Shown piece by piece: positions 1 through 64,000 of a DNA stretch of 64,000 nucleotides. How positions within the stretch are numbered: position 1 is the first letter of the stretch; each line of letters begins with the position of its first letter. A program made the position numbers and the translations under genes. Source of the stretch: a virus; IMG/VR virus record IMGVR_UViG_3300037502_002145, positions 32,001 through 96,000 of that record, one strand, 5' to 3'. The notes below the pieces were generated by a model, which ran no database searches, was not told where the DNA came from, and was given only the letters and a program-made list of their open reading frames with translations.

Positions 1-115
1 TTTCAGGATTATCTGTTGAGATATTAGGATTGTTAATTAGAGTTAATACATCTTGGTTTTGGACTAATTGATTCATAATTTTATTTTTGTATTTAATTAC
101 ATCAGAAATTACCAT
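1..115 (-). CDS. Partial virion/tail-completion gene (runs off the window start)
   Basis: GGGGGTGG RBS then ATG at 115; frame MVISDVIKYKNKIMNQLVQ... open to the window edge; lies downstream of the neck genes. Confidence 0.5.
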   Translation of the reverse strand, partial: MVISDVIKYKNKIMNQLVQNQDVLTLINNPNISTDNPE

Positions 116-129
116 CTATCCACCCCCCC

Positions 130-1146
130 TTAATAACCAATACTAATTGATAATTCTAATTCGCCAACATATCCACCAATACCATCACTAACAGAAATAT
201 TTATTACCTTACCTAATAAATCATAATTCTCCAATACTTGTATCGTACAAGTCTTATCAACATAACTAACTATTATATCTGAGTCGTAACCAACAGGTTT
301 AGTAATTACCCATATTGGCACGATAGTATCATTAATAGAACCATCAGCGTTATAGAAAGTAGGAGTGATAGTACGTTTACTTCCACCAACGGATAAAGCA
401 CCACTAGCTTTTAATGTGGAATATGTATCGATAGGAGTCGGAGGATTAACATTAGGCTCAAAATAATCACATATACCTAAATCAGGTCTATCATCGGTTT
501 TAGCTTGATCCTCAACACAGTAAATTTCAATTAAACCTTTTTCTCCGTAATTTAAAGCAGTAGTATCGACAAACGTAATCCTATAAGGTCTTGGTTCAGT
601 AGGGTGTTTATCAAGATAAAAGCGGTCATCATTTCTCAATAAAAGTGTGTTTTCATCACATGGTAAAACAACCTTTTTTCTACCATCTGGAAGCGTCATT
701 ATATCACTTTCTTTATCTCCAGTTCCTTGTATTCTGTTTGTTGATATACACGGATAGGAGAGGATAGTACCATCTGATGATTGGAATTTGATGGTAAAGT
801 TACAAAGTTGGATTTTACCTTCCTTAATTATGTCTCCAATATTATAAATTTCAATGCAAAGCCAGTACTTATTTTCTTTTGTGTCGTAAATAATATCTCC
901 AATATCTAAAGTCGAATCTTTTAAGACTTGAAATGAAGCAGTAACTATTTTTGAAACAGTTTTCTCATCGTAAATTCTACATTTAACTTGGGCATTATCT
1001 TTCCAGTGTATAATATTTAAATTAGCAGATGCATCATCTTCAAACAAAGCTTCGGTTATTCGCTTACTATCGTTTATTATGTTTTCACGATAAGTATTTC
1101 CTCCGGTTAATTCCATTCGTTTTTTAAACTTTTCATATGCCGTCAA
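130..1146 (-). CDS. Putative head-closure/neck protein with beta-rich (Ig-like) C-terminus
   Basis: 338 aa ORF; position downstream of the adaptor in an SPbeta-like morphogenesis operon. Confidence 0.5.
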   Translation of the reverse strand: MTAYEKFKKRMELTGGNTYRENIINDSKRITEALFEDDASANLNIIHWKDNAQVKCRIYDEKTVSKIVTASFQVLKDSTLDIGDIIYDTKENKYWLCIEIYNIGDIIKEGKIQLCNFTIKFQSSDGTILSYPCISTNRIQGTGDKESDIMTLPDGRKKVVLPCDENTLLLRNDDRFYLDKHPTEPRPYRITFVDTTALNYGEKGLIEIYCVEDQAKTDDRPDLGICDYFEPNVNPPTPIDTYSTLKASGALSVGGSKRTITPTFYNADGSINDTIVPIWVITKPVGYDSDIIVSYVDKTCTIQVLENYDLLGKVINISVSDGIGGYVGELELSISIGY

Positions 1147-1161
1147 TGATACACCCCCTTT

Positions 1162-1572
1162 TTATTTTTTCCATGCATATCTAACTAATAAAGTTTCATT
1201 TTCGCTTAAAAATGTCTTATGCATCAACATTAACTTGTCTAGAAAGTTTGCTGGAGAAAAAGCATGAAAATCTTTAGATGATAAATTAGCTTTTAAAATA
1301 GTAGGAACTCTTATATAATTTGAATCTAGAAATGAAAGTACCATAAAATTTGATAATATTTCAATTTCATCGTCATTGAGATCTACATTAAATTGGCTTA
1401 AGTCGTCATCTCTATTTGTAAGATCTTTTTTGCAAGAATAAAACGATACAATAGCTGGTCTTAAATAATCGTGCAACATCTCGTAAACATCTTCAATTGT
1501 CATTACTGGTATATCAAAATCCTTAAATTTGGGTAATATATTTGAATATAGTGATTCATAAGGAGTTGCCAT
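1162..1572 (-). CDS. Putative head-tail adaptor protein
   Basis: About 136 aa helical ORF; GGAGGTG RBS before ATG 1572; synteny after the capsid genes. Confidence 0.55.
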   Translation of the reverse strand: MATPYESLYSNILPKFKDFDIPVMTIEDVYEMLHDYLRPAIVSFYSCKKDLTNRDDDLSQFNVDLNDDEIEILSNFMVLSFLDSNYIRVPTILKANLSSKDFHAFSPANFLDKLMLMHKTFLSENETLLVRYAWKK

Positions 1573-1581
1573 AAGCACCTC

Positions 1582-2163
1582 CTATAAATCTAAAAGATCA
1601 AACAAGTCGATTTGTAATAATTTTTCTAAATGCTTTACAACTTTAACATCTGATATTTCACCGTTAGCAACCATATCTTTGATTTTTGATACAATACTTA
1701 ACTTTATTCCTCTTGGTGGTAAAGCATCAAACTTATCTTTAATCGCATCAATGTTATCCAATGTATAAATATCACCACTCATTAAATCGGCATAATTTTT
1801 ATATGTAGATTCTAATCCAAATGCTTTGACAACTCTATCATCCATAGGTTTTAACCATAAATCTTTAAAGTAAGACTTATAATTTCTATTCATATCTTTT
1901 AAAGTAGCGTAATTCATTGGTTCTTCGTGACCAACTTCATTCCATTCATAAAAGTCATTGTTTTTAGCATCTTTATATGAAACGTTTGGAATTAATGATA
2001 CTACTAAGATTTCATCATCATCTTTTAATGGTTTTTTAGTTTCTACTATTTTTTCCTCTGCCACAACAATTTTTTCAGTTTTAACTACCGCAGAATCGTC
2101 TACGGTAGTCTTAACTGTACTAGCTTTTGTTGTGGTCTTTTTTGTTGAACTTGTATTCGCCAT
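1582..2163 (-). CDS. Hypothetical morphogenesis-operon protein
   Basis: 193 aa with K/T-rich N-terminus; lies between the capsid and adaptor genes. Confidence 0.5.
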   Translation of the reverse strand: MANTSSTKKTTTKASTVKTTVDDSAVVKTEKIVVAEEKIVETKKPLKDDDEILVVSLIPNVSYKDAKNNDFYEWNEVGHEEPMNYATLKDMNRNYKSYFKDLWLKPMDDRVVKAFGLESTYKNYADLMSGDIYTLDNIDAIKDKFDALPPRGIKLSIVSKIKDMVANGEISDVKVVKHLEKLLQIDLFDLLDL

Positions 2164-2199
2164 TAATTAAACCACCTTTTTATTTTATTTTTTTATTTT

Positions 2200-3240
2200 T
2201 TAAGCAAATGTAAATACGCCAAAGTAAGGAGGAAGTAATAATCCCATACCTAACTTAGTTTGGATTTGAATATCAACAGATTGATCGTTATTCTTTTTAC
2301 CTGTTGTATCCATTTCTGATCTTGTGTCGCCGATGTATTCTAATTTAATAGGTTTAACATCTCCACCCATGATAAATATCTTAGAATCATCTAATGCTAA
2401 TTCAAAAGTACCAGATTTAAGTGTTTGAGGAATAACCATTAAGGAATTACCTTCCCAATCACCAATTGAACCTGTACTAGCTTTAGCTTCTTTTTGAGAA
2501 TTAGCAAACATTTTATCAGGAACAATGTTAGCAACTTTTCTTAATGCACCCTTAGTACCAGCTAAAGTGATAGAACCATATCCCCCAGCAGCTTGAACTA
2601 AATCAACTAAAGAACCAAGAGCTTCTTCGCTGTTACCTTGTTTAGCAAATTCTGTAGGAACGGCATTTGCTACATTTTGGAATTGAGCATATAATCTATC
2701 TTGAATGTATTTGTTTACAGACTTATAAATCTTATCCATAATTTTTTCAAGACCAGTAATACCAAGTAAGAATCTTTCTAAATCTTCATAAACATGAACA
2801 TAAATCCATTCACTAGGAAGAGTTACTTCTTGACCTACATCAATAGCTTGACGATTAGTATCCCAGTGATTACCAGCAAAACTAGCAACTGATAATAAAC
2901 CACCTTCAGAATAGAAAGCTGTTTTGTCTCCTAAAGCTCTGTTTTTTACTTCAACAAAAGCGTCAATAAATGGAGAGTTTAATACGTTTTCTCCAATTGT
3001 TATATTAGTGATTTCTTCCATTATTTCAAATACAACTAAATTGTTTCTTCTGAAAGCTTGATATAAAGTTTTACCTTGTAAGATTTCTTTGTTGATTTTA
3101 TCTCTTAAGTAGTTTTCTAAATCTGTTCTAGATAATTTTTCATTATCAATATGTAAAGAAAAGTCGCCCCTTGCTAAGTCTAGGGTTAAATCATAAACAT
3201 TTGTTTGTTCCTTAGTGAAGTTTAATTTACTTCCGTACAT
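2200..3240 (-). CDS. Major capsid protein (SPbeta YonB-like)
   Basis: 346 aa, strong RBS, highly biased codon usage; order portal-protease-decoration-capsid. Confidence 0.8.
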   Translation of the reverse strand: MYGSKLNFTKEQTNVYDLTLDLARGDFSLHIDNEKLSRTDLENYLRDKINKEILQGKTLYQAFRRNNLVVFEIMEEITNITIGENVLNSPFIDAFVEVKNRALGDKTAFYSEGGLLSVASFAGNHWDTNRQAIDVGQEVTLPSEWIYVHVYEDLERFLLGITGLEKIMDKIYKSVNKYIQDRLYAQFQNVANAVPTEFAKQGNSEEALGSLVDLVQAAGGYGSITLAGTKGALRKVANIVPDKMFANSQKEAKASTGSIGDWEGNSLMVIPQTLKSGTFELALDDSKIFIMGGDVKPIKLEYIGDTRSEMDTTGKKNNDQSVDIQIQTKLGMGLLLPPYFGVFTFA

Positions 3241-3265
3241 AATTCAGTACCTCCTTTTATTTTAA

Positions 3266-3808
3266 TTAAGCTAATGTGGTTACTTTTGCTTCAAATAACT
3301 CAGTAGAGTAACCATATGTGTTTGCAGTTGTAACAAGAGTAGCTCCTTGAACTCTTTTTCTCATAACTTGAGCTTCAAAAACAGGTGTAGTAGCCGCAGT
3401 TGCAGAAGCCACTAATTTACCAGTAGAATCAATTGTTAAATATGCGTTAACTAATAATGCGGCTTGAGTTGCAGTTGTCACACAAGCTTTGTTAATAGCA
3501 AATTCATCAGTTAAAGCTATAACTCTAACTCTAAATTTTGTACCTGCTGGGATAATATATTGATCTTTTCTTTGTTTTGAACGTAGACTTTCATCTTCAG
3601 TCCAAGCTGGATTATCAACAACAACTATTTCTGAACCAGCATTAGTACCTACTTCAAAATTGTAAGTTACGGATTCTCCTGTTGCTAAACCATTTAAATA
3701 ACCAAATGTACCATTTTCAATATCAGATGTTGATACAGCATCAAAAACTCTTTCAGCACCCTTAGTGCTTTTCATATTTGTAGATTCAAATACACCATAA
3801 ATAGCCAT
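3266..3808 (-). CDS. Capsid decoration/cement protein (YonC-like)
   Basis: 180 aa, T/A/G-rich beta protein between protease and capsid. Confidence 0.65.
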   Translation of the reverse strand: MAIYGVFESTNMKSTKGAERVFDAVSTSDIENGTFGYLNGLATGESVTYNFEVGTNAGSEIVVVDNPAWTEDESLRSKQRKDQYIIPAGTKFRVRVIALTDEFAINKACVTTATQAALLVNAYLTIDSTGKLVASATAATTPVFEAQVMRKRVQGATLVTTANTYGYSTELFEAKVTTLA

Positions 3809-3825
3809 AATTTAATTTCCTCCTT

Positions 3826-5298
3826 TTATTTACGCACTTTAATTGCGCCATATTTTGTTTGTATAATTCCATCATCATTAAGTGAATTATCAACTAGGTC
3901 GGCAACTAAAGAATCATCGTTTTTAGTTTTCTTTGTAAAATTTGCGTTTAAATTTTTTTGGGTAAACAGAATTGCACATTTTGATTCAATAACTTCTAAA
4001 GGTAGATTTTCTTTGTCTTCCTTAAGTGCAACATAGTCTGTAACATCAGATAAATGTTCATCAAATTTTGCAAAACATTCATCTTTCTTTTGTTCAGTTT
4101 CTTTCTTTACTCTTTCTTCAGCCTCTTTAACGAAATCATCGTATTTTGGTTTGATTTCATCGTAATCTGTTTTAATAGTGGAATAATTTGTTTCTGCTGT
4201 TTCCTTTTCGCTAGAAATTGTTTCAATTTTTCCATCAGCAACAATACAAAAATCCTCTAATTCTTTTGCAAAAGAAAAAGCACCGTCAATTGATTGAGTG
4301 CCTTCTACGAAATTTGCATATTCAATTTTCTTTTTTACTCTTGTTGCAAAGTCAATTTCTGGTTTATCACCATTCATTGCGAATGTGAAACCGTAATAAT
4401 TATAATTATCTGCCCTATCAATACAAATTACTTCGTTGTCCTGAATATCCACGATGGAATATCTAATACGCATATCCCCCCAACGATCTCTATACTGTTC
4501 ATGCGCAGATAAAATACCGTCTAATTCACTGTACTGTTGCATAACAGTTAATGAAAAATCAGTATTTGCATTATCTGGTTTTGCCATTTGTGTACCTCCT
4601 TCATTATTTTGGGTTGCCTTTAAAAAATCTGTGTAAGTCTTTAATTTATTTGACAATTCACTCTGAACACCTTTAACAAAATCATTCATTGTAAATTGGA
4701 CTTCAATGGTTGAGTTATGCATTCCGGGTTCTTGATCAATACCTAAAATACATGCAGCTCTGAATGAAAATTTAGTAAAATGAAATATATTATTTTCATC
4801 TTCATATCCTTCAACGGATGGTGGATGTAACTCCATGCTATGAGATTTAACCATATCTCGGTTCATAATTTCTGAACTCTTGTCAAACATATTCCACATA
4901 ACACCATCTACTACTAAAAATGTCCTAGTAACTCCATCATCACAGAGTCTATCTTCATAATGAGCATTATTATCCTCTGAACTAAGTATTACACCGTATG
5001 CAGTACCAGCATATTTTCTTTCTTTCTCCCCGTCTTTTCGCACTATAATATATCTGTGGTCAGAAAAATCATCATCTTTAATAGAATTTTTTTCTATAAA
5101 TCCAACTATTGGTATATATTCTAGTGATCCAATAGCGTCATCTACAACACTTTGCTCAAACATACTTGAATTAAAGTTTTCGCCTAAGTGCATCATCCAT
5201 ATTCTTACTTTTGTGAATCTACCATCAGTAGTATCCATTTCATCGAGTTTTTGAAACATTACTGGGACTGAATATTTTCCATACTGAATTAATTCCAT
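3826..5298 (-). CDS. Prohead protease-scaffold protein (YonD-like)
   Basis: Probable start ATG 5298 after AAAGGTGG; HLGENFN, IPIVG, HSMEL and CILG motifs; coiled-coil acidic C-terminal half. Confidence 0.7.
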   Translation of the reverse strand: MELIQYGKYSVPVMFQKLDEMDTTDGRFTKVRIWMMHLGENFNSSMFEQSVVDDAIGSLEYIPIVGFIEKNSIKDDDFSDHRYIIVRKDGEKERKYAGTAYGVILSSEDNNAHYEDRLCDDGVTRTFLVVDGVMWNMFDKSSEIMNRDMVKSHSMELHPPSVEGYEDENNIFHFTKFSFRAACILGIDQEPGMHNSTIEVQFTMNDFVKGVQSELSNKLKTYTDFLKATQNNEGGTQMAKPDNANTDFSLTVMQQYSELDGILSAHEQYRDRWGDMRIRYSIVDIQDNEVICIDRADNYNYYGFTFAMNGDKPEIDFATRVKKKIEYANFVEGTQSIDGAFSFAKELEDFCIVADGKIETISSEKETAETNYSTIKTDYDEIKPKYDDFVKEAEERVKKETEQKKDECFAKFDEHLSDVTDYVALKEDKENLPLEVIESKCAILFTQKNLNANFTKKTKNDDSLVADLVDNSLNDDGIIQTKYGAIKVRK

Positions 5299-5317
5299 TT
5301 TAATATCACCACCTTTC

Positions 5318-6817
5318 TCATCGTTTATCGTTAGCCTCAGTATCACGGGTAATTTCACCAGAATCAGATAATTCATCTTGCTCAGGTCTACCAGCCTCAC
5401 TTGAACCACTTTGAGTATAAGAAGAAGATAGTGGTATCATGTTTTCTTGGAAATTAAAAACCTTTTGTTGCAATATAAAAGCACCTTCAATTTTAGAAGG
5501 TGTTATATCTAAAGCTGCTAACCATCTAGGAATTAATGGAGCACCAAAGCTACAACTTTTTTGATATCTATCTATAACTTTATCTCTGTTATATATTGTG
5601 ATATCCAATAAGAACATTGCGAATTTATAGTTCTGTTTATTGTATTTGCCTATTTTGATACATCTGTTAATCCACCTCTCAAACTGGCGATAAACTGCAT
5701 AAATAAGTCCAGAATCATTTTCAATAGAATTAGTTAATGCAGTACCACTAGAAGATCCATTAAACATTTCTTTTGAAACACCACCAGAGTTATATATGTC
5801 ATCTGTTGAATCGGCTACATTGTTTCTTGTGTTACTACTATCTTTGAAAGATATCGCCTCACCTTTTGATCCTAAAGTATGAATTATACCTATATCATCT
5901 GACATACTTTCTCTGTTTAATTCCGCAAAAACTCCTAAAGTGTCTGGTGTTAATAAAGGCTTGTCAATTGTAGAATCATCAATTGGAACTTCAACCATTA
6001 TAGCCTTATAATTATCAGTTCTAGCAGATTGCAATTTTAATTTTTTATAGGTATCTAAATCAAAAATATCCCTAACCGTTGATATAAGCAAAGGATAAGG
6101 ATAAGTTAAGTGACTATTCAATTTAATACATATTTGTTTATCTGATGGGGGTATATACCAATTAGGAATATCTCCGTTTTTATAATCTAAGTATGCTCTT
6201 TGTAAAAACTCAGGATATGCACCGATATTTATTGGATTAATAGATGACAAGTTTACTTTGTAATTAAACAACCCATCTTGTGTTTTACATAATTTACACA
6301 TTCTATTATCAAGAGGTTGTATAAAGTAATCTTGATTACTATCAAAGACAACTCCATAAAAAACATCTTGGTATGGTAATACTTTCATTATCTTTGAAAA
6401 CTCATGTTTAATATTCATTTTCTCTAGATATGAAGCTAGTGCAAAATAGTGTTTTTTTAGAGTTTCTACGTTATAATTTTCTCTAACATCATACAAGTCA
6501 ATTCCCCAATCAAATACAGCCATGTTACTAAAATATGTATTTAAACGATTGTAATGAGGTGAAATACGCATTAAAAAATCACTAGTAGAAACTAATACAT
6601 CAGACATTGAATTTGGATATTCTAATGCGTTGTTAATTTCTTCAAGTGAATAATTTCCACACCTAAATGTTTCTATGATGTTATTTACACATAAATCATG
6701 AATCATAAGCCTTTTAAACCCTGTCCAGTCAACTGGTTTATTTTCATCTATAGACTTATTAAAATTATCTTCATCGTTCTGATATGCTTTTTTAGTGTAT
6801 ATTGTTTTATTTGGCAA
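5318..6817 (-). CDS. Portal protein (YonE-like)
   Basis: 499 aa directly after TerL; C-terminal PLSSSYTQS...GRP motif typical of these portals. Confidence 0.8.
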   Translation of the reverse strand: MPNKTIYTKKAYQNDEDNFNKSIDENKPVDWTGFKRLMIHDLCVNNIIETFRCGNYSLEEINNALEYPNSMSDVLVSTSDFLMRISPHYNRLNTYFSNMAVFDWGIDLYDVRENYNVETLKKHYFALASYLEKMNIKHEFSKIMKVLPYQDVFYGVVFDSNQDYFIQPLDNRMCKLCKTQDGLFNYKVNLSSINPINIGAYPEFLQRAYLDYKNGDIPNWYIPPSDKQICIKLNSHLTYPYPLLISTVRDIFDLDTYKKLKLQSARTDNYKAIMVEVPIDDSTIDKPLLTPDTLGVFAELNRESMSDDIGIIHTLGSKGEAISFKDSSNTRNNVADSTDDIYNSGGVSKEMFNGSSSGTALTNSIENDSGLIYAVYRQFERWINRCIKIGKYNKQNYKFAMFLLDITIYNRDKVIDRYQKSCSFGAPLIPRWLAALDITPSKIEGAFILQQKVFNFQENMIPLSSSYTQSGSSEAGRPEQDELSDSGEITRDTEANDKR

Positions 6818-6836
6818 TTTAGTATTTCACCTCCTT

Positions 6837-8537
6837 CTAATACATTTTTGGTTTATGATTTAACTTTGATAGTGATTTTGCATAATCTTGGGCATTGAAA
6901 TTATTTTTTTGTATAAAAGAAGTGTATTCTGTAATATACCATATTAAATATGCTAATGCCGAAAAACGATCCTTGTCTAATTTTTTAACAACTTTTTCCA
7001 CAGACAAAGCACCGTTATTCATATTCTTAAGTTTAAGATTAGCAATTTCTTCAAATAATAAATCTGTTTGAACATAAGGTAATATGTTTAATTCCACATT
7101 CTCTCTATCTTTTGAAGTAAAATCACCTTCTTGTTTTTTTGCTAATAATCTCAATTGTCCACTGTCAACTGAATTTATAAAATTTGTAATTACTTTGCTT
7201 TGATATGATTGGGCTTTCATGTCAAATAAACATTGTTCTGCTCCAATAGTTTCGGGCTGATTATCCGTATTCATTGTGTCCCAACAACCCAAATATTCAC
7301 CAGTTATAGGGTCATATGAATCTTTTAATAATTCATCTATAAGACCACTACCCAATCCATTACCATCGGCAATAACAGCTTTCGCATTAAAAGAATTTTT
7401 AGTCTTTTTTACAATACACGCCTGAGCTGTAAAATTCAATGAATTAGATATAGTTATTATATTTGGTATTTCTACAGACAATATTCTATTTGTATCTTTA
7501 TTTCTTATAACCCTTCCAACAGCAATGGAAGATTGGTTATTTGAACTTTTTTGAGATCTTGCAACATCGACACCAAGATAAAATTCTTCATCATTTTTAT
7601 TTTTGTTTATCATTGGAGTAGTAAGAGTCCGACATCTCATTAATTTATTAATATCAACTAACGCTCCGTCTGAACTTCCCACCCATTCTTGCTCGTAGTT
7701 TTGAGCAAAAGCAATAGGTGCGCTATTACGTTTCTTTTTAAGAATCTGACTTTTATTACTACCTCTACCAAACCAACATGGTAACATCCAATTAGAACCT
7801 AAGACTATTTGTCCTTTTAAATCACACATGTCGTCGTACATTTTTATACTTCTATAATATTCGTCTGATCCTCTAAACCCAGAAGTAGTAAAGAAGTGAA
7901 TCTGCTGATTTAATTCCTCTGGATCTACTAATCCTAATTTTCCCACAGTATATCTAGGCACTTCTGTAACAGGTTCTAATGCGTCTTCAAACAGGACATT
8001 GTTTAATAAGGCAGCTTCTTCAATTTTTAGTCTTCTTCTTCTTTGACCTTTTGTGCTTTGTGCATTTGCAATTGCATCCACAGTAGAACCATTTTTAAAT
8101 GTAATTAAAGCATCACCTTTTATAAATTTAGGCTCACACGCTAATTCATTTTCAATAAGCGGGTATTTTTTTCTAATTTCATTAAACTTAGATTTTAATA
8201 AGTCGGCTGCATTTTCTTTTGTTTGAGCAGAAATTGCCAATTCCATTTCAGGAAACAAAATTGCCACAATAACACAAGATAAAACTTCATTAAATGTCTT
8301 TGCGTAACCCCTACTAAAAACCCCGTACATATTCATAAATCGTACGTCGGTTCTTAAAAATACCCTTTGATCAAGATGAAGGTTAAAGTTACTCTTATCA
8401 GTTTTTAACAAATCGATAAATAAATCTGGATACCACCTTGCCCAACTAATAAAGTCATAGTAGTTATATAAGTTTTTACCAAACACCGTATCATCCTGAA
8501 GCTCTTGTATCCGTTTTTTTATAGACTCATCCGTCAT
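6837..8537 (-). CDS. terL: Terminase large subunit (YonF-like)
   Basis: Walker A SRGYAKT, GQRR..IEEA Walker B region, nuclease motifs LGVDVAR, IADGNGLG and KDRFSA. Confidence 0.9.
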   Translation of the reverse strand: MTDESIKKRIQELQDDTVFGKNLYNYYDFISWARWYPDLFIDLLKTDKSNFNLHLDQRVFLRTDVRFMNMYGVFSRGYAKTFNEVLSCVIVAILFPEMELAISAQTKENAADLLKSKFNEIRKKYPLIENELACEPKFIKGDALITFKNGSTVDAIANAQSTKGQRRRRLKIEEAALLNNVLFEDALEPVTEVPRYTVGKLGLVDPEELNQQIHFFTTSGFRGSDEYYRSIKMYDDMCDLKGQIVLGSNWMLPCWFGRGSNKSQILKKKRNSAPIAFAQNYEQEWVGSSDGALVDINKLMRCRTLTTPMINKNKNDEEFYLGVDVARSQKSSNNQSSIAVGRVIRNKDTNRILSVEIPNIITISNSLNFTAQACIVKKTKNSFNAKAVIADGNGLGSGLIDELLKDSYDPITGEYLGCWDTMNTDNQPETIGAEQCLFDMKAQSYQSKVITNFINSVDSGQLRLLAKKQEGDFTSKDRENVELNILPYVQTDLLFEEIANLKLKNMNNGALSVEKVVKKLDKDRFSALAYLIWYITEYTSFIQKNNFNAQDYAKSLSKLNHKPKMY

Positions 8538-9646
8538 GTATCTTCCTCCTCATCGGAATCCGCATCGGCATTATAATCCTTAGGAAGAGTGATGAATTTT
8601 TCAATATTCTGTCTGTTATTCAAAGTAGTATCATTAGTAAATATACCATGTGGATCACCATATTGTTTTAAATATTCAGATACTTTGTCATCGTAAAACT
8701 TATAGACTTCTTCATATTCTACAGTCGGTAGTCCTTTTAATTTTCTTGCATAATTAATATAACAATAAATAATAAAATCTGCGGAATCATGAGGTTGATT
8801 TTTATACTTTGGTAAAACACTAATTACATCCGTAGCTTGTTCAATTGCTAACCCTAATTCGCTAAAACTATTAACACCTTTTTGCAGGTCTGCTTGTGTG
8901 AGCTGTTTAGGTGTCAGTTTTGCTTTATCTGCTGCGTCTTGTGCTGCCTTGCTCCACTTTTCAGCTTCTCCAACATTACCGGCGGCAGTTGCCAATTCTT
9001 CTTTAACTTTAAATCGTACATATGTAGCAAGAGCTTCTTGATGTAGGTTGGTTTGCATTGTGTAATTTACTTTTAATGTATCATACTTTTTCTTCATCAA
9101 TCGATATTCATTTTTTGTAAATCCTTCACCAAACAAATCCAGCAAATCGTCCGTAACAACAAAATCATCGACTTGCTTAACATAAACTTCTTCTTTATCT
9201 TTTTGTTTCTTTTCAGCAGTCGTGACAGCAGATGAAATGGAAGTTCCATTATCCAATAAAGCTATTGATTCTAAAAATGACATCTTCGAATATTGTGGAA
9301 GAGAGGCTATATTCTTCATATAATTGCCTACCAAGTCTTTACGACCTTTTCCAGTAGAAATAGCTGTATTAGTTTCTTCTATAGCACTATCAATTGCAAT
9401 GGGTACAAAAGGTTTATCCATTAACATTAACATATGTTTAAATCCTTCTATATTTAAGCTACCATCAGGATTTAATGATCCCTGTTTCACACAAGCCTTA
9501 CACACATTGACAGTCTTACCATCACTTGAAGTTGCTGGATTAGAAGCTATGTAGTAATTAGTGAGGTTTTTAACTTTTCTACAATTGGTACATTTCTTTT
9601 CGCCAACGGGTGGCTTTTGTCTTGCTTTTTGTGGCAATATAGACAC
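8534..9646 (-). CDS. Zn-finger protein upstream of TerL, putative terminase small subunit (YonG-like)
   Basis: CxxC...CxxC N-terminus; overlaps the TerL start. Confidence 0.55.
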   Translation of the reverse strand: MSILPQKARQKPPVGEKKCTNCRKVKNLTNYYIASNPATSSDGKTVNVCKACVKQGSLNPDGSLNIEGFKHMLMLMDKPFVPIAIDSAIEETNTAISTGKGRKDLVGNYMKNIASLPQYSKMSFLESIALLDNGTSISSAVTTAEKKQKDKEEVYVKQVDDFVVTDDLLDLFGEGFTKNEYRLMKKKYDTLKVNYTMQTNLHQEALATYVRFKVKEELATAAGNVGEAEKWSKAAQDAADKAKLTPKQLTQADLQKGVNSFSELGLAIEQATDVISVLPKYKNQPHDSADFIIYCYINYARKLKGLPTVEYEEVYKFYDDKVSEYLKQYGDPHGIFTNDTTLNNRQNIEKFITLPKDYNADADSDEEEDT

Positions 9647-9669
9647 CTCCTTATTTATATTTTTTACAT

Positions 9670-9702
9670 AGAAAAAGCAACCGATATTTCACAGTTGCTT
9701 TT
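9670..9702 (-). terminator. Probable intrinsic terminator
   Basis: AAAAGCAAC...GTTGCTTTT hairpin downstream of the antirepressor gene. Confidence 0.5.
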
Positions 9703-9717
9703 CGTTTTATGTATTAT

Positions 9718-10608
9718 TTAAGCACTCATACCAAATGGAAGAGTACTATCGTTTGTTTTGCTTTTCAGTTCTTCTACATATTTTCGTTTATTCTCTATTA
9801 TATCTTTTATATCTGAATCATCAACTAATTGTTTTGCATTTGGAAACATCGCTTCAAAATATTTAGACAACATAACGTGTCTTTGATATCTGTTATATCC
9901 CATATTTAAATAAGCTATATTTTGTTCTTGCAAACTCCTTATGTATTCATTATAAGTTTTATTGAGACTATCTCTTGTTATCTTGTCTTTGCAGTCTAAA
10001 TAGTGCCTTATTTCACTTGCAATCATACCAGTGCAAATCATGTTTATAGAATTTGATTCATATATCCTATCCCATTTATCAATATTTCTGTTTTGAGTTT
10101 TAACAAGATAATCGTCTAATGCTTTACACATTCTATTGAATCCTTCTTTTTCAGGATTTCTAGTTTCTTCCCATTTAATATTGTTAATAATAGCTTCTTC
10201 CATATAAATGAAATATTTTCTTGCTATTTTACTATTTTCTTTTAGTTTGTGTGATGTACGCCCACCTTTTATACCAGATACCATGGCTATTTCTTTAGCT
10301 GTAGAAATTTTTATATTATAATCTATAGTAGGTCTTCCACCAACTGGTGAGGTTTTCCCCTTTGAAGGGGAATCGATAATATAGTCAATAAACTCTTCTA
10401 AATACATATCTTCAATTTGTTGTTTTATCCATGTTGAAAAATCTCTACCAACACCCAATTGTTCATGTAGTTTCCTAGCATCAACCCAAGTATCATTATC
10501 TTCTAGTAAAATTGGTAATCTTTTTTGGTACTCCAATATTAATTGTGTCTTTTCTGCATTAAATCCTAATTGTTCTTGTAGCTGTTTTCTTGTAAATTTT
10601 TTAATCAT
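9718..10608 (-). CDS. AntA/AntB-family antirepressor
   Basis: VDARKLHEQLGVGRDFSTWIK...GGRPTIDY...AKEIAM signature. Confidence 0.8.
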   Translation of the reverse strand: MIKKFTRKQLQEQLGFNAEKTQLILEYQKRLPILLEDNDTWVDARKLHEQLGVGRDFSTWIKQQIEDMYLEEFIDYIIDSPSKGKTSPVGGRPTIDYNIKISTAKEIAMVSGIKGGRTSHKLKENSKIARKYFIYMEEAIINNIKWEETRNPEKEGFNRMCKALDDYLVKTQNRNIDKWDRIYESNSINMICTGMIASEIRHYLDCKDKITRDSLNKTYNEYIRSLQEQNIAYLNMGYNRYQRHVMLSKYFEAMFPNAKQLVDDSDIKDIIENKRKYVEELKSKTNDSTLPFGMSA

Positions 10609-10928
10609 TTAACATCTCCTTTACTTTATTTTTGGTTAATAGTAAAGGAGAATAGTCTTATTAGTGTCATCACGACATGTGCTATTCTCCAACATAGGAT
10701 TCAACATTTCGTTTTATCCATAGTCAAAGATGGCGAGTAATTATCTCGCAAATCTAAGTATGAGCCGTTGGTACATAATCCAACAATTAGTCACTCATTT
10801 GCATTTACTCTCACCAATGCTGTATTCTCTGTACGTGTACTTTTGCACACAAAAAGAGCCATACGCTTTGACACGTACCGCCCCTGATTTGAATAGAATT
10901 ATCCTTTTATAGTATTATATTAATGTCG

Positions 10929-11384
10929 TTATACATTACCTAATGAGAAAATATCAATCTCACTATCACTTTCCATTTGATGTACAATTAGCTCATCATC
11001 GCATTCTACGTCAATATAACAATGATGTTCACCAAAATATTTATAACAACTATCTTCATCCATTGCTTTTTCAATTGACAAGATAATATGTGGAACATCA
11101 AATTGCTCCATATAAATTGTAATTGCATATTCTTTAGCATAGTCAACTTTATCTAAGTCTACTTTTTCAACATCAAAACAAACTTCATCAACGTTACGTA
11201 AAGATAAGAATGTCTCCAATATATTTTCAGCTAAATATTCGCCACCAAAAATAACAACAGAAGAGTATTCTCCGTCACGCATTTTATTTATGTATCTCAA
11301 TGTATCGAGTGCATCCTCTAAAAGGCAACTGTCACAACAAAAATCGATTACTTCGTATTCTGCTAGTAAATCCATATTCACCAC
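10929..11384 (-). CDS. Acidic hypothetical protein
   Basis: 151 aa ORF in the operon. Confidence 0.5.
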   Translation of the reverse strand: MVNMDLLAEYEVIDFCCDSCLLEDALDTLRYINKMRDGEYSSVVIFGGEYLAENILETFLSLRNVDEVCFDVEKVDLDKVDYAKEYAITIYMEQFDVPHIILSIEKAMDEDSCYKYFGEHHCYIDVECDDELIVHQMESDSEIDIFSLGNV

Positions 11385-11409
11385 TTTCTTGCATAATTAT
11401 GCATGTTTA

Positions 11410-12633
11410 TTAATTTAAAACTATTTTATAAGTTTCTGTATGACCGTTATAATAGTCGAATCCAAATATCTTACAAGCCGCTTTAGAGCCTCTCATAATT
11501 GAATCACTATAAGGATCGCTACCTATAAAGGAAGGGCACACTAATACTTCTGAATCACCAACAATAGATTCTCCAACAACTGTTTCAGAACCACCATGAA
11601 AATGAGCTAAGAAGATGAAGTCATAGAACTTTCTATGTAATTGACTTAAGTTCTTTAATGAATTTTTAATATCTCTTATTTGATGACCGTGTAATGCAGC
11701 ACACTCAAAATCTAGTATCGGAATATTAATATATTGCTTACCAATATTTAAATTTATTGTCACTCTATCATTACTAGCAAGAACATCTTTAATGTAGTTT
11801 GATATAACATATTCAACATCTTCAGAAACAATTTCACTTGCTTTTGTACCTAATGGTCTTGTTTGGCTATGATTGGATGTAGGTACATGATAATAATCGA
11901 TGTAACAATAAGCAGATAACTCATTTAGAAATTGAGATATTACCCTTGAAATAAACACTGTAGCCTCTACAACACTTGACTCATTTAGTTTTAAATCAGA
12001 AACTCGTAATAAACCTTGAATTGTATCACCCATTTCCACGATTTTTAACTTCGATATTCCCTTGTCTTGTACGAACTTTATTGTATCTCCTAGTAACCTA
12101 TCAAACCTATCTTTGCATATATCAAGTGAATATTGATTATTTTCACTAACAAAATTTGCTCCGGCGTGAATATCAGCAATAGTTAGAACATACTCTTTTA
12201 TTTCTTCTAATTCACATGATACAGGATATAACTCTGGAAGTGGAAGAGTAGTGATAGCATCTTTAACATTTTCATAAAACAACTCAAATCTGCTTTGTTG
12301 TCTTATATTTCTTGTATATTCAACCTTTGTAGCATTCAGTTTTTGACGTTCTTTTTCTAATTCTAATTTCTTTAATTCAATTTCTTTTATGTAAGAATCT
12401 TCTGATACATTAGACTCTTTATCACGGTTTACTATGTCAAGTGTCTGTTTACTTCCGTAAAACTCTCTACGAGCTACATCAGAACTTAATCTTTGACCAT
12501 ATGCAACTTCTGATAAATCTGTATAATCTTCATCTGATAATGTTTTATCAACTAATTTTCCATATATAATTCTTTTATGGTGTTCTAGTTCAGTTTCATT
12601 TTCTCTTCTTAATAACTCTGGATTAATAATCAC
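11410..12633 (-). CDS. Calcineurin-like metallophosphoesterase with N-terminal coiled coil (YonJ-like)
   Basis: DIH, GD, SNH, HGH and AHFH motifs. Confidence 0.8.
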   Translation of the reverse strand: MIINPELLRRENETELEHHKRIIYGKLVDKTLSDEDYTDLSEVAYGQRLSSDVARREFYGSKQTLDIVNRDKESNVSEDSYIKEIELKKLELEKERQKLNATKVEYTRNIRQQSRFELFYENVKDAITTLPLPELYPVSCELEEIKEYVLTIADIHAGANFVSENNQYSLDICKDRFDRLLGDTIKFVQDKGISKLKIVEMGDTIQGLLRVSDLKLNESSVVEATVFISRVISQFLNELSAYCYIDYYHVPTSNHSQTRPLGTKASEIVSEDVEYVISNYIKDVLASNDRVTINLNIGKQYINIPILDFECAALHGHQIRDIKNSLKNLSQLHRKFYDFIFLAHFHGGSETVVGESIVGDSEVLVCPSFIGSDPYSDSIMRGSKAACKIFGFDYYNGHTETYKIVLN

Positions 12634-12647
12634 CAGTCCCTTCTTTA

Positions 12648-12833
12648 TTAAATTTCAATTTCTTCTCTTACCTGAACAGCGAGAGATATATTTGCCCCGT
12701 TAAAGTCCTTTAATAGCTCAAGTAAATTCTTTGTTTCACCCTCAACTTCAATTGTTCCGTTATCTGTATCAATAAGACCAACTGCTGATAATTTAGTAAC
12801 AGTGGTTCTTGTATATTTGAATTCTTTAGACAT
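12648..12833 (-). CDS. YonK-like small protein
   Basis: 61 aa; LLKDFNG.NISL motif; adjacent to the YonJ-like gene as in SPbeta. Confidence 0.55.
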   Translation of the reverse strand: MSKEFKYTRTTVTKLSAVGLIDTDNGTIEVEGETKNLLELLKDFNGANISLAVQVREEIEI

Positions 12834-12926
12834 TTAAAATTCCTCCATAAATTTGTTGACTTTAGCTAGATTATGTGGTAATGTTATGTTGGATAAATAG
12901 ACTTTGAATTTGATAAAAATAAAAAA

Positions 12927-13220
12927 TTAACGATGAAATCCCATTTTGATTTTACTTTTCTTTTTATCCTCAAAATCATCATCCTCAATATAATCATATT
13001 CATCATCACCATTGTACACAAAACCCATAGCCTGAGTTGATATTTCCTCTTGTTGTGCTTGTAAATCCAATAACTCTTTATTTACTTTTAATACTGGTTT
13101 ACTTACTAATCCTTTTACATATTCCAATGAAGTAACAATAACTTCACATAATTGTTCTACCAACGGAATAAAAAGTAGTATGGTAAGCATACCTAATATA
13201 AATGATTTTAAATTTTTCAA
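12927..13220 (-). CDS. Small membrane protein
   Basis: N-terminal hydrophobic helix, acidic tail, GGAGG RBS. Confidence 0.55.
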   Translation of the reverse strand: MKNLKSFILGMLTILLFIPLVEQLCEVIVTSLEYVKGLVSKPVLKVNKELLDLQAQQEEISTQAMGFVYNGDDEYDYIEDDDFEDKKKSKIKMGFHR

Positions 13221-13248
13221 TAGGAGAGTACCTCCGTTTTCTTAATAT

Positions 13249-14232
13249 TTACTCGTTTGAGCATAATAAAAGAGAGTCTTGTCGGCTCTCAATATCGATT
13301 TCAATTATTTTTTGTTGTTCTGGATTATACCTAAAATCTCCGTATTCATCAATCTCTAATTGCTGTCTAAATTTAATAGCATCTATAAAATTATCAAAAC
13401 TACCCCTAAACTTTTTTAAAATATATACGTCATACCTATTATCATTAATTTTATATATTCCCACTGGATTATCTGGTGTACAATAGGATTGTCGTTTGTT
13501 TCTGGCATTTTCAACATCAGTTGCTATTCTTAAATTAGACTTTCTACAATCATACCTAACTAAATTTTTATGATCAACATTAACATTTTCTCTGTCTTCA
13601 ATATTCATCACTACACGATGCATTCTAATGATTTTGGTTGTATATTTATCATCCTTTAAAGAATGTGCTGTTACATATTTACCATCATACCACCATGAAT
13701 AATTTTTGATTTTATAATAATCTTCTTTATCGAAGAAAAAGTGTGTTCCATTATCGCAGTAACCAACACCATATTCATAAGTATTTAGATCGTAAGTGTT
13801 ATAATTTTTAGAAGCTTCTCCCCTTGTTTCTATGTAAATACATCCGCAAGATTTAGTTTCACCGCTTCTTAATGTTTCACCACAAACAGTATGATTGTTT
13901 CCACAATCACAAATACAGTCGTACATTAATTTTTGTCTTTTTCCTGATTTTTGTTTTGATTCTTTTATAACCGTTAATCTACCAAAGCGCTTTCCTATCA
14001 TGTCAACTTTTTTAAAAGTTTTTTTAAGTTTTGCGTTGTTTTCTTTTCTTATACAGCCACAACTTTCTGTTTTATTTGTTTTTCTTAAAAGAGATTGAGC
14101 TGCTACACTTACTTTATTTCCACAATCACATTTACACATCCAGTATGTTCTTACATTAGATTTTGGATTATCGAAATCTCGATATAACACTTCAAGCCTT
14201 CCAAACTTTTTCCCAGTTAAGTCTTTAAACAT
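13249..14232 (-). CDS. Free-standing HNH homing endonuclease with two CxCDCG repeats
   Basis: GKKFGRL..WMCKCDCGN repeated twice; MHRVVM..VDHKN..DCRKSNLR..ENARN HNH core. Confidence 0.8.
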   Translation of the reverse strand: MFKDLTGKKFGRLEVLYRDFDNPKSNVRTYWMCKCDCGNKVSVAAQSLLRKTNKTESCGCIRKENNAKLKKTFKKVDMIGKRFGRLTVIKESKQKSGKRQKLMYDCICDCGNNHTVCGETLRSGETKSCGCIYIETRGEASKNYNTYDLNTYEYGVGYCDNGTHFFFDKEDYYKIKNYSWWYDGKYVTAHSLKDDKYTTKIIRMHRVVMNIEDRENVNVDHKNLVRYDCRKSNLRIATDVENARNKRQSYCTPDNPVGIYKINDNRYDVYILKKFRGSFDNFIDAIKFRQQLEIDEYGDFRYNPEQQKIIEIDIESRQDSLLLCSNE

Positions 14233-14257
14233 ATTATCACCTATAATTTAACCTTTC

Positions 14258-14431
14258 TTATTTTTGTGCATAAAAAATCTCCAAAGCACGAAACAACTCA
14301 GGAGTTTTTGCATACTTATATGTATTTACTTCATTCAACACTTTTACAAAGTTATATCTAATACCCACACTTTCAAGATATTTCATTTCGGGTGTGTATT
14401 GCGTTGAGTATTCTTTGTCAAATTTTTTAAT
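14258..14431 (-). CDS. Small hypothetical protein, ATT start (57 aa)
   Basis: GAGGTG RBS then ATT; open frame IKKFDKEYSTQ...FYAQK fills the intergenic gap. Confidence 0.55.
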   Translation of the reverse strand: MKKFDKEYSTQYTPEMKYLESVGIRYNFVKVLNEVNTYKYAKTPELFRALEIFYAQK

Positions 14432-14441
14432 ATTATCACCT

Positions 14442-15671
14442 CTAATCCAATAAGTCAGCTAATGCAGCCGTTTCGCTACGTTCAGTTTTTATTAATTTAA
14501 CATATCCAAATTTTTCATGTCCTTTTAGTTTATTAACGGTTTCAAGCAAGCCATTATTACTTTCGAAGATATAAGTATCGGTTTGTTTAAAGTCGCCGTT
14601 TAACCAAAGAGCAGATCCTTCTCCAATACGACCAATAAGCAGCTGTACATGTTCTTTAGTCATGTTTTCAGCTTCACTACATATGATTATTGTATTCTTA
14701 TAATCTCTACCTCGTATAAAGCCTAGATGTTCAATTTCTATTTTTCCTTGCATCATAAACATGTCAAGACCATCTTTGCCACCTAAATGATCAGCCATAA
14801 TCATAGCAAAAGGTAATAATTTATCGTGCATACTTCCGGGCAAAAAGCCAATTGATTTAGTATTTTTTACTTCTATGGTATTTCTTACCCACAGTATTTT
14901 GTCATATTTACCTTGCTTTATTAATTCTAATGCATTAGATATCATTAAATAATCTTTACCTGTTCCATATTTACCGGTAAGAACTTTAATTGTCTCATTT
15001 TTATTTTGTAACATATCAAACGCTATTACTTGCTGTTCATTTCTTGGTTTAATACGACCACTAAAATCACTATTTATTTGTTTGTAAGATAGAGTGGTGT
15101 ATTTTTCTCCATCCCACCTACGCCTATCAGTTACTTCGTTTTTACTATTTTTAATAATTAAATACTCATTTAGAAGGCTGTTATATAAATTTTTATCTAT
15201 ATTGTTGTAGAAATAATTCATTTCATCATCAGACAAAATTACTTCTTTGTATCCAGCATATTCCTCTGTATTTTTTATATCTAAATCGTTAATTCCCTTA
15301 ACTTTTAAGCCGAAAATTTCTTTTGCGATGCACTTACAATTAATATCATCACTTACAAAAATTATTTGCTCTTTATCTTTATTCCACAAATATGCAGTTG
15401 CTATTATTATATTATCTGGGGATACATCGAGATTGAATGATTTTATAACATCGAAAATATCATTCGTAACTATTGAAACATTGTATTTGTCATTTTCATC
15501 TAGTAGATGTGATAACTTTCTTGCCTTGAATTTAACGTCTTCACTTTTTGTACCCGATGACTTAATTGACTCAATTTCTTGAAGCGTTTTGCTTGATATT
15601 ACAAATTCTTCATTAAATGCCTTATCTAATAGATTTAACAAGGCGTTTGTATCATAAAATAATTTAAAGAT
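14442..15671 (-). CDS. phoH: PIN-PhoH (PhoH2/YlaK-like) protein, ATC start
   Basis: PIN motifs FYDTN (upstream of the TTG in the ORF track), PDNII and SDD; PhoH motifs GKYGTGKD, GFLPG, IRGRD, EAEN, GRIG and GDFKQ. Confidence 0.85.
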   Translation of the reverse strand: MFKLFYDTNALLNLLDKAFNEEFVISSKTLQEIESIKSSGTKSEDVKFKARKLSHLLDENDKYNVSIVTNDIFDVIKSFNLDVSPDNIIIATAYLWNKDKEQIIFVSDDINCKCIAKEIFGLKVKGINDLDIKNTEEYAGYKEVILSDDEMNYFYNNIDKNLYNSLLNEYLIIKNSKNEVTDRRRWDGEKYTTLSYKQINSDFSGRIKPRNEQQVIAFDMLQNKNETIKVLTGKYGTGKDYLMISNALELIKQGKYDKILWVRNTIEVKNTKSIGFLPGSMHDKLLPFAMIMADHLGGKDGLDMFMMQGKIEIEHLGFIRGRDYKNTIIICSEAENMTKEHVQLLIGRIGEGSALWLNGDFKQTDTYIFESNNGLLETVNKLKGHEKFGYVKLIKTERSETAALADLLD

Positions 15672-15703
15672 AGTAATAACCCTCTTTCCATAATGTATTT
15701 TTG

Positions 15704-15865
15704 TTATTTAACTATGATTGATTTTCTGTACTTCTCTAAAAACTGTAATACACTTTGTTTCTCTACCACCAGTTTACGATGATATGTTCCGTGGCCACAT
15801 ATAACATATTTAGCCATACCATTTGATCTTAAAACTTCTGCTTCTTTGTCTGTAATAGGTTTTAT
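15704..15865 (-). CDS. Small hypothetical protein, ATA start (53 aa)
   Basis: GAAGGA RBS then ATA; open frame IKPITDKEAEVLRS...SIIVK. Confidence 0.45.
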   Translation of the reverse strand: MKPITDKEAEVLRSNGMAKYVICGHGTYHRKLVVEKQSVLQFLEKYRKSIIVK

Positions 15866-15911
15866 AAATTATTCCTTCTTTCTTTTTAAATTTTCTCACG
15901 ATAGGAGAGAG

Positions 15912-15995
15912 CGGAAGATGAGGGAATTGAACCCCCAGTACTGTTACGTATCACTAGATTTCAAGTCTAGCTCCTTACCATTAGGATAACCTTCC
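15912..15995 (-). tRNA. tRNA-Ser(UGA)
   Basis: GGAAGGT/ATCTTCC acceptor stem, D loop TAATGGTAA, anticodon arm CTAGA-CTTGAAA-TCTAG, long variable arm, GGTTCAATTCC T arm, G discriminator; CCA not encoded. Confidence 0.9.
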
Positions 15996-16407
15996 ATAAT
16001 AAAAAGACTCCCATTTCTGAGAGTCCTTATTGTTGGGATTTCACTCCCTAATTGCACTATGTTGAGATTTCAGTCTCGATTCTTTGTTTAAAAACCGGTA
16101 AATGCATTACATAAACCGTGGTCTTATTCTACACATGGTAGAAAAGATAATATCTTAACTGTAAGTCCGGAGAGCATTACAGTGTGATCCGCTTTTATTG
16201 CAGTGAGCATGTTGTATTTAGCACCACACCCACTGCGAGAGGAGAGTATATGAAAATCTTATGTAGACTTGAAGTTGAATGAAAGAGATGTTTTATAGTT
16301 TTATATTAATATTCTATATCATAAGTTAAGAAAAAATATAATGCGTGTAAACCCAGTAAAATCAAGGGTTATAGCGATTTTAACTTTTTAAAACAACTGA
16401 CCACAAA

Positions 16408-17364
16408 TTATTGATTTTCACGTATTTTACGCATAGTTTCTGTTTTTTTCTTTCTGCGATATGTCTTATAACATTCATCACATCTTGTTTTTGTCATGTT
16501 TCTTGCATCTACTTCAACTTTTACACCACAATCAGTGCATTGTATCTCTTTGGTTTCAATAGGAATATAATATTGTTTATGCTCACTGCAATATAATATA
16601 TCATGTTTCGTTTGTTTAAATGGTTGATTACAGTGCTTACATAGTTTTATATTAATTACATTGCTGTAAAAATCATAGTACCAGCCTATATTATCAAAGT
16701 TTTTAATAGTTATACAGACGTTACAATCATTGCCTGTCTTGCTTTCTTTTAAATTATTCAAATCATCCATGAAATTTAGTTTAATTAAACCATTGAACAA
16801 TACAGTAATTATCCCTGACTGCCCAAGTGAGTATATTATATCATCATTAATTTTAATTTTATCATTAATTTTTGATGCTTTTTTTAGATCATTATATTTT
16901 TTATTTCCGCCTTTAAAATATAACCCTTTTGATTCTTCACCGTTTTTTTGTTTACTTATATGTTTATTTAATTTCATTAGACACAATAAAGTAAAAACTA
17001 CTTTTTTGCAATCGTAACTAAATTTTACAATTTCACCATCTTCGTTACATATCTGCAAAGTATCAATATAAGCAAGTTCATAATCATAAACAGTAATTTC
17101 ATCAACCTTTATTAATGCGCTACCTTTTTTGCAGGCTTGATTTATTGCTCTGTTTATAATCTTATAGTGCTTAACTTTATTATATTCAGGTATGTATTTA
17201 CTACAAAAGTTATACATGACCTCTCTCAAGTCTTTTGGTTTATAATTTAAATATCTACGTAAGTATGTAGCAACCAATCTTAATTCTGTTACAATGTGTT
17301 TAGTTTGAAACCCATTTTCGTATATCGTCTTTGCATACTCTAATTCGTTATATTTGTAGTTCAT
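16408..17364 (-). CDS. Hypothetical protein with C-terminal Zn ribbons, co-transcribed with the RNAP gene
   Basis: 318 aa with several CxxC pairs; starts 1 nt after the RNAP stop. Confidence 0.6.
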   Translation of the reverse strand: MNYKYNELEYAKTIYENGFQTKHIVTELRLVATYLRRYLNYKPKDLREVMYNFCSKYIPEYNKVKHYKIINRAINQACKKGSALIKVDEITVYDYELAYIDTLQICNEDGEIVKFSYDCKKVVFTLLCLMKLNKHISKQKNGEESKGLYFKGGNKKYNDLKKASKINDKIKINDDIIYSLGQSGIITVLFNGLIKLNFMDDLNNLKESKTGNDCNVCITIKNFDNIGWYYDFYSNVINIKLCKHCNQPFKQTKHDILYCSEHKQYYIPIETKEIQCTDCGVKVEVDARNMTKTRCDECYKTYRRKKKTETMRKIRENQ

Positions 17365-17365
17365 T

Positions 17366-20281
17366 TTATATAGTTACCTCCTTCAATGTATAATTGTAAC
17401 CTAGATAGCTTAAATCTACTGTATCTCCAGTATTAGATTGAAATGGAAATAATACAGATGATTTATTTGTATTCTGCTTAATATTGTTGTATATTATTTT
17501 CCCATATGTAGACCACAACAAATCCTTATTACTAGAAGGCTTTTCTTTATAAAAGTAATCTACTAAACAGTTTACGATAATAATTTGATTACTACACACA
17601 TTCTTTAACCTATCGTAAAGGTTATCTGAATCAATTTTATATTCTTCGACTACATTTGATATGTCTTCAGCTTCATTTTCGTCGTCGCTTATTGATTGTT
17701 TGTCAAACTTTTTACTAACCATAAAGCTTTTTAATTCTTCTACGACTTTATCGTAATACTTCGCATATTCAAATGATTCATTTTTATACAATCTGTACAC
17801 TTCTTCATCTGTTTTAATTTTTGTGTGTTGAGATATATCAAAGTTAATCCCCTCAATATATTCGCATAATAAGTTCATAGAACTTTCACTATGTATTACA
17901 GGAGAGTGAGCATAAAAGTTATTTATAAATTCTTTTTGTATCTTAGTCTTTCTATTGAGATTTTTTAAGTCGCTAAATGGCATTTGAAATTTTTGTCTAC
18001 ATGTTATATCGTACTCTTCATAATATTTTTTATATTGTCTATTTGTGTCTTTATAAACATATCTAAAAAAATAAGGATATTTGTCTAGTAAAATGTTGTT
18101 ATACAATTGTTTTTTTCTTAATTTTCTACATTTGGTTAATTTTTTTGGATTCTTTGGTAATTTAATATAATTAACCCAAACCTTAGGGATACCCTTTACT
18201 GCCTTGCCTATTTTAGCCTTATCTATCTGAGCTGATTGAGCTTTACAGCATTGTTGAAGTCTGGACTTTAATAACTTATATTCAGTACTTTCAATACCAT
18301 ATTTTTTAATGATGTTTGGCAATAGAGCATATCCGTTACTTGATTTATTTGTTATAGACCCTATAATTGAACCAAATGAAAAAGTGTCTGATTCATATAA
18401 ATCTGCATCTGTAAATTTAATTTTCTTTGGTTTTGGAGCATCATATACGACTGGCAACTCATCTTTATAAACGTTATTCAATATACTTTTGTGAGATACT
18501 GTTGCTAAAATATCCATATCAAAATCACAGCCCGCGAAATTAACACATTCGTGACCAAAATAATTTAAAATAATTCCCAGTTCACAGTATTTATACCACT
18601 TGTTCACCTCATCGTCGTCTCTCAGGTTTAATATCACATGTTCAGACATATAGGTGAGAGGTGATCTCATTGCGTCTACTTGTTTTATATTTCTTTTGTT
18701 CCAATAATTAGAATAATATTCACCTTTTTTGAGTAAACCAGTTACTTCTAAGCCACAAACGTGTTGCATAAAGCCAAATGGATCAGATACAATAACTTGA
18801 AAATTTCCATCTACATAAATATCACCCTTACATGCGTTTTCAATTTTATGTCTAATCAAATCACGTATTTTTGAGCGTACATATTTATCACTTTTGATAT
18901 CATGATTAACAATTAAACTTTTAACTAAATAATTATCACTACTTGATAAAAAGTTGTTGATTTTATCGTTATCGTTGTTTACACCTAATAAAAATAGTAG
19001 CATGTAATAAACATTATCATAAGACACACCATTTATCCAGTCGACAAATTGACTTGCTAAATTCTCTACATCTTCTTTTGATAAATTTAATGTTTGTATA
19101 AACTGATAATTTAATTTCATCATATGCTTAGCTGCTTTTGGTGTATGAAGAGCGACCCCCCAATACAACTTATTCTTATGGCAATTATTAATGTATTCTT
19201 CCAGTGAATTGTAGCTATCCCATAATTTAAATTGTGATTCTGTAATTATAACTTCATAATCTCTTAAATCAGCTTTTATATAGTTACCATCATCACCTTT
19301 GTATATAGTGTCTACAATATAACTGCCATTATTAACTTCTTCGCAAAAATCATGAATAGGAAAAACACACAACATTCCTTTCATAAAACTTTGTCGTATA
19401 CAAAACTGAGAAGGGACATAGTCCAAACCTAAATCTTTAGCCCATATAGAAGCCTGTTTTGGAGATATTAAACCCATCCCATCAGTTCTATTCATTTTCA
19501 TATCTTTAATCTCTTTTTGTATTATGGTGTCATCAACATTCCAACCATTTTCAATTACGTAATTTGCTGTAAAGGTGTCAGTATTCTCAAAATCTTTAAC
19601 AACAATAAACTTAGGTTCACTAACAATCTTTGTCGCAGATCCGTACAAGCCAAAGTATGCATTAAATTTGCTTGGTGAAAATGATTTTTCTTTATTTCTG
19701 CCATTATCAAGTCTTTCTTTTACTAAATCAATTATTTCCGTATTGCAGAATATAACAGTAGATACTCTAGCTTGACTAGCAGAACAACTTAATCGTTTAT
19801 ATTCCTTGCCATTAATTATGAATCCGTTTTTATAGAGGTGGTCATATTGTTTTAGATTATCCATCACTACAACAACATAATCTTCAATAAACATTGTACG
19901 ATTAATTTTATCTTGAATTCTTTGAGCTTCATTGTTATAAACAGTTACGTCAAGGTACTTATTTTTCAATCTTTCAATTATCTTAGAATTGTTATTTACT
20001 TTTTTTATTTTGTTATTTATGATTTCTGTATATTTATTGTTTCTTTGTTGATATGTATTAGAATATTTATAATGATCACGAATTTTTATCAATAACTCTA
20101 TTTTTTTTCTGTCTACGCACTTATTTCTTATATCTCTTATAGTGCGTAGTATCTGATTATCAGAAAGTCCTATTATTTCTTTAAGATCTTTTGATTCATT
20201 AAATGTATTATTAATATTGTAGTCAAATTCTTTTAATCTACCTGAATGAAATTTACGCACATATAATGGTCTATTTGTCAT
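17366..20281 (-). CDS. YonO-like single-subunit DNA-dependent RNA polymerase (two-barrel, RdRP-related)
   Basis: TDGMGLIS, QFCIR..KGML, RSP, and GCDFDMD metal-binding motif; IDKAK; GGAGG RBS before ATG 20281. Confidence 0.85.
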   Translation of the reverse strand: MTNRPLYVRKFHSGRLKEFDYNINNTFNESKDLKEIIGLSDNQILRTIRDIRNKCVDRKKIELLIKIRDHYKYSNTYQQRNNKYTEIINNKIKKVNNNSKIIERLKNKYLDVTVYNNEAQRIQDKINRTMFIEDYVVVVMDNLKQYDHLYKNGFIINGKEYKRLSCSASQARVSTVIFCNTEIIDLVKERLDNGRNKEKSFSPSKFNAYFGLYGSATKIVSEPKFIVVKDFENTDTFTANYVIENGWNVDDTIIQKEIKDMKMNRTDGMGLISPKQASIWAKDLGLDYVPSQFCIRQSFMKGMLCVFPIHDFCEEVNNGSYIVDTIYKGDDGNYIKADLRDYEVIITESQFKLWDSYNSLEEYINNCHKNKLYWGVALHTPKAAKHMMKLNYQFIQTLNLSKEDVENLASQFVDWINGVSYDNVYYMLLFLLGVNNDNDKINNFLSSSDNYLVKSLIVNHDIKSDKYVRSKIRDLIRHKIENACKGDIYVDGNFQVIVSDPFGFMQHVCGLEVTGLLKKGEYYSNYWNKRNIKQVDAMRSPLTYMSEHVILNLRDDDEVNKWYKYCELGIILNYFGHECVNFAGCDFDMDILATVSHKSILNNVYKDELPVVYDAPKPKKIKFTDADLYESDTFSFGSIIGSITNKSSNGYALLPNIIKKYGIESTEYKLLKSRLQQCCKAQSAQIDKAKIGKAVKGIPKVWVNYIKLPKNPKKLTKCRKLRKKQLYNNILLDKYPYFFRYVYKDTNRQYKKYYEEYDITCRQKFQMPFSDLKNLNRKTKIQKEFINNFYAHSPVIHSESSMNLLCEYIEGINFDISQHTKIKTDEEVYRLYKNESFEYAKYYDKVVEELKSFMVSKKFDKQSISDDENEAEDISNVVEEYKIDSDNLYDRLKNVCSNQIIIVNCLVDYFYKEKPSSNKDLLWSTYGKIIYNNIKQNTNKSSVLFPFQSNTGDTVDLSYLGYNYTLKEVTI

Positions 20282-20371
20282 TAGATTTACCTCCAATTCT
20301 CCTTAAATATTATTTGTTTATTTAATGCCATTATCAAACCTCCAATTTCTTTGTTAGATATATTTAAAGTT

Positions 20372-20638
20372 TTATATTAGTTTCGTTTTAGCTTGTTCTT
20401 CTAAAACCTTAAAAATATAATTTACTTTTCCATATGAACTTGTGATAGTAGCAATTCTTTTAATTAAATATGATTTATAATCTTCATAAATGGTCAATAA
20501 AAGAGATAAATCATAATTTTGTGTTAAAATTTTTATTTTCTTACCAACGTATCCATTCAGTGCCGTATTATTATTTAATAATTCCTCTATAATACCCTTA
20601 TGTAGTTGAATTCTTAATTCTTTATTTACGTTATCCAT
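20372..20638 (-). CDS. Hypothetical protein
   Basis: 88 aa with AAGGAG RBS. Confidence 0.5.
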   Translation of the reverse strand: MDNVNKELRIQLHKGIIEELLNNNTALNGYVGKKIKILTQNYDLSLLLTIYEDYKSYLIKRIATITSSYGKVNYIFKVLEEQAKTKLI

Positions 20639-20651
20639 TAACTCTCTCCTT

Positions 20652-21866
20652 TTAATGTTTTATATTAGTGCCGTTAGATACTTCATCAATCCATTGTATA
20701 AGTAGTTTTCTCATTCTACTACTTGGTATGTATAACCAAATTTCTTTATTTTCTCTTATTGCAGATCTCCATATAAACTGTAGCATTTCACTTACGGCAT
20801 AAGCATCTTCCTCAACAGTAATACCATTCTGTGTAAAGAAATTCTTAATGCAAGGATTAAAATATTTGTTAATCAAGTAAGCAACAGCAATTCTATCTCT
20901 ATATTCATTTGTTGCTCTAACATTGGAAGATACAAAGCCTTTGGCATAACCTTTACCTGCTACCAATGGTTTAAATTTTTTGAACGTAGTCCATAAGTTT
21001 TCACTTGATTTTGTTTTTGTATAATTCTTAAAATAATTACCGGTTGCATTCTTTAGTTGTTTCATTAATTGATTATTCTGATTCCTTAAATACCAAGTTT
21101 TTGAGAGGGATGATTCCATATCTCCTATACGATTAAGCTTTGCATTATCGCAAATATGTATTAATTTATTATAATCAGGTACTTTGTAATCAACAACCTC
21201 AGTAGTAAACTCATAGTTGTTTATATTGTCGCCCTTAATGTACAAATATGTATACTCAACCCCGTAGTAGTCATAGTAATACTTTTGAGTTTGAGCATTG
21301 AACATGTAGGTTAATATATAAATATTTCTAAATGCTCTAAAAGTAGTAATAGGGAACAACCACAACATAGCAACATCACTATATATGGCTAAACAATGTA
21401 AATCACATAACCTTTTTTCATCTTGAAATTTACCATCGTAATCTTTAGCATGCCAATTTAATAATCCATTCTCATCAACATGAACATATTTGTCTAGCAT
21501 AGTGTTTAAATCATCTTTAGATATCTCGTATGGTTCTATGACATCAGCCACCTCATCCATAATTAACGTATAATTATTAGCATAAGCAAGATCAATTATT
21601 TCTTCATCAAACATACTAAACAGTGAATGAGTAGATACAATATTGTATCCTTTCTCAAACAGATGTTTAATACCATTTAATTTACTTCCATATGTCTCTG
21701 GTTGTTTAAAATTTTTATTAACACAACTAGTCATTATTCTTTTTACTTCTGTCAGATATGGGGTTATGTATAAAAACTTTACATCATCATCTGAATTGTT
21801 AATAAAGTTTATACTACTGCTGGTCTTACCAGCTCCCATAACTGCATCAATTACATTTACATTCAT
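20652..21866 (-). CDS. SF2 helicase-like protein (YonV-like)
   Basis: Walker A MGAGKT, IMDEV, LTYMF, ATNEY and QFIWRSAIR motifs. Confidence 0.75.
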   Translation of the reverse strand: MNVNVIDAVMGAGKTSSSINFINNSDDDVKFLYITPYLTEVKRIMTSCVNKNFKQPETYGSKLNGIKHLFEKGYNIVSTHSLFSMFDEEIIDLAYANNYTLIMDEVADVIEPYEISKDDLNTMLDKYVHVDENGLLNWHAKDYDGKFQDEKRLCDLHCLAIYSDVAMLWLFPITTFRAFRNIYILTYMFNAQTQKYYYDYYGVEYTYLYIKGDNINNYEFTTEVVDYKVPDYNKLIHICDNAKLNRIGDMESSLSKTWYLRNQNNQLMKQLKNATGNYFKNYTKTKSSENLWTTFKKFKPLVAGKGYAKGFVSSNVRATNEYRDRIAVAYLINKYFNPCIKNFFTQNGITVEEDAYAVSEMLQFIWRSAIRENKEIWLYIPSSRMRKLLIQWIDEVSNGTNIKH

Positions 21867-22253
21867 TCAATTCTCCTTTCATTTTTCTAGAACCTTTTTT
21901 CTCTGATTTGGTTCTAACTCATTTTTAAAGAATGTAGTGTTTAATAGGGTTGTAGCGATTCGGATTTTATGGTTAAAAACATTAAAAGTTCTAAAATTTT
22001 TTACAAACCTAGTAAAATCAATGGTTGTAGCCTATACCCTTTAAGAGAGAAGGATATAAAAGTACTAAAATATAAAAATAATAATTATCTCTCTGAGAAA
22101 TGGCGTCTTTTTGCCATTTGGAAGAGACAGACATCGTTTGGCTTTTTCAAACGGTGGTTGCTATGTTTACACTAGTTATCCGTCTAAGATTAATTTTATC
22201 AATTTAACACCTCCTATGTTGAATAATTTTCAGTTTTATATTAATCTCATTAA

Positions 22254-22296
22254 ACTATATCATACCAATGATTAGGTTGTCAACAGTTTTATATTA
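22254..22296 (-). promoter_or_regulatory. SigA-type promoter for the left-arm operon, with abutting operator
   Basis: Minus strand TAATATAAAACT-G-TTGACA-17 nt-TATAGT. Confidence 0.6.
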
Positions 22297-22343
22297 ATTT
22301 CCTTAAATATTTTTAGTTCATTTTCTTTCTGTAGAGAAAGATA

Positions 22344-22430
22344 TAAGCCATTGTAATTCTATAGGTATATTAGTTATCCTTTTCATAGTTAAAATAGCTC
22401 TACCAAACTCACAGAAAGCCTAGGGATATT
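22344..22430 (+). repeat. 87-bp degenerate repeat, copy 1
   Basis: Aligns without gaps to 26587-26673 and 26776-26862 (TAAGC..TAGGTA-N7-TATC..AAAAT..TCTAC..TAGGGATATT). Confidence 0.7.
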
Positions 22431-22494
22431 CCTACATCATTATCTTAGGTGGTATTTCTATATAAATTGATAATAAGTACAAGCAGTTGATATT

Positions 22495-22600
22495 TTTCAT
22501 GTAAAATCATTAAATTACAGTCACATTTCATGTAAGTTTCTCATATAGTGTATTAACAAATCAAAATTATCAACAAATGTAGCATGATATTTCATGTAAT
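22495..22600 (+). promoter_or_regulatory. Candidate parC centromere/operator
   Basis: TTTCATGTAA occurs three times immediately upstream of parM. Confidence 0.45.
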
Positions 22601-22624
22601 TACATTAATTTTCAAGGAGGCTAT

Positions 22625-23545
22625 ATGAGTAAGATTAAAGGATTGGATCATGGTTATCTCTATACTAAGGACAATGAGAAGCGTATATTTAGGTCAGCAT
22701 TTACTAAGTCAGGTTTAGCTATGGGAGCAACATCATTTATCACTATTAATGGAGTTGACCATTCTGTTGGTACTGGTAATAGAACAATTTCATTTGATAA
22801 AACTGATTCTGATATGAATGAGGTGGGAACATTAACAATGTTAGCTATGGACGGAGACAATGATTATTATCTTGTAGTTGGATTGCCTATAAGCCAATAT
22901 CAATCTCAAAAGGATAAGTTTAAGAAAATGATTATGGGATACAACGATAGAGAAGTAATATACCGTGGTAAGAAGATGGATATTAAGATTAACGATGTAT
23001 ATGTATTACCACAGGGAGTAGGAGCATTACTTAGTCTTGATGAGTTAAAGGGTAATATCGTTATATTTGACTTTGGTGGTTTAACTATTGATATTGCCAG
23101 TATAGAAATTGTATATGGCAATCCAGTGTTGAAGAAATATGATACATGGACTGAGGGAATACAGAAGATTTATTCTAGAGTGGTTAATGCAGTTAATGAG
23201 AAATATAATCTAACACTTGATGTATCAGAGGCAGAGAATATATTAGTTAATGGTTTAACTTTATATGGGGAGAAAGTGTCAACTGATTTTCTTGAGCCAG
23301 TATTAAGACAATATCTTGACCCTATACTAACCAATTTCAAAGTTAACTTTACCGATATTAATTCACAAGTTTATCTATGTGGTGGTAGTGCTATTATATT
23401 TGAGAGTTTGTTTAAAACACATTTTCCACATGCAAGGTTAATGTACAATAGTCAATTTGCTAATGCAATCGGATATCATAAGTGTGGCTTACAAAAGTAC
23501 GGACATTTATGTGACATTAAACCACAGCCGATATGTAGGAGGTAA
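22625..23545 (+). CDS. parM: ParM/StbA actin-like ATPase
   Basis: GLDHGYLYTK, VVGLP, PQG, DFGGLTID, LCGG and FANAIG actin motifs. Confidence 0.85.
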   Translation: MSKIKGLDHGYLYTKDNEKRIFRSAFTKSGLAMGATSFITINGVDHSVGTGNRTISFDKTDSDMNEVGTLTMLAMDGDNDYYLVVGLPISQYQSQKDKFKKMIMGYNDREVIYRGKKMDIKINDVYVLPQGVGALLSLDELKGNIVIFDFGGLTIDIASIEIVYGNPVLKKYDTWTEGIQKIYSRVVNAVNEKYNLTLDVSEAENILVNGLTLYGEKVSTDFLEPVLRQYLDPILTNFKVNFTDINSQVYLCGGSAIIFESLFKTHFPHARLMYNSQFANAIGYHKCGLQKYGHLCDIKPQPICRR

Positions 23546-23550
23546 TTGTT

Positions 23551-23844
23551 ATGGGTAAGAAGAAAATTAAGTCTGAAGATGATAGGCTAAAAATTGAAGT
23601 GACATTTAAGAAAACAGAATTTGAAAGAGATTTGTACTCACGTATAGATATGAGCAGTATAATGATTGGTAAAGCAGTGTGGATGAAAATAGCAGCATTA
23701 GAGAAATTGGAAAGAGATGAGAATCAATCATTTTATAGGCAATCAGATGAATATAAAAATAATCAATATATTCAACAAGAACATAAAGATGATATTCCAT
23801 TAGCAGAAGAAGGATTAAATAACTTGTTGAGTATGTTTAGCTAA
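23551..23844 (+). CDS. Putative ParR-like DNA-binding adaptor
   Basis: 97 aa directly after parM; strand-helix-helix N-terminus (IEVTFKK..ERDLY). Confidence 0.55.
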   Translation: MGKKKIKSEDDRLKIEVTFKKTEFERDLYSRIDMSSIMIGKAVWMKIAALEKLERDENQSFYRQSDEYKNNQYIQQEHKDDIPLAEEGLNNLLSMFS

Positions 23845-23856
23845 AGGAGGTCTTCA

Positions 23857-25119
23857 ATGGCAGCAAAGAAAAGTTTTAAGAAGAATATCGTTACTAACAG
23901 TATGTATTCATTACTAAGTGGAGTTGGATTACAGGCTTTAATGCCTATGTTTGTTGAGAATGGAGGTGGTACTGAAAATCTATTGTTATATCTGTTAAAG
24001 GCATTTGGTATATTGGGTATATTCTATTATGCATGGACTTGGAGTAAATTTGATAAGCTATTTGAGAATTTAGGGCTAGGTATAGATGGTGCTTACCCTA
24101 TAATGAAAAGTAAGCGTAAGACAGATTATAGCGAGATATATAAGTTTACATTACCTAGAGGATTGAGTTTGGCTGACTTTGATAAGCATAAAGATGCGAT
24201 TGAACAATTCCTCGGCAGAAAGATAGATATTAAGTATACTTACAAGGAGATTTATATTGAGGTGTACAACGAGAATCAGAAGACGTTGTATGAATATGTA
24301 CCTACTAAAATTAAAGGTGAAGTTCCTATTATGGTGGGATATGACCGTAAGGGTGAATTACATGGTTGTGATTTATCAGATGGTGAACCACATATGGGTA
24401 TCTATGGAGAAACTGGTAGTGGAAAAAGTACCGTGCTTAGAGCTATAATAACCAATTTAATTCTTATGTCGAATGTTATACTTCATCTAGTGGATCTTAA
24501 AAATGGTGCAGAACTTAATATTTTCCGTAAGTCTAGTAAGGTTAAAAGTTTTTGTAGGAGTATTAATGAAACAGAAAAGTTACTCGAAGATTTAGTTTCT
24601 GAGGTTGATAGACGATATGATTTGTTTTATGAAAATGATGTTAAGGACATAAAAGAGTATAATAAAAAATTCAAAAATAAGAAAATGAATTATCAGGTGT
24701 TAGTTATAGATGAGTTTGCAGACTTAAAGCCAAAGTCCGATAGTATGAAGAGCTTAAAAGAACTAGGACGTAAAAGTAGAGCATCAGGAGTCCACATCAT
24801 AATTGCGACTCAAAGACCTTCATCTACAGTGTTAGATGGAGATATTAAAGCCAACGTAACCTCTATACTTGGCTTAAAAACCATGAATGGAACAAATAGC
24901 TCAGTAGCCATGGATGAAACTGGATTAGAAAAATTAAGAGGTAAAGGTCATGGTATATTTAAGCGTGGGGGAAAAGTTGAGATTCAAGCTCCATTCTTAG
25001 ATCCGGATAGAGCTAGAGATCTAATTAAGCATACGTTTATTGATAAGAAAGTTGAAAAAGAAGTCAAGAATGGTAATGTATCAGAGGATAGTATATTAGA
25101 GGCGGTGAGTAATTTATGA
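23857..25119 (+). CDS. FtsK/SpoIIIE-family ATPase with N-terminal TM helices
   Basis: PHMGIYGETGSGKS, VDLK, IDEFAD, RASGVHIIIATQRP motifs. Confidence 0.85.
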   Translation: MAAKKSFKKNIVTNSMYSLLSGVGLQALMPMFVENGGGTENLLLYLLKAFGILGIFYYAWTWSKFDKLFENLGLGIDGAYPIMKSKRKTDYSEIYKFTLPRGLSLADFDKHKDAIEQFLGRKIDIKYTYKEIYIEVYNENQKTLYEYVPTKIKGEVPIMVGYDRKGELHGCDLSDGEPHMGIYGETGSGKSTVLRAIITNLILMSNVILHLVDLKNGAELNIFRKSSKVKSFCRSINETEKLLEDLVSEVDRRYDLFYENDVKDIKEYNKKFKNKKMNYQVLVIDEFADLKPKSDSMKSLKELGRKSRASGVHIIIATQRPSSTVLDGDIKANVTSILGLKTMNGTNSSVAMDETGLEKLRGKGHGIFKRGGKVEIQAPFLDPDRARDLIKHTFIDKKVEKEVKNGNVSEDSILEAVSNL

Positions 25120-25676
25120 CAACTAGAGATAGTGCGATTGTTAATTTTCTAAGTGATTGTAAAGTGGCTAGAACATCTACAATTGCTGAGATATTCTTTC
25201 CAAGTCCACATGCGTGTTATAAACGACTACAGGTGTTGTATAAAAATAAAAAGGTTAAGAGGACGAGAGATTTTGTATCATGTGAGTATGTATATCATTA
25301 TAAAAAGAATCTACCCCAACAATTAACACATAGTTTGCTGGTTACTGACTTTTATCGTGAGCTGCATAGGAAGTGTGAGGTGTTAAGCTTTAAGATTGAG
25401 CCTGTAATGGATAATATACGACCAGATGCAGTATTTGGCTATAAGTTTCATGGTAAGCCTTATATGGGGCTATTAGAGGTTGAAATAAGCAATAAAGGAT
25501 TTAATAGTGGTAAGTATGAAAAATTTTATTCTAGTGGCGATTATAAGAAGTTTTTACCGGTTATGCCTACTATATTTGTTGTTGGGAATAAGGAGAAGAT
25601 TAAATTACCAAAGGACAGTAAAGTTAACTATAACGTAATAGACTTGGAATTTAATGAGTTTAGACTATATGTATAA
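25116..25676 (+). CDS. Replication-relaxation (Replic_Relax) family protein
   Basis: wHTH N-terminus, HSL, IRPDA, LLEVE, KYEKFY; overlaps the ftsK stop. Confidence 0.75.
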   Translation: MTTRDSAIVNFLSDCKVARTSTIAEIFFPSPHACYKRLQVLYKNKKVKRTRDFVSCEYVYHYKKNLPQQLTHSLLVTDFYRELHRKCEVLSFKIEPVMDNIRPDAVFGYKFHGKPYMGLLEVEISNKGFNSGKYEKFYSSGDYKKFLPVMPTIFVVGNKEKIKLPKDSKVNYNVIDLEFNEFRLYV

Positions 25677-25684
25677 AAGACTTA

Positions 25685-25722
25685 AAGGGTGGATGTAAAA
25701 TAATCCCCCCTTTATTTTTTTT
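25685..25722 (+). terminator. Probable intrinsic terminator
   Basis: AAAGGGTGGAT...ATCCCCCCTTT hairpin followed by a T-run. Confidence 0.5.
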
Positions 25723-25768
25723 GTTTATTTGTTTTAATATTGGACATACTGTGGGTGAGGTGAAGTCT

Positions 25769-26302
25769 ATGGAAGAGTTAATAATTTTAGTATTGATATT
25801 ATATTGTATGTATGCATTTGGTAATCAGTTTACTAAGATAGAATATCAAAAATTTAAGAATAATAAGCCAGTAGGAGATATTGGTGAGAAAATAGTTAAG
25901 AGTAGACTAGATAGATTATCTGATGAATTTGTTGTTTCTCATGATGTTTATTTTGGTAATGCCCAGATAGATCATCTAGTTGTTAGCCATGAGAAGAATA
26001 TTATATTTGTGATTGAGACTAAGATGTGGGGAGGTATTATTACTGGGGAATGTAATGATGCTAAGTGGGAACAGAATAAGGGTGGTCAGATTAAGTATTT
26101 AGATAATCCTATGATGCAGAATAAATATCATTGTAGGGTGGTAAGAAAGTATTATCCGGACTATAAAGTTTACAATGTTGTTGTCTTTGTGAGAAATACA
26201 AACGTACCAAATTACCCTAGCGTTATGAATGAGAATAATTTAGTTGATTATATTTATAGGGTATCTAAAAAGGTATCTAATAGGGTTATAATTGGGGTAT
26301 AA
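25769..26302 (+). CDS. NERD-domain nuclease-like protein with N-terminal TM helix
   Basis: GEKIV, QIDHLVV, FVIETKMWGG and NPMMQN motifs. Confidence 0.8.
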   Translation: MEELIILVLILYCMYAFGNQFTKIEYQKFKNNKPVGDIGEKIVKSRLDRLSDEFVVSHDVYFGNAQIDHLVVSHEKNIIFVIETKMWGGIITGECNDAKWEQNKGGQIKYLDNPMMQNKYHCRVVRKYYPDYKVYNVVVFVRNTNVPNYPSVMNENNLVDYIYRVSKKVSNRVIIGV

Positions 26303-26586
26303 ACAGATTGGTTGTCTATATCCCTACATATCTAGCTTTTATCATATTTAGGACAAACTTTATTAATCCTTTATCATCATTTTTACTGCTGCTACTACTT
26401 CCCCCTCTCTCAACCCTTTAGTCTGTGGTTTGCCTTTTCCCGTTTGCACACTCTGTTGTTTCCCAGTAGCGTACATTTATGTATTCATTCATTATAGTTA
26501 TAGTATTGACATAATGACGATGAATTATACTTGTTTGTAGAATGTAATATATGGAAATTTTAAAAGTAGTTTTATATGGGCTGTTT

Positions 26587-26862
26587 TAAGCGTTTATTTT
26601 TGTTTAGGTATAGTAGATATCCTAAAATGATTTAAAATGTGTCTACGGACGTGTAGGAAAGCGTAGGGATATTGTTATACATAAAGATTTAGTGTGGAGA
26701 TTAGATATTAGATAAATGAGATTTATATGCTGGTTGATTGTGGTAATTAAAATATATTAAATATTTGAAAGGATTTAAGCTAGTTTTATATTGTAGGTAA
26801 GGTTTATATCACCCAAGTGGTAAAAATGGCTCTACGGGCTTATACGGAAGTCTAGGGATATT
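26587..26862 (+). repeat. 87-bp degenerate repeat, copies 2 (26587-26673) and 3 (26776-26862)
   Basis: Gap-free alignment with 22344-22430. Confidence 0.7.
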
Positions 26863-27480
26863 ATAAATTAATTATATATGTGGTGATTACAATTAAGCAG
26901 ACCTTTTGGTAATATGATCTGCTTATTGTGTTGATGATAATTTGTGGGGAGTATATCAAAAATATCACTGGGATAGTTTAAAGGATTATTTGGGTTAAGT
27001 CAATGGTAATAATTTGAAAACTTCGGTGATGGTATAGTTTGAAGTTGGAGTTTTGTTAGTCGTGATAAGGGTTTGAGGGGATTTTATGGTGTGATATATT
27101 GGGTTAAGTTTGAGTGATAAAAGTTGTAAATTTGGGTGATTTGGGTATGATTCGGAGAAAAGCCAGTGTTTATAAGGGTTTGAGAGATTTGTGGTGATTT
27201 TGGTGAAGTCGGGTAATTGAGTAGGAAAAGTGTGGAGATGGTTGATTTTACTAGGGTTGTCGGATTTTAGGGTTGTATAATTATACATAATGGGAGTGAG
27301 TTTGGTGGGTGAGTTAAAATGGCTGGAATGGTTGATTTTAGTGGGTTTTACCGAAGTGGGTATCGAATAAAAATGGGGGAAATTTGGGGGAAATTGGGAT
27401 GGGAGTTGGATTTTTGAGGTAAGAGGTGAGTGGAATAGATAGGGGCTATTTGGCTATAGAAAAAGTGTCTAAAAATGTAA

Positions 27481-27497
27481 ATATACCCGGGGTATAT
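27481..27497. other. Palindrome at the strand-skew switch
   Basis: ATATACCC-G-GGGTATAT; G/T-rich sequence to the left, A/C-rich from about 27740. Confidence 0.55.
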
Positions 27498-27749
27498 AGA
27501 TAAATAATGTCATACATTAGTATAGTAATATATGATATTTACTAGTGTTTTAAAGGTTAATATGGTTTTATGTAATTTTACCATATTAACTATTATGTGA
27601 TATTAGTTGAATTGTGACAGTAAGTGGGATCAAGCTTAAAATGTATAGTATACTTTGCATTATTATCATTAATCTGGTATGGTTGATATTAATAATTGAC
27701 AGTGCCAGAGTTCGTTTTAGTCACTTTACTTTTTCAAGTTACTAAAAAG

Positions 27750-27845
27750 TTATCCACAATCTATCCACATTTCTATCCACAATATTCATCTCAATCACAA
27801 AAGTTATCCACATTATCCACATAGTTATCCACCGGTTTATCCACA
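27750..27845 (+). promoter_or_regulatory. Cluster of 7 co-oriented DnaA boxes (candidate origin)
   Basis: TTATCCACA at 27750, 27804, 27813, 27837; one-mismatch copies at 27761, 27773, 27825. Confidence 0.8.
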
Positions 27846-28264
27846 ATACATTATGAATAACTATTCACTATAAAGCATAATATTACATCTATGTATATCC
27901 TACTAATTTACTCAGATATAAACTTTACTGACTACTTACCACAATTCAGTCACTATAATATTCATATCAATTTACTATGCATACTATATATTAATAATCT
28001 ATTTAGACAACTATCGAATTAGTTTATCGCTCTAACCATAATCCTAACTGGAAATAAAATATATCAATATTAATCCAATACTATTATACCACACCAAGTC
28101 AACCGGTTACACCAAACTTGATCCAAAATCCATTCTATCACCTACAATATATAGTACCCAATCCCAAGTAATCCCACTCATAACCACTATATATAGCATA
28201 GCAAACTGCACAAATAATAACTATATATACCCAATATATTTGGTAATAATTACACCAATAAAAC

Positions 28265-28306
28265 TAATATAAAACTATAGACAAATAAGTTGAACTATGA
28301 TATAAT
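28265..28306 (+). promoter_or_regulatory. SigA-type promoter at the start of the right arm, with abutting operator
   Basis: TAATATAAAACT-A-TAGACA-17 nt-TATAAT with an extended TG. Confidence 0.6.
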
Positions 28307-28582
28307 AAAGATAGTTAAAGAAGAGATACACAAGTAACCAACAAACCCAATAAGTCGCAAGTCGCACACACTGTACAATGATAATTGAATATAGGTTTTA
28401 AATTAACAACAGTAATATAACACAATGTAATTATATCATACTAGCAACTTATAACTGAAATAATCTTGATACCTGAATCAGAGTAGGATATACACGAAAA
28501 GATGGAGGATAAAACAACAGCAAAAATAAATTGTTATGACTTGTTAGTATTAATAAATACATTGTAACAAACAAAAAATATA

Positions 28583-28984
28583 ATGGAGGTATTCACTATG
28601 AAAAGTAAAAATGAGAAATACAACTACATTATTACAAACTATGATAAATATAACCTTGAATTAACTAATGAGTATGACATGTTAATGCTGTTAAACAAAC
28701 TAGAAGCATACGGAGAAACATTAGATAGTTTACACGATCTTGACGGTAACATGGACGGTTTTTGTGATTTAGTAGTAACAAATAACAGTTTATACACTGA
28801 TTCAGAAGTTGCAAACGCCGTTATGGAATGTAATGCATTTTATGAAAGTAAAGAACAGTATTTAAAATATACAGAAGAAGAAGGAGAAGACTTAGAGTTT
28901 TTATCTGAATTATGGGATAATCAATTAGAAGATGGAACAATAGTAAAAACAACAGATGGTTATGTTGAATTAGCAATCGTATAG
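28583..28984 (+). CDS. Acidic hypothetical protein
   Basis: 133 aa ORF with GGAGG RBS; first sizeable gene of the early region. Confidence 0.55.
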   Translation: MEVFTMKSKNEKYNYIITNYDKYNLELTNEYDMLMLLNKLEAYGETLDSLHDLDGNMDGFCDLVVTNNSLYTDSEVANAVMECNAFYESKEQYLKYTEEEGEDLEFLSELWDNQLEDGTIVKTTDGYVELAIV

Positions 28985-29531
28985 AAAAGGGGTAAACAGA
29001 ATATGAAACGTGAAACATTGGAACAAATAGCAGTCGATATTTTATCTCTATCAATGGAACACAATGGAGAAGAAGATCAAATAATAGAAGAAGTTAAAAA
29101 CTTATCTGATGAAGAATTACAAAGATTTGTAAACGAATTATAAATTGAACTAACATTTTATTCATATTTTAGGAGGTACAGGCAATGAAAAAATATACCT
29201 ATAGTCAACTACCTGCAAGCGGTAAAAAATTAGCACTAGACAATTATCGTTGCATAGTTGAACGTAAAGCAAGTAATAAAGAAGCCCAAGAGTATTATAA
29301 TATGGGTGACGGTTACAATCCTATATTATTTAATAGTGAAGGGAATGAGGTAGACAACGATTAACAGTAAATAGAATTAAGAATTTATCAATATTATAGG
29401 AGGATCTATCCATGAAAGAAAATCAAATAATCGTAGGTTATAAAGAAGGCAAGAAAGTTAAAATTAAAGGTAGTAAGTTAAAATGGAACGTATTAGAACC
29501 TATTACCCTAACAGTTGTAAAATAGTTAGTC

Positions 29532-29580
29532 ATAGCATAACGGACGGCGTTTTAAATTGGTTCAATTCCAATAATGCTAT
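29532..29580 (+). ncRNA. tRNA-like half element (acceptor-like stem plus T arm)
   Basis: ATAGCAT/ATGCTAT stem enclosing ATTGG-TTCAATT-CCAAT. Confidence 0.4.
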
Positions 29581-29620
29581 TATGAAATAAATATAAAACA
29601 TAAAAGGAGATTAAGACAAT

Positions 29621-30289
29621 ATGAAAAACACTAAAATTTTAGAAATGATTAACAATGGAGAAATTGAAGAACTAAAAGCACTATTACAAGATGAAATTTA
29701 CAATGATACGCTAAACAGTAAAGCAGGATCAAAACAACGTTATGCGGCTATGAAACGTTATCAATCAAGTATTGGTAAATATGATAATGAATTATTTAAA
29801 CGTGTAGGCACTAACATTGATATTAAAGGAGAAAATTACAATTGTTTTATTGACGGTGTATGCCTTGCATTAACAACTGAAAACATTGGTGAACTAGAAA
29901 AACATGATAACAATAAACACGGTGAATATTTTAAAGTCGAAAGAATGATACCTGATTTATACATACCTCACGGTAAAGTTAATTATAAAGAAATTCTAGC
30001 AGAAGCAAAACAATTAGGATATAAATTCTCTAAGGTAGCTAAAAATAATAAAATCACTGTTAAAATAAGCAATGAACACTTAAACGTTGCTCTATTAGAA
30101 AAAGCATATAGCATAATAGATGATGGAGAAGAAGCAGAAATATTTATACCTAATGATAATGGAAAAAGTCCAGTAATATTTAAAACTTCAATTGGTATTT
30201 GTTTAGTGTTACCGATTAATATTAACAGCGATAATAATTTAGACTTAGTTATATTTGAAACAGAAATAAAAAATAAAAAAGTAGCTTAA
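29621..30289 (+). CDS. Hypothetical protein resembling the C-terminal domains of the beta sliding clamp
   Basis: FIDG, YFKVERMIP, LNVALL and SPVIF..LVLPI pattern. Confidence 0.4.
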   Translation: MKNTKILEMINNGEIEELKALLQDEIYNDTLNSKAGSKQRYAAMKRYQSSIGKYDNELFKRVGTNIDIKGENYNCFIDGVCLALTTENIGELEKHDNNKHGEYFKVERMIPDLYIPHGKVNYKEILAEAKQLGYKFSKVAKNNKITVKISNEHLNVALLEKAYSIIDDGEEAEIFIPNDNGKSPVIFKTSIGICLVLPININSDNNLDLVIFETEIKNKKVA

Positions 30290-30519
30290 TGAAATAAATA
30301 TAAAACATAAAAGGAGGTAATAATATTATGGATCTTGAAAAATTTTTAATAGAGTATGGGTTTTCAAATGAACAAATAAAAACACTTATAAAAAAACGTA
30401 CACTTAAAACAATGCACGGGGCTTATAAGTTAGATAAAAACAACAAGTTAACACTTAAAAGATATTAAATAGACTATAAAATCCTTGTTTTGTTGACAAG
30501 GTAGAAAAGAGGTAAACAG

Positions 30520-30711
30520 ATGCAAAACATTAGAAGAAAGTTAGTTGATAAACTTTGTCAGAACTGGAAATTTGATATAAATAATTTTGATAACATCATC
30601 ATTACAGTAAATAATAAAGGCTATTCAAGAAAAATATATAATCGTTTCTATCCTGAACATGCATATATTAATTTTAAAGGTGAAAAGTATTATTTTGAGA
30701 AGGAGAGGTAA
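30520..30711 (+). CDS. Hypothetical protein
   Basis: 63 aa with RBS. Confidence 0.45.
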   Translation: MQNIRRKLVDKLCQNWKFDINNFDNIIITVNNKGYSRKIYNRFYPEHAYINFKGEKYYFEKER

Positions 30712-30718
30712 ACAAATT

Positions 30719-30961
30719 ATGAAAACGGTTGATAATGATAAAATGACAATTACCTATGAAGATGAAAAGCTATCATGTAAGAAATTTATTTATTTAACTT
30801 ATGCAGATAGTAGCGACATAACATTTATCATGGAAGATATAATTGATATAAAATCAGGGCAATACGTTAGCATGGAAGTAAAAGGCTTTTTCTTTGGTGA
30901 ACCAACAATGGAAGGACTAAACGAATATTATAATAAGTTAAAAGCAGAATTCACATTATAA
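30719..30961 (+). CDS. Hypothetical protein
   Basis: GAGG RBS before ATG 30719. Confidence 0.5.
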   Translation: MKTVDNDKMTITYEDEKLSCKKFIYLTYADSSDITFIMEDIIDIKSGQYVSMEVKGFFFGEPTMEGLNEYYNKLKAEFTL

Positions 30962-30982
30962 AATGAAAGGAAATAATAATAT

Positions 30983-31180
30983 ATGATTATTCAAGCAAGT
31001 AAAACAGAGGAAAATATTTATTTCAACTATGGAGAAGTTAACGAAACAGATCTAGAAAAATTAAAAGATATAGCAGAAGACATATTTCCTATACTGTGCA
31101 ATTCATGGAATTGCGATGATATTACATTCAGATTTGTAAATAACAAAAAAATAATCGATACATTTAGATTATGGAGTTAA
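30983..31180 (+). CDS. Hypothetical protein
   Basis: 65 aa with AAAGGA RBS. Confidence 0.45.
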   Translation: MIIQASKTEENIYFNYGEVNETDLEKLKDIAEDIFPILCNSWNCDDITFRFVNNKKIIDTFRLWS

Positions 31181-31444
31181 ACAGAAACAGTAAACAAAAC
31201 AATTATTTGATTTAAATAGAAGGAGTTTAACATGATAACAAAAAGTGATATAGAAATGAAAACTTATGCAATATGGAAAGATCAGAAAGTAATAGGTTAT
31301 ATTGAACTAACAGAAGAACAAGCAAACAAATTAAACAGTAATCCTTTAACTGGTTTATATTTTGGTTTTGACAGAGTAACGAATCCAGAAAAGTATGTAC
31401 ATTAATAGAAAGGCTATTTGATCTTATAAGGAGGTTATAAAACA

Positions 31445-31681
31445 ATGTTTGAAATTGACAAAGATTATTTTGCAGACAATCCGCGAAATTATGATGATTG
31501 GATTAAGTATCCGATTACAGTATTCAAAAGAACAAAAAATTATTTATGGATTTACCACAAACACACGTTAAAAGATGAAGAGACTATAAGCGAGGATAAG
31601 TGCAAAAAGGTTAAAATTTATATGACAAATGGAGGATATGAGGGAATAAAAGTTAATGATGCATATTTTTATGCAGCATGA
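31445..31681 (+). CDS. Hypothetical protein
   Basis: 78 aa, AGGAGG RBS, bounded by junction palindromes. Confidence 0.55.
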   Translation: MFEIDKDYFADNPRNYDDWIKYPITVFKRTKNYLWIYHKHTLKDEETISEDKCKKVKIYMTNGGYEGIKVNDAYFYAA

Positions 31682-31718
31682 AAGGGTTATTTTATCACTA
31701 GGAAGGAGATATTGAACA

Positions 31719-32060
31719 ATGATTAAAGAAGAGTTAAAACAGAAAATAGAAGAACATAAACAGGAAAATATAAGATTATATAACATTTTCCAATATAGAT
31801 TACATGATGAAGAAATGCAAACTCTAATTAATCAATGGAGAGAAGGTAGCGCAAAATTAAAAGCATTAGATAATGAATTGAATCAACTGGAAATGAAAGA
31901 ACGTGACGAAAAACTAGCAAGCAAAGGTAATAAACAGGAAACAAAAACTTTTATAAATGGTTACGGAGAATCAACAAACAAATATATAACAAGTTCAACA
32001 TATGAAAGAGCAGAAAAGCGAAGACAAAAAGAAGTATTGTCTTTTATGGGTAATAGATAA
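31719..32060 (+). CDS. Coiled-coil hypothetical protein
   Basis: 113 aa with AAGGAG RBS. Confidence 0.55.
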   Translation: MIKEELKQKIEEHKQENIRLYNIFQYRLHDEEMQTLINQWREGSAKLKALDNELNQLEMKERDEKLASKGNKQETKTFINGYGESTNKYITSSTYERAEKRRQKEVLSFMGNR

Positions 32061-32341
32061 AAAGTATTAAACACAATAATAGGAGGGTTATAACATGTTA
32101 ACATTTGAGGAAATAAGTACAACACAAACAGAAGATAAAGAGTATATCGCAATAGGTGACAACGACAAGGAATACGACGCACACTGGACAACAAAATATA
32201 ACGGTGTAATGTTCTTTTGTATTCCTTCAACCGTTCAAGTGTTAGGATATAAAGAAAAATAAACAATAATAATATAGTACAAACTATTGACAAAACTACT
32301 AGTTATATAGTAAAATAGTTATTGTAAGGAGGTTATAACAC

Positions 32342-32509
32342 ATGCCAAACAATCAAGCTAAACAGCGTAAGTCAGAAATCGGGATTAGCTTTAAAGTGAA
32401 TAATGATTTTTATAAGAAAGTCAAGATACAAGCTACAGAAGAAGAAAAGACAATAAAAGATTTTATCATCGAATTAATGGAGCAGAAAACAGGAACTAAA
32501 AACAAATAA
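32342..32509 (+). CDS. Small ribbon-helix-helix-like regulator
   Basis: 55 aa, ISFKVNNDFYKKVKIQA..TIKDFIIELME; upstream TTGACA/TAAAAT promoter. Confidence 0.5.
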   Translation: MPNNQAKQRKSEIGISFKVNNDFYKKVKIQATEEEKTIKDFIIELMEQKTGTKNK

Positions 32510-32539
32510 TAATAACAATATGAAACGGAGGAAATAAAA

Positions 32540-34213
32540 ATGTCAACATATTATGAATATAGGGAAGTTGGAGTTATGATTGCACATAAATTAATGAATA
32601 TGGAAGGTTGGAAAGTTTACGGATATCATGCAGACGAAAGCGACAGTATGACAGATTATTATTCTCCTGCATGTTGGAACGGAGTAGCAGAAAAGAACGG
32701 CTATATTTTATGTGTAAATGTTTACGGATCAGCAAAACAAGAGGAAATAAGAAAATACAATTATAAAAACTTTTCTTATAGTAATGATATAAGCGAAAAG
32801 ATCAAAAAGCTTGAAGCAATGACAACAGAACGAGGTGCAAGTGAACAGGAAGAACAAAGCGCAAAAATGATGATTGAAAAATTACAGAAAAAAGCAGAAA
32901 CAGAAGTAGAAAACAATAATAAATATGTTGTTACAGGTTATATGCCTGGACATATGGCACACCCTCCAAAGTGTAACTGGCATATAGAGAAAGATGGCGT
33001 TATTATTGCAAAGGGTAACGGAATACTAAAATATAGTGAAGTTGATAATTATTATAAATACGATAGTTATAAAAAAGATATGAATGATTTTAGAAAGAAG
33101 TCAAAAGCGGAATATATAAAGGAATATGTAACAGATTATCAAAGACGATATAACGAATCAGATGTTGAAAAGATCACAAAATGGGCTGAAAGTCATTATA
33201 ATGATATGTTAAAGAAAAGTAATTTAATGAAACAATTTGAAGAATTTGTGAATAAATTAGATACAACTTGCGGTTGTTTAGTTGGTGAAGGTAGTCTTGA
33301 AACATACGAAAAAATCACTGTAACAGAATATAAAACAGAAAATAAAGCAATAGAAACAACAAGCGGAAGTATTAAAGAAGGTCAATGCTTTATAGTAAAA
33401 ACTTCTTTTAATTATGGTCATAATAAAGGTTATGTTTACCGTATACATGAAACAGAATATAACGGAAGAAAAGGTTTTCATGCGGTAAAACTAAACGGAA
33501 AATTAACAAAGGAATGCACAGGTACAGCCAACAAATCTAATTATTGGTATTTGACAGAAAATTTTATAAGATGGTTTGAAAAGGGAAGTCTTTCTTTCTG
33601 TAACATTGAAGAAGTTAAAACACCTTACGAAGTGGAAAAGGTAGTTAAAAAGGTTATTAAATCAGAAATGGAAGAACAACCAAAACAAGAAAAGAAAGCA
33701 ACCACAAAACAACCAGAACGGACAGCAACAACAAAATCAAATAATCTGACATATGATATTAAAGAAGATACTGACACCAGAGACAACAGCAAAATTTATG
33801 TTGTAAAGGTTATCGAAAAACTAGACAAAGACGAATATATAAAAGTTAATAACTATATGAAGTCAATCGGAGGATATTATAGCAAATTCAAACATGGCTT
33901 TATATTCAAGAATGATCCTACAGAATTTCTGAACAGTGATATTAAACATGAAGAAACAACAACACAAGAAAAACAAAAACAACAAGCTGAGCAGCCAACA
34001 CCAGAAGTCAAGCAGCCAGAAGTGAAACCGATTGATTTTGAGATAGAACAAAAGGATAAAATCTGGTTAGTTAAAATTAAAGATAATTTATCAAAGGATA
34101 AGTTTGCAGAGGTAAAACGAAATTTTGCAATACTCAAAGGGTTTTATTCTGGTTTGCATAGTAGTTTTATTTTCAAATATGATCCAACCGAAAAATTACA
34201 AAACAGTGCATAA
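32540..34213 (+). CDS. Multidomain (polyvalent-type) protein with a DUF2786-like segment and a duplicated C-terminal domain
   Basis: KIKKLEAMTTERGASEQEEQSAK motif; two copies of KI.VVK..GYYS.FKH.FIFK.DPTE. Confidence 0.55.
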   Translation: MSTYYEYREVGVMIAHKLMNMEGWKVYGYHADESDSMTDYYSPACWNGVAEKNGYILCVNVYGSAKQEEIRKYNYKNFSYSNDISEKIKKLEAMTTERGASEQEEQSAKMMIEKLQKKAETEVENNNKYVVTGYMPGHMAHPPKCNWHIEKDGVIIAKGNGILKYSEVDNYYKYDSYKKDMNDFRKKSKAEYIKEYVTDYQRRYNESDVEKITKWAESHYNDMLKKSNLMKQFEEFVNKLDTTCGCLVGEGSLETYEKITVTEYKTENKAIETTSGSIKEGQCFIVKTSFNYGHNKGYVYRIHETEYNGRKGFHAVKLNGKLTKECTGTANKSNYWYLTENFIRWFEKGSLSFCNIEEVKTPYEVEKVVKKVIKSEMEEQPKQEKKATTKQPERTATTKSNNLTYDIKEDTDTRDNSKIYVVKVIEKLDKDEYIKVNNYMKSIGGYYSKFKHGFIFKNDPTEFLNSDIKHEETTTQEKQKQQAEQPTPEVKQPEVKPIDFEIEQKDKIWLVKIKDNLSKDKFAEVKRNFAILKGFYSGLHSSFIFKYDPTEKLQNSA

Positions 34214-34228
34214 TAGGAGGAATTAAAA

Positions 34229-35890
34229 ATGTTTACAGACAACAAAGACTTCTACCCAACCCCAGACCATCTAATTAACAAGATGGTTTCGGGATTAGAT
34301 TTTAATTACATACACAGTATACTAGAACCATCAGCCGGTAAAGGAAATATAATTGATAAGTTAAAAGAAATTGAAAAGCCAGCTTACAGTTATAGTAGTA
34401 AGAAATATAATTTTGATATTGATTGTATAGAAATTGACGATAATTTGAGAAGCATATTAAAAGATAAAAACTATAGGTTAGTATATAACGACTTCCTGAC
34501 CTATGATACTATGAAAGAATACGATTTAATTATAGCAAATTTTCCATTCTCAAGCGGTGTCAAACATATGCTAAAAGCTCTAGAAATGCAAGAAAGAAAC
34601 GGAGGCGCAATAATATGCCTATTGAACGCTGAAACGCTTAAAAACGATTATACAAACGATAGAAAGTTATTAAACAGAAAGTTATCAGAGTATAGTGCAA
34701 CTATTGAATATTTACAAGAATCATTTATAGGAGCAGAACGCAGTACGTCAGTTGAAGTAGCACTAATTAAGGTTAAATTACCAGAAGTAAAAAGAGATAG
34801 TTTTATATTAGATGGACTAAGAAAAGCACAAGAACAGCGAGAAATTGAAGAAACAGAACAAACAGCAATAGTTGAGAATGATTTCTTTAAATCAATTATT
34901 GACCAATACCAATTAGAAGTTGAAGCTGGTATTAATTTAATAAAAGAATATAAAGCAATGAGCAAATATATCCTTTCAGAGTTTGCAAAGGATGAAGAGA
35001 CAGGCGAAACAATCCAAAAAGGAAATTGTATTTTAAAATTAGATTTGTCAAGTTATCACGATGGGTATAGAAGTAATCTTACAATAAACGGATATATAAA
35101 AGAAGTGCGTAAAAAGTATTGGAAAGCTTTATTTAATAATAAAGAATTTGTTGGAAAGCTTACCGAAAATTTAAGGCAAGACTTTTATAATAGACTTGAA
35201 GATCTAAGTAATTATGATTTTTCATTATATAATATTTATGAATTAAAAATAGAAATGAGCAAAAAAGTTGTTAAAGGCATTGAAGAAACAATCATTTCAT
35301 TATTTGAAGAATTAAGCCATAAGCACTCATGGGATAAAGAGTATTCAAGCAACATTCATTATTATAACGGCTGGAAAACTAATAAAAGTTGGATCATTAA
35401 TAAGAAGGTTATTATTCCTTTAAATGCTTATGATAACTATTCAGGACGATTTCAACCGACAAAATACCCATCAAAAGCAATTGATAAACTTACAGACATT
35501 GAAAAGTGTTTTAATTATCTTGACGGTGGATTAACAGAGGCAATAGACATTGAAGAGTCTTTGAAGTTTGCAGAAGAATTCGGGGAAACAAAAGACATAC
35601 AACTAAAGTATTTTACAGTAACATTTTATAAAAAAGGTACTTGTCATATTGTATTCAGTGATGAAAAATTACTCAAAAAGTTTAATATATTTGGATCGCA
35701 ACAAAAGGGCTGGTTGCCACCATCTTACGGTAAATCAACATATAAAGATATGTCAGCAGAAGAAAAAGCCGTTATAAACGAATTTGAGGGCGAGAAAGCA
35801 TATCAAGATACACTTGCAAATAAGAATTATTATATATTCAATTCCAATAGCATATTAATGTTAGAGGATAATGTCGAAAAATCAGCTTAA
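34229..35890 (+). CDS. Adenine DNA methyltransferase-like protein with C-terminal DUF4942
   Basis: DFYPTP, LEPSAGKG, DFL, IIANFPF (NPPF variant), FYKKGTCHI. Confidence 0.8.
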   Translation: MFTDNKDFYPTPDHLINKMVSGLDFNYIHSILEPSAGKGNIIDKLKEIEKPAYSYSSKKYNFDIDCIEIDDNLRSILKDKNYRLVYNDFLTYDTMKEYDLIIANFPFSSGVKHMLKALEMQERNGGAIICLLNAETLKNDYTNDRKLLNRKLSEYSATIEYLQESFIGAERSTSVEVALIKVKLPEVKRDSFILDGLRKAQEQREIEETEQTAIVENDFFKSIIDQYQLEVEAGINLIKEYKAMSKYILSEFAKDEETGETIQKGNCILKLDLSSYHDGYRSNLTINGYIKEVRKKYWKALFNNKEFVGKLTENLRQDFYNRLEDLSNYDFSLYNIYELKIEMSKKVVKGIEETIISLFEELSHKHSWDKEYSSNIHYYNGWKTNKSWIINKKVIIPLNAYDNYSGRFQPTKYPSKAIDKLTDIEKCFNYLDGGLTEAIDIEESLKFAEEFGETKDIQLKYFTVTFYKKGTCHIVFSDEKLLKKFNIFGSQQKGWLPPSYGKSTYKDMSAEEKAVINEFEGEKAYQDTLANKNYYIFNSNSILMLEDNVEKSA

Positions 35891-36027
35891 GTTATTCAAC
35901 GTAATTAATATAAAACTATTGACAAATGGGTAAAGTAGTATTATAATGATATTAACATAATAAATATAAAACTGAAATATCAATAAACTTGTAATTTTAT
36001 GGTCTTAATAAGACTAAGACAGAAAGG

Positions 36028-36258
36028 ATGACAAACATGTTATATATAGAAGATAAAAATAAATTAACAACTGAGCAATTAAAGTATAAAACTAATTCAC
36101 CTCAATATCACTTCTTTGAAAGCTTATTTAAATATGGATGTTATTGGCTAGGAAGAACACATAAAGAGGGTATAGAATTCGAAAATGAAATGATATCTGT
36201 ATTAGACAAATTGGGGATAAAATACAATATTGTACCAAATTTTAAACTAGAAATCTAA
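36028..36258 (+). CDS. Hypothetical protein
   Basis: 76 aa downstream of the TTGACA/TATAAT promoter at 35919. Confidence 0.45.
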   Translation: MTNMLYIEDKNKLTTEQLKYKTNSPQYHFFESLFKYGCYWLGRTHKEGIEFENEMISVLDKLGIKYNIVPNFKLEI

Positions 36259-36676
36259 TATAAATAATAGAATTTATCTTATGAAAGGAGACAAACAAAT
36301 GGATAATTGGGAGCATGAAATGTTTCAACAAATGTGTATTGAAGACGATATTTATGAACAAAAAGACGAACAAAGAGAATATGACGAATGTATGTCTGAT
36401 TATTATAGCGGTAGTATGCAAATATAGATAAAAAGCAGATTTCATATAAGAAAGCGAGGTATATTAATGGAAGATAAAATTATGCAGATAATTAAAGAAG
36501 ACGAATTCTTTTGTCCTAACGAAACGGGATTTTATGATAAACCACAAGAAACATTTAACGCAATTAAAAAACTAGTGGATAAAGGATTAATAAGAAAAAG
36601 AAATTGTTTAGGGTTAGCATATGAATTAAACAAACAGTAAATAAAAGAATGTTTCTATTAACAGAAAGGAATCAAA

Positions 36677-36943
36677 ATGGAAAGAAGAAAAGTGTTATTT
36701 ACTACTGGTATGACAGATGATAAACAGATAATTATTACAGATGCATCAAAAGAAGAAATTGAAAAGTGGTGTTATAGATATAATGAATCATTAGAAAATG
36801 GGAAAAGTATAGAACCATTTGACACTTTAAAAACTCAATACTATGTGAAAGAATTACATGATTCTGAAATTGATGATAATGAAAACGTAGACATTATTGG
36901 ATATGACGAAGTATACGATCTATTTGATTATTACAGTAAATAA
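36677..36943 (+). CDS. Hypothetical protein
   Basis: 88 aa flanked by junction palindromes at 36641 and 36940. Confidence 0.55.
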   Translation: MERRKVLFTTGMTDDKQIIITDASKEEIEKWCYRYNESLENGKSIEPFDTLKTQYYVKELHDSEIDDNENVDIIGYDEVYDLFDYYSK

Positions 36944-37142
36944 AAAGTAAATTTTATAAACAATAAACATATAATGGAGGATTCAATCATGAAACAATAT
37001 TATTACATCCTAATCAATGGCAAGAAAGCCTATACTAACGATAATCCACCAGCTAAGAAAATCGCAATATTAACACAGACAATAAACAATTTCAAGCATA
37101 AAACTATGATTTTTTGATAACAATACTAATATAAAACTTAAA

Positions 37143-37207
37143 GCTACTATTATACCGGATAATTGATTGATATATAGTCAAGTGGGTTCAACTCCTACTA
37201 GTAGCCA
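37143..37207 (+). ncRNA. Compact tRNA-like cloverleaf (non-canonical)
   Basis: GCTACTA/TAGTAGC, TTAT-ACCGG-ATAA, TTGATT-GATATAT-AGTCAA and GTGGG-TTCAACT-CCTAC arms; ends in CCA. Confidence 0.5.
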
Positions 37208-37518
37208 TTCCATAATAAACGAAAGGAGAGAAACACAATGTCAACCTTTTACGACTGGTTGAAACTAAAGAAAGGTATTACAAAGAAATTATACGGTTGT
37301 TTGAGCCTTATTAAACAGAACGACCTCAGGGATGAATACTATAAATTATCAAAGAAACATTAGAAAGGAAATTAAACAATGAAGAAGAATACATACAATA
37401 AAACAGACAAGATACTAACAGAAAGCATAGATTTAATAAACAGATCCAATAGACTAATTAATGACTTAACAGAGTTAGCAACAAAGTTAGAGCAGCTTAA
37501 CGAAAGGATGGTAAAACA

Positions 37519-37707
37519 ATGATATATTTAAACTATTTTAAACGATATATAAGCCGATATAGCCGGTTAGAATTAGTAGGCATAGTATTTACTCTCTTAA
37601 TGAGTTTGTGGCTCATATTAAGCTATATGGACATTGTAGCGAATAATCTTAGCACTTATACGTATGCGAAATGGAATATAATAATTCTATTATCAAATAT
37701 ATTTTAA
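37519..37707 (+). CDS. Small membrane protein
   Basis: 62 aa, hydrophobic. Confidence 0.45.
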   Translation: MIYLNYFKRYISRYSRLELVGIVFTLLMSLWLILSYMDIVANNLSTYTYAKWNIIILLSNIF

Positions 37708-37967
37708 CGATATTAATATAAAACTTTATATTGACATTGAGTTTGAATAGTATTATAATGATAGTAGTTAAACAGATTGAAGAAAACTGGAAAAGGTTGT
37801 ATAATGTATCAATAAAATATTGATTTTATTGTATATAATGGTAACTTGAAAACCAGCGTCTTATTTGATATACTGAATAAGGCACATAAGTCTTATAAAT
37901 GATTATTATTGTTCTCTTTACAAATTACAATATCATCATTGCCTTATGTGCTATTTTTATATAAGGA

Positions 37968-38189
37968 GTGACAATAATGATTAAATCAAAATTAAAAGTA
38001 TTACTAGCTTTACATGATATGACACAAAAGGAGTTGGCAGAAAAGACAGGCGTAAGACCTGAGACTATAAGTAATATTATCAATAATAAAATACGTCAAA
38101 TTCCAGTAGATGCATTGAATTCTATATGTTATCTATTTGATTGCCAACCGAATGATGTATTTGAATTTACCAAAGAAAATAACGAATAA
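37968..38189 (+). CDS. XRE-family HTH regulator
   Basis: MTQKELAEKTGVRPETISNI; ICYLFDCQPNDVFEF. Confidence 0.85.
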   Translation: MTIMIKSKLKVLLALHDMTQKELAEKTGVRPETISNIINNKIRQIPVDALNSICYLFDCQPNDVFEFTKENNE

Positions 38190-38291
38190 ATAAAAATAAT
38201 TTAAAATAACCGTTGACAAATATGCTTATTCGTTATATAATTATAAATGTAAAGAGAACATAGTAATTACATTTATAAGGAGGAAATAAGC

Positions 38292-38585
38292 ATGAGCAAA
38301 GAAGATTTAAGTAAAGTAGTAGATTTACAAGAGGAACTTGGTAATCCGTTCATCGTAATACATAAGCCAAAAGCAAAGAATAAAATAGTTGAGTACGATT
38401 CTGACACCGCAGCTTTTGATATTATGAATAATGAAATGATATTTGATTTTTGGGAACTGGAAGGCTTTAGTATTGGATTAGATAAAATCAAATCAGTTAT
38501 TACCAATGTAATTGACAACATGACAGTTGTGTATTTGAAACTTAAATATGGAAATACAATAATGTTACATTTTATGAGTAGATAG
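38292..38585 (+). CDS. Hypothetical protein
   Basis: 97 aa after a consensus promoter at 38213. Confidence 0.5.
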   Translation: MSKEDLSKVVDLQEELGNPFIVIHKPKAKNKIVEYDSDTAAFDIMNNEMIFDFWELEGFSIGLDKIKSVITNVIDNMTVVYLKLKYGNTIMLHFMSR

Positions 38586-38615
38586 CTCTTGTATTTTGAA
38601 AGGAAGTGAATTGTA

Positions 38616-39836
38616 ATGAAAACCACAAGAGCAGAACAACATATTATCAAAAAGAACAATCCTTTATGGCAAGTAGTAGACATCATGTGTTTTAAATCTA
38701 AGAACCTATATAACTTTGCCAATTATATTATAAGGCAAGAATTTATCAACAATGGTAACTGGATACATTACAATTCACTTTTTGATTTATGTAAAGAAAG
38801 TGAACCATATAAAGATTTAGGTAGCAATGTTGGTCAGGCAACATTAAGATTGTTGGATAAAAACTGGAAATCATTCTTCAAAGCCATAAAAGATTGGAAA
38901 CAGTATCCAAGTAAGTATTTAGGTAGACCTAGATTACCAAAGTATAAACCTAAAGATGGTAGATTTATTTTAAGTATTGATAATAATAAGGTAATGCTGA
39001 AGGATGGCTATATATACTTTGCTTGGAAACCATTAAAAGTATTGAATAACCACTTTATTACTAAAATACCACAAGATTGTAAAGTATTTCAATGCAGATT
39101 TATACCAAGTGGATCAAATTATACAATGGAAATAGTATATGAGATTGAAGTATCTGAACAACCGGAACATTCAGAAAGAATTATAAGCATTGATTTAGGA
39201 GTTGATAACTTTGTAACTATTACAAATAACATTGGACTAAAACCATTTGTTATTAAAGGCGGAGTAATTAAGTCAGTAAATCAATATTATAATAAAGAAA
39301 AAGCAAGAATACAATCCGAATTGAAAAAGGTTAATAAAAAAGATTGGAGTAATAAGTTACAGAAGTTGACTGATAAACGTAATAACAAAATTAAGTATTT
39401 GATGCATGTTTATAGCAAAAATATTATTGATTACTGCTTAAAGAATGGGATTGATACTATTGTATGCGGTTACAACAAAGAGTGGAAACAAGAATCTGAA
39501 ATGACTAAGAAAACTAATCAAAAATTTGTAACCATACCATATGAAATATTTATAAGCATGTTAGATTATAAATCATTAGATAGTGGCAAGAAGTTTATTT
39601 TGAATGAGGAAGGCTATACGTCTGGAACATCATTTTTAGACAACGAAGAACCAATTAAGACTAACTACAATAAAAGTAGAAGAGTTCATAGAGGTTTATT
39701 TGTTAGCAACAATGGTATTAAAGTCAATGCTGATGTAAACGGAAGTTACCAGATAATGAAGAAAGTATTCCCAAACGTCTTTGACAATGGGATAGAGGGT
39801 GCAGGTTTACACCCAATGGTATTTAAAATTGCCTAA
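38616..39836 (+). CDS. tnpB: Solo TnpB-family RNA-guided nuclease (GYN..WKQ / EExYTS type, no Zn finger)
   Basis: SKNLYN, PRLPKY, SIDLG, CGYNKEWKQ, EEGYTS, NADVNG; no tnpA nearby. Confidence 0.85.
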   Translation: MKTTRAEQHIIKKNNPLWQVVDIMCFKSKNLYNFANYIIRQEFINNGNWIHYNSLFDLCKESEPYKDLGSNVGQATLRLLDKNWKSFFKAIKDWKQYPSKYLGRPRLPKYKPKDGRFILSIDNNKVMLKDGYIYFAWKPLKVLNNHFITKIPQDCKVFQCRFIPSGSNYTMEIVYEIEVSEQPEHSERIISIDLGVDNFVTITNNIGLKPFVIKGGVIKSVNQYYNKEKARIQSELKKVNKKDWSNKLQKLTDKRNNKIKYLMHVYSKNIIDYCLKNGIDTIVCGYNKEWKQESEMTKKTNQKFVTIPYEIFISMLDYKSLDSGKKFILNEEGYTSGTSFLDNEEPIKTNYNKSRRVHRGLFVSNNGIKVNADVNGSYQIMKKVFPNVFDNGIEGAGLHPMVFKIA

Positions 39837-40039
39837 GTGATTGATAAATCCATAAATCGGTTATAAAAACCGAATAAATTACTTATTTTACAGAAAGGAG
39901 AGCATAAAACAGTGTACTTTGCAATAGGAGTTATATATTTAATATACGTAATAATAAGTCACTTAACATATCCAAAAAGAGCAGATAAACAGACGAGAGA
40001 ATATAGAGAAAAACAAGATAAGGAGCTGGGATTAGAGCC

Positions 40040-40270
40040 ATGGGAAGTAAGATACAAGAAGTTTCAATAAGCAAGATAGAAAGATATGTAATATATGATT
40101 TAATTGAATCGGCAGGGTTTAGAGTAGTTTCAACAAATAATGCAGTAACATTAGAGGATACAACATCAAGAGAAGCAGATAAATACTCCGATTTGACGTT
40201 TAAAAGCCTCGTAGAAGCAGTTTTTGCAATCGCACCATATATTTGTAACCAAATTAAATTAACGGCTTAA
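40040..40270 (+). CDS. Hypothetical protein
   Basis: 76 aa ORF. Confidence 0.45.
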   Translation: MGSKIQEVSISKIERYVIYDLIESAGFRVVSTNNAVTLEDTTSREADKYSDLTFKSLVEAVFAIAPYICNQIKLTA

Positions 40271-40443
40271 TGAAAGGAGTATAGAACTATGTGGATATTA
40301 AAATTATTACTACTACCTTTTATTGGTGGAATTGATTATTGTAACACAATGAGAAAAATTAAAAAACTAGATAATGATCCAACTAGTACAATAAAGAGTG
40401 ATGACTGGTATAGAAAAAATGGTAAATGAAAGGATGATTGATT

Positions 40444-41427
40444 ATGTGCTATAAGACAGAGAAACAGAAAAAAGAAAAGTTAAAACTAAAAGAAAAAATA
40501 AATGATTTACCTAAGTTTATAAAAGATTATTTTTCATATTTAAACAGTAATGTAACAAAATTAAATAACTGTGGCATCATAAGGAGTTTTCTTGAATGGT
40601 TAATATCTGAAGGAATAATAAAAAACAGCATAGTAAATATCACACCATCAGATTTAAGTTTGGTTACAGACATAGATTTAATTGAATATTTAAGTGGATT
40701 AAATAACAGTTTATCATCAATTAACACTAAAAAAAATGTAATAAGTGGATTTTGGGCTTATTTATTAGATAAAGAATATGTAAAAACCAACATTGTAAAT
40801 AAAAAGCTACACGATAAATTTAAGGCAAAAGATAAAGAAGTAGTAGTACCAACAGACGAAGATATTTATCAGTTTATAGTTAATATTAATAATATCAAAA
40901 ATGAAACTATAGCATTAAGAAACATTGCAATTGTAAGGTTATTCATGGGTAGCGGAATCCGAATTGAAGAATTAGTTGGATTAGACGTTATAGATTTACA
41001 TTTTGAAAACGAAGATGAACCATATGTGGTTGTCATGGGTAAGGGCATACAAGATGAAGACGATAAGCAAAATGTTGCAATTAATAAGGCTGCTATGGAT
41101 GCCATTAATGATTATTTACAAGTAAGAAACACAATTCCTGACATTAAAGAAACAAAAGCTTTATTTATATCAGAACAGTTGAATAAAGAAACCGGTAAAA
41201 GAACAAGAGTTGCTCAAAGTTCAATACAAGATTTTTTTAGAAAATACAGTAATGGAGCGATTCACCCACATCTATTAAGACATTATGCTGGTACTAAAAT
41301 GTATGAAAACAGTAATGATATTGTAGCTGTAGCCGCTCAATTAAGACATGGTGATGTAAACACAAGTAGAAAGTTTTACATCAAGAATAATAAGAGTGCA
41401 ACTTATAAAGCGTTAAACAGTTTTTAA
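40444..41427 (+). CDS. Tyrosine recombinase (Xer/integrase family) with intact catalytic residues
   Basis: SGIRIEEL (R), GKG (K), HLLRH (HxxR), LRH..TSRKFY (H, Y); no arm-binding domain evident. Confidence 0.9.
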   Translation: MCYKTEKQKKEKLKLKEKINDLPKFIKDYFSYLNSNVTKLNNCGIIRSFLEWLISEGIIKNSIVNITPSDLSLVTDIDLIEYLSGLNNSLSSINTKKNVISGFWAYLLDKEYVKTNIVNKKLHDKFKAKDKEVVVPTDEDIYQFIVNINNIKNETIALRNIAIVRLFMGSGIRIEELVGLDVIDLHFENEDEPYVVVMGKGIQDEDDKQNVAINKAAMDAINDYLQVRNTIPDIKETKALFISEQLNKETGKRTRVAQSSIQDFFRKYSNGAIHPHLLRHYAGTKMYENSNDIVAVAAQLRHGDVNTSRKFYIKNNKSATYKALNSF

Positions 41428-41472
41428 TTTGATTTACTAGTATTAAAATGATAATATAAGAGGTGATAATAA

Positions 41473-41697
41473 TTGACTAAAGTAAAGTATTATAGATTAA
41501 AGAACAACTTAAAACAGACCGAATTATCATCAATAAGTGAGGTTAAATTAAGCACAGTACAAAAGTTAGATAGTGGGTTCAATGATATAAGAAAGTCTAG
41601 TTATGACACTATAGAGAAGATTGCTGGTGCTTTAAGTGTAGAGGTAGAAGATCTAATTGGATTTATTAATGATGAAGATACGGCATATGGCGAATAG
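41473..41697 (+). CDS. XRE-family HTH regulator
   Basis: LKQTELSSISEVKLSTVQKLD...KIAGALSVEVEDLI. Confidence 0.75.
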   Translation: MTKVKYYRLKNNLKQTELSSISEVKLSTVQKLDSGFNDIRKSSYDTIEKIAGALSVEVEDLIGFINDEDTAYGE

Positions 41698-41708
41698 GGG
41701 GATGTGTA

Positions 41709-42173
41709 ATGAATAGAAAAGAAATAATTAATATTATGAGAAACGTTGAAGTTGAAAATCTTACTAATGTTCAAAAAGACATGGTAAAATCAATACTAGA
41801 AGGCAAGTTAGTTGAAGATATTGCAATAGAAAAAAATACTTCAAGTGAAAAGATATTGAAAATCATTAAAAAAATAGTTAAGAACGAAATAATTAGGAAT
41901 AAGCAAATATCAATATTAAATATTAATAATAAAACAGATATTAATATGTCAAATTTTTTAACCAACAGCAAGCACGATCCAATATTGTTTGATAATCAAT
42001 ATTTATTGTCTTATCAAGATGTTATAAGCATTATCGATTCTGCCAGAAAAGGAGAGGTGAATGTAAAAGAGATAAGCAATTTATTAGGAGGCGTAAAATC
42101 ATTAGAGTTTAATTCAAAAACGTTTAATAAAGTATTTGAGTTTGGAAAATTTTTACCAGAAAAATTATTATAA
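41709..42173 (+). CDS. Hypothetical protein with sigma-4/LuxR-like HTH at the N-terminus
   Basis: LTNVQKDMV..LEGKLVEDIAIEKNTS pattern. Confidence 0.45.
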   Translation: MNRKEIINIMRNVEVENLTNVQKDMVKSILEGKLVEDIAIEKNTSSEKILKIIKKIVKNEIIRNKQISILNINNKTDINMSNFLTNSKHDPILFDNQYLLSYQDVISIIDSARKGEVNVKEISNLLGGVKSLEFNSKTFNKVFEFGKFLPEKLL

Positions 42174-42197
42174 TCTACATAAAACAGAGATTCTAAT

Positions 42198-42452
42198 TGG
42201 AAGGAGAGATACAATGGCAAACAACTTAATGAATTATTTAAAACTATATTAGTTTGTGGTGGCTTAAAAGATAGTGCTGAATATATATCCAACTTAATGG
42301 GTGAGAAAGAATATATAGAAAATGAAACAACTCACACCAAACCACTTATGACACCTGCACAAGTCAGATTAATGGCAGACGATGAAATGTTGATTATCTG
42401 CAAGAACAAACGACCAGTTAAAGACAAGATGATGGATTTAATCGTAGCATAG
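42198..42452 (+). pseudogene. Start-less C-terminal fragment of a VirD4/TraG coupling protein
   Basis: Frame reads TILVCGGLKDSAEYISNLMGEK...KPLMTPAQVRLMADDEMLIICKNKRPV; the RBS-proximal ATG at 42214 is out of frame. Confidence 0.55.
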
Positions 42453-42463
42453 GGGGTGTATAG

Positions 42464-43051
42464 ATGACTAACAATAATAGTAATAACAAAAACAAGAAGC
42501 AACATTATGTTATGCCTTATGAAAAATTGAGGAAAGAAGCCATAAAAGATGGTCAAAAACTCAATTCACAACTTAGAGGAATTGTAGTTAAGACAACGTT
42601 ATTTGCTGGGGTTGTAGCTTCTTTAAAATACTGTAATAACACAGAACAGAATATATCTGAAGCTGAAGTGGTTAAGCCTGTAAGTATAGAAGAAATACAA
42701 AAAAATTACGAAAAATACAATCCAGAAATGTTTGACATAGATGAATTACTTAATGATTATAACAGCGCATATACTATAGAAGATGTAAAAGAAGTAAATG
42801 AATTATATTCAGGACAATATATTGAACTAACAGGAGAGATTAAAAATGAATATATCGGATCAGTTGATGGAGATTTTATCACTTTACAAGGTGAAGAATC
42901 TAAGTGGATGAGCGTCCAGTGCAATATTGAAGATAAACTAGAACTTGAAGAATTAAAAGAATACAAGGTGGGTGATGATATAACAATACAAGGTTATTGC
43001 GTTGGAGGAAATGGTTTAAGTGTGAAGATTAACGATTGTATAATCAAGTAA
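42464..43051 (+). CDS. Membrane-anchored OB-fold (tRNA_anti-like) protein
   Basis: TM segment; YSGQYIELTGEI...VQC..YKVGDDITIQGYCVG..INDC. Confidence 0.65.
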   Translation: MTNNNSNNKNKKQHYVMPYEKLRKEAIKDGQKLNSQLRGIVVKTTLFAGVVASLKYCNNTEQNISEAEVVKPVSIEEIQKNYEKYNPEMFDIDELLNDYNSAYTIEDVKEVNELYSGQYIELTGEIKNEYIGSVDGDFITLQGEESKWMSVQCNIEDKLELEELKEYKVGDDITIQGYCVGGNGLSVKINDCIIK

Positions 43052-43230
43052 AGGAGTGAAATGTATGACAATCTTAATTAAGAAAAAGAAATATAATACT
43101 AAGACAGTAATTAGAAAAATTAAGAGAGTACTTTTTACAATAGCTAGTGCAACTGAATACACAATGTGGTAAAATTGAAGGTACAAAAGATAAATATTAC
43201 AGGTGATTAACTTAAAAGAGGACAATATTT

Positions 43231-43851
43231 ATGAAAATAATAAATGAGTTAAAAAAAGTTTTTTTTGATAAAATTAATGCAAAAACTAATATACAGAGTA
43301 TTAATATATCTATTAAAGAAATAATTCATATTTTAATTTTAGCAACTGCTATACAAACATTTGGAACAATGATATTGCAACTGCTTTATTTATTAGAGGT
43401 GGATTCAATTAAAATTTATTTTGAGTATGTAGAAAATTTTGATATTGAAACTAGTTTATTTTATAGGATTTTTTACACTCCCATATTAGAAGAAATTTAT
43501 TTAAGGTTTGTTATTTTAAAAATATTTTTTATACAACTGATGGAATTATCTTTTTTTGTTGCTAATATTATTCAATCTATGATTTTTGCTGTGATGCATG
43601 GTAATATTGTACAGGTCTTTTACTCATCTTTATTTGGCATTTTAGTATGATGTTTATATGTTAAATATAAGAAACTATTGATATGTGTTATATTTCATGT
43701 ATATATGAATTTTACTGGAAATATTGCTACATCAATAATACATCCTATATTAGATAACAAATTACTAATTGTAATATTTATAGTAATTGGTGGTATGGTA
43801 ACGTTTATGGAGATTAAAAGATTATTTTTTAATAATAATTTAACAATATGA
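43231..43851 (+). pseudogene. CPBP/Abi intramembrane metalloprotease interrupted by an in-frame TGA at 43648-43650
   Basis: EEIYLR and FAVMH motifs before the stop; HVYMN motif and a TM helix in the same frame after it. Confidence 0.7.
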
Positions 43852-44206
43852 AAGAAGAGTAGTTTTATTTGGAAAAATACACCATAAATGGTGTGTTATA
43901 ATACCTTTTTATAAAAATATAACATAATTAATATAAAACTTTAAAAAATGTATTGACACTTTTACCTTTAGGTGTTATATTTATATCACAAAGCAAACAA
44001 TAATATAAAACTTTAAAATTGTTTGCATAATACATCAAGGAAATGAATATAATACTATATAAAGGTGAAGGAGAGTGTCTGATAAATATGAATAATACAA
44101 TATGTTTATATTGAATACAAGTGAATTGATAAGGAGAAAAAATAATGAAAAATATTAAAGATGATTCTAGCTGACTAATAATAATGAAATGAGAGGATGA
44201 TTATAT

Positions 44207-44635
44207 ATGAATAATACTATGATTAAAAATGATCAATTCAATAAAGTAAAACGAGAATTTAAAAGAGGCGAAGTTTGTTGGGCATACTGTCCTGAATTAG
44301 AAGATAGTCAAATTCAAGGTGGGTGGAGACCTATAGTTATTATTGCAAATGACAAAGCTGGTAAGTATTCACCAACACTACAATATATACCATTAACGAC
44401 TGAAATTAAAAGAGAAGATTTACCTATTCATGTTGTACTTAAATCTGGAAACTTGAAAGAAACTTCAATGGCATTAGGAGAACAATTAAATTGTATAGAC
44501 ACTCACAGAATAAAAAGTACAATCGGAATGGTTTCAAATAGAGATATGTATTTAATAGAGATGATAGCACTAAAGCAACTGGGAATCAATGTGTATGATT
44601 TTATGAGAAATATGAAACTCCAACATGTAGGATAA
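44207..44635 (+). CDS. mazF: MazF/PemK-family endoribonuclease
   Basis: KRGEVCWA, GGWRPIVIIAND, IPLTT, HVVL, EQLNCID; no adjacent MazE. Confidence 0.8.
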   Translation: MNNTMIKNDQFNKVKREFKRGEVCWAYCPELEDSQIQGGWRPIVIIANDKAGKYSPTLQYIPLTTEIKREDLPIHVVLKSGNLKETSMALGEQLNCIDTHRIKSTIGMVSNRDMYLIEMIALKQLGINVYDFMRNMKLQHVG

Positions 44636-44719
44636 TTTGTATTGACAAAAAATGCAATTATATGCTAATATTGAATTAATACAGTTACATATTTATATTG
44701 TTAGGGGGCGATAATATAT

Positions 44720-45967
44720 ATGAAGATGGATGAAGATAAACTTAGAGAAGTTTTAAGAGAAGCAATTTTAGATTTAAATAAAAAACCAAATTATATAGAA
44801 ACAAGATTTAAAGAAATGATGCATACGATGTATAATATAACACCGGGGGATTCGGCAGATATATTAAATGGTAAGCTTGCAGTTGAACTAATGTCTGATG
44901 ATATGATGTTTAAATTAACTAGTGTGTTATTTGAGATTAACTCACATCTAGATGATGGATATAATACAATAAAATTAGATGTGACCAAGTATTTTTTTGA
45001 CAATGAAATTAATAAATACAAAGAAAAGATAAAAAAAGAAAAAGTATACGGTGATATAATATTTGATAATTGGCTTAAAATTGATGAAGATCATTATAAA
45101 GTTGTATTAGAAAACGATGAACTGTATGAATTGTGTAGTACAAATAGAATTAGATACAATCCTGAAACACAAAGAGATTTAACAATAAAAGAAACTAAGA
45201 CTGGTATAGTAAAGCAAATAACTTATTCTGAAGACGCTTTAAATGATATAGTATTGTCGATGGAAAACAATCGATATATAACTGACGATTTGAGTTTTAA
45301 TGTTAATCCGGATTATTATGAACCACCTAGAGTAATTAATAATAAGTTAGTCGCTTCTGGAAAAACGGTATTTGATTGTATTGACGGATATCATAGAATA
45401 AAAGCGTTTATAATAGTGAAGATGAAAAACCCAAATTGGAACAAAAGAATGTCAATTAATATAATGAGTTTTGATAAAGATAAGGCTAATCAGTGGATAA
45501 TACAACAAGACGAAAAAGTTCATTTATCAGATGAACAAGTAACTAGATCTGATAATACCGATGCTGCTAATGCCATTATAAAAAAATTAAATGAAAGTAG
45601 TACGTTTATTTTTAGAGATACATTATCTGACATTAAGTATAGTTTGAATAAAATGATAAATAAAATTTTTAATCCTAAAAAACTTAATACAATTCAAGAT
45701 AGACAGGATGCAGCCAAGTTAAGTAAAACAATTGAAAAAAATATTAATGATTTAATTGAAGAAAAAAATCTATTTAGCAGTCCTTTTACAAAAGAAGAAT
45801 GGTTTGTATATCTTTATTTATTAAAATACAGTTTAGACAGTAAAAAAAACTTCGTAGATGTTGTTAGTAGCATATCAGTTGATGTTATATTAAACGAAAT
45901 TGCTTTTGTGAATGAACCATTAAAAAAACATTATAATTTATTAAATGAGGTGATTAAAAATGTATAA
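44720..45967 (+). CDS. ParB/DndB-like (DGxHR) protein, SPbeta YopQ-like
   Basis: YNPETQR and CIDGYHR motifs; overlaps the downstream integrase-fold gene. Confidence 0.6.
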   Translation: MKMDEDKLREVLREAILDLNKKPNYIETRFKEMMHTMYNITPGDSADILNGKLAVELMSDDMMFKLTSVLFEINSHLDDGYNTIKLDVTKYFFDNEINKYKEKIKKEKVYGDIIFDNWLKIDEDHYKVVLENDELYELCSTNRIRYNPETQRDLTIKETKTGIVKQITYSEDALNDIVLSMENNRYITDDLSFNVNPDYYEPPRVINNKLVASGKTVFDCIDGYHRIKAFIIVKMKNPNWNKRMSINIMSFDKDKANQWIIQQDEKVHLSDEQVTRSDNTDAANAIIKKLNESSTFIFRDTLSDIKYSLNKMINKIFNPKKLNTIQDRQDAAKLSKTIEKNINDLIEEKNLFSSPFTKEEWFVYLYLLKYSLDSKKNFVDVVSSISVDVILNEIAFVNEPLKKHYNLLNEVIKNV

Positions 45968-46922
45968 TCCAAAGCAAAAAGAATGGTATATGAAAGATAG
46001 TAACTACGAAGAAACGACTGTAGAATTATTAGAAAAGATATTTAATTCAACTGAGTTTGAAGAAAATAATGTTTTTGAAAAAGACGTGTGTTATTTTAAT
46101 CAATTAGAGGTTACAGATCTTTTAAAAAGTTTAAATTCTAAATCAAGATTGAGGCTGCAAAATATTTGTGTATATTTAAAAAAATATTATGACTGGTGTT
46201 ATAGAAAAAATATAGTTCAAAATATTGACAATCCATTTGATAGAACTATTACTGACATAATTATTGACGATATAATACCAAAAGAGGATATTAGTGATAA
46301 ATATTTTAATGAAGAAACATTGTTGGAGTACAAAGATAAAGTAAAAGACCCAATGAATAAATTTATTTTATATGCGATATATAGTAGTATTAAAGGTGAT
46401 GAATATTGTGATTTAGTTAATTTAAAAATGAGTGATTTAGACGAAAAAAATAAGACTGTTACAACTATAAGTGGAAGGATTGTAGAGGTAAATGATTTAT
46501 TCATACAACTAATGAAAGACGCTGACAGACAAACACATTACTATCCAAATGGTGAAATACCTGAAACAAATTTTGATAATAATCGTTATCCTGATAGTCC
46601 ATATGTTATTAAGACCTGTAGAGCAACTCCTGATCCTGTAAAATACCAAATAGTAGCAAACAGATTAAAAGTAATAAAAAATCAAACAGAAAATGAGTTT
46701 ATGAGTGTTAACATATTATATAAGAATGGGTTAGTTAATTATATACAGAAAAAATTTGCTCTTAAAAACATTACATTAAAAACAGCGCTTACTCAAAAAA
46801 TAAATGGTAGAACATACACTTATGATACAGAAACAGAACAATATATTAAAGAGTTTGGATCATTAATTACGGTAAGAATGTTAAGAAGAGAAATAGTAGA
46901 TTATTTGAATTGTTATGAATAA
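45960..46922 (+). CDS. Catalytically degenerate tyrosine-recombinase-fold protein, YopR/MrpR-like master repressor
   Basis: MYN..QKEWY..FE...EKDV.YF N-terminus; IKGDEYCDLVNLK replaces GxR; no HxxR; synteny with the YopQ-like gene. Confidence 0.65.
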   Translation: MYNPKQKEWYMKDSNYEETTVELLEKIFNSTEFEENNVFEKDVCYFNQLEVTDLLKSLNSKSRLRLQNICVYLKKYYDWCYRKNIVQNIDNPFDRTITDIIIDDIIPKEDISDKYFNEETLLEYKDKVKDPMNKFILYAIYSSIKGDEYCDLVNLKMSDLDEKNKTVTTISGRIVEVNDLFIQLMKDADRQTHYYPNGEIPETNFDNNRYPDSPYVIKTCRATPDPVKYQIVANRLKVIKNQTENEFMSVNILYKNGLVNYIQKKFALKNITLKTALTQKINGRTYTYDTETEQYIKEFGSLITVRMLRREIVDYLNCYE

Positions 46923-47032
46923 TTTTTTGGTGGAGAAATCCGCCTTAAAATTAAGGCTAATATGATAAATATAAAACTAACATAGAATAAATAAGCATTG
47001 AAATATTTATTAAAATATGATACTATATTAAC

Positions 47033-47046
47033 AGAACATGTGTTTG
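47033..47046. promoter_or_regulatory. Firmicutes LexA (SOS) box
   Basis: AGAAC-ATGT-GTTTG matches GAAC-N4-GTTY, just downstream of a TTGAAA/TACTAT promoter. Confidence 0.55.
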
Positions 47047-47200
47047 TATTTTGCTAAACAAAAAAAATAATAGTCCAGTAACTTTGGTCGGCTGACTGGA
47101 CTATTATTAGATATAAACCTATATACGCATAAGGTGTTTATATTATAACATATAATACCTTACGTATCAACAATTTTAATTAGACACGGGAGGGTTTTAA

Positions 47201-47596
47201 ATGAGCTATAGTGAAAAAAAATGTATTGGATACCCAAAAACTGAAATAACAAAAATCAACATCGAAAGATTGAAAAACCAATTAAAACAATTTGAGAATG
47301 TTAATGAACTTGTTGAATACACAGTAACAGAAAGCTTTAAAAAAAGACAAGATATTACATATAGTTTATATAACTTAAAGATAGAAACTGAAGATGAATA
47401 CGTAGTATGTGATGATGCAGATGGTGTATTAAGTGAAGAAAGTGAAGAAATTTTAATCGTAGATCCAGTGTTAAGAATGTTTTTAATTGAATCTATTAAT
47501 GAAATCATAGAAACATGTTATGAAGACGATAACCATTATTATGTTAAAATCATGTTCAAAGATGGGACAATAGATATAAATGCATTAATTAACTAA
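47201..47596 (+). CDS. Hypothetical protein, possibly SOS-inducible
   Basis: 131 aa with GGGAGG RBS; LexA box and hairpin in the leader. Confidence 0.55.
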   Translation: MSYSEKKCIGYPKTEITKINIERLKNQLKQFENVNELVEYTVTESFKKRQDITYSLYNLKIETEDEYVVCDDADGVLSEESEEILIVDPVLRMFLIESINEIIETCYEDDNHYYVKIMFKDGTIDINALIN

Positions 47597-47953
47597 GAGA
47601 GAAAGGCAGTCTAACGGCTGCCAAATTTTTTAAATTCAAGGAAATAAATATAAAACTGAGTGTTGACAAGTGGTAATACATGTGATATGATTAACTCAGA
47701 TGATAAAGAGAGGGGCGAAAGCTGGTGAATTCAAGTTGAAAACTTATAGAGATATTCAAATTCTAGATATAAAAATCAAATACAACGAGAAATTAATTAA
47801 AATAGAAGAAACAAAAGATAAACCAGATCAAAAGAAAATAAATAAATGGTTAGAAAACATAGAAATACATGAGAAAGAGAAGAAAGAAGATTGATGAAAT
47901 AGGAGTTTTATTCACCAAGGTTATTAATATAAAACTAAAAGGAGTTAGAATAT

Positions 47954-48277
47954 ATGTGGAAATGTAGAATGTGCGGTAAAGAGTATAATGATATTAAAGA
48001 TGTAATGAGTTGTGAATCCAATTGTTATCCTGAATATGAAAAGAAAAGACAAGAAAAATTCAATGCTGAATTAACAGAAGATATGAATAAGTTAAACACA
48101 TTAAGAGAAGAATACATAAGATTTTCAGAAAAGATGTTAAATAAATATGATAAAAAGAGTTTAGTTAAATTTCTTGGAATGTTTGGAGTACAAAACACGT
48201 TTACGATTGACATGGTTAGAAACAAAGAACAATATGGAAATAATGTATTAGACAAGATATTTGGCTTAATAGAATAG
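47954..48277 (+). CDS. Zn-ribbon/coiled-coil hypothetical protein
   Basis: WKCRMCGKEY..CE..C. Confidence 0.5.
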   Translation: MWKCRMCGKEYNDIKDVMSCESNCYPEYEKKRQEKFNAELTEDMNKLNTLREEYIRFSEKMLNKYDKKSLVKFLGMFGVQNTFTIDMVRNKEQYGNNVLDKIFGLIE

Positions 48278-48338
48278 GAATCAAAGAAGTCTTTTATAAA
48301 GAAACTAATATAAAACTAAAACAAGAAAGGATGTTTAA

Positions 48339-49154
48339 ATGGAGAATGAATTAAAAGTAACTGGTAAGCAAACATTTATGGGAATTGAAATTCCGGTAAT
48401 AGAAGGAGGATTTGGAGAAGATAAACGAATTGTAACAGCTAAAACTATTTCAGAGATACATAACATTGAGATTAAAGAGATCACAAAATCAATAAACCGC
48501 TTAATATCAAAGAACAGGATAAAAGAAAATGTTGATTATGTTGATATAATTTCACAGGTAAACACTTTACCTATGAATCTGGAAGAGGTTTTTGGTATTA
48601 AACCAGCTTATTTATCAAGAACACAAAATGCATTTATTTTGTCTGAAAGAGGATATTCAAAATTAATCAAGGCAATGGATGATGATAAGTCTTGGGATGT
48701 AATGGATCAATTTATTGATGAATATTTTGATATGAGAAAAGTGATTAAAACTGTTATATCAGAAAGAACACTTGCTATTGCTGGCATTGTTGATGCTAAA
48801 ACAGATGTAGAAAGAGCAGTTGCAATTAGTGATTTTGAAAAAGTAATTACACAGCCTCTAGTTAAAGTGATTGAAGAACAAAAGCCTTTAGCTGCATTAG
48901 CAGAATTGAGAATAGACAAAAAGGGTTGTTATTCATTAACCGATGTAACTAAAACTTTAGGATTGAAAAAGGGTCAGATTACAAGATGGGCTAAATCCAA
49001 AGAATACATACATAAGAAACTAAGTGAAGTTAATCAAGCTGGTGAACAATTTTTCAAGGTATATTCATCAGATGGAGTACATAACAGTATTGGTATTAAA
49101 GATGAAGGTTTACAAGAGATAAATATGAAATTAGAAGAAATTAAAACTTATTAA
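48339..49154 (+). CDS. ORF6N plus ANT/KilAC antirepressor-like protein
   Basis: IPVIEGGFG, LSERGYSKLIK, IDEYFDMR; C-terminal KP..YSLTDVTKTLG. Confidence 0.75.
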   Translation: MENELKVTGKQTFMGIEIPVIEGGFGEDKRIVTAKTISEIHNIEIKEITKSINRLISKNRIKENVDYVDIISQVNTLPMNLEEVFGIKPAYLSRTQNAFILSERGYSKLIKAMDDDKSWDVMDQFIDEYFDMRKVIKTVISERTLAIAGIVDAKTDVERAVAISDFEKVITQPLVKVIEEQKPLAALAELRIDKKGCYSLTDVTKTLGLKKGQITRWAKSKEYIHKKLSEVNQAGEQFFKVYSSDGVHNSIGIKDEGLQEINMKLEEIKTY

Positions 49155-49668
49155 CACGAAGAAATAAAACCAAGATTTTATAAAGAGAAAGGAGATTACT
49201 ATGACTTGTGAAAAATGTGGTAACGATGATGGCGATAAATATTGTTTTCCACCGGAAGAAGGAAACGATCAATTTGAAACACTAGAATATGAAAGTTCAA
49301 CATCAAACTGGGATGATTGGGATTTTTGTGGAAGTTTTAAATGTAAAAAATGTGGGCATATTAGAACGGTTAGTCAGTAAAACTGGTATTTCATCAACGT
49401 CACTAATATAATACCTAGAAAGGAGATTGCTATGATTTACGTTTTGCCACCTACTACTGAAGATAAATATGGAGAAGAATTCCACAAGCCAACTCAGGCT
49501 GAATTAGACGATATTTTCAGAGAGGAGGATGGCGAAGATGAGTCTATACAAGATAATTGAATTATTGGTATACATAGTTTGTGGCGGATATATTACATAT
49601 AGTGTTTTTACATGTATTGGAATAGTGTCAGGAAGAAAAAGAACGAGATAAAAGTCAATTTTTATTAA

Positions 49669-50118
49669 GTGGGAAGGAGTAGTATGGAAAGATTAACAAA
49701 GCAATATTCTGCTGGTTATGGGTTATTAAAAACAAATGATGAATTTTGTGATTCTTACTGTAAAAAACAGATGGTTGAAACGTGTAATGAATGTGCTATT
49801 AATGAAGCAATACATAAATTGGCAGAGTATGAAAATACAGGACTAACACCAGAAGTTTGTAAAAATTATAAACTGTTTGAAGACGAAGTTATAGCCAGTG
49901 GTAGAGATTTTAACTACATATTAAAATTATTAAAAGATGATGTAAAGCGTAAACCTATGAAACCAGAAAGGTTAACATATAAAGCCTTGCTTGAATTGGG
50001 TTGGAGATGGCAATGCCCCAATTGTATGGCAGCAACTGGTGAAAACATTTATCACCCAGATGTAACGGGTGATGAAAACTATTGTTGCACTTGTGGACAG
50101 AAACTTGATTGGAAATAA
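49669..50118 (+). CDS. Hypothetical protein with C-terminal Zn ribbon
   Basis: KLAEYENTGLTPE; CPNC..YCCTCGQKLDW. Confidence 0.6.
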   Translation: MGRSSMERLTKQYSAGYGLLKTNDEFCDSYCKKQMVETCNECAINEAIHKLAEYENTGLTPEVCKNYKLFEDEVIASGRDFNYILKLLKDDVKRKPMKPERLTYKALLELGWRWQCPNCMAATGENIYHPDVTGDENYCCTCGQKLDWK

Positions 50119-50332
50119 AATGTGGATTTTAAATGGAAAGGCGTAACATGAAAATTAAAAATAAAAAAGTAAGAGATGTCTTACATGATGTTATTAAGGA
50201 TCTTGCAAATGCAAGTAAAAATTCGTATAGTCTTGTAGGAGCAACTAGAAGAGATATTGACTCGGCAAGGTCGAGGATAAACACACTGTTAACGTTAATT
50301 GATTTTGAAGAAGAATAGAAAAGGAGAATAAT

Positions 50333-50545
50333 ATGAATAAATTTAGTCAAAGAGAGAATGAATTAATAACACATTGCTGGGATGAACCGGATAAGGTTAA
50401 GATCAATATTGATCCAACTACAAAAAGGGCAGTTATATACAACGCAGAAGATAATAAGATACTTTGTACACTAAGAAACAATGATGTTTTGGCGGAGCAG
50501 CTAATCTATTTATGTGACATAAAACCTACATATAAAAAGTTGTAA
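50333..50545 (+). CDS. Hypothetical protein
   Basis: 70 aa with AGGAG RBS. Confidence 0.45.
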   Translation: MNKFSQRENELITHCWDEPDKVKINIDPTTKRAVIYNAEDNKILCTLRNNDVLAEQLIYLCDIKPTYKKL

Positions 50546-50642
50546 ATTTTATCAAGAAAATAAATATAAAACTATTGACATGGTGATTTGAGTGTGCTAC
50601 AATTACTTTATCACCTAAGGACATTAATATAAAACATAAAAG

Positions 50643-50864
50643 GTGGTGAGAACAGTGAGAACAAAGGGGTTGTGTGTTTGCAGAAAATGTGGTAACACTT
50701 TTCATCAAAGCAAGATAAAAAAAATACATAAAGAAGTGTTAGGAATAGATTCAATTGAATTAGTATGTCCTAGATGCGAAAGTTTTAATTTTGGGTTGAT
50801 TAATTATCGTGAGTTATTTTCTTTAGAAGGTGTTTACAAAACTAGCAGATTTTTTAATAGATAA
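50643..50864 (+). CDS. Small Zn-ribbon protein
   Basis: CRKC...CPRC. Confidence 0.5.
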   Translation: MVRTVRTKGLCVCRKCGNTFHQSKIKKIHKEVLGIDSIELVCPRCESFNFGLINYRELFSLEGVYKTSRFFNR

Positions 50865-50894
50865 TAATCATACATTAGAAAGGAGCTGGGTCAA

Positions 50895-51101
50895 ATACAA
50901 TCATGGAAAAGTGTTGAGATCACAAAAGAAGATTTTAATAAATATAGGTGGTGTACAAAAGAAGAAATTAGAGAATATATAACTAGCCTAAGTATTAAGT
51001 TAGGGTGGAAACCTAGTGTCAGAGGTTATAAGGACACCAGATTGAAGGTTGATAATGGTAAATATTATGCTGAATGGCTACATGAATACAGTATATATTA
51101 A
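50895..51101 (+). CDS. Hypothetical protein, ATA start (68 aa)
   Basis: AAAGGAG RBS; open frame IQSWKSVEITKE...HEYSIY. Confidence 0.45.
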   Translation: MQSWKSVEITKEDFNKYRWCTKEEIREYITSLSIKLGWKPSVRGYKDTRLKVDNGKYYAEWLHEYSIY

Positions 51102-51230
51102 GTAAAGGATATTAATATAAAACTTAAATTAAATAAAATAAAACCGTGTTTTTATCAAGAAAAAAAGAAGTTTTACAATGGAATAATCAAAAATATTAAG
51201 ATTGTTCCAAATCAATTATTAAATATAATT

Positions 51231-51430
51231 GCGGTATATTCCCATGCCGAAAGGTGAGAACTTAATACATAATGAAACGAAATTTAAATGTTACTCACCA
51301 AAGCTTGAAATATAGCAGGCTGCTTAATAGCAGACATTTCAGTCAACCTCTAATAATGTAAATTATATAGTAGGTCGACAATCCTAGTAATTAAAATATT
51401 ACTTAGATATTTATTGTTAATCTTAAACAG
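51231..51430 (+). ncRNA. Putative Cas12f tracrRNA (ends approximate)
   Basis: Follows a TTGTTC/TATAAT promoter; contains hairpins; anti-repeat TATTGTTAATCTTAAAC (51412-51428) pairs 16/17 with the 5' part of repeat 3. Confidence 0.7.
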
Positions 51431-51519
51431 AAAAAATTATCTTAAAATAAGTCAAAAGTAATAGGTCGACAATCGAGACTGTGAAACACATTATAAATTC
51501 TTGATATTTTGAGTATCGG

Positions 51520-51746
51520 GTTTAAGGATAAACAATGTTGTAATGTGAATCATTCCGAATTGGTATAACGTTAGACGAATACAACGTTTAAGATAAATAA
51601 TATTGTAATGTGAATGAGTCTGGGGCTGAAAACGCTAGCACAAGTAGTTTAGGTTTAAGATGAACAATATTGTAATGTGAATCTCTATTCAGTGCTAAGT
51701 ATACTAGAACTAATCCGTTTAATATAAATAATATCTTAAGTTGAAT
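51520..51746 (+). CRISPR. Mini CRISPR array: 4 repeats of about 30 bp, 3 spacers
   Basis: Repeats at 51520-51550, 51586-51615, 51653-51682 and degenerate 51717-51746; consensus GTTTAAGATAAACAATATTGTAATGTGAAT; spacers of 35, 37 and 34 bp. Confidence 0.9.
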
Positions 51747-51792
51747 AAATATAACAATAATATATATAACAAATAGTAAAAGGAGAATGTAA

Positions 51793-53073
51793 ATGTCAGA
51801 TAGATTAACCATATGTAGAAAAATAAAACTTTATCCAGTAGGAGATAAAGAAGAAATAAATAGGACATACAAATTTATAAGAGATGGTCAGTATTATCAA
51901 TATAAAGGTTTAAATTTATTAATGGGGCAATTAGTAAGTAAGTTCTATGAGTGTGGAATGGATCTAAAAAGTCAAATATTTAAAGATTGGCAAAATGTTA
52001 ATTTATGTAATACAAATCAGTTTTTAGATTTAGATTTTGCAAAAGGAGTTGACACTAAATCTTTAATAAAGCAAAAAGTAAAACAAGATTTTTCAACAGC
52101 TATAAAGAATGGATTAATGAAAGGTGAAAGAAATCCACCTACATACAAAAGAGATTTTCCATTATTGACAAGAGGAAGAGATTTGAAATTTTATCATGAA
52201 TATGAAGATTATCCAGAATTTTTAAGTAATTTACGTAAGAATAATGATGTTGTATTTATTAAGTGGGTCAATGGTATTGTATTTAAAGTGGTGTTAGGCA
52301 ATCCTAAAAAATCACAAGAGTTAAGAAGTGTGATTCAACAGATATTTGAAGAAAATTACAAAGTTCAAGGAAGTACGATAGAAGTGAATGATAAGGAAAT
52401 AATATTAAACTTATCAATATCAATACCAAAGAAAACAATAGAACTTAATGAAGATACATCTATTGGAGTAGACTTAGGAATCGCAGTACCGGCTGTGTGT
52501 GCCGTTAATAACAATGATTATAAAAAGTGTTTTATAGGCTCTAAAGATGACTTTTTAAGAGTTAGAACACAATTGCAAAATCAAAGGAAAAGACTTCAAA
52601 GATCACTAAAATCAACTTCTGGTGGACATGGAAGAAGTAAAAAATTATCTTCGTTGGATAATTTAAAAGATAGAGAATCAAATTTTGTTCAAACTTACAA
52701 TCATTATGTTAGTAAGCAAGTAGTGGATTTTGCAATTAAAAATAAAGCTAAATATATTAACATGGAAGATTTGAGTGGTTTTGATTCAAGTGAGTTTATA
52801 TTGAGGAATTGGAGCTATTATCAATTACAACAATATATAACATATAAAGCAGATAAATATGGAATAGAAGTTAGATACATTAATCCATATCATACATCTC
52901 AAATATGCTCTTGCTGTGGACACTGGGAAGAAGGACAGAGAATTAATCAGTCAACATTTGTTTGTAAGTCTTGTGGTTATTCTGTTAATGCAGATTTTAA
53001 TGCTGCAAGAAATATAGCAAAGTCAGATAAATATATTTCTAAGAAAGGAAGTGGTTCAGTTGCAAAAGAATAA
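51793..53073 (+). CDS. cas12f: Cas12f1 (type V-F) miniature effector, 426 aa
   Basis: RuvC GVDLG / MEDL / NADFN intact; YKRDFPLLTRGRDLKF, GGHGR, WSYYQLQ and CSCC..CKSC, as I recall for RhCas12f1/AsCas12f1; adjacent array and anti-repeat. Confidence 0.85.
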   Translation: MSDRLTICRKIKLYPVGDKEEINRTYKFIRDGQYYQYKGLNLLMGQLVSKFYECGMDLKSQIFKDWQNVNLCNTNQFLDLDFAKGVDTKSLIKQKVKQDFSTAIKNGLMKGERNPPTYKRDFPLLTRGRDLKFYHEYEDYPEFLSNLRKNNDVVFIKWVNGIVFKVVLGNPKKSQELRSVIQQIFEENYKVQGSTIEVNDKEIILNLSISIPKKTIELNEDTSIGVDLGIAVPAVCAVNNNDYKKCFIGSKDDFLRVRTQLQNQRKRLQRSLKSTSGGHGRSKKLSSLDNLKDRESNFVQTYNHYVSKQVVDFAIKNKAKYINMEDLSGFDSSEFILRNWSYYQLQQYITYKADKYGIEVRYINPYHTSQICSCCGHWEEGQRINQSTFVCKSCGYSVNADFNAARNIAKSDKYISKKGSGSVAKE

Positions 53074-53128
53074 TTGATTAAATCAATGATACTAATATAA
53101 CACAATAACAAATAAAAAGGAGATAGTT

Positions 53129-53572
53129 ATGGATAATAATGACGAATATTTAAAGAAACTAAATAACATGATTAAAATGTCGGTAGAAGACGTAATGGCA
53201 TTAAACAATTTATTAACAGGTGTTAAGCAGGGTACAAATAAAGTTGATAACGTAGTTAGAATTAATGGTAACAACTTTACAGATTACGATAAGGCTATTC
53301 AGTACATAAACAACTTGAAAAACAAAGATTCATCCTATACTTGGTATGAATACAATGTACAGAAATTTGGTATAGGATATGCAATTCTTAAGTGGTGTCA
53401 ATCTAATGATAAGTATTACAATGAAAGAATGCTTAATTTAGCAATCAGTGAATACTCAGATAATATCAGTAAAAACGAAGGCGATTTTGCAAAACAAGTT
53501 TTAGAAATTTACAACAAAATTCTATCATTACCACAGTACAGAGGAAAAAGATTTGAAGGATTAACTAGATAA
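53129..53572 (+). CDS. Hypothetical protein downstream of cas12f
   Basis: 147 aa with AAGGAG RBS. Confidence 0.55.
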   Translation: MDNNDEYLKKLNNMIKMSVEDVMALNNLLTGVKQGTNKVDNVVRINGNNFTDYDKAIQYINNLKNKDSSYTWYEYNVQKFGIGYAILKWCQSNDKYYNERMLNLAISEYSDNISKNEGDFAKQVLEIYNKILSLPQYRGKRFEGLTR

Positions 53573-53604
53573 AATGAGAATTATATTCAGAAAAGGAGAA
53601 TTGA

Positions 53605-54048
53605 ATGAGTACTAGAATGATATTTATTGAAGAAGAATTAGCTGGTAAGTTAGAAATAATTAACGATGTTGTAAAGATCAACAACGATGATATTAATAAA
53701 ATCATTAAGAGATTGGCAGATGATACTACGCTAATGAGTGAGTGTTTGGATGAAAATGTTTTAAGGTTTAAACTTCATGCTCAACAGACAAGGGATGCTT
53801 ATAAAAAAGTAGTAGAAGAAATTGAAAAGATGATTATAGAAGAATTTAGAAAACATCCTATGGTCGATGAAGTTAATTATATAGAAATTCCAAATCCAAG
53901 TGTGCGAGGAAAATATTCAACAAGACTGGATATAGATGAAACACTTGATGATATAAATTCAATTAGAGAAAAGGTCAAACATTATGTAAACAATGAAGTA
54001 TTTAGAGCACTTGTTGAGGTTGGAGAAAGATATATGAGTAAAAAATAA
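53605..54048 (+). CDS. Hypothetical protein
   Basis: 147 aa with RBS. Confidence 0.55.
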   Translation: MSTRMIFIEEELAGKLEIINDVVKINNDDINKIIKRLADDTTLMSECLDENVLRFKLHAQQTRDAYKKVVEEIEKMIIEEFRKHPMVDEVNYIEIPNPSVRGKYSTRLDIDETLDDINSIREKVKHYVNNEVFRALVEVGERYMSKK

Positions 54049-54088
54049 CGAACATAAAAATTGATTCTGTGCTGAGAAAGGAGATTTA

Positions 54089-54322
54089 ATGAAACAAGAA
54101 ACATACTTTTGCGACTTATGCCATCAACAGGTAGAAAAAGACAAATTACATATAGGTTATTTTGTAAATATATTAAACAGTGGTTTTGGATTAAAGGATG
54201 ATGAAAAATATACGGATGAAAAACTTGATCTGTGTGATAAATGTTTAGATTTATGTACTCCGGTGATTAAGTATGGAGATAAATTTAAGGTGCGAGAATA
54301 TAACAAAGGTGGATACCTATAA
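54089..54322 (+). CDS. Small Zn-binding protein
   Basis: YFCDLC...DLCDKC. Confidence 0.55.
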   Translation: MKQETYFCDLCHQQVEKDKLHIGYFVNILNSGFGLKDDEKYTDEKLDLCDKCLDLCTPVIKYGDKFKVREYNKGGYL

Positions 54323-54543
54323 AAACAACATTTTATAGTGAAGGAGAATTTAAATGAATAGAAAATATATTATTGAACTTACAGGAATTAATGAAGATTA
54401 TCAAGATGATGTAGAAGGAAATATAGAAGAACTTTTTAACAATGTCGTAGAATTTTCAGAAGAAATAAAAATAACAGATATTACAGAAGATGAAGAGTAG
54501 TAGATAAATGTAACATTTTATTGGGAAAATAGGAGGTGGCTAT

Positions 54544-54966
54544 ACGAATATTTTAGAGTGTTCTTCAAAAGGCGATAAGAGATTTTCTGCTTTCTTTGCT
54601 TGGATTACATTATACGGCAAGAACGCAAATATAGAAACTCATTATCAAAGTTGTAAAAGATTTAATGATTCTACAATTGACAAAGTAAAGGGTAAACAAC
54701 CTGATTACATAGTTATAAACGGAAAAGAGTTAGATAAGAAATACTTAACACCATTTTATAAATTACTTTGGGTAAAGTATTTAGATATGCATCCAGAATT
54801 AGTAGAATACGCAAGTAAGTTTGATGATTTTCATGACGTATTCAAAGGTAAGAATACTATCAATTGCCAAGCAGACGTAGTTAGACAATATGTTAAGCAA
54901 GGTAGAAAAAGCATTATGGACGAAGAACTGGTTAAAGAGTTTATAAGTAAATTAAAGAGTAAATAA
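54544..54966 (+). CDS. NADAR-like protein with non-canonical (ACG) start, 140 aa
   Basis: AGGAGG-7 nt-ACG; ILECSSKGDKRFSAF..IETHYQSCKRF..KGK..DVF..NCQA. Confidence 0.5.
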   Translation, partial: TNILECSSKGDKRFSAFFAWITLYGKNANIETHYQSCKRFNDSTIDKVKGKQPDYIVINGKELDKKYLTPFYKLLWVKYLDMHPELVEYASKFDDFHDVFKGKNTINCQADVVRQYVKQGRKSIMDEELVKEFISKLKSK

Positions 54967-54986
54967 TTTCAGAAAGGATAAAATAA

Positions 54987-55304
54987 ATGTTTAGTCAAGT
55001 AATAAAACAGCAAGAAGCTGAAATATCATTGCTAAAAATGGAATTACAAGCGTATAAAGACTCCGAAGAACAAGGATTATTAGTTAAACTTCCATGTAGA
55101 GCTGGTGATACTATTTACGATATTTATGAATTTATCAATAACAGATGTCAACCTGAAATTATTGAATATAAGGCAGATACAATTGGAATAAAAAAAGATA
55201 AAAGTGGTAGATTATATTTTATTATTGATAGTACTATATTTCACCCAGAAGATTTCGGAAAAACTGCATTTTTAAATAAAGATGATGTGATAAAAAAATA
55301 TTAA
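54987..55304 (+). CDS. Hypothetical protein
   Basis: EEQGLLVKLPC..GDT..FGKTAFL, a common Clostridia phage motif. Confidence 0.55.
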   Translation: MFSQVIKQQEAEISLLKMELQAYKDSEEQGLLVKLPCRAGDTIYDIYEFINNRCQPEIIEYKADTIGIKKDKSGRLYFIIDSTIFHPEDFGKTAFLNKDDVIKKY

Positions 55305-55350
55305 AGTACAAATAAATGAGGCATTTTATTTAGAGAAAGGAGGTGATAAA

Positions 55351-56538
55351 ATTTATAAAACAAAGATAATACCAGTTAAATGCGATAAAAATGATTATGA
55401 ATATCTAAAGGGGTTAAATAAATTATCTGCCGAAGTATGGAATTATTGTGTAAAAATTGATAAAGAATATTATGAGCTTAATGGTAAACATATGGATATG
55501 AAAACTATGCAATTTGCTGTAAAGGGATGCGTTAAACTACATGCAAAAGGAATAAATCATGTATACAGAAAATATTTAACGGCTAGGGATGCTATGTTTA
55601 GATCAATTAAAGCAAAACATAAAAACAGCAACAAAGTGAAATTGCCATATAAATGTAAGAGATATTTTAATACTGGATGGGATTACCAAAGCATAATTTG
55701 TGATTATAATAAAGGGTTGTTAAAATTGTCAAGACCTGTCGGGATAGCTACAGATGGCAAAAGACAAAGAGCATCGCCTGTAAAGTGTTATACAAAAGAG
55801 ATACCGCAAAATGTAGTTGAGATAGAGTTAACATATAAAAATAGATTAAACTTAGTCATAAAATATAAAGAGCCCGATATTACACGGAACATAGCTTCTG
55901 CTAATTCAGCCGCTATTGATTTAGGCGAAATACATAGTGTTGCTTCAATAGATAATAACGGCAATGCAATTATCATTACAGGCAGAAAAATAAGAAGCAT
56001 AAAAAGACTGAGAAATAAGGAGCAAGGAAAACTACGCTCCAAGATGTCAAAATGTAAAAAGTATAGTAAACAATATAAGAAATACAATCGTGCTTTATAT
56101 CATATTAAATACGAGAGTGAAAAGCAGATACTTGATTGTGTTCACAAGATAAGCAAATTATATCTTGATTACTGTATAGAAAATCAAATATCTACAGTGT
56201 ATTATGGTGATTTAGATAATTGCACTAGAAATAGTTCTGAAAGAATCGGAAAGTTTGTTGGTCAAAAGCTTAACGAGTGGAATTATGGTAAATTAACTTC
56301 ACAATTGCACAACAAACTAGAACAATACGGAATAAGACTGATTAAAATTAATGAAGCATATAGTTCTCAAACATGTCCGAATTGCCACAAAAGACACAAA
56401 CCAAAAGGGAGGAATTACATATGTGAATGTGGTTATAAACAGCACAGAGATTTAGTTGGAGCAATAAATATATTAAATTTTAATAGCACGACAAAAATAA
56501 AACTATATGAAACATTTAAGTATCTACGGATAGAGTAA
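55351..56538 (+). CDS. tnpB: Solo TnpB-family RNA-guided nuclease, ATT start
   Basis: AAGGAGGTG RBS then ATT TAT AAA ACA (xYKT..), in frame with ORF 55492; AIDLG, YYGDL, NEAYSSQTCPNC, HRDLVGAINI; no tnpA. Confidence 0.85.
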   Translation: MYKTKIIPVKCDKNDYEYLKGLNKLSAEVWNYCVKIDKEYYELNGKHMDMKTMQFAVKGCVKLHAKGINHVYRKYLTARDAMFRSIKAKHKNSNKVKLPYKCKRYFNTGWDYQSIICDYNKGLLKLSRPVGIATDGKRQRASPVKCYTKEIPQNVVEIELTYKNRLNLVIKYKEPDITRNIASANSAAIDLGEIHSVASIDNNGNAIIITGRKIRSIKRLRNKEQGKLRSKMSKCKKYSKQYKKYNRALYHIKYESEKQILDCVHKISKLYLDYCIENQISTVYYGDLDNCTRNSSERIGKFVGQKLNEWNYGKLTSQLHNKLEQYGIRLIKINEAYSSQTCPNCHKRHKPKGRNYICECGYKQHRDLVGAINILNFNSTTKIKLYETFKYLRIE

Positions 56539-56612
56539 TCTGAAGTAGTAGATGGCTAGGTTGGAGTCCTAAGTAGCTCACTTGCTATGAAAGTGAAGAA
56601 TTTTCAGTGATG

Positions 56613-56640
56613 AAAAAGCCAACCAAACGGGCTTTTTATT
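56613..56640 (+). terminator. Probable intrinsic terminator after the TnpB omega-RNA region
   Basis: AAAAAGCC...GGCTTTTT. Confidence 0.55.
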
Positions 56641-56708
56641 GCAAGGAAACAAATATAACACGGTAACAATTAAATTAATATAAATAATACATATTAAAGG
56701 AGAATCGA

Positions 56709-57446
56709 ATGGCAGAGATTGATGTTAGAGATTTAAAAAAGAGTGTGTTTAATACCTTATACGAAATTGATACGAGAGAAAGAAGTGTTAAAAAAGACAC
56801 TGGAAGAACTCAATTAAATTATCTTCCTTGGGCAACTACATATTCGGAGGTTTGTAAGCACTTTAATGACGTTGAGTATGAATTCTTAACTAATACTGAA
56901 ACCACCGAGATAAAAACGATCAAAAAAGTTGATGAAAATACCACTATTGAAACGACAAAAAGCATTACTCAGGAAATTCCTTATACTGTAACAGAAGCAG
57001 GTTTAGAGGTAAATACAAAGATTACGATCAATGGCATTACAAAAACTATGAGATTACCAGTTTATGATTCATCTTTTAGAAGTATGAAATTAGAACCATA
57101 TGAATACAAAACAAAAAATGGCGGGGGAACAGTTCCAGCAGCAACAATAGCAGACATTTACAAGTCCATAATGCGTTGTTTCGCAAAGAATTTAAGTATG
57201 TTTGGAGTGGGCTTGAATTATTGGACAAAAGAAGATGCTCCGGAGTCTGTTCTGCAAATGAACAAACTACAAGCTGAGTGTATGGAATTAATTAAGAAAA
57301 AAGTTGGCATATCTGATAACGCTAAAGCAAAAGTAGAAGAACTTTGTAAGAATGCTGATGAATCTGCAAACGGAGATCCAAGATTAATTGAAAACGTAGA
57401 AGTATTAGAAACACTTAAAAAGGCATTAATGGCAGTTAGAAAATAG
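56709..57446 (+). CDS. Sak3/DUF1071-like single-strand annealing protein
   Basis: LNYLPWA, MRLPVYD, MRCFAKNLSMFGVGL motifs; upstream of ssb. Confidence 0.75.
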   Translation: MAEIDVRDLKKSVFNTLYEIDTRERSVKKDTGRTQLNYLPWATTYSEVCKHFNDVEYEFLTNTETTEIKTIKKVDENTTIETTKSITQEIPYTVTEAGLEVNTKITINGITKTMRLPVYDSSFRSMKLEPYEYKTKNGGGTVPAATIADIYKSIMRCFAKNLSMFGVGLNYWTKEDAPESVLQMNKLQAECMELIKKKVGISDNAKAKVEELCKNADESANGDPRLIENVEVLETLKKALMAVRK

Positions 57447-57499
57447 ATAATGCAATCAATAACAAAAAAATAAAAACAATTAAAAGGAGATTACAAATT

Positions 57500-57940
57500 A
57501 TGAACAAAACAATTCTTATCGGAAGATTAACAAGAGATCCAGAAGTAAAATATTCTCAAGGAGCAAATCCAACAGCCGTAGCAAAATATTCTTTAGCCGT
57601 TGATAGAAAGTTTAAGAAAGATGGAGAACCTGACGCTGACTTTATTAACTGTGTAGCTTTTGGCAAAGCTGGGGAGTTCGCAGAAAAATACTTGAAACAA
57701 GGTACTAAGATTGCAGTCGTAGGCAGAATTCAAACTGGTAGTTATACAAATAAAGACGGTCAAAAAGTATACACGACAGACGTAGTTATTGAAGAACAAG
57801 AATTTGCTGAAAGTAAATCAAGTGGAGGATCAGGTAACGGAAATAGCAAGAACTCCAGACCAGAACCAAGTAAGGCTAATGGTGACGGGTTTATGAACAT
57901 ACCATCCTCAATAGACGATGAGGAGCTACCGTTCCAATAG
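57500..57940 (+). CDS. ssb: Single-stranded DNA-binding protein
   Basis: MNKTILIGRLTRDPE, ADFINCVAFGK, acidic DEELPF tail. Confidence 0.95.
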   Translation: MNKTILIGRLTRDPEVKYSQGANPTAVAKYSLAVDRKFKKDGEPDADFINCVAFGKAGEFAEKYLKQGTKIAVVGRIQTGSYTNKDGQKVYTTDVVIEEQEFAESKSSGGSGNGNSKNSRPEPSKANGDGFMNIPSSIDDEELPFQ

Positions 57941-57943
57941 GAG

Positions 57944-58546
57944 GTGTACATGGGTTACACGCACGGAGTTAAGTGGACTGAAGAATCAATAATTGACGGT
58001 ATCCTTGGTGTTAAAAACACCTTGGGTATCGAGTATATGCCCAGTAAGAAAGAAATGGCATCTGTAACGGGGAATAAAAAACTGTCATGCGCTATGACTA
58101 AACATGGTGGTCATATCTATTTTAGGGACTTATTAGGATTAGAAGAAAAAGAAAGTTGTAGTAAGTTAGGTGATGAAAACGAAATGTATGTAATGGATTT
58201 ATTAAAAGAAAAAGGATATAAACCTAGAAAGACTCCGCCTAGGCATCCATATGACATTCTAGTAAATGATATTGTAAAAATAGACGTTAAATCATCTAAT
58301 GTGATACCAAGCAGAGTTAAGGGAATAAATGAGTTTACATTTTCTATTAATAATGAATTTCCAAAATGCGACTTGTTTGTTTTTATTACAATTTTGGGAG
58401 ACAATAGGGATCTATACATAATACCAAGTAAATATATAATGCAAAGTCAATTGGCAGTCTGCGAAACAAGTAAATATCAGAAATACAAAAACAGATTTGA
58501 TTACATTGAATCATATTTAAAACTTCACAACAAAATTAATAATTAA
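57944..58546 (+). CDS. Putative PD-(D/E)xK free-standing endonuclease
   Basis: G..NE..V..L, PYDILV..KIDVKSS, CDLFVF, YIIPS. Confidence 0.55.
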   Translation: MYMGYTHGVKWTEESIIDGILGVKNTLGIEYMPSKKEMASVTGNKKLSCAMTKHGGHIYFRDLLGLEEKESCSKLGDENEMYVMDLLKEKGYKPRKTPPRHPYDILVNDIVKIDVKSSNVIPSRVKGINEFTFSINNEFPKCDLFVFITILGDNRDLYIIPSKYIMQSQLAVCETSKYQKYKNRFDYIESYLKLHNKINN

Positions 58547-58594
58547 GTAGTATATTATCATGTTAATTAACTGTGAAGATACCACGGAGGACAT

Positions 58595-59071
58595 ATGAAT
58601 AAAGAAAAGGAATATGTTTGTGGTTATCGGCATTGTAAACACTGTGGAGTAAAAGTGCCATCTAGTCAAGCAATAAAAGATGGCACTAGATACTACCACC
58701 AAGATTGCCACAAAGAGAAAGAAGAGAAACAAAAAATATGTGACTTGTATTATAAGTGTTACAAGTCAACAGAAGATTGTCATGTTGTCAGAAAAGCGAT
58801 AGCTCAACTAATTAATGAACAAAATTTTACTAGTGAGTATGTATTGTACGTACTATGTCAATCTATAATACAAAAAATACCTTACAAGAGTATATTCACG
58901 CTAAGCTACATAGTTAAAAATGACATGCAAATAAAAAAGAAATATAACGATTTTAAAATTAAAGAAAAAATTAAGGATTTTAAATTTGATGATACACAAA
59001 CTATTAAAAGAGAAGATTTTAATTACAAGAAGAACACGAAGTCTTCATGGGAAGATACTTTATTTGGATAG
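58595..59071 (+). CDS. Zn-finger replication-associated protein
   Basis: C..C..C..YYHQDC; directly upstream of the helicase. Confidence 0.5.
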   Translation: MNKEKEYVCGYRHCKHCGVKVPSSQAIKDGTRYYHQDCHKEKEEKQKICDLYYKCYKSTEDCHVVRKAIAQLINEQNFTSEYVLYVLCQSIIQKIPYKSIFTLSYIVKNDMQIKKKYNDFKIKEKIKDFKFDDTQTIKREDFNYKKNTKSSWEDTLFG

Positions 59072-59083
59072 GAGGATAGTTAA

Positions 59084-60430
59084 ATGGATTTACCATATGA
59101 CGTAAGCGCAGAAAGAGGAATAATTTGTACATTAATCATGTATCCTCAATTTATTTTTGAAGTATCTACTTTAAAAGATAGTCACTTTTATGATAAGCAA
59201 AATGGAGTTTTATATTGGGCAATACAAGAGTTAGTTAACAAAGGCATAATGAAATTTGATGAAAGCAATTTGTTAATTCAGATAAATACAGATGCAGAAA
59301 AATCTAAAGTCATAGGAAAAGACATTGAAGATCAACTTTGTGAATTGGTTGATAATTCAGCTTTACTAGCAAGGTCTTCTGAGCAAGAGTATAAAGCGTT
59401 AGTAAATAGGGTTATTGGATTAGGATTTAAGAGAGAATTATACCAAGAAATTAAGAAAATAGAAAATAAGTGCTTAACTGACTCAACAAACGATATATCT
59501 AAAATAAATGCAGATATAAATAAAACCATTGACGGTTTAGCCGTTAAATACATAACAGGTAACAATATTGTGAATTTTGGTGATAAGTTAGAAAAATTAT
59601 GGAATAGGCTGGTAGAGAACAGAAATGGAGACGGAACAGTAGGTTATCCTACGGCGTGGGGGTCTTTGGATCAGTTTATTACATATCGCAAAGGTGAATT
59701 AACAGTAATTGAAGCTCAGAGAAAGCATGGTAAATCGGTTGTAGGTATGAACGAAACGTTCCATCTGCTTAAATGTGGGCTTGCCGTAGTTTATTTTGAT
59801 ACGGAAATGAAAGACGATATATTCTTTTCAAGACTGATTTCGCACATGACTGGAATCCCAGAAAAAAACGTGTTATCAGGTGGATACACAGAAGAAGAAG
59901 AAAACGTAATTTTTAATGCTATGAAGTGGATTAAAGATAGACAATTAATTCATGAATATGATCCTTCATGGACAAAAGAAAGAGTAATTACGGAATGTAA
60001 AATATTAAAAAACCAAGGAAGATTAGATTTCTTTATTTATGACTACATAAAAGATACAAGTGGTAAAACATCAATGGGTGAGGTTTACTTGGAATTGGGT
60101 CATTGGTGCAATGATATAAAGAACAAAATCTGCGGTGCTTTAGACATACCGGGATTAACTTTTGCACAATTGAACAGACAAGGGCAAACAGGAGATTCAT
60201 TTAAAATTGAACAGTATGTAACCACAGGTATTACATGGCGACCAAAAACAGAAGAAGAATTAGCTAGAGACGGTAAAGAATGTGGGAATTACTGCATGAT
60301 TATTAATTTTAATCGTATAGGAGATAGTCATAGTGACGGAGATTACATAGATTTTGTATTTAAAAAACCAACATTAACAATTGAAGAAGCTGCTCAACAA
60401 CATAAACGAGAAAATACACCATTTGAGTAA
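59084..60430 (+). CDS. dnaB: Replicative DnaB-like helicase
   Basis: P.D..AE N-terminus, GELTVIEAQRKHGKS, DTEM, YDYIK, AQLNR. Confidence 0.85.
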   Translation: MDLPYDVSAERGIICTLIMYPQFIFEVSTLKDSHFYDKQNGVLYWAIQELVNKGIMKFDESNLLIQINTDAEKSKVIGKDIEDQLCELVDNSALLARSSEQEYKALVNRVIGLGFKRELYQEIKKIENKCLTDSTNDISKINADINKTIDGLAVKYITGNNIVNFGDKLEKLWNRLVENRNGDGTVGYPTAWGSLDQFITYRKGELTVIEAQRKHGKSVVGMNETFHLLKCGLAVVYFDTEMKDDIFFSRLISHMTGIPEKNVLSGGYTEEEENVIFNAMKWIKDRQLIHEYDPSWTKERVITECKILKNQGRLDFFIYDYIKDTSGKTSMGEVYLELGHWCNDIKNKICGALDIPGLTFAQLNRQGQTGDSFKIEQYVTTGITWRPKTEEELARDGKECGNYCMIINFNRIGDSHSDGDYIDFVFKKPTLTIEEAAQQHKRENTPFE

Positions 60431-60442
60431 GGAGGATTTTGA

Positions 60443-61474
60443 GTGACTTCCAAGGACAAAGTAAAGGAAATTCTATTATCAGACAGAAATAATATTGTTT
60501 ATATACTTGAGGAATTGGGATGTCACAAAATAAATCCTAATTTTTCAAGGTATGAAATAAGGTGCGCTTTACCAGATGGAGAAACAAGCACTAGTGTTTC
60601 AATAAAACTTGAAAGTTATATTCCTTGTCATGTGTTTTCTCGTGGTGGTTGGGATAATTATGAAACAAAAGATTTTATAACACTGGTTCAATTCATTAAA
60701 GGAATAAATTTTTACGAGAGCTTAAAGTGGTTGTGCTTAAAATTGCGTGTTGATTATGAAGAAGAAACATACACAGAAACGTTAGACATTGTACATGAGT
60801 TAAGGAGATTAAAAAGAAAAGAGAATTATAAGAGTGATATCATTCATCATCCTAAACTAGATAAGACAATATTAAAACAGTATAAACCATGCATAGTTAA
60901 AAAGTGGGTATTAGAAGGTATATCAGAAGAAATACAGCGAAAATACGGGATAAGAAATGATGAAAGAGGTATGCGCTGGATTATACCTATTTATGATGAA
61001 AATAATAACTTGATAAGTGTAAAAGCTAGGACTTATGCTCCTAATTGGGAAGAGATGGGTATAACGAAATACATATATTACTATAAACTTAACGGGAATG
61101 ACATTCTGTTTGGATTAAATTTTAACAAGCTATCAATAAAGCAACACGACGAAATTATCTTATTCGAGGCAGAAAAATCTGTTATGGCTGCGGATTCATA
61201 CGGATACGACTGGTGTGGATCAGTAGGAACTAACGGTATAAATAAACATTTATTGAAGAAGATATTGTCATTAAAGTGCTCAAATTGCGTAATAGCATTT
61301 GACAAAGACGTGAAGTATCAAGAATCCTTAAAAGAGGCTAGAAAACTAAGCAAATACATGAACGTATACATAGTTATTGATAATGAAGATTTATTAAAAG
61401 AAAAACAATCTCCTGTAGATGTAGGAAAAGAAATCTGGGAACAACTGTACAGAAATCGGATTAGAGTGAGGTGA
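60443..61474 (+). CDS. dnaG: DNA primase (Toprim)
   Basis: IIPIYD, KAR, LFGL, LFEAEKS, AFDKD. Confidence 0.8.
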   Translation: MTSKDKVKEILLSDRNNIVYILEELGCHKINPNFSRYEIRCALPDGETSTSVSIKLESYIPCHVFSRGGWDNYETKDFITLVQFIKGINFYESLKWLCLKLRVDYEEETYTETLDIVHELRRLKRKENYKSDIIHHPKLDKTILKQYKPCIVKKWVLEGISEEIQRKYGIRNDERGMRWIIPIYDENNNLISVKARTYAPNWEEMGITKYIYYYKLNGNDILFGLNFNKLSIKQHDEIILFEAEKSVMAADSYGYDWCGSVGTNGINKHLLKKILSLKCSNCVIAFDKDVKYQESLKEARKLSKYMNVYIVIDNEDLLKEKQSPVDVGKEIWEQLYRNRIRVR

Positions 61475-61478
61475 AAAT

Positions 61479-62258
61479 TTGAGTTATAAAAAACTATTAG
61501 ATGGAATGACATGGAGTTTTTCTCGATTGCATTTGTATGAAACATGTCCTTATGCTTTTTATAAAAAATACATAGAAGAAGAAGAGGGAGAAACAAACTT
61601 TTTTGCAGAGAATGGAGCGATAATGCATCAGATTATTGAGAAAATCTTAAAATGTGAATTATCTATAGAAGACGCTCCTGCTTATTATATTGATGAATAT
61701 GAAAATATATATTCAAAAACAAAAGAGTCAACAATGGAAAATATTTTTAACAAGTGTTTAGATTACTTATGCACATTAGATGAGTTAGATAAGGATAAAT
61801 ATGAAATTGTGTGGGTTGAGGGTAAAGTTAATTTTAAAATAGGTAAGTATAATTTTAGAGGTTATCCTGACTTGATTTTAAGAGATAAAAATACTGACGA
61901 CCTTTTGCTCATTGATCACAAATCTGTTGACTATTTCTTTAAAAAAGACGGTAAGAGTGTTTTAAAAAATCAAATTGAAGGGTTTAATGCTTATAGCCAT
62001 CAAATGTATTTGTATTGTAAATGGATAAAAGAACATTTTGGGAAATTCCCTACGAAGATAATTTGGAATCATTTTAAAGATAATGGTAAATTTTCTATTA
62101 TCGAATTCAACCTACAAGACTATGAGAAGACTTTAGAGTGGGCGGTTGAAGTTATCAATAAAATCTACAAAGACAAAATATTTAAAGAGAAAAAGAGTTA
62201 TATGCAAGATTATGTGCTATGTGATTATAGGTACTCATGTGAATATAAAGATGATTAG
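61479..62258 (+). CDS. PD-(D/E)xK (RecB/AddB-like) exonuclease
   Basis: WSFSRL..CP, G..MH, GYPDL, IDHKS, QMYLY, CDYR..C. Confidence 0.75.
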   Translation: MSYKKLLDGMTWSFSRLHLYETCPYAFYKKYIEEEEGETNFFAENGAIMHQIIEKILKCELSIEDAPAYYIDEYENIYSKTKESTMENIFNKCLDYLCTLDELDKDKYEIVWVEGKVNFKIGKYNFRGYPDLILRDKNTDDLLLIDHKSVDYFFKKDGKSVLKNQIEGFNAYSHQMYLYCKWIKEHFGKFPTKIIWNHFKDNGKFSIIEFNLQDYEKTLEWAVEVINKIYKDKIFKEKKSYMQDYVLCDYRYSCEYKDD

Positions 62259-62269
62259 GAGGTGATAAA

Positions 62270-64000
62270 GTGTCGGAGTTATTGAACATTGTAAATAAAG
62301 TAAAAGAAAGATTGAGTTTTCAGTTTTCATATGATACAAGTAAATGGATAAATGAAATGAATATGATGATAGAAAATTATCATAAACACACAACTTGGTC
62401 TGACTTAGTTCAGATGGATTCAGCTACAGATATAAATGAATTTATTAGTTTGTCTGATTCATATGGGTGTCAATGTTATTTTTCTGGCGAACATGGATTT
62501 CAAGGTGAGTGGCTATATGTGTACGACATTTGTAAAAACACTCAAGATGATAAATATAGAACTAAAAATAAACTATCCAAACCAATTAAATTCAGGTATT
62601 CAACTGAAGCGTATTGGGTTAAAGATATTAATGAAAAAGATAATACAAATTGTCATATTGTAATAGTTGCCAGAACATATCAGGCAATGAGAAAACTTAA
62701 TTATTTAATATCAATAGCTCATACAGATGGGTTTTATTATAAGCCAAGACTAGATTTAAACCTACTATTTCAATTAAGTAAAGAAGAGGTTTATATAACT
62801 TCTTCTTGCATTGCTGGGTGGAAATATGATGACGCACAAGAAATATGGTTGAGGTTTTTTGAACACTTTGGAGATAGCTTCTTTTTAGAATATCAAGCAA
62901 ATAATACCGATAAACAAAAAAAGATAAATAGGTTGATATATCAATTATCTAAGAAACATGGTATTCAAACAATTATTGGTTTAGATACTCATTATATTAA
63001 TGAAGAAGATAGAATAAAGAGAGATAATTTATTAAAAAGAAAAAGCCTATCATATCCAGAAGAAGACGGTTGGTATATGGATTTTCCCAATGGCAAAGAA
63101 GTACATAAAAGAATGATAGAGCAAGGGGTATTACCAACAGAAGAAATAATTTATGCTATGATGAATACGCATGTTTTTATTGATGGTTGTGATGATGTAA
63201 AAATAAATACAGACTTTAAAATACCAATACTTAAAGAATACCAAAATCACACGTACAAAGAAAGATCTAATATATTATTGGATTTACTTAAGAAAAAATA
63301 CAATGAAGAAGAGTGTCAGACAAAAGATAGAGAAGATGGAATGTATTATGAATATGGAGAAGTTGATGGAAGTCATACTGTAGATTACTTTTTAGATAAC
63401 TACGCTTTAGTTAATCTTGCAAATACAAAATATGGCGGTCAATTAACTCCTACATCCAGAGGTAGTGCAAGTTCTTATTATTCTAGTAAGTTATTAGGTT
63501 TTACCACTATGGATAGATTTGAATCCGAAGTACCGATTTATCCTGAAAGATTCATTACCAAAGAGAGAATTTTATCATCTCATCAAATGCCAGATATAGA
63601 TTTTAACGTTAGCAATCAAGAACCATATGTACTAGCAGCTAAAGAGTTATTTGGTGAGCATGGGTGCTATCCTTTGTTGGCAACAGGAAAATTAGGAGAA
63701 AAGTCAGGATTTAAGTTGTACGCCGATATAAGGGGAATTGAACCTAGTATTGCGAATGAGATTTCTAAATGTATTGATCAATATAACGAAGCGTTAAAAC
63801 AAGTCGATGATGAAGAAGATAAAAAAGATATTCACATTGAGGACTACATAACATCTCCGAAGCATTTAAAAATATTCAACGACAGTAAATCATATCAAGG
63901 CATTATAGAGCAAGCAAAGGTTCATGCGTGTGGTTTCTTTTTATTCAACGGTAATATTAACGAAAAAGATGTTGTGGGATATGGAGATATTCGATATGAA
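62270..64000 (+). CDS. dnaE: DNA polymerase III alpha subunit (DnaE type), truncated by the window end
   Basis: AGGAGGTG RBS plus GTG; PHP motifs ENYHKHTTWS, GEHG and DTHY; RGSASS; MPDIDF; HACG. Confidence 0.9.
   Translation, partial: MSELLNIVNKVKERLSFQFSYDTSKWINEMNMMIENYHKHTTWSDLVQMDSATDINEFISLSDSYGCQCYFSGEHGFQGEWLYVYDICKNTQDDKYRTKNKLSKPIKFRYSTEAYWVKDINEKDNTNCHIVIVARTYQAMRKLNYLISIAHTDGFYYKPRLDLNLLFQLSKEEVYITSSCIAGWKYDDAQEIWLRFFEHFGDSFFLEYQANNTDKQKKINRLIYQLSKKHGIQTIIGLDTHYINEEDRIKRDNLLKRKSLSYPEEDGWYMDFPNGKEVHKRMIEQGVLPTEEIIYAMMNTHVFIDGCDDVKINTDFKIPILKEYQNHTYKERSNILLDLLKKKYNEEECQTKDREDGMYYEYGEVDGSHTVDYFLDNYALVNLANTKYGGQLTPTSRGSASSYYSSKLLGFTTMDRFESEVPIYPERFITKERILSSHQMPDIDFNVSNQEPYVLAAKELFGEHGCYPLLATGKLGEKSGFKLYADIRGIEPSIANEISKCIDQYNEALKQVDDEEDKKDIHIEDYITSPKHLKIFNDSKSYQGIIEQAKVHACGFFLFNGNINEKDVVGYGDIRYE

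Follow-up and report, generated by a model that had tools for sequence, protein, structure and literature searches.

The stretch of DNA analysed here (the window) covers 64,000 nt of a 115,871-bp viral record and derives from an SPbeta-like phage from Clostridia with a 30% GC genome. Its plus strand carries genes for an N6-adenine methyltransferase with DUF4942 (34229–35890; 553 aa), an Xer-like tyrosine recombinase (40438–41427; 329 aa), and a MrpR/YopR(SroF)-like repressor with the recombinase fold (45960–46922; 320 aa); the phage also encodes a Sak annealing protein. Between genes recurs an 18-base palindrome, ATAAAA-N6-TTTTAT, to which no strand was assigned. All 29 positions listed for it in a first-pass annotation do hold a copy: six are perfect, fourteen have one mismatch, nine have two, and none has three. 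The perfect copies lie at 36940–36957, where the left arm supplies a stop codon, at 37812–37829, 49164–49181, and 51138–51155, and at 49648–49665 and 54319–54336, both of which overlap stop codons. Single mismatches occur at 30476–30493, 31678–31695 (stop codon again in the left arm), 36641–36658, 37098–37115, 47894–47911 (followed by the motif TTAATATAAAAC), 48280–48297 (followed by TAATATAAAAC), 50115–50132 and 53569–53586 (both overlapping stop codons), 54504–54521, and 55312–55329, as well as in the left arm of the genome at 10893–10910 and 16279–16296, which adjoin the minus-strand motifs TAATATAATAC and TTAATATAAAACT. Copies with two mismatches are found at 29144–29161 (ATTGAA ctaaca TTTTAT, immediately 3′ of a stop codon), 29371–29388, 39874–39891, 42179–42196, and 49377–49394, and, more uncertainly, at 31194–31211, 31405–31422, and 43851–43868. 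Downstream of the methyltransferase gene stand 35983–36000 (spacer ttgtaa), 36260–36277 (aataga, two arm mismatches), and 36428–36445 (agcaga). A further intergenic copy with one mismatch, absent from the earlier list, lies at 2166–2183 in the structural (minus-strand) arm.

The sites fall, as previously described, between a stop codon and the next ribosome-binding site; they often overlap stop codons and flank single small genes, and they are present in the early and late arms alike. Copies with at most one mismatch are indeed lacking from the Sak-to-DnaE block, at all three of its junctions. The head operon had been described as equally free of them; the structural arm does, however, carry sites at 10 of 42 junctions, including those at 2166, 10893, and 16279. 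The sixth spacer base had been taken as a sign of polarity; adenine fills it in 20 of 27 sites listed for that count but in only 18 of 36 when all oriented sites are considered, a weak bias.

Over the whole record, the motif is found in 13 perfect and 24 one-mismatch copies at a spacer of six bases, and the enrichment is limited to that spacing; spacers of 0–5 and 7–14 bases yield just 0–2 perfect and 3–13 one-mismatch copies each, and a reversed, non-complemented control motif has no perfect copy in the record. The six perfect copies in the window compare with 0.34 expected, a count reached in none of 100 shuffles; two-mismatch matches number 76 against 57 expected. The anticipated excess over composition-matched DNA is likewise present in the intergenic set (14.2 kb, 72% AT), where observed counts and shuffle means are 6 and 0.06 for perfect copies, 20 and 1.27 for up to one mismatch, and 34 and 13.0 for up to two. 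The palindrome is thus real, although the last comparison implies that chance could account for about one in three of the copies with two mismatches; at least one of these, at 36260, is genuine, because it is conserved in other phages. Arm mismatches are symmetric (four A>G on the left, five T>C on the right), a pattern more in keeping with recognition of DNA by a dimer than with an RNA of the sense strand. The geometry of inverted arms around a six-base spacer matches, as had been proposed, the core site of a tyrosine recombinase.

The motif is not confined to this phage. Bacillus phage SPbeta holds 13 perfect and 25 one-mismatch copies of ATAAAA-N6-TTTTAT, at a spacer of six only. Distant Clostridia phages carry a variant, TTGAAA-N6-TTTCAA, in which both arms have changed in matching fashion; TGAAA-N6-TTTCA is present in 18, 15, and 6 copies in G002, G003, and G001, respectively, against 0.7–1.9 at other spacings, and several Clostridia prophage loci bear motifs of this type too. 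Within one genome no two junctions share a spacer, and equivalent junctions in different phages have the same one. The spacer is therefore not freely variable, as first thought, but conserved by position. The methyltransferase gene served as the anchor for locating syntenic sites: ttgtaa (35983) recurs downstream of a homologous methyltransferase in prophage loci L036, L037, and L041 (genomes G004–G006), aataga (36260) is the next address in G001, L033, L036, L037, L038, and L041, and agcaga (36428) has the counterpart agcaca, with one difference, in L036 and L037. The order of the three is the same in L036 and L037, and L041 has the first two, while the open reading frames between these sites are unrelated to those in the Lachnospiraceae prophage counterparts. 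Three Lachnospiraceae prophages have 17–22 collinear spacers in common for each pair, and at 50 of their 59 shared sites the 60-nt flanks are unrelated on both sides. Among SPbeta relatives, the entire 18-mer is unchanged letter for letter while its left and right flanks are variously paired; ATAAAA gatgca TTTTAA, for example, has at least four left and at least four right flank types, in many combinations. Arm variants in these relatives go along with the adjacent flank.

A close relative of the phage was sought and none was found, and the tests of homology breakpoints rest on other phages. In a comparison of SPbeta with eight relatives over the region yopR–yorG, homology broke at all 10 palindrome junctions (mean, 5.5 relatives) and at 14 of 30 junctions without a palindrome (mean, 1.5 relatives; Fisher p = 0.002; Mann-Whitney p = 6e-5). 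Homology ends exactly at the sites, as the first reading had anticipated for related phages: 28 of 31 alignment starts near a palindrome fall between −8 and +1 of its first base. At the junction level, the close pair G002/G003 gave no significant difference (2/16 vs 28/190 and 4/20 vs 27/179), and palindromes are absent at the bounds of the replaced "s" fragment that separates phi3Ts from phi3T. In laboratory hybrids of phi3Ts and SPbeta, 15 of 16 junctions lay at regions of homology (bioRxiv 10.1101/2020.05.06.055103).

Two candidate enzymes are encoded by this phage. The recombinase at 40438–41427, singled out previously, has R, K, H-x-x-R, H, and Y all in place and looks catalytically intact from its sequence; a 39%-identical homolog is found in G002 and G003, the palindrome phages compared for this gene. 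The gene conserved across the palindrome phages examined, however, is another, a YomM-like Xer-type recombinase outside the window (record positions 25662–26681), which is shared by this phage (G000), SPbeta (34% identity, E = 5e-47), and G001–G003 and has homologs 7–14 kb from palindrome loci in four of five prophage genomes tested. Both proteins of this phage retain R-K-H-R-H-Y and match XerA, XerH, and XerD structures. SPbeta YomM and YopP have a lysine aligned at the second catalytic arginine, and a Pfam search did not find the catalytic domain in SPbeta YomM. The MrpR/YopR-like protein at 45960–46922 would not be expected to read the palindrome, because its MrpR/SroF homologs in SPbeta and phi3T bind an asymmetric 15–24-bp operator, phi3T SroF doing so as a monomer (PMC10516654; bioRxiv 10.1101/2025.11.27.690993).

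On balance, we are inclined to regard the palindromes as position-specific crossover points, or hinges, at gene-module boundaries in SPbeta-like phages. Each 18-base palindrome is probably a fixed point for exchanging genes, and it is probably a phage Xer-like tyrosine recombinase that cuts there. The inverted arms of 6–7 bp, WTRAAA … TTTYAW in general and ATAAAA/TTTTAT in this phage, would form the common binding site of a symmetric protein, and the 6-bp spacer would act as an address, specific to a junction within a genome and matching at the corresponding junction elsewhere. Were two related genomes to meet in one cell, sites with the same address could recombine and swap all sequence on one side of the site; a pair of these exchanges would replace a single gene slot with gene order retained. 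The protein binding and strand exchange are what we infer from this pattern, and the YomM-like gene, the 40438–41427 gene, or both would supply the likeliest agent. An enzyme of this kind is favored because the class requires inverted arms and matching overlap regions of 6–8 bp. The sites do lie at gene-module boundaries, as first suggested, but the pattern is one of alleles being replaced at fixed slots between genomes, rather than of shuffling or of circles captured at a single attI as in integrons. Counted against a crossover role, besides the G002/G003 comparison, the phi3Ts fragment, the laboratory hybrids, and the lysines of SPbeta YomM and YopP described above, is that the conserved arms are just 6–7 bp and AT-rich; those of Xer, Cre, and Flp sites measure 11–13 bp.

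It is also possible, though we consider it less probable, that the palindrome is primarily a regulatory element with which each expression unit begins, either the operator of a dimeric protein or an RNA element 5′ of the ribosome-binding site. As the sole sequence common to unrelated genes, it would then serve as accidental short homology for Sak-type annealing or template switching, and the phage does encode a Sak protein. Sites lie 3–45 nt upstream of start codons and are present in both the early and late arms, those of locus L070 directly adjoin GGAGG, with GGAGG once inside the spacer, and this tight position could reflect another primary role. A hint of polarity comes from SPbeta, where 13 plus-arm sites have A as the last base of the downstream arm and 3 show the mirror form. 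The elements of T4-type phages discussed below, which work in this way, provide a precedent (PMC2839356). However, the RNA hairpin is unstable (mean −1.15 kcal/mol vs −0.53 in shuffles), too weak for a terminator, as had been noted; none of the sites is matched by an Rfam family, G-U pairing on the sense strand leaves no trace among the arm mismatches, the 18-mer itself contains neither promoter nor terminator, and annealing-based recombination would have very little homology to work with in 18 bp. A regulator that ignored the spacer would also leave unexplained its exact conservation per position across phages of different hosts with differing flanks.

The initial proposal, an integron-like system in which the 40438–41427 recombinase excises cassettes of one to a few genes as circles, inserts them, and shuffles them, now appears improbable. 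It would accommodate the single small genes with their flanking, stop-overlapping sites, the intact-looking recombinase gene nearby, and a 2.4-kb segment lying between two sites in G002 where G003 has a single hybrid site. Yet the genes are not shuffled, because address order is collinear between phages, and two sites in one genome would not be partners, because their spacers differ at every junction; no integron integrase family match, attI, or Pc was found, and the 18-bp sites lack attC architecture. Equally hard to sustain is use of the sites by host XerC/XerD rather than a phage enzyme, as with pdif modules on Acinetobacter plasmids: the 6-bp central region does resemble dif, and modules bounded by Xer sites have precedent (PMC6449649), but one arm sequence is common to Bacillus and Clostridia phages, the conserved arms are short, and the phages have Xer-like genes of their own. 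The palindrome arms also seem unlike the dif consensus, which counts against a host enzyme. Least credible is a weak terminator or chance product of AT-rich DNA with no specific role, which the low GC content and common two-mismatch matches might suggest but against which stand the feeble hairpin and the motif's retention across distant phages; for copies carrying no more than one mismatch, the spacing-specific enrichment and intergenic shuffles refute it.

Among known systems, heterospecific lox/FRT cassette exchange employs common arms, with partners being sites of identical spacer, and two different sites around a cassette permit exchange without deletion. That system is engineered and uses one enzyme and 13-bp arms, whereas the need for identical spacers is inferred in the present case; we know of no phage in which a multi-site system of this kind occurs naturally. 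Integrons similarly place recombination sites at the ends of single genes, often overlapping stop codons, and involve a tyrosine recombinase. Their attC sites, however, are imperfect palindromes of 57–141 bp recombined as folded single strands, and cassettes enter at one attI downstream of Pc with changing order, none of which is seen here.

In pdif sites, the arms that serve host XerC and XerD measure 11 bp; here the arms are 6–7 bp and near-symmetric, and address order is fixed. In both systems, accessory-gene modules are bounded by numerous Xer-type sites whose central region is 6 bp, and dif modules are found in different replicons (PMC6449649), but pdif sites reside on plasmids and the present ones in a phage that itself encodes Xer-like proteins. 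The SPBRE operators of MrpR/SroF are likewise a repeated intergenic element, in the same phage family, bound by a protein of tyrosine-recombinase fold with a homolog at 45960–46922; the SPBRE motif, 15 bp long, was matched in the peaks of MrpR ChAP-seq, which gave ten in SPbeta promoter regions, and the phi3T operator box of 24–26 bp is read as an asymmetric unit (PMC10516654; bioRxiv 10.1101/2025.11.27.690993). SPBRE is not a 6-N6-6 palindrome. The PeSL (promoter-early stem-loop) cassettes of T4-type phages, which combine a sigma-70-like promoter with a terminating stem-loop (Arbiol et al., 2010; PMC2839356), are also short intergenic repeats between small non-essential genes of large phages, to which gene-content differences among relatives map, and have been interpreted as drivers of modular exchange. 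They are a much longer regulatory unit than the present 18 bp, which lack a promoter or stable hairpin, and they recombine with one another within a genome to give mini-circles (PMC2839356), whereas here each junction has its own 6-bp center, conserved between phages.

The record is 115,871 bp long with 30% GC, and the window covers its bases 32001-96000. Within the window, ATAAAA-N6-TTTTAT occurs six times in perfect form, against 0.34 in dinucleotide shuffles, none of 100 of which reached six. Across the entire record, 13 perfect and 24 one-mismatch copies have a spacer of 6, compared with 0-2 perfect and 3-13 one-mismatch copies for the same arms at spacings of 0-5 and 7-14; a reversed, non-complemented control pattern has no perfect copies. 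All 29 positions named in the first-pass annotation carry the palindrome (6 perfect, 14 with one mismatch, and 9 with two). That annotation had offered AT-matched intergenic DNA as the background against which its proposal could fail, and in the record's own 14.2 kb of intergenic DNA (72% AT) the observed counts exceed those of shuffles: 6 against a mean of 0.06 without mismatches, 20 against 1.27 with up to one, and 34 against 13.0 with up to two, the last comparison being a caution that chance produces some of the two-mismatch sites. The palindrome is real and widespread. A literature search on the motif returned nothing relevant, and the palindrome is without description in the literature searched.

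The palindromes directly follow or span stop codons, 3-45 nt ahead of the next start, much as had been described from the sequence at first reading. They are scattered across the whole genome, at 22 of 52 junctions between 53.9 and 88.6 kb of the record and 11 of 17 between 98.3 and 115.9 kb. The accompanying claim that core operons are free of them holds for the Sak-to-DnaE block (0 of 3 junctions) and fails for the structural arm, which is poorer in palindromes yet carries one at 10 of its 42 junctions.

The gene order of this phage corresponds to that of Bacillus phage SPbeta. Matches to SPbeta include a SprA-like serine integrase (at the record's left end), the tape measure, terminase, YonJ, YonV, Sak, DnaB, YorJ, and DnaE, as well as a 976-aa YonO-like RNA polymerase (window 17366-20296, minus strand) that is 24% identical to YonO, SPbeta's single-polypeptide RNA polymerase; homologues of the YonO-like protein are present in three distant viral contigs of Clostridia phages (G001-G003). 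An SPbeta-type lysogeny block lies at window 44207-46922, here in a Clostridia phage, and includes a MazF-like gene (44207-44635), a YopQ-like gene (44720-45967), and an MrpR/YopR-like recombinase-fold repressor (45960-46922) that matches PDB 8bj6, 8a0a, and 9rd5. Two segments of the window, searched by megablast, gave no match among 50,697 phage records, and viral and metagenome contigs scanned with the YopQ-like and YonO-like proteins yielded no close relative. G001-G003 were found by way of a 557-aa protein that matches methyltransferases weakly (window 32540-34213) and is paired with a 553-aa N6-adenine methyltransferase with DUF4942 (34229-35890, plus strand). Besides these two methyltransferase-like genes, only about 20 genes are common to the contigs and this phage, with amino-acid identities of 21-61% (mean 32-37%). 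The pair has counterparts of 57-69% identity in these three contigs and of up to 78% identity in genomes of Clostridia, against 21-47% for most other shared genes, and looks either horizontally mobile or strongly conserved. The conserved methyltransferase has its best relatives among genomes of Clostridium and Lachnospiraceae, which makes a member of the gut Clostridia the probable host. The accessory arm also holds three TnpB genes (OrfB_IS605 with a Cas12f-like TNB domain) at window 38616-39836, 51793-53073, and 55492-56538, and the 20 largest right-arm ORFs, scanned with Pfam, gave no transposase family other than TnpB; the late arm carries a tRNA gene (15912-15995, minus strand; Rfam RF00005, 59.8 bits).

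The motif is a family trait. SPbeta (NC_001884) carries 13 perfect and 25 one-mismatch copies of ATAAAA-N6-TTTTAT, at spacing 6 only, and several Clostridia prophage loci carry the motif, one of them with 9 copies in 21.6 kb, abutting GGAGG. ATAAAA-N6-TTTTAT is absent from G001-G003, but TGAAA-N6-TTTCA has 18 copies in G002, 15 in G003, and 6 in G001, against 0.7-1.9 at other spacings; the left-arm A-to-G change is mirrored by T-to-C in the right arm, and these copies are likewise intergenic, adjoining ribosome-binding sites. In the plus-strand arm of SPbeta, ATAAAA-N6-TTTTAA occurs 13 times and its mirror TTAAAA-N6-TTTTAT 3 times; the SPbeta palindrome may have polarity, with two non-equivalent arms.

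When the SPbeta region yopR-yorG was set against eight relatives, all 10 palindrome junctions marked a break in homology to one or more of them (mean 5.5 relatives), against 14 of 30 other junctions (mean 1.5), with Fisher p = 0.002 and Mann-Whitney p = 6e-5, or 8 of 20 when non-palindrome gaps were restricted to those of at least 20 nt (p = 0.0015); these p-values are approximate because the eight relatives are not mutually independent. Near palindromes, 28 of 31 alignment starts sit -8 to +1 from the first base of the site. Among SPbeta relatives the 18-mers are identical including the spacer, with flanks in many combinations; ATAAAA gatgca TTTTAA, for example, has at least four left and at least four right flank types, paired differently. 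Where an arm is variable, the variant travels with the neighbouring flank, which places the exchange between the arms. Sites at reassorted junctions share their central region, being identical through the spacer, although any exchange that depends on homology would likewise result in identical spacers. Spacer uniqueness within one genome is uninformative, because it is about what chance gives. The comparisons between relatives point to the spacer as a position-specific address and to the palindromes as hinges, that is, fixed crossover points.

In the window, the first three palindromes downstream of the N6-adenine methyltransferase have the spacers ttgtaa (35983), aataga (36260), and agcaga (36428). 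Downstream of the homologous methyltransferase in two Lachnospiraceae prophage loci (L036 and L037), ttgtaa, aataga, and agcaca follow in the same order, and a third (L041) has the first two addresses; aataga is additionally found in G001 and in two further prophage loci (L033, L038). The flanks of the window trio differ from those in the prophage loci, and the ORFs between the trio sites (76 and 48 aa here, 59, 53, 79, and 84 aa in the prophages) have no similarity at E = 1e-3. Counted genome-wide between this phage and one Lachnospiraceae genome (G005), exact spacer matches number 2, with a control value of about 1, which is not significant alone, so that the evidence from the window rests on the collinear trio by the anchor gene. 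Among three Lachnospiraceae prophages, 17-22 spacers per pair are common and collinear over 60 kb, and 50 of the 59 common sites have unrelated 60-nt flanks on both sides.

The expectation that breakpoints between relatives should fall at the motif is borne out in SPbeta and its eight relatives and not in the close pair G002/G003, where a junction-level test found motif junctions to be broken no more often than others (not significant). G002 and G003 do show three events with a breakpoint in or beside a palindrome, one of them a 2.4-kb segment between two palindromes that has a hybrid palindrome as its counterpart in the other genome. The ends of the 's' fragment that distinguishes phi3T and phi3Ts are not at palindromes, and in phi3Ts x SPbeta laboratory hybrids recombination occurred mostly at homology regions (bioRxiv 10.1101/2020.05.06.055103). 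The spacer tgtgct occurs twice in direct order, 16-17 kb apart, in both G002 (56457 and 73493) and G003 (46683 and 62590), and is kept in both phages; were both matches active partners, deletion would be expected, and at least one may be background.

Conservation drops to background outside the 18-mer, and the element consists of 6-bp arms, with a weaker seventh position, around exactly 6 bp, with no enrichment at other spacings. This is the core geometry of Xer/dif-type tyrosine recombinase sites (inverted arms around a 6-8-bp centre), as had been recognized at first reading, and the element is best read as a putative symmetric DNA target of a dimeric protein. Two encoded recombinases retain the full catalytic set (R, K, H-x-x-R, H, Y), and each is a candidate for acting on the palindrome. 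The first, at window 40438-41427, is the protein called an intact recombinase (at 40444-41427) by the first-pass annotation; it is Xer-like, gives structural matches to XerA and XerH, and is represented in G002 and G003 by homologues of 39% identity. The second, outside the window at record 25662-26681 (L129:1663-2682, minus strand), is 34% identical to SPbeta YomM; YomM-like homologues are found in G001-G003 and lie 7-14 kb from the loci in four of five prophage genomes tested. SPbeta YomM and YopP have Lys aligned at the second Arg position, which weakens the enzyme assignment there.

It is quite possible, though we would stop short of calling it probable, that SPbeta-like phages of Bacillota undergo a natural multi-site exchange, in which dozens of core sites share arms and carry their own 6-bp addresses, so that a phage Xer-like recombinase would swap single gene slots between relatives in one cell and leave the gene order intact. 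How phage genomes become mosaic and yet keep gene order is an old open question, for which there are two views: random illegitimate joints sorted by selection, and exchange at conserved linkers. The linkers here are concrete 18-bp sites with position-specific centres, from Bacillus SPbeta to prophages of gut Clostridia, and multi-site exchange, if true, would give these phages an inbuilt route to ordered mosaicism. Should an enzyme take part, the palindromes would constitute a natural set of orthogonal recombination sites, and the fast turnover of small accessory genes in SPbeta-like phages would be explained; Gad1 and Gad2 sit in palindrome-bounded slots in SPbeta relatives. SPbeta is genetically tractable, and the hinge idea is therefore open to direct test.

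The palindromes hug ribosome-binding sites, and it therefore stays a serious rival that they are primarily regulatory and that recombination is a side effect, as in PeSLs (PMC2839356). PeSLs combine an early promoter with a transcription-terminating stem-loop (PMC2839356), whereas the palindrome has no promoter in its 18-mer and no stable hairpin. A more specific regulatory role, as operator of the MrpR-like repressor, is unlikely and was rejected, because the homologues recognize a 15-24-bp asymmetric site: SPbeta MrpR acts on the 15-bp SPBRE motif at about ten promoter regions by ChAP-seq (PMC10516654), and SroF of phi3T, as a monomer, binds an asymmetric operator of 24 bp (bioRxiv 10.1101/2025.11.27.690993), whereas the palindrome is symmetric and has no consensus in its centre. 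The description of SPBRE fits better another motif, which is asymmetric, has the core ATATAAAAC, and in its extended form reads AAGGAnAtTAATATAAAAC(T); this motif is a candidate SPBRE-like operator of the MrpR-like repressor or phage promoter element. It lies at window 35908, 35964, 37129, 37716, 43931, 44003, 46969, 47648, 47927, 48308, 50564, 50627, and 51115, and on the minus strand at 16298, 22233, and 22286, either 2-6 nt upstream of TTGACA in consensus sigma-A promoters or immediately ahead of a ribosome-binding site; the 10-mer ATATAAAACT has 28 copies, oriented with genes. An RNA hairpin or terminator is rejected on free energy (mean -1.15 kcal/mol against -0.53 for shuffles, in keeping with the earlier judgement that the stem is too weak to terminate) and on an arm mismatch spectrum that is symmetric (left 4 A>G, right 5 T>C), with no sense-strand G-U selection visible; Rfam gave no match at the palindromes. 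The methyltransferase pair is rejected as a general link, with the palindrome as its target, because most of 80 loci with the methyltransferase lack palindromes.

Integrons are marked by an IntI-type integrase beside attI and Pc, and by attC sites, which are imperfect palindromes of 57-141 bp that contain paired R/L boxes. In this phage neither an attI nor a Pc arrangement was identified, the matches of both tyrosine recombinases are to Xer structures and the generic Phage_integrase family rather than to IntI, and the conserved element, at only 18 bp, has no attC architecture. Addresses are collinear between phages, at odds with the integron-like cassettes of changing order that had been proposed, and the palindrome system is not an integron. 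The behaviour of the palindromes resembles that of heterospecific recombinase sites or of pdif modules; pdif sites follow the dif consensus of the host and depend on its Xer proteins, and here the same arms are found in Bacillus and Clostridia phages.

Follow-up and report, generated by a model that had tools for sequence, protein, structure and literature searches.

A probable type V-F1 CRISPR–Cas12f1 module with its own scaffold, leader, and mini-array on a large phage

The systems closest to the locus described here are those of CnCas12f1 and RhCas12f1 (9nzp; PMC13186708), both of type V-F1. In RhCas12f, residues D77, R117, and R119 contact the PAM (PMC13186708), and the published Cn and Rh single guides omit the 5′ half of the repeat (PMC10090079). 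In Clostridium novyi sensu lato, Cas14a/V-U loci have been described on a PICI and on the BoNT phage, with small arrays and beside or along with type I-B components (PMC8473940), and the co-occurrence of V-F1 with I-B, together with PAMs common to the two, has been reported (bioRxiv 10.1101/2024.04.09.587696). The literature already covers the clade, the fact that it lacks adaptation genes, and its carriage on mobile elements, and the family is common in gut phages; the locus leaves knowledge of the family unchanged.

Here, we examine positions 51138–53073 of a 64,000-nt stretch of viral DNA (the window, meaning the whole stretch analyzed), part of a virus record of 115,871 bp that CheckV estimates to be 81% complete. 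Our reading is that this phage-borne locus of less than 2 kb is probably a type V-F1 CRISPR–Cas12f1 module, and that its carrier is a large temperate-type Firmicutes phage related to SPbeta and c-st; for module and carrier taken jointly, we would give a probability of about 0.8. A YonO-like polymerase is common to the window's phage and phage c-st. On the + strand, the tracrRNA scaffold is followed by the CRISPR leader, the four repeats with three spacers, and cas12f1, and, judged from the sequence, every part appears intact and homologous to its counterpart in relatives. The features are as follows.

51138–51155, no strand: perfect palindrome ATAAAA-N6-TTTTAT, at the module's upstream edge
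51224–51314, + strand: tracrRNA scaffold, located with a covariance model of relatives
51232–51237, paired with 51244–51249: scaffold stem 1
51253–51261, paired with 51290–51299: scaffold stem 2, with the family's bulged A and a 28-nt insertion in the loop
51320–51333, + strand: small hairpin, followed by AR-a (both within 51320–51342)
51334–51342, + strand: anti-repeat candidate AR-a, in the position and register of the anti-repeats of the Rh and Cn guides and of L096
51342–51519, + strand: CRISPR leader of 178 nt between scaffold and array, with three boxes of GTCGAC type
51342–51348: leader box GTCAACC, at −178
51373–51380: leader box GGTCGACA, with TCGACA at −145
51395–51429, + strand: anti-repeat candidate AR-c, a near-full-length repeat complement with an internal loop, enclosing 51412–51428
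51464–51471: leader box GGTCGACA, with TCGACA at −54
51487–51496, + strand: anti-repeat candidate AR-b, able to form 10 contiguous pairs with the 3′ tag of the repeat (within 51487–51513)
51508–51513, + strand: TTTGAG, 6 nt before repeat R1
51520–51746, + strand: CRISPR mini-array, four repeats and three spacers, with the degenerate repeat at the leader-distal end
51520–51550: repeat R1, 31 nt
51586–51615: repeat R2, 30 nt
51653–51682: repeat R3, 30 nt
51717–51746: repeat R4, degenerate
51780–51785: AAGGAG, upstream of the cas12f1 start codon
51793–53073, + strand: cas12f1 gene, 426 aa, ATG at 51793, with RuvC residues D227, E325, and D401 and TNB zinc-ribbon residues C372, C375, C391, and C394

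The upstream palindrome is a gene-junction signal used across the phage and is not specific to CRISPR; the window has six perfect copies where 0.34 would be expected. No related locus has a homolog of the 147-aa ORF downstream of the module or of five other small neighboring ORFs. Elsewhere, the window holds two other, distant TnpB genes. Neither the window nor the whole record gave a match to Cas1 or Cas2 in searches in which the positive controls did match.

By sequence, the 426-aa protein, whose size is in the range of small V-F1 effectors (about 400–550 aa), belongs to the Clostridial clade of Cas12f1. Across a family alignment of 25 sequences, the three RuvC residues and the zinc-ribbon cysteines C372, C375, and C391 do not vary; C394 is present in the translation. 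Among PDB sequences, the protein matches 8hr5, which we take to be CnCas12f1, at E 2e-108, and RhCas12f (9nzp) at E 2.4e-95. The former identification fits the protein listed in PMC10090079. Other Cas12f sequences in the PDB match at E 1e-67 to 1e-28, ISDra2 TnpB only at E 1.2e-5, and the Pfam Cas12f1-like TNB model scores 85 bits. The family numbers more than 2000 proteins, and identity to relatives within it is 44–72%, the nearest homologs (P0002–P0020) being 67–72% identical; among the matches listed from a metagenome scan, none is closer than 64% over the full length. Residues D87, R127, and R129 align with the three RhCas12f PAM contacts, and a 5′ C-rich PAM is predicted because they are conserved. 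The initial annotation had proposed a tracrRNA-type, phage-borne Cas12f1 with a mini-array and neither cas1 nor cas2, its RuvC protein intact at D/E/D and starting 46 bp past the array; the translation, family alignment, protein matches, scaffold, and record search all agree with this. Its further suggestion of a new miniature editor stands insofar as the protein is a new member, and falls as regards novelty, since the family already includes the engineered CnCas12f1 and RhCas12f1.

What defines the tracrRNA is a conserved scaffold of two helices. A covariance model with 38 scaffolds of relatives as input and the window left out (model R1, not to be confused with repeat R1) matches 51224–51314 at 46.7 bits (E 2.6e-10); this is the sole scaffold in the window, the next match in the 64 kb having an E value of 0.05. 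All 15 of its pairs are kept as standard pairs, and the helices covary across relatives, with 86.8% of cells paired versus 69.5% when shuffled and 103 double changes versus 36. In 75 related loci, every one of 155 scaffold matches lies on the strand of the gene, as does the window's. The 206 nt that separate the scaffold's end from repeat R1 hold the hairpin and the boxed leader.

The assignment of the anti-repeat is ambiguous. The hairpin and AR-a were read by eye against published tracrRNAs and L096/L054, and AR-a, which is homologous in position, forms only a weak duplex with the repeat's 3′ 20 nt (−5.5 to −5.8 kcal/mol). The strongest candidate, AR-c, forms duplexes of −17.5 (R2) and −19.4 (R3) kcal/mol that take in 27 nt of the repeat, and one of −15.3 kcal/mol with R1, compared with −11.0 ± 1.9 and a best of −18.1 kcal/mol in 100 mononucleotide shuffles. 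AR-c sits inside the conserved leader and pairs mainly with the 5′ half of the repeat, which is dispensable; with the 3′ 20 nt alone, it reaches only −6.4 to −8.0 kcal/mol. It encloses the 17 nt at 51412–51428 that the initial annotation had named as the anti-repeat. That stretch is truly complementary to the repeat (88% to R2) and a tracrRNA scaffold does lie upstream of the array, but the part that defines the tracrRNA is this scaffold, which that annotation had not identified. The 17-nt stretch belongs to the leader, and its pairing is mostly to the 5′ half of the repeat. AR-b reaches −10.3 kcal/mol when paired with the last 20 nt of R1–R3 and, by sequence comparison (L034, L019), forms together with TTTGAG the counterpart of the 3′ terminus of fused cassettes in the closest phage relatives. 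Among 64 non-redundant cassettes, the tails pair with their own repeat at −12.2 ± 2.5 kcal/mol versus −8.0 ± 3.3 kcal/mol with mismatched repeats (p = 6e-20).

The array itself is as first annotated, with four repeats of about 30 bp, no two identical, and three spacers (35, 37, and 34 nt) whose sequences are exactly those given there. In the repeats that precede spacers (R1–R3), all differences are confined to the 5′ half and the last 13 nt are the same. There is no sign of recent acquisition, since all repeats differ and R1 carries a 1-nt insertion. The repeats belong to the same 29–30-nt class as those of RhCas12f1 and CnCas12f1 (PMC10090079 Suppl. Data 1) and L096, and class and orientation agree with those validated for Rh and Cn. 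R4 stops 46 bp short of the cas12f1 start codon, and the closest phage relatives likewise have 34–47 bp between their last repeat and the ATG. The relative whose repeat is most similar (L096) lies in a Clostridium MAG, and its contig also encodes a complete type I-B operon. As for the comparison with host type I-B repeats suggested earlier, the exact repeat is absent from GTDB genomes and IMG/VR, and no host array carrying it was found there. The nearest arrays by repeat are orphan Enterococcus arrays beside housekeeping genes, with only the 3′ 12 nt in common, in genomes whose only Cas1 sits in a type II-A locus and which have no type I-B cas1.

The leader points to a possible route of spacer acquisition. 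The box GGTCGACA has only two copies in the 116-kb record. A Lachnospiraceae Cas12f locus (L090) has the same three boxes at −175/−143/−54, and the orphan Enterococcus arrays L209 and L212 have them at about −173/−139/−53; in L208, they occur at −173 and −53 only, and in L213, paired boxes were seen by pattern scan. The box-bearing Enterococcus loci contain neither a scaffold nor a Cas12f homolog. Use of host Cas1–Cas2 appears more plausible because the leader is conserved and a type I-B operon is present in the genome of L096. We tentatively raise the idea, which we think somewhat unlikely as it stands, that the three-box leader is a portable docking module for the host's spacer integrase, and that the phage combined a fused-cassette-type scaffold with a leader and array captured from a chromosome. 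Under this reading, TTTGAG and the matching anti-repeat before R1 would be the surviving remnant of a cassette. If so, the phage nuclease would keep a memory written by its host. We found no description of the conserved three-box leader in the literature compared on Cas12f1 and mini-arrays, and it offers a concrete handle on how V-F1 arrays may be loaded in trans.

Searches for targets gave no protospacer. None was found for any spacer in the virus record, which extends to the whole record what had been noted for the window. The suggested search of the spacers against phage, plasmid, and host databases likewise yielded no target: blastn against 50,697 phage records and 72,556 plasmids returned only two matches at E 0.2, both to C. 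difficile plasmids; searches of IMG/VR with a 20-nt seed from each of the three spacers found none; and in 45 full genomes of related phages, the best matches span repeat–spacer borders and were judged to be chance. In the search of GTDB genomes for protospacers, which used the S2 seed, one match (20/37 nt, in a GC-rich ABC-ATPase gene) was rejected as chance, with about one random match expected and no C-rich flank. With no target in any collection searched, the active inter-phage or anti-host weapon of the initial annotation stays conjectural. Separately, a spacer of L027 resembles window positions 31976–31999 (24 nt, one mismatch), and shuffled arrays equaled this score in 3 of 15 runs, so that we do not take it as evidence. 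A promoter scan returned 20 sites versus 19.9 in shuffles, which is chance level, and a terminator scan returned none. The single promoter for tracrRNA, array, and gene suggested in the initial annotation is thus conjectural, as is its proposal that crRNA processing could control cas12f mRNA.

Taken as a working type V-F1 module, the locus would operate as follows. The scaffold RNA would use an anti-repeat to pair with the repeats' invariant 3′ tag, and a Cas12f1 dimer would load the resulting tracrRNA:crRNA pair and cut double-stranded DNA that matches approximately the first 20 nt of a spacer beside the predicted 5′ C-rich PAM. New spacers, if still gained, would be inserted in trans by a host integrase docking on the conserved leader, probably a type I-B Cas1–Cas2–Cas4. 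The likely use would be against rival mobile elements in the same host.

Could the locus instead be a decaying relic, with a nuclease that is perhaps still expressed, an array that no longer gains spacers, and guides without live targets? The differences among all four repeats, the insertion in R1, the lack of a target in any collection searched, and the lack of adaptation genes in the record are all in line with such decay. We nevertheless consider it unlikely, as the gene is full length and retains all the invariant residues, the scaffold keeps its full set of standard pairs, the functional 3′ tag is the same in R1–R3, the leader boxes are intact, and an absent target is what a metagenomic phage would lead one to expect. 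More doubtful still is the proposal that the mini-array mainly serves a host type I-B Cascade, in superinfection exclusion or cas regulation like other viral mini-arrays without cas genes, so that its adjacency to cas12f1 is meaningless or both effectors use it. Repeats of 30 nt with spacers of 34–37 nt have type I-B geometry, the leader is common to arrays without Cas12f, and mini-arrays of type I-B have been documented in viruses, Clostridium phage c-st among them (bioRxiv 10.1101/2023.03.03.530964). Yet the validated Cn and Rh Cas12f1 guides have the same repeat class, a cognate scaffold lies upstream on the same strand, and the spacing from array to ATG is kept in relatives; in addition, the GTDB genomes yielded no host array with this repeat, and the Enterococcus genomes with the nearest repeat are those without a type I-B cas1.

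A TnpB-type nuclease for homing or transposon maintenance, guided by an omega-RNA and with repeats unrelated to it, is disfavored and in our view highly improbable. The general guided_TnpB model of NCBIfam does score 196 bits, and the two distant TnpB genes could be cited in its favor, but the IS200_TnpB model reaches 64 bits against a cut-off of 425 and the nearest solved relatives are all CRISPR Cas12f1. Moreover, the gap after the stop codon is 55 bp, no scaffold match falls downstream of the gene, and the nine neighboring ORFs scanned include no transposase. The initial annotation had named a protein grouping with IS-borne TnpB and using a 3′ omega-RNA as the outcome that would speak against it; we find neither the one nor the other.

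Read as a type V-F1 module, the locus adds an apparently intact Cas12f1 with native guide parts to the CnCas12f1/RhCas12f1 clade, and one more phage that carries a CRISPR effector and appears to leave spacer acquisition to its host. It has in common with CnCas12f1 and RhCas12f1 the RuvC and zinc-ribbon residues of the family, the repeat class, whose 3′ tag follows the pattern ATGT-R-AAT, tracrRNA stems 1 and 2, the absence of adaptation genes, and, with RhCas12f, the PAM-contact residues. In contrast to both, about half of the residues differ, the guide module lies upstream rather than downstream of the gene, stem 2 has its insertion, and the canonical stem-3 loop is missing. Pairing by the anti-repeat in the homologous position is weak here, the spacers number only three, and the element is a phage.

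The closest among the loci compared are the fused scaffold-plus-mini-array cassettes of gut phages (IMG/VR L010–L089), whose proteins are 62–66% identical and which have the same scaffold, an upstream module with a comparable distance from last repeat to ATG (34–47 bp), and a TTTGAG-type junction before the first repeat. These cassettes number 1–5 per locus, and their 36-nt repeats, with spacers of about 30 nt, adjoin the scaffold without a gap, whereas here there is one module with 30-nt repeats and longer spacers. With its 206-nt gap, its 30-nt repeats, and only a TTTGAG remnant 6 nt before R1, the locus falls outside the fused tracrRNA–mini-array cassette class. The C. novyi Cas14a/V-U loci (PMC8473940) are alike in combining a Cas12f1-type gene with a small array on a mobile element, but the element is a different one, and no type I-B remnants lie beside cas12f1 here. 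Finally, Cas-less viral mini-arrays (bioRxiv 10.1101/2023.03.03.530964) resemble this one in being short, in their degenerate distal repeat, and in their host-CRISPR-like repeats, whereas the present array is accompanied by an effector gene and a tracrRNA scaffold of its own, as well as by a full leader.

The 426-aa protein encoded downstream of the array at 51793-53073 (+) is closest to Cas12f1 effectors. Of all solved structures, the 497-aa chain of 8hr5 (E 2e-108), which we take to be CnCas12f1, and RhCas12f 9nzp (2.4e-95) match it best; Al3Cas12f, AsCas12f, OsCas12f and Un1Cas12f rank lower, and ISDra2 TnpB reaches only 1.2e-5. The 8hr5 sequence agrees with the CnCas12f1 sequence printed in PMC10090079. 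The HMM comparison of Cas12f1 with TnpB proposed in the initial annotation favors Cas12f1, with a Cas12f1-like TNB domain present (Pfam) and a score far under the cut-off of the NCBIfam IS200 TnpB model. Database matches at E <= 1e-20 number more than 2000 (top identity 72%), and in a 25-member alignment D227, E325 and D401, the RuvC triad described earlier as intact, are unvarying, as are C372, C375 and C391. Because D87, R127 and R129 line up with D77, R117 and R119, through which RhCas12f reads its C-rich PAM (PMC13186708), a C-rich 5' PAM is a reasonable prediction for this protein. Two TnpB-family genes with OrfB_IS605 and TNB domains also lie in the window (38616-39836, 406 aa; 55492-56538, 348 aa). 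They share only 23-27% identity with the Cas12f1, no transposase was found among their scanned neighbor ORFs, and they are best treated as matters separate from it. An ORF of 147 aa (53129-53572) immediately 3' of cas12f1 matched nothing in Pfam or PHROG, and none of the related loci encodes a homolog. The elements upstream of the gene are as follows.

51138, perfect palindrome, upstream edge of the CRISPR module
51224-51314 (+), tracrRNA scaffold
51334-51342, AR-a, candidate anti-repeat
51395-51429, AR-c, candidate anti-repeat
51487-51496, AR-b, candidate anti-repeat
51520-51746 (+), repeats R1-R4 (31, 30, 30, 30 nt) with spacers of 35, 37 and 34 nt
51780-51785, Shine-Dalgarno sequence

All that the initial annotation describes was found where it places it, with four repeats of about 30 bp, three spacers and, after the degenerate last repeat R4, a gap of 46 bp to the ATG of the 426-aa ORF. 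It is also true that all four repeats differ; nevertheless, the differences among R1-R3 are confined to the first 18 nt, and the last 13 nt, which form the crRNA tag in the Cas12f1 family, are identical. A type I-B array was suspected first, given the unit of a 30-nt repeat and a spacer of about 36 nt, but this was overturned by the validated RhCas12f1 and CnCas12f1 repeats (29-30 nt, GTT start, ATGT-R-AAT-type end tag; PMC10090079 Supplementary Data 1), which belong to the same class. Of the loci compared, the closest repeat belongs to L096, a Clostridium MAG whose Cas12f is 45% identical and whose long array lies downstream. Since the validated repeats share this class and the L096 repeat is nearest, the array is a normal V-F1 array in sense orientation. 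The contig of L096 also bears a full type I-B operon (Cas1b, Cas2, Cas4) and a 23-repeat array, whose repeat is similar to the V-F1 repeat in length and period, but not identical, in line with the published finding that V-F1 and type I-B co-occur (bioRxiv 10.1101/2024.04.09.587696).

Three boxes lie in the 178 nt upstream of R1, GTCAACC at -178 and TCGACA at -145 and -54, and the box sequence GGTCGACA has no occurrence elsewhere in the 116-kb record. The same three boxes stand at -175, -143 and -54 in a Lachnospiraceae MAG (L090), whose Cas12f is 57% identical and whose repeat is different. They recur in Enterococcus at orphan arrays of 30-nt repeats lying between housekeeping genes: L209 and L212 have all three at about -173, -139 and -53, in L208 (array at 3852-4750) only those at -173 and -53 are seen, and L213 has the paired boxes. 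The final 12 nt of these four Enterococcus repeats are the same as in the window, and the sequence directly after the first box is also alike. No scaffold was found at the box-bearing Enterococcus loci and no Cas12f homolog in their genomes, where Cas1 occurs only in a type II-A locus or is absent. As the boxes are found where scaffold and Cas12f are not, they belong to the leader of the array rather than to the tracrRNA. They also suggest that the phage array still has what it needs to be expressed and to receive spacers from another's integrase.

The tracrRNA was sought through relatives (80 IMG/VR, 36 GTDB and at least 80 metagenome contigs), which have in common a two-helix element adjoining their arrays. 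In an alignment of 38 non-redundant copies, from which the window was left out, covariation supports both helices: paired cells make up 86.8%, compared with 69.5% after shuffling and about 30-46% with slid partners, and there are 103 double changes versus 36. The resulting model has a single strong match in the 64-kb window, the scaffold (46.7 bits, E 2.6e-10), with 15/15 pairs standard and a 28-nt insertion in the stem-2 loop; the region 51224-51440 folds far more stably than shuffles (z = -4.4). All 155 scaffold copies in 75 related loci (1-5 per locus) lie on the gene's strand. For the tail that follows stem 2, pairing with its own first repeat averages -12.2 kcal/mol over 64 non-redundant cassettes, versus -8.0 with the repeats of others (Mann-Whitney p = 6e-20, inflated by kinship of the sequences). 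Evidence from the whole family thus ties the scaffold to the array.

Which segment pairs with the repeat can be weighed among three candidates. The published Cn and Rh single guides retain only the final 12-14 nt of the repeat (PMC10090079), so a functional anti-repeat should pair with the 3' tag. AR-c, which holds the 17-nt anti-repeat of the initial annotation (51412-51428), pairs most strongly overall (-17.5 to -19.4 versus -11.0 +/- 1.9 kcal/mol in shuffles), and the complementarity claimed for it stands. However, most of this pairing involves the 5' half of the repeat, AR-c reaching only -6.4 to -8.0 kcal/mol with the 3' 20 nt, and, the boxes being leader, it sits within a leader. AR-a, 3' of a small hairpin, has the position and register seen in the Rh/Cn guides and L096, but is weak (-5.8 kcal/mol). 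AR-b pairs with the tag over ten contiguous positions (-10.3 kcal/mol) and is followed by TTTGAG, 6 nt upstream of R1, the same layout as at the 3' end of the nearest phage relatives' fused cassettes, in which the scaffold runs via TTTGAG directly into its own mini-array.

No spacer target was found in the record itself, phage and plasmid collections, IMG/VR (20-nt seeds), 45 related phage genomes or GTDB (S2 seed only). A match of a relative's (L027) spacer to the window was rejected, as it fails the shuffle control. Matches pointing to rival elements are reported for C. novyi elements (PMC8473940), and by analogy with the Cas12f1 family we infer that the window locus may likewise be a weapon against such elements.

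The source IMG/VR record, of which the window covers bases 32001-96000, is linear, 115,871 bp long, 30% G+C and 81% complete by CheckV, its phage identity marked by PHROG matches, a DnaB-like helicase, an anti-repressor and a Sak annealing protein. It also encodes a YonO-like single-subunit RNA polymerase (976 aa, window 17366-20296) with kin in Bacillus phage BUCT082, SPbeta-like phages and Clostridium phage c-st. Perfect ATAAAA-N6-TTTTAT palindromes at 36940, 37812, 49164, 49648, 51138 and 54319 (6 seen versus 0.34 expected) are probably a phage-wide transcription signal. Two points bear on the putative shared promoter of the initial annotation, the palindrome at 51138 and the gap between last repeat and ATG, conserved at 34-47 bp in relatives; both are consistent with read-through, without proving it. 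Elsewhere, 43917-43944 (minus strand; second copy near 44000) agrees with an L058-type repeat at 21/23 leading nt and overlaps a repeated AATATAAAAC motif beside a promoter-like site; it could be an operator with a chance likeness to the repeat, or a solitary repeat unit.

This lineage of phage Cas12f loci is common, being present on at least 80 IMG/VR contigs. The gut-phage genes (IMG/VR L010-L089, metagenomes L128-L207) are flanked by 1-5 fused cassettes, in each of which the anti-repeat co-varies with its own repeat. One locus of a related phage (L034, 2300-2450) has, just upstream of the Cas12f cassette, a separate small array whose 32-nt repeats end in ATTGAAAT, resembling a type I handle. 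The clade, its tracrRNA, its absence of adaptation genes and its type I-B link are already published (PMC13186708; PMC10090079; bioRxiv 10.1101/2024.04.09.587696), as is its occurrence on phages and islands of clostridia (PMC8473940); the conserved three-box leader is the sole element of the locus for which we found no published description. Unlike its fused-cassette relatives, the window locus follows the classical split form, upstream of the gene, and has a full leader and repeats of the type I-B class.
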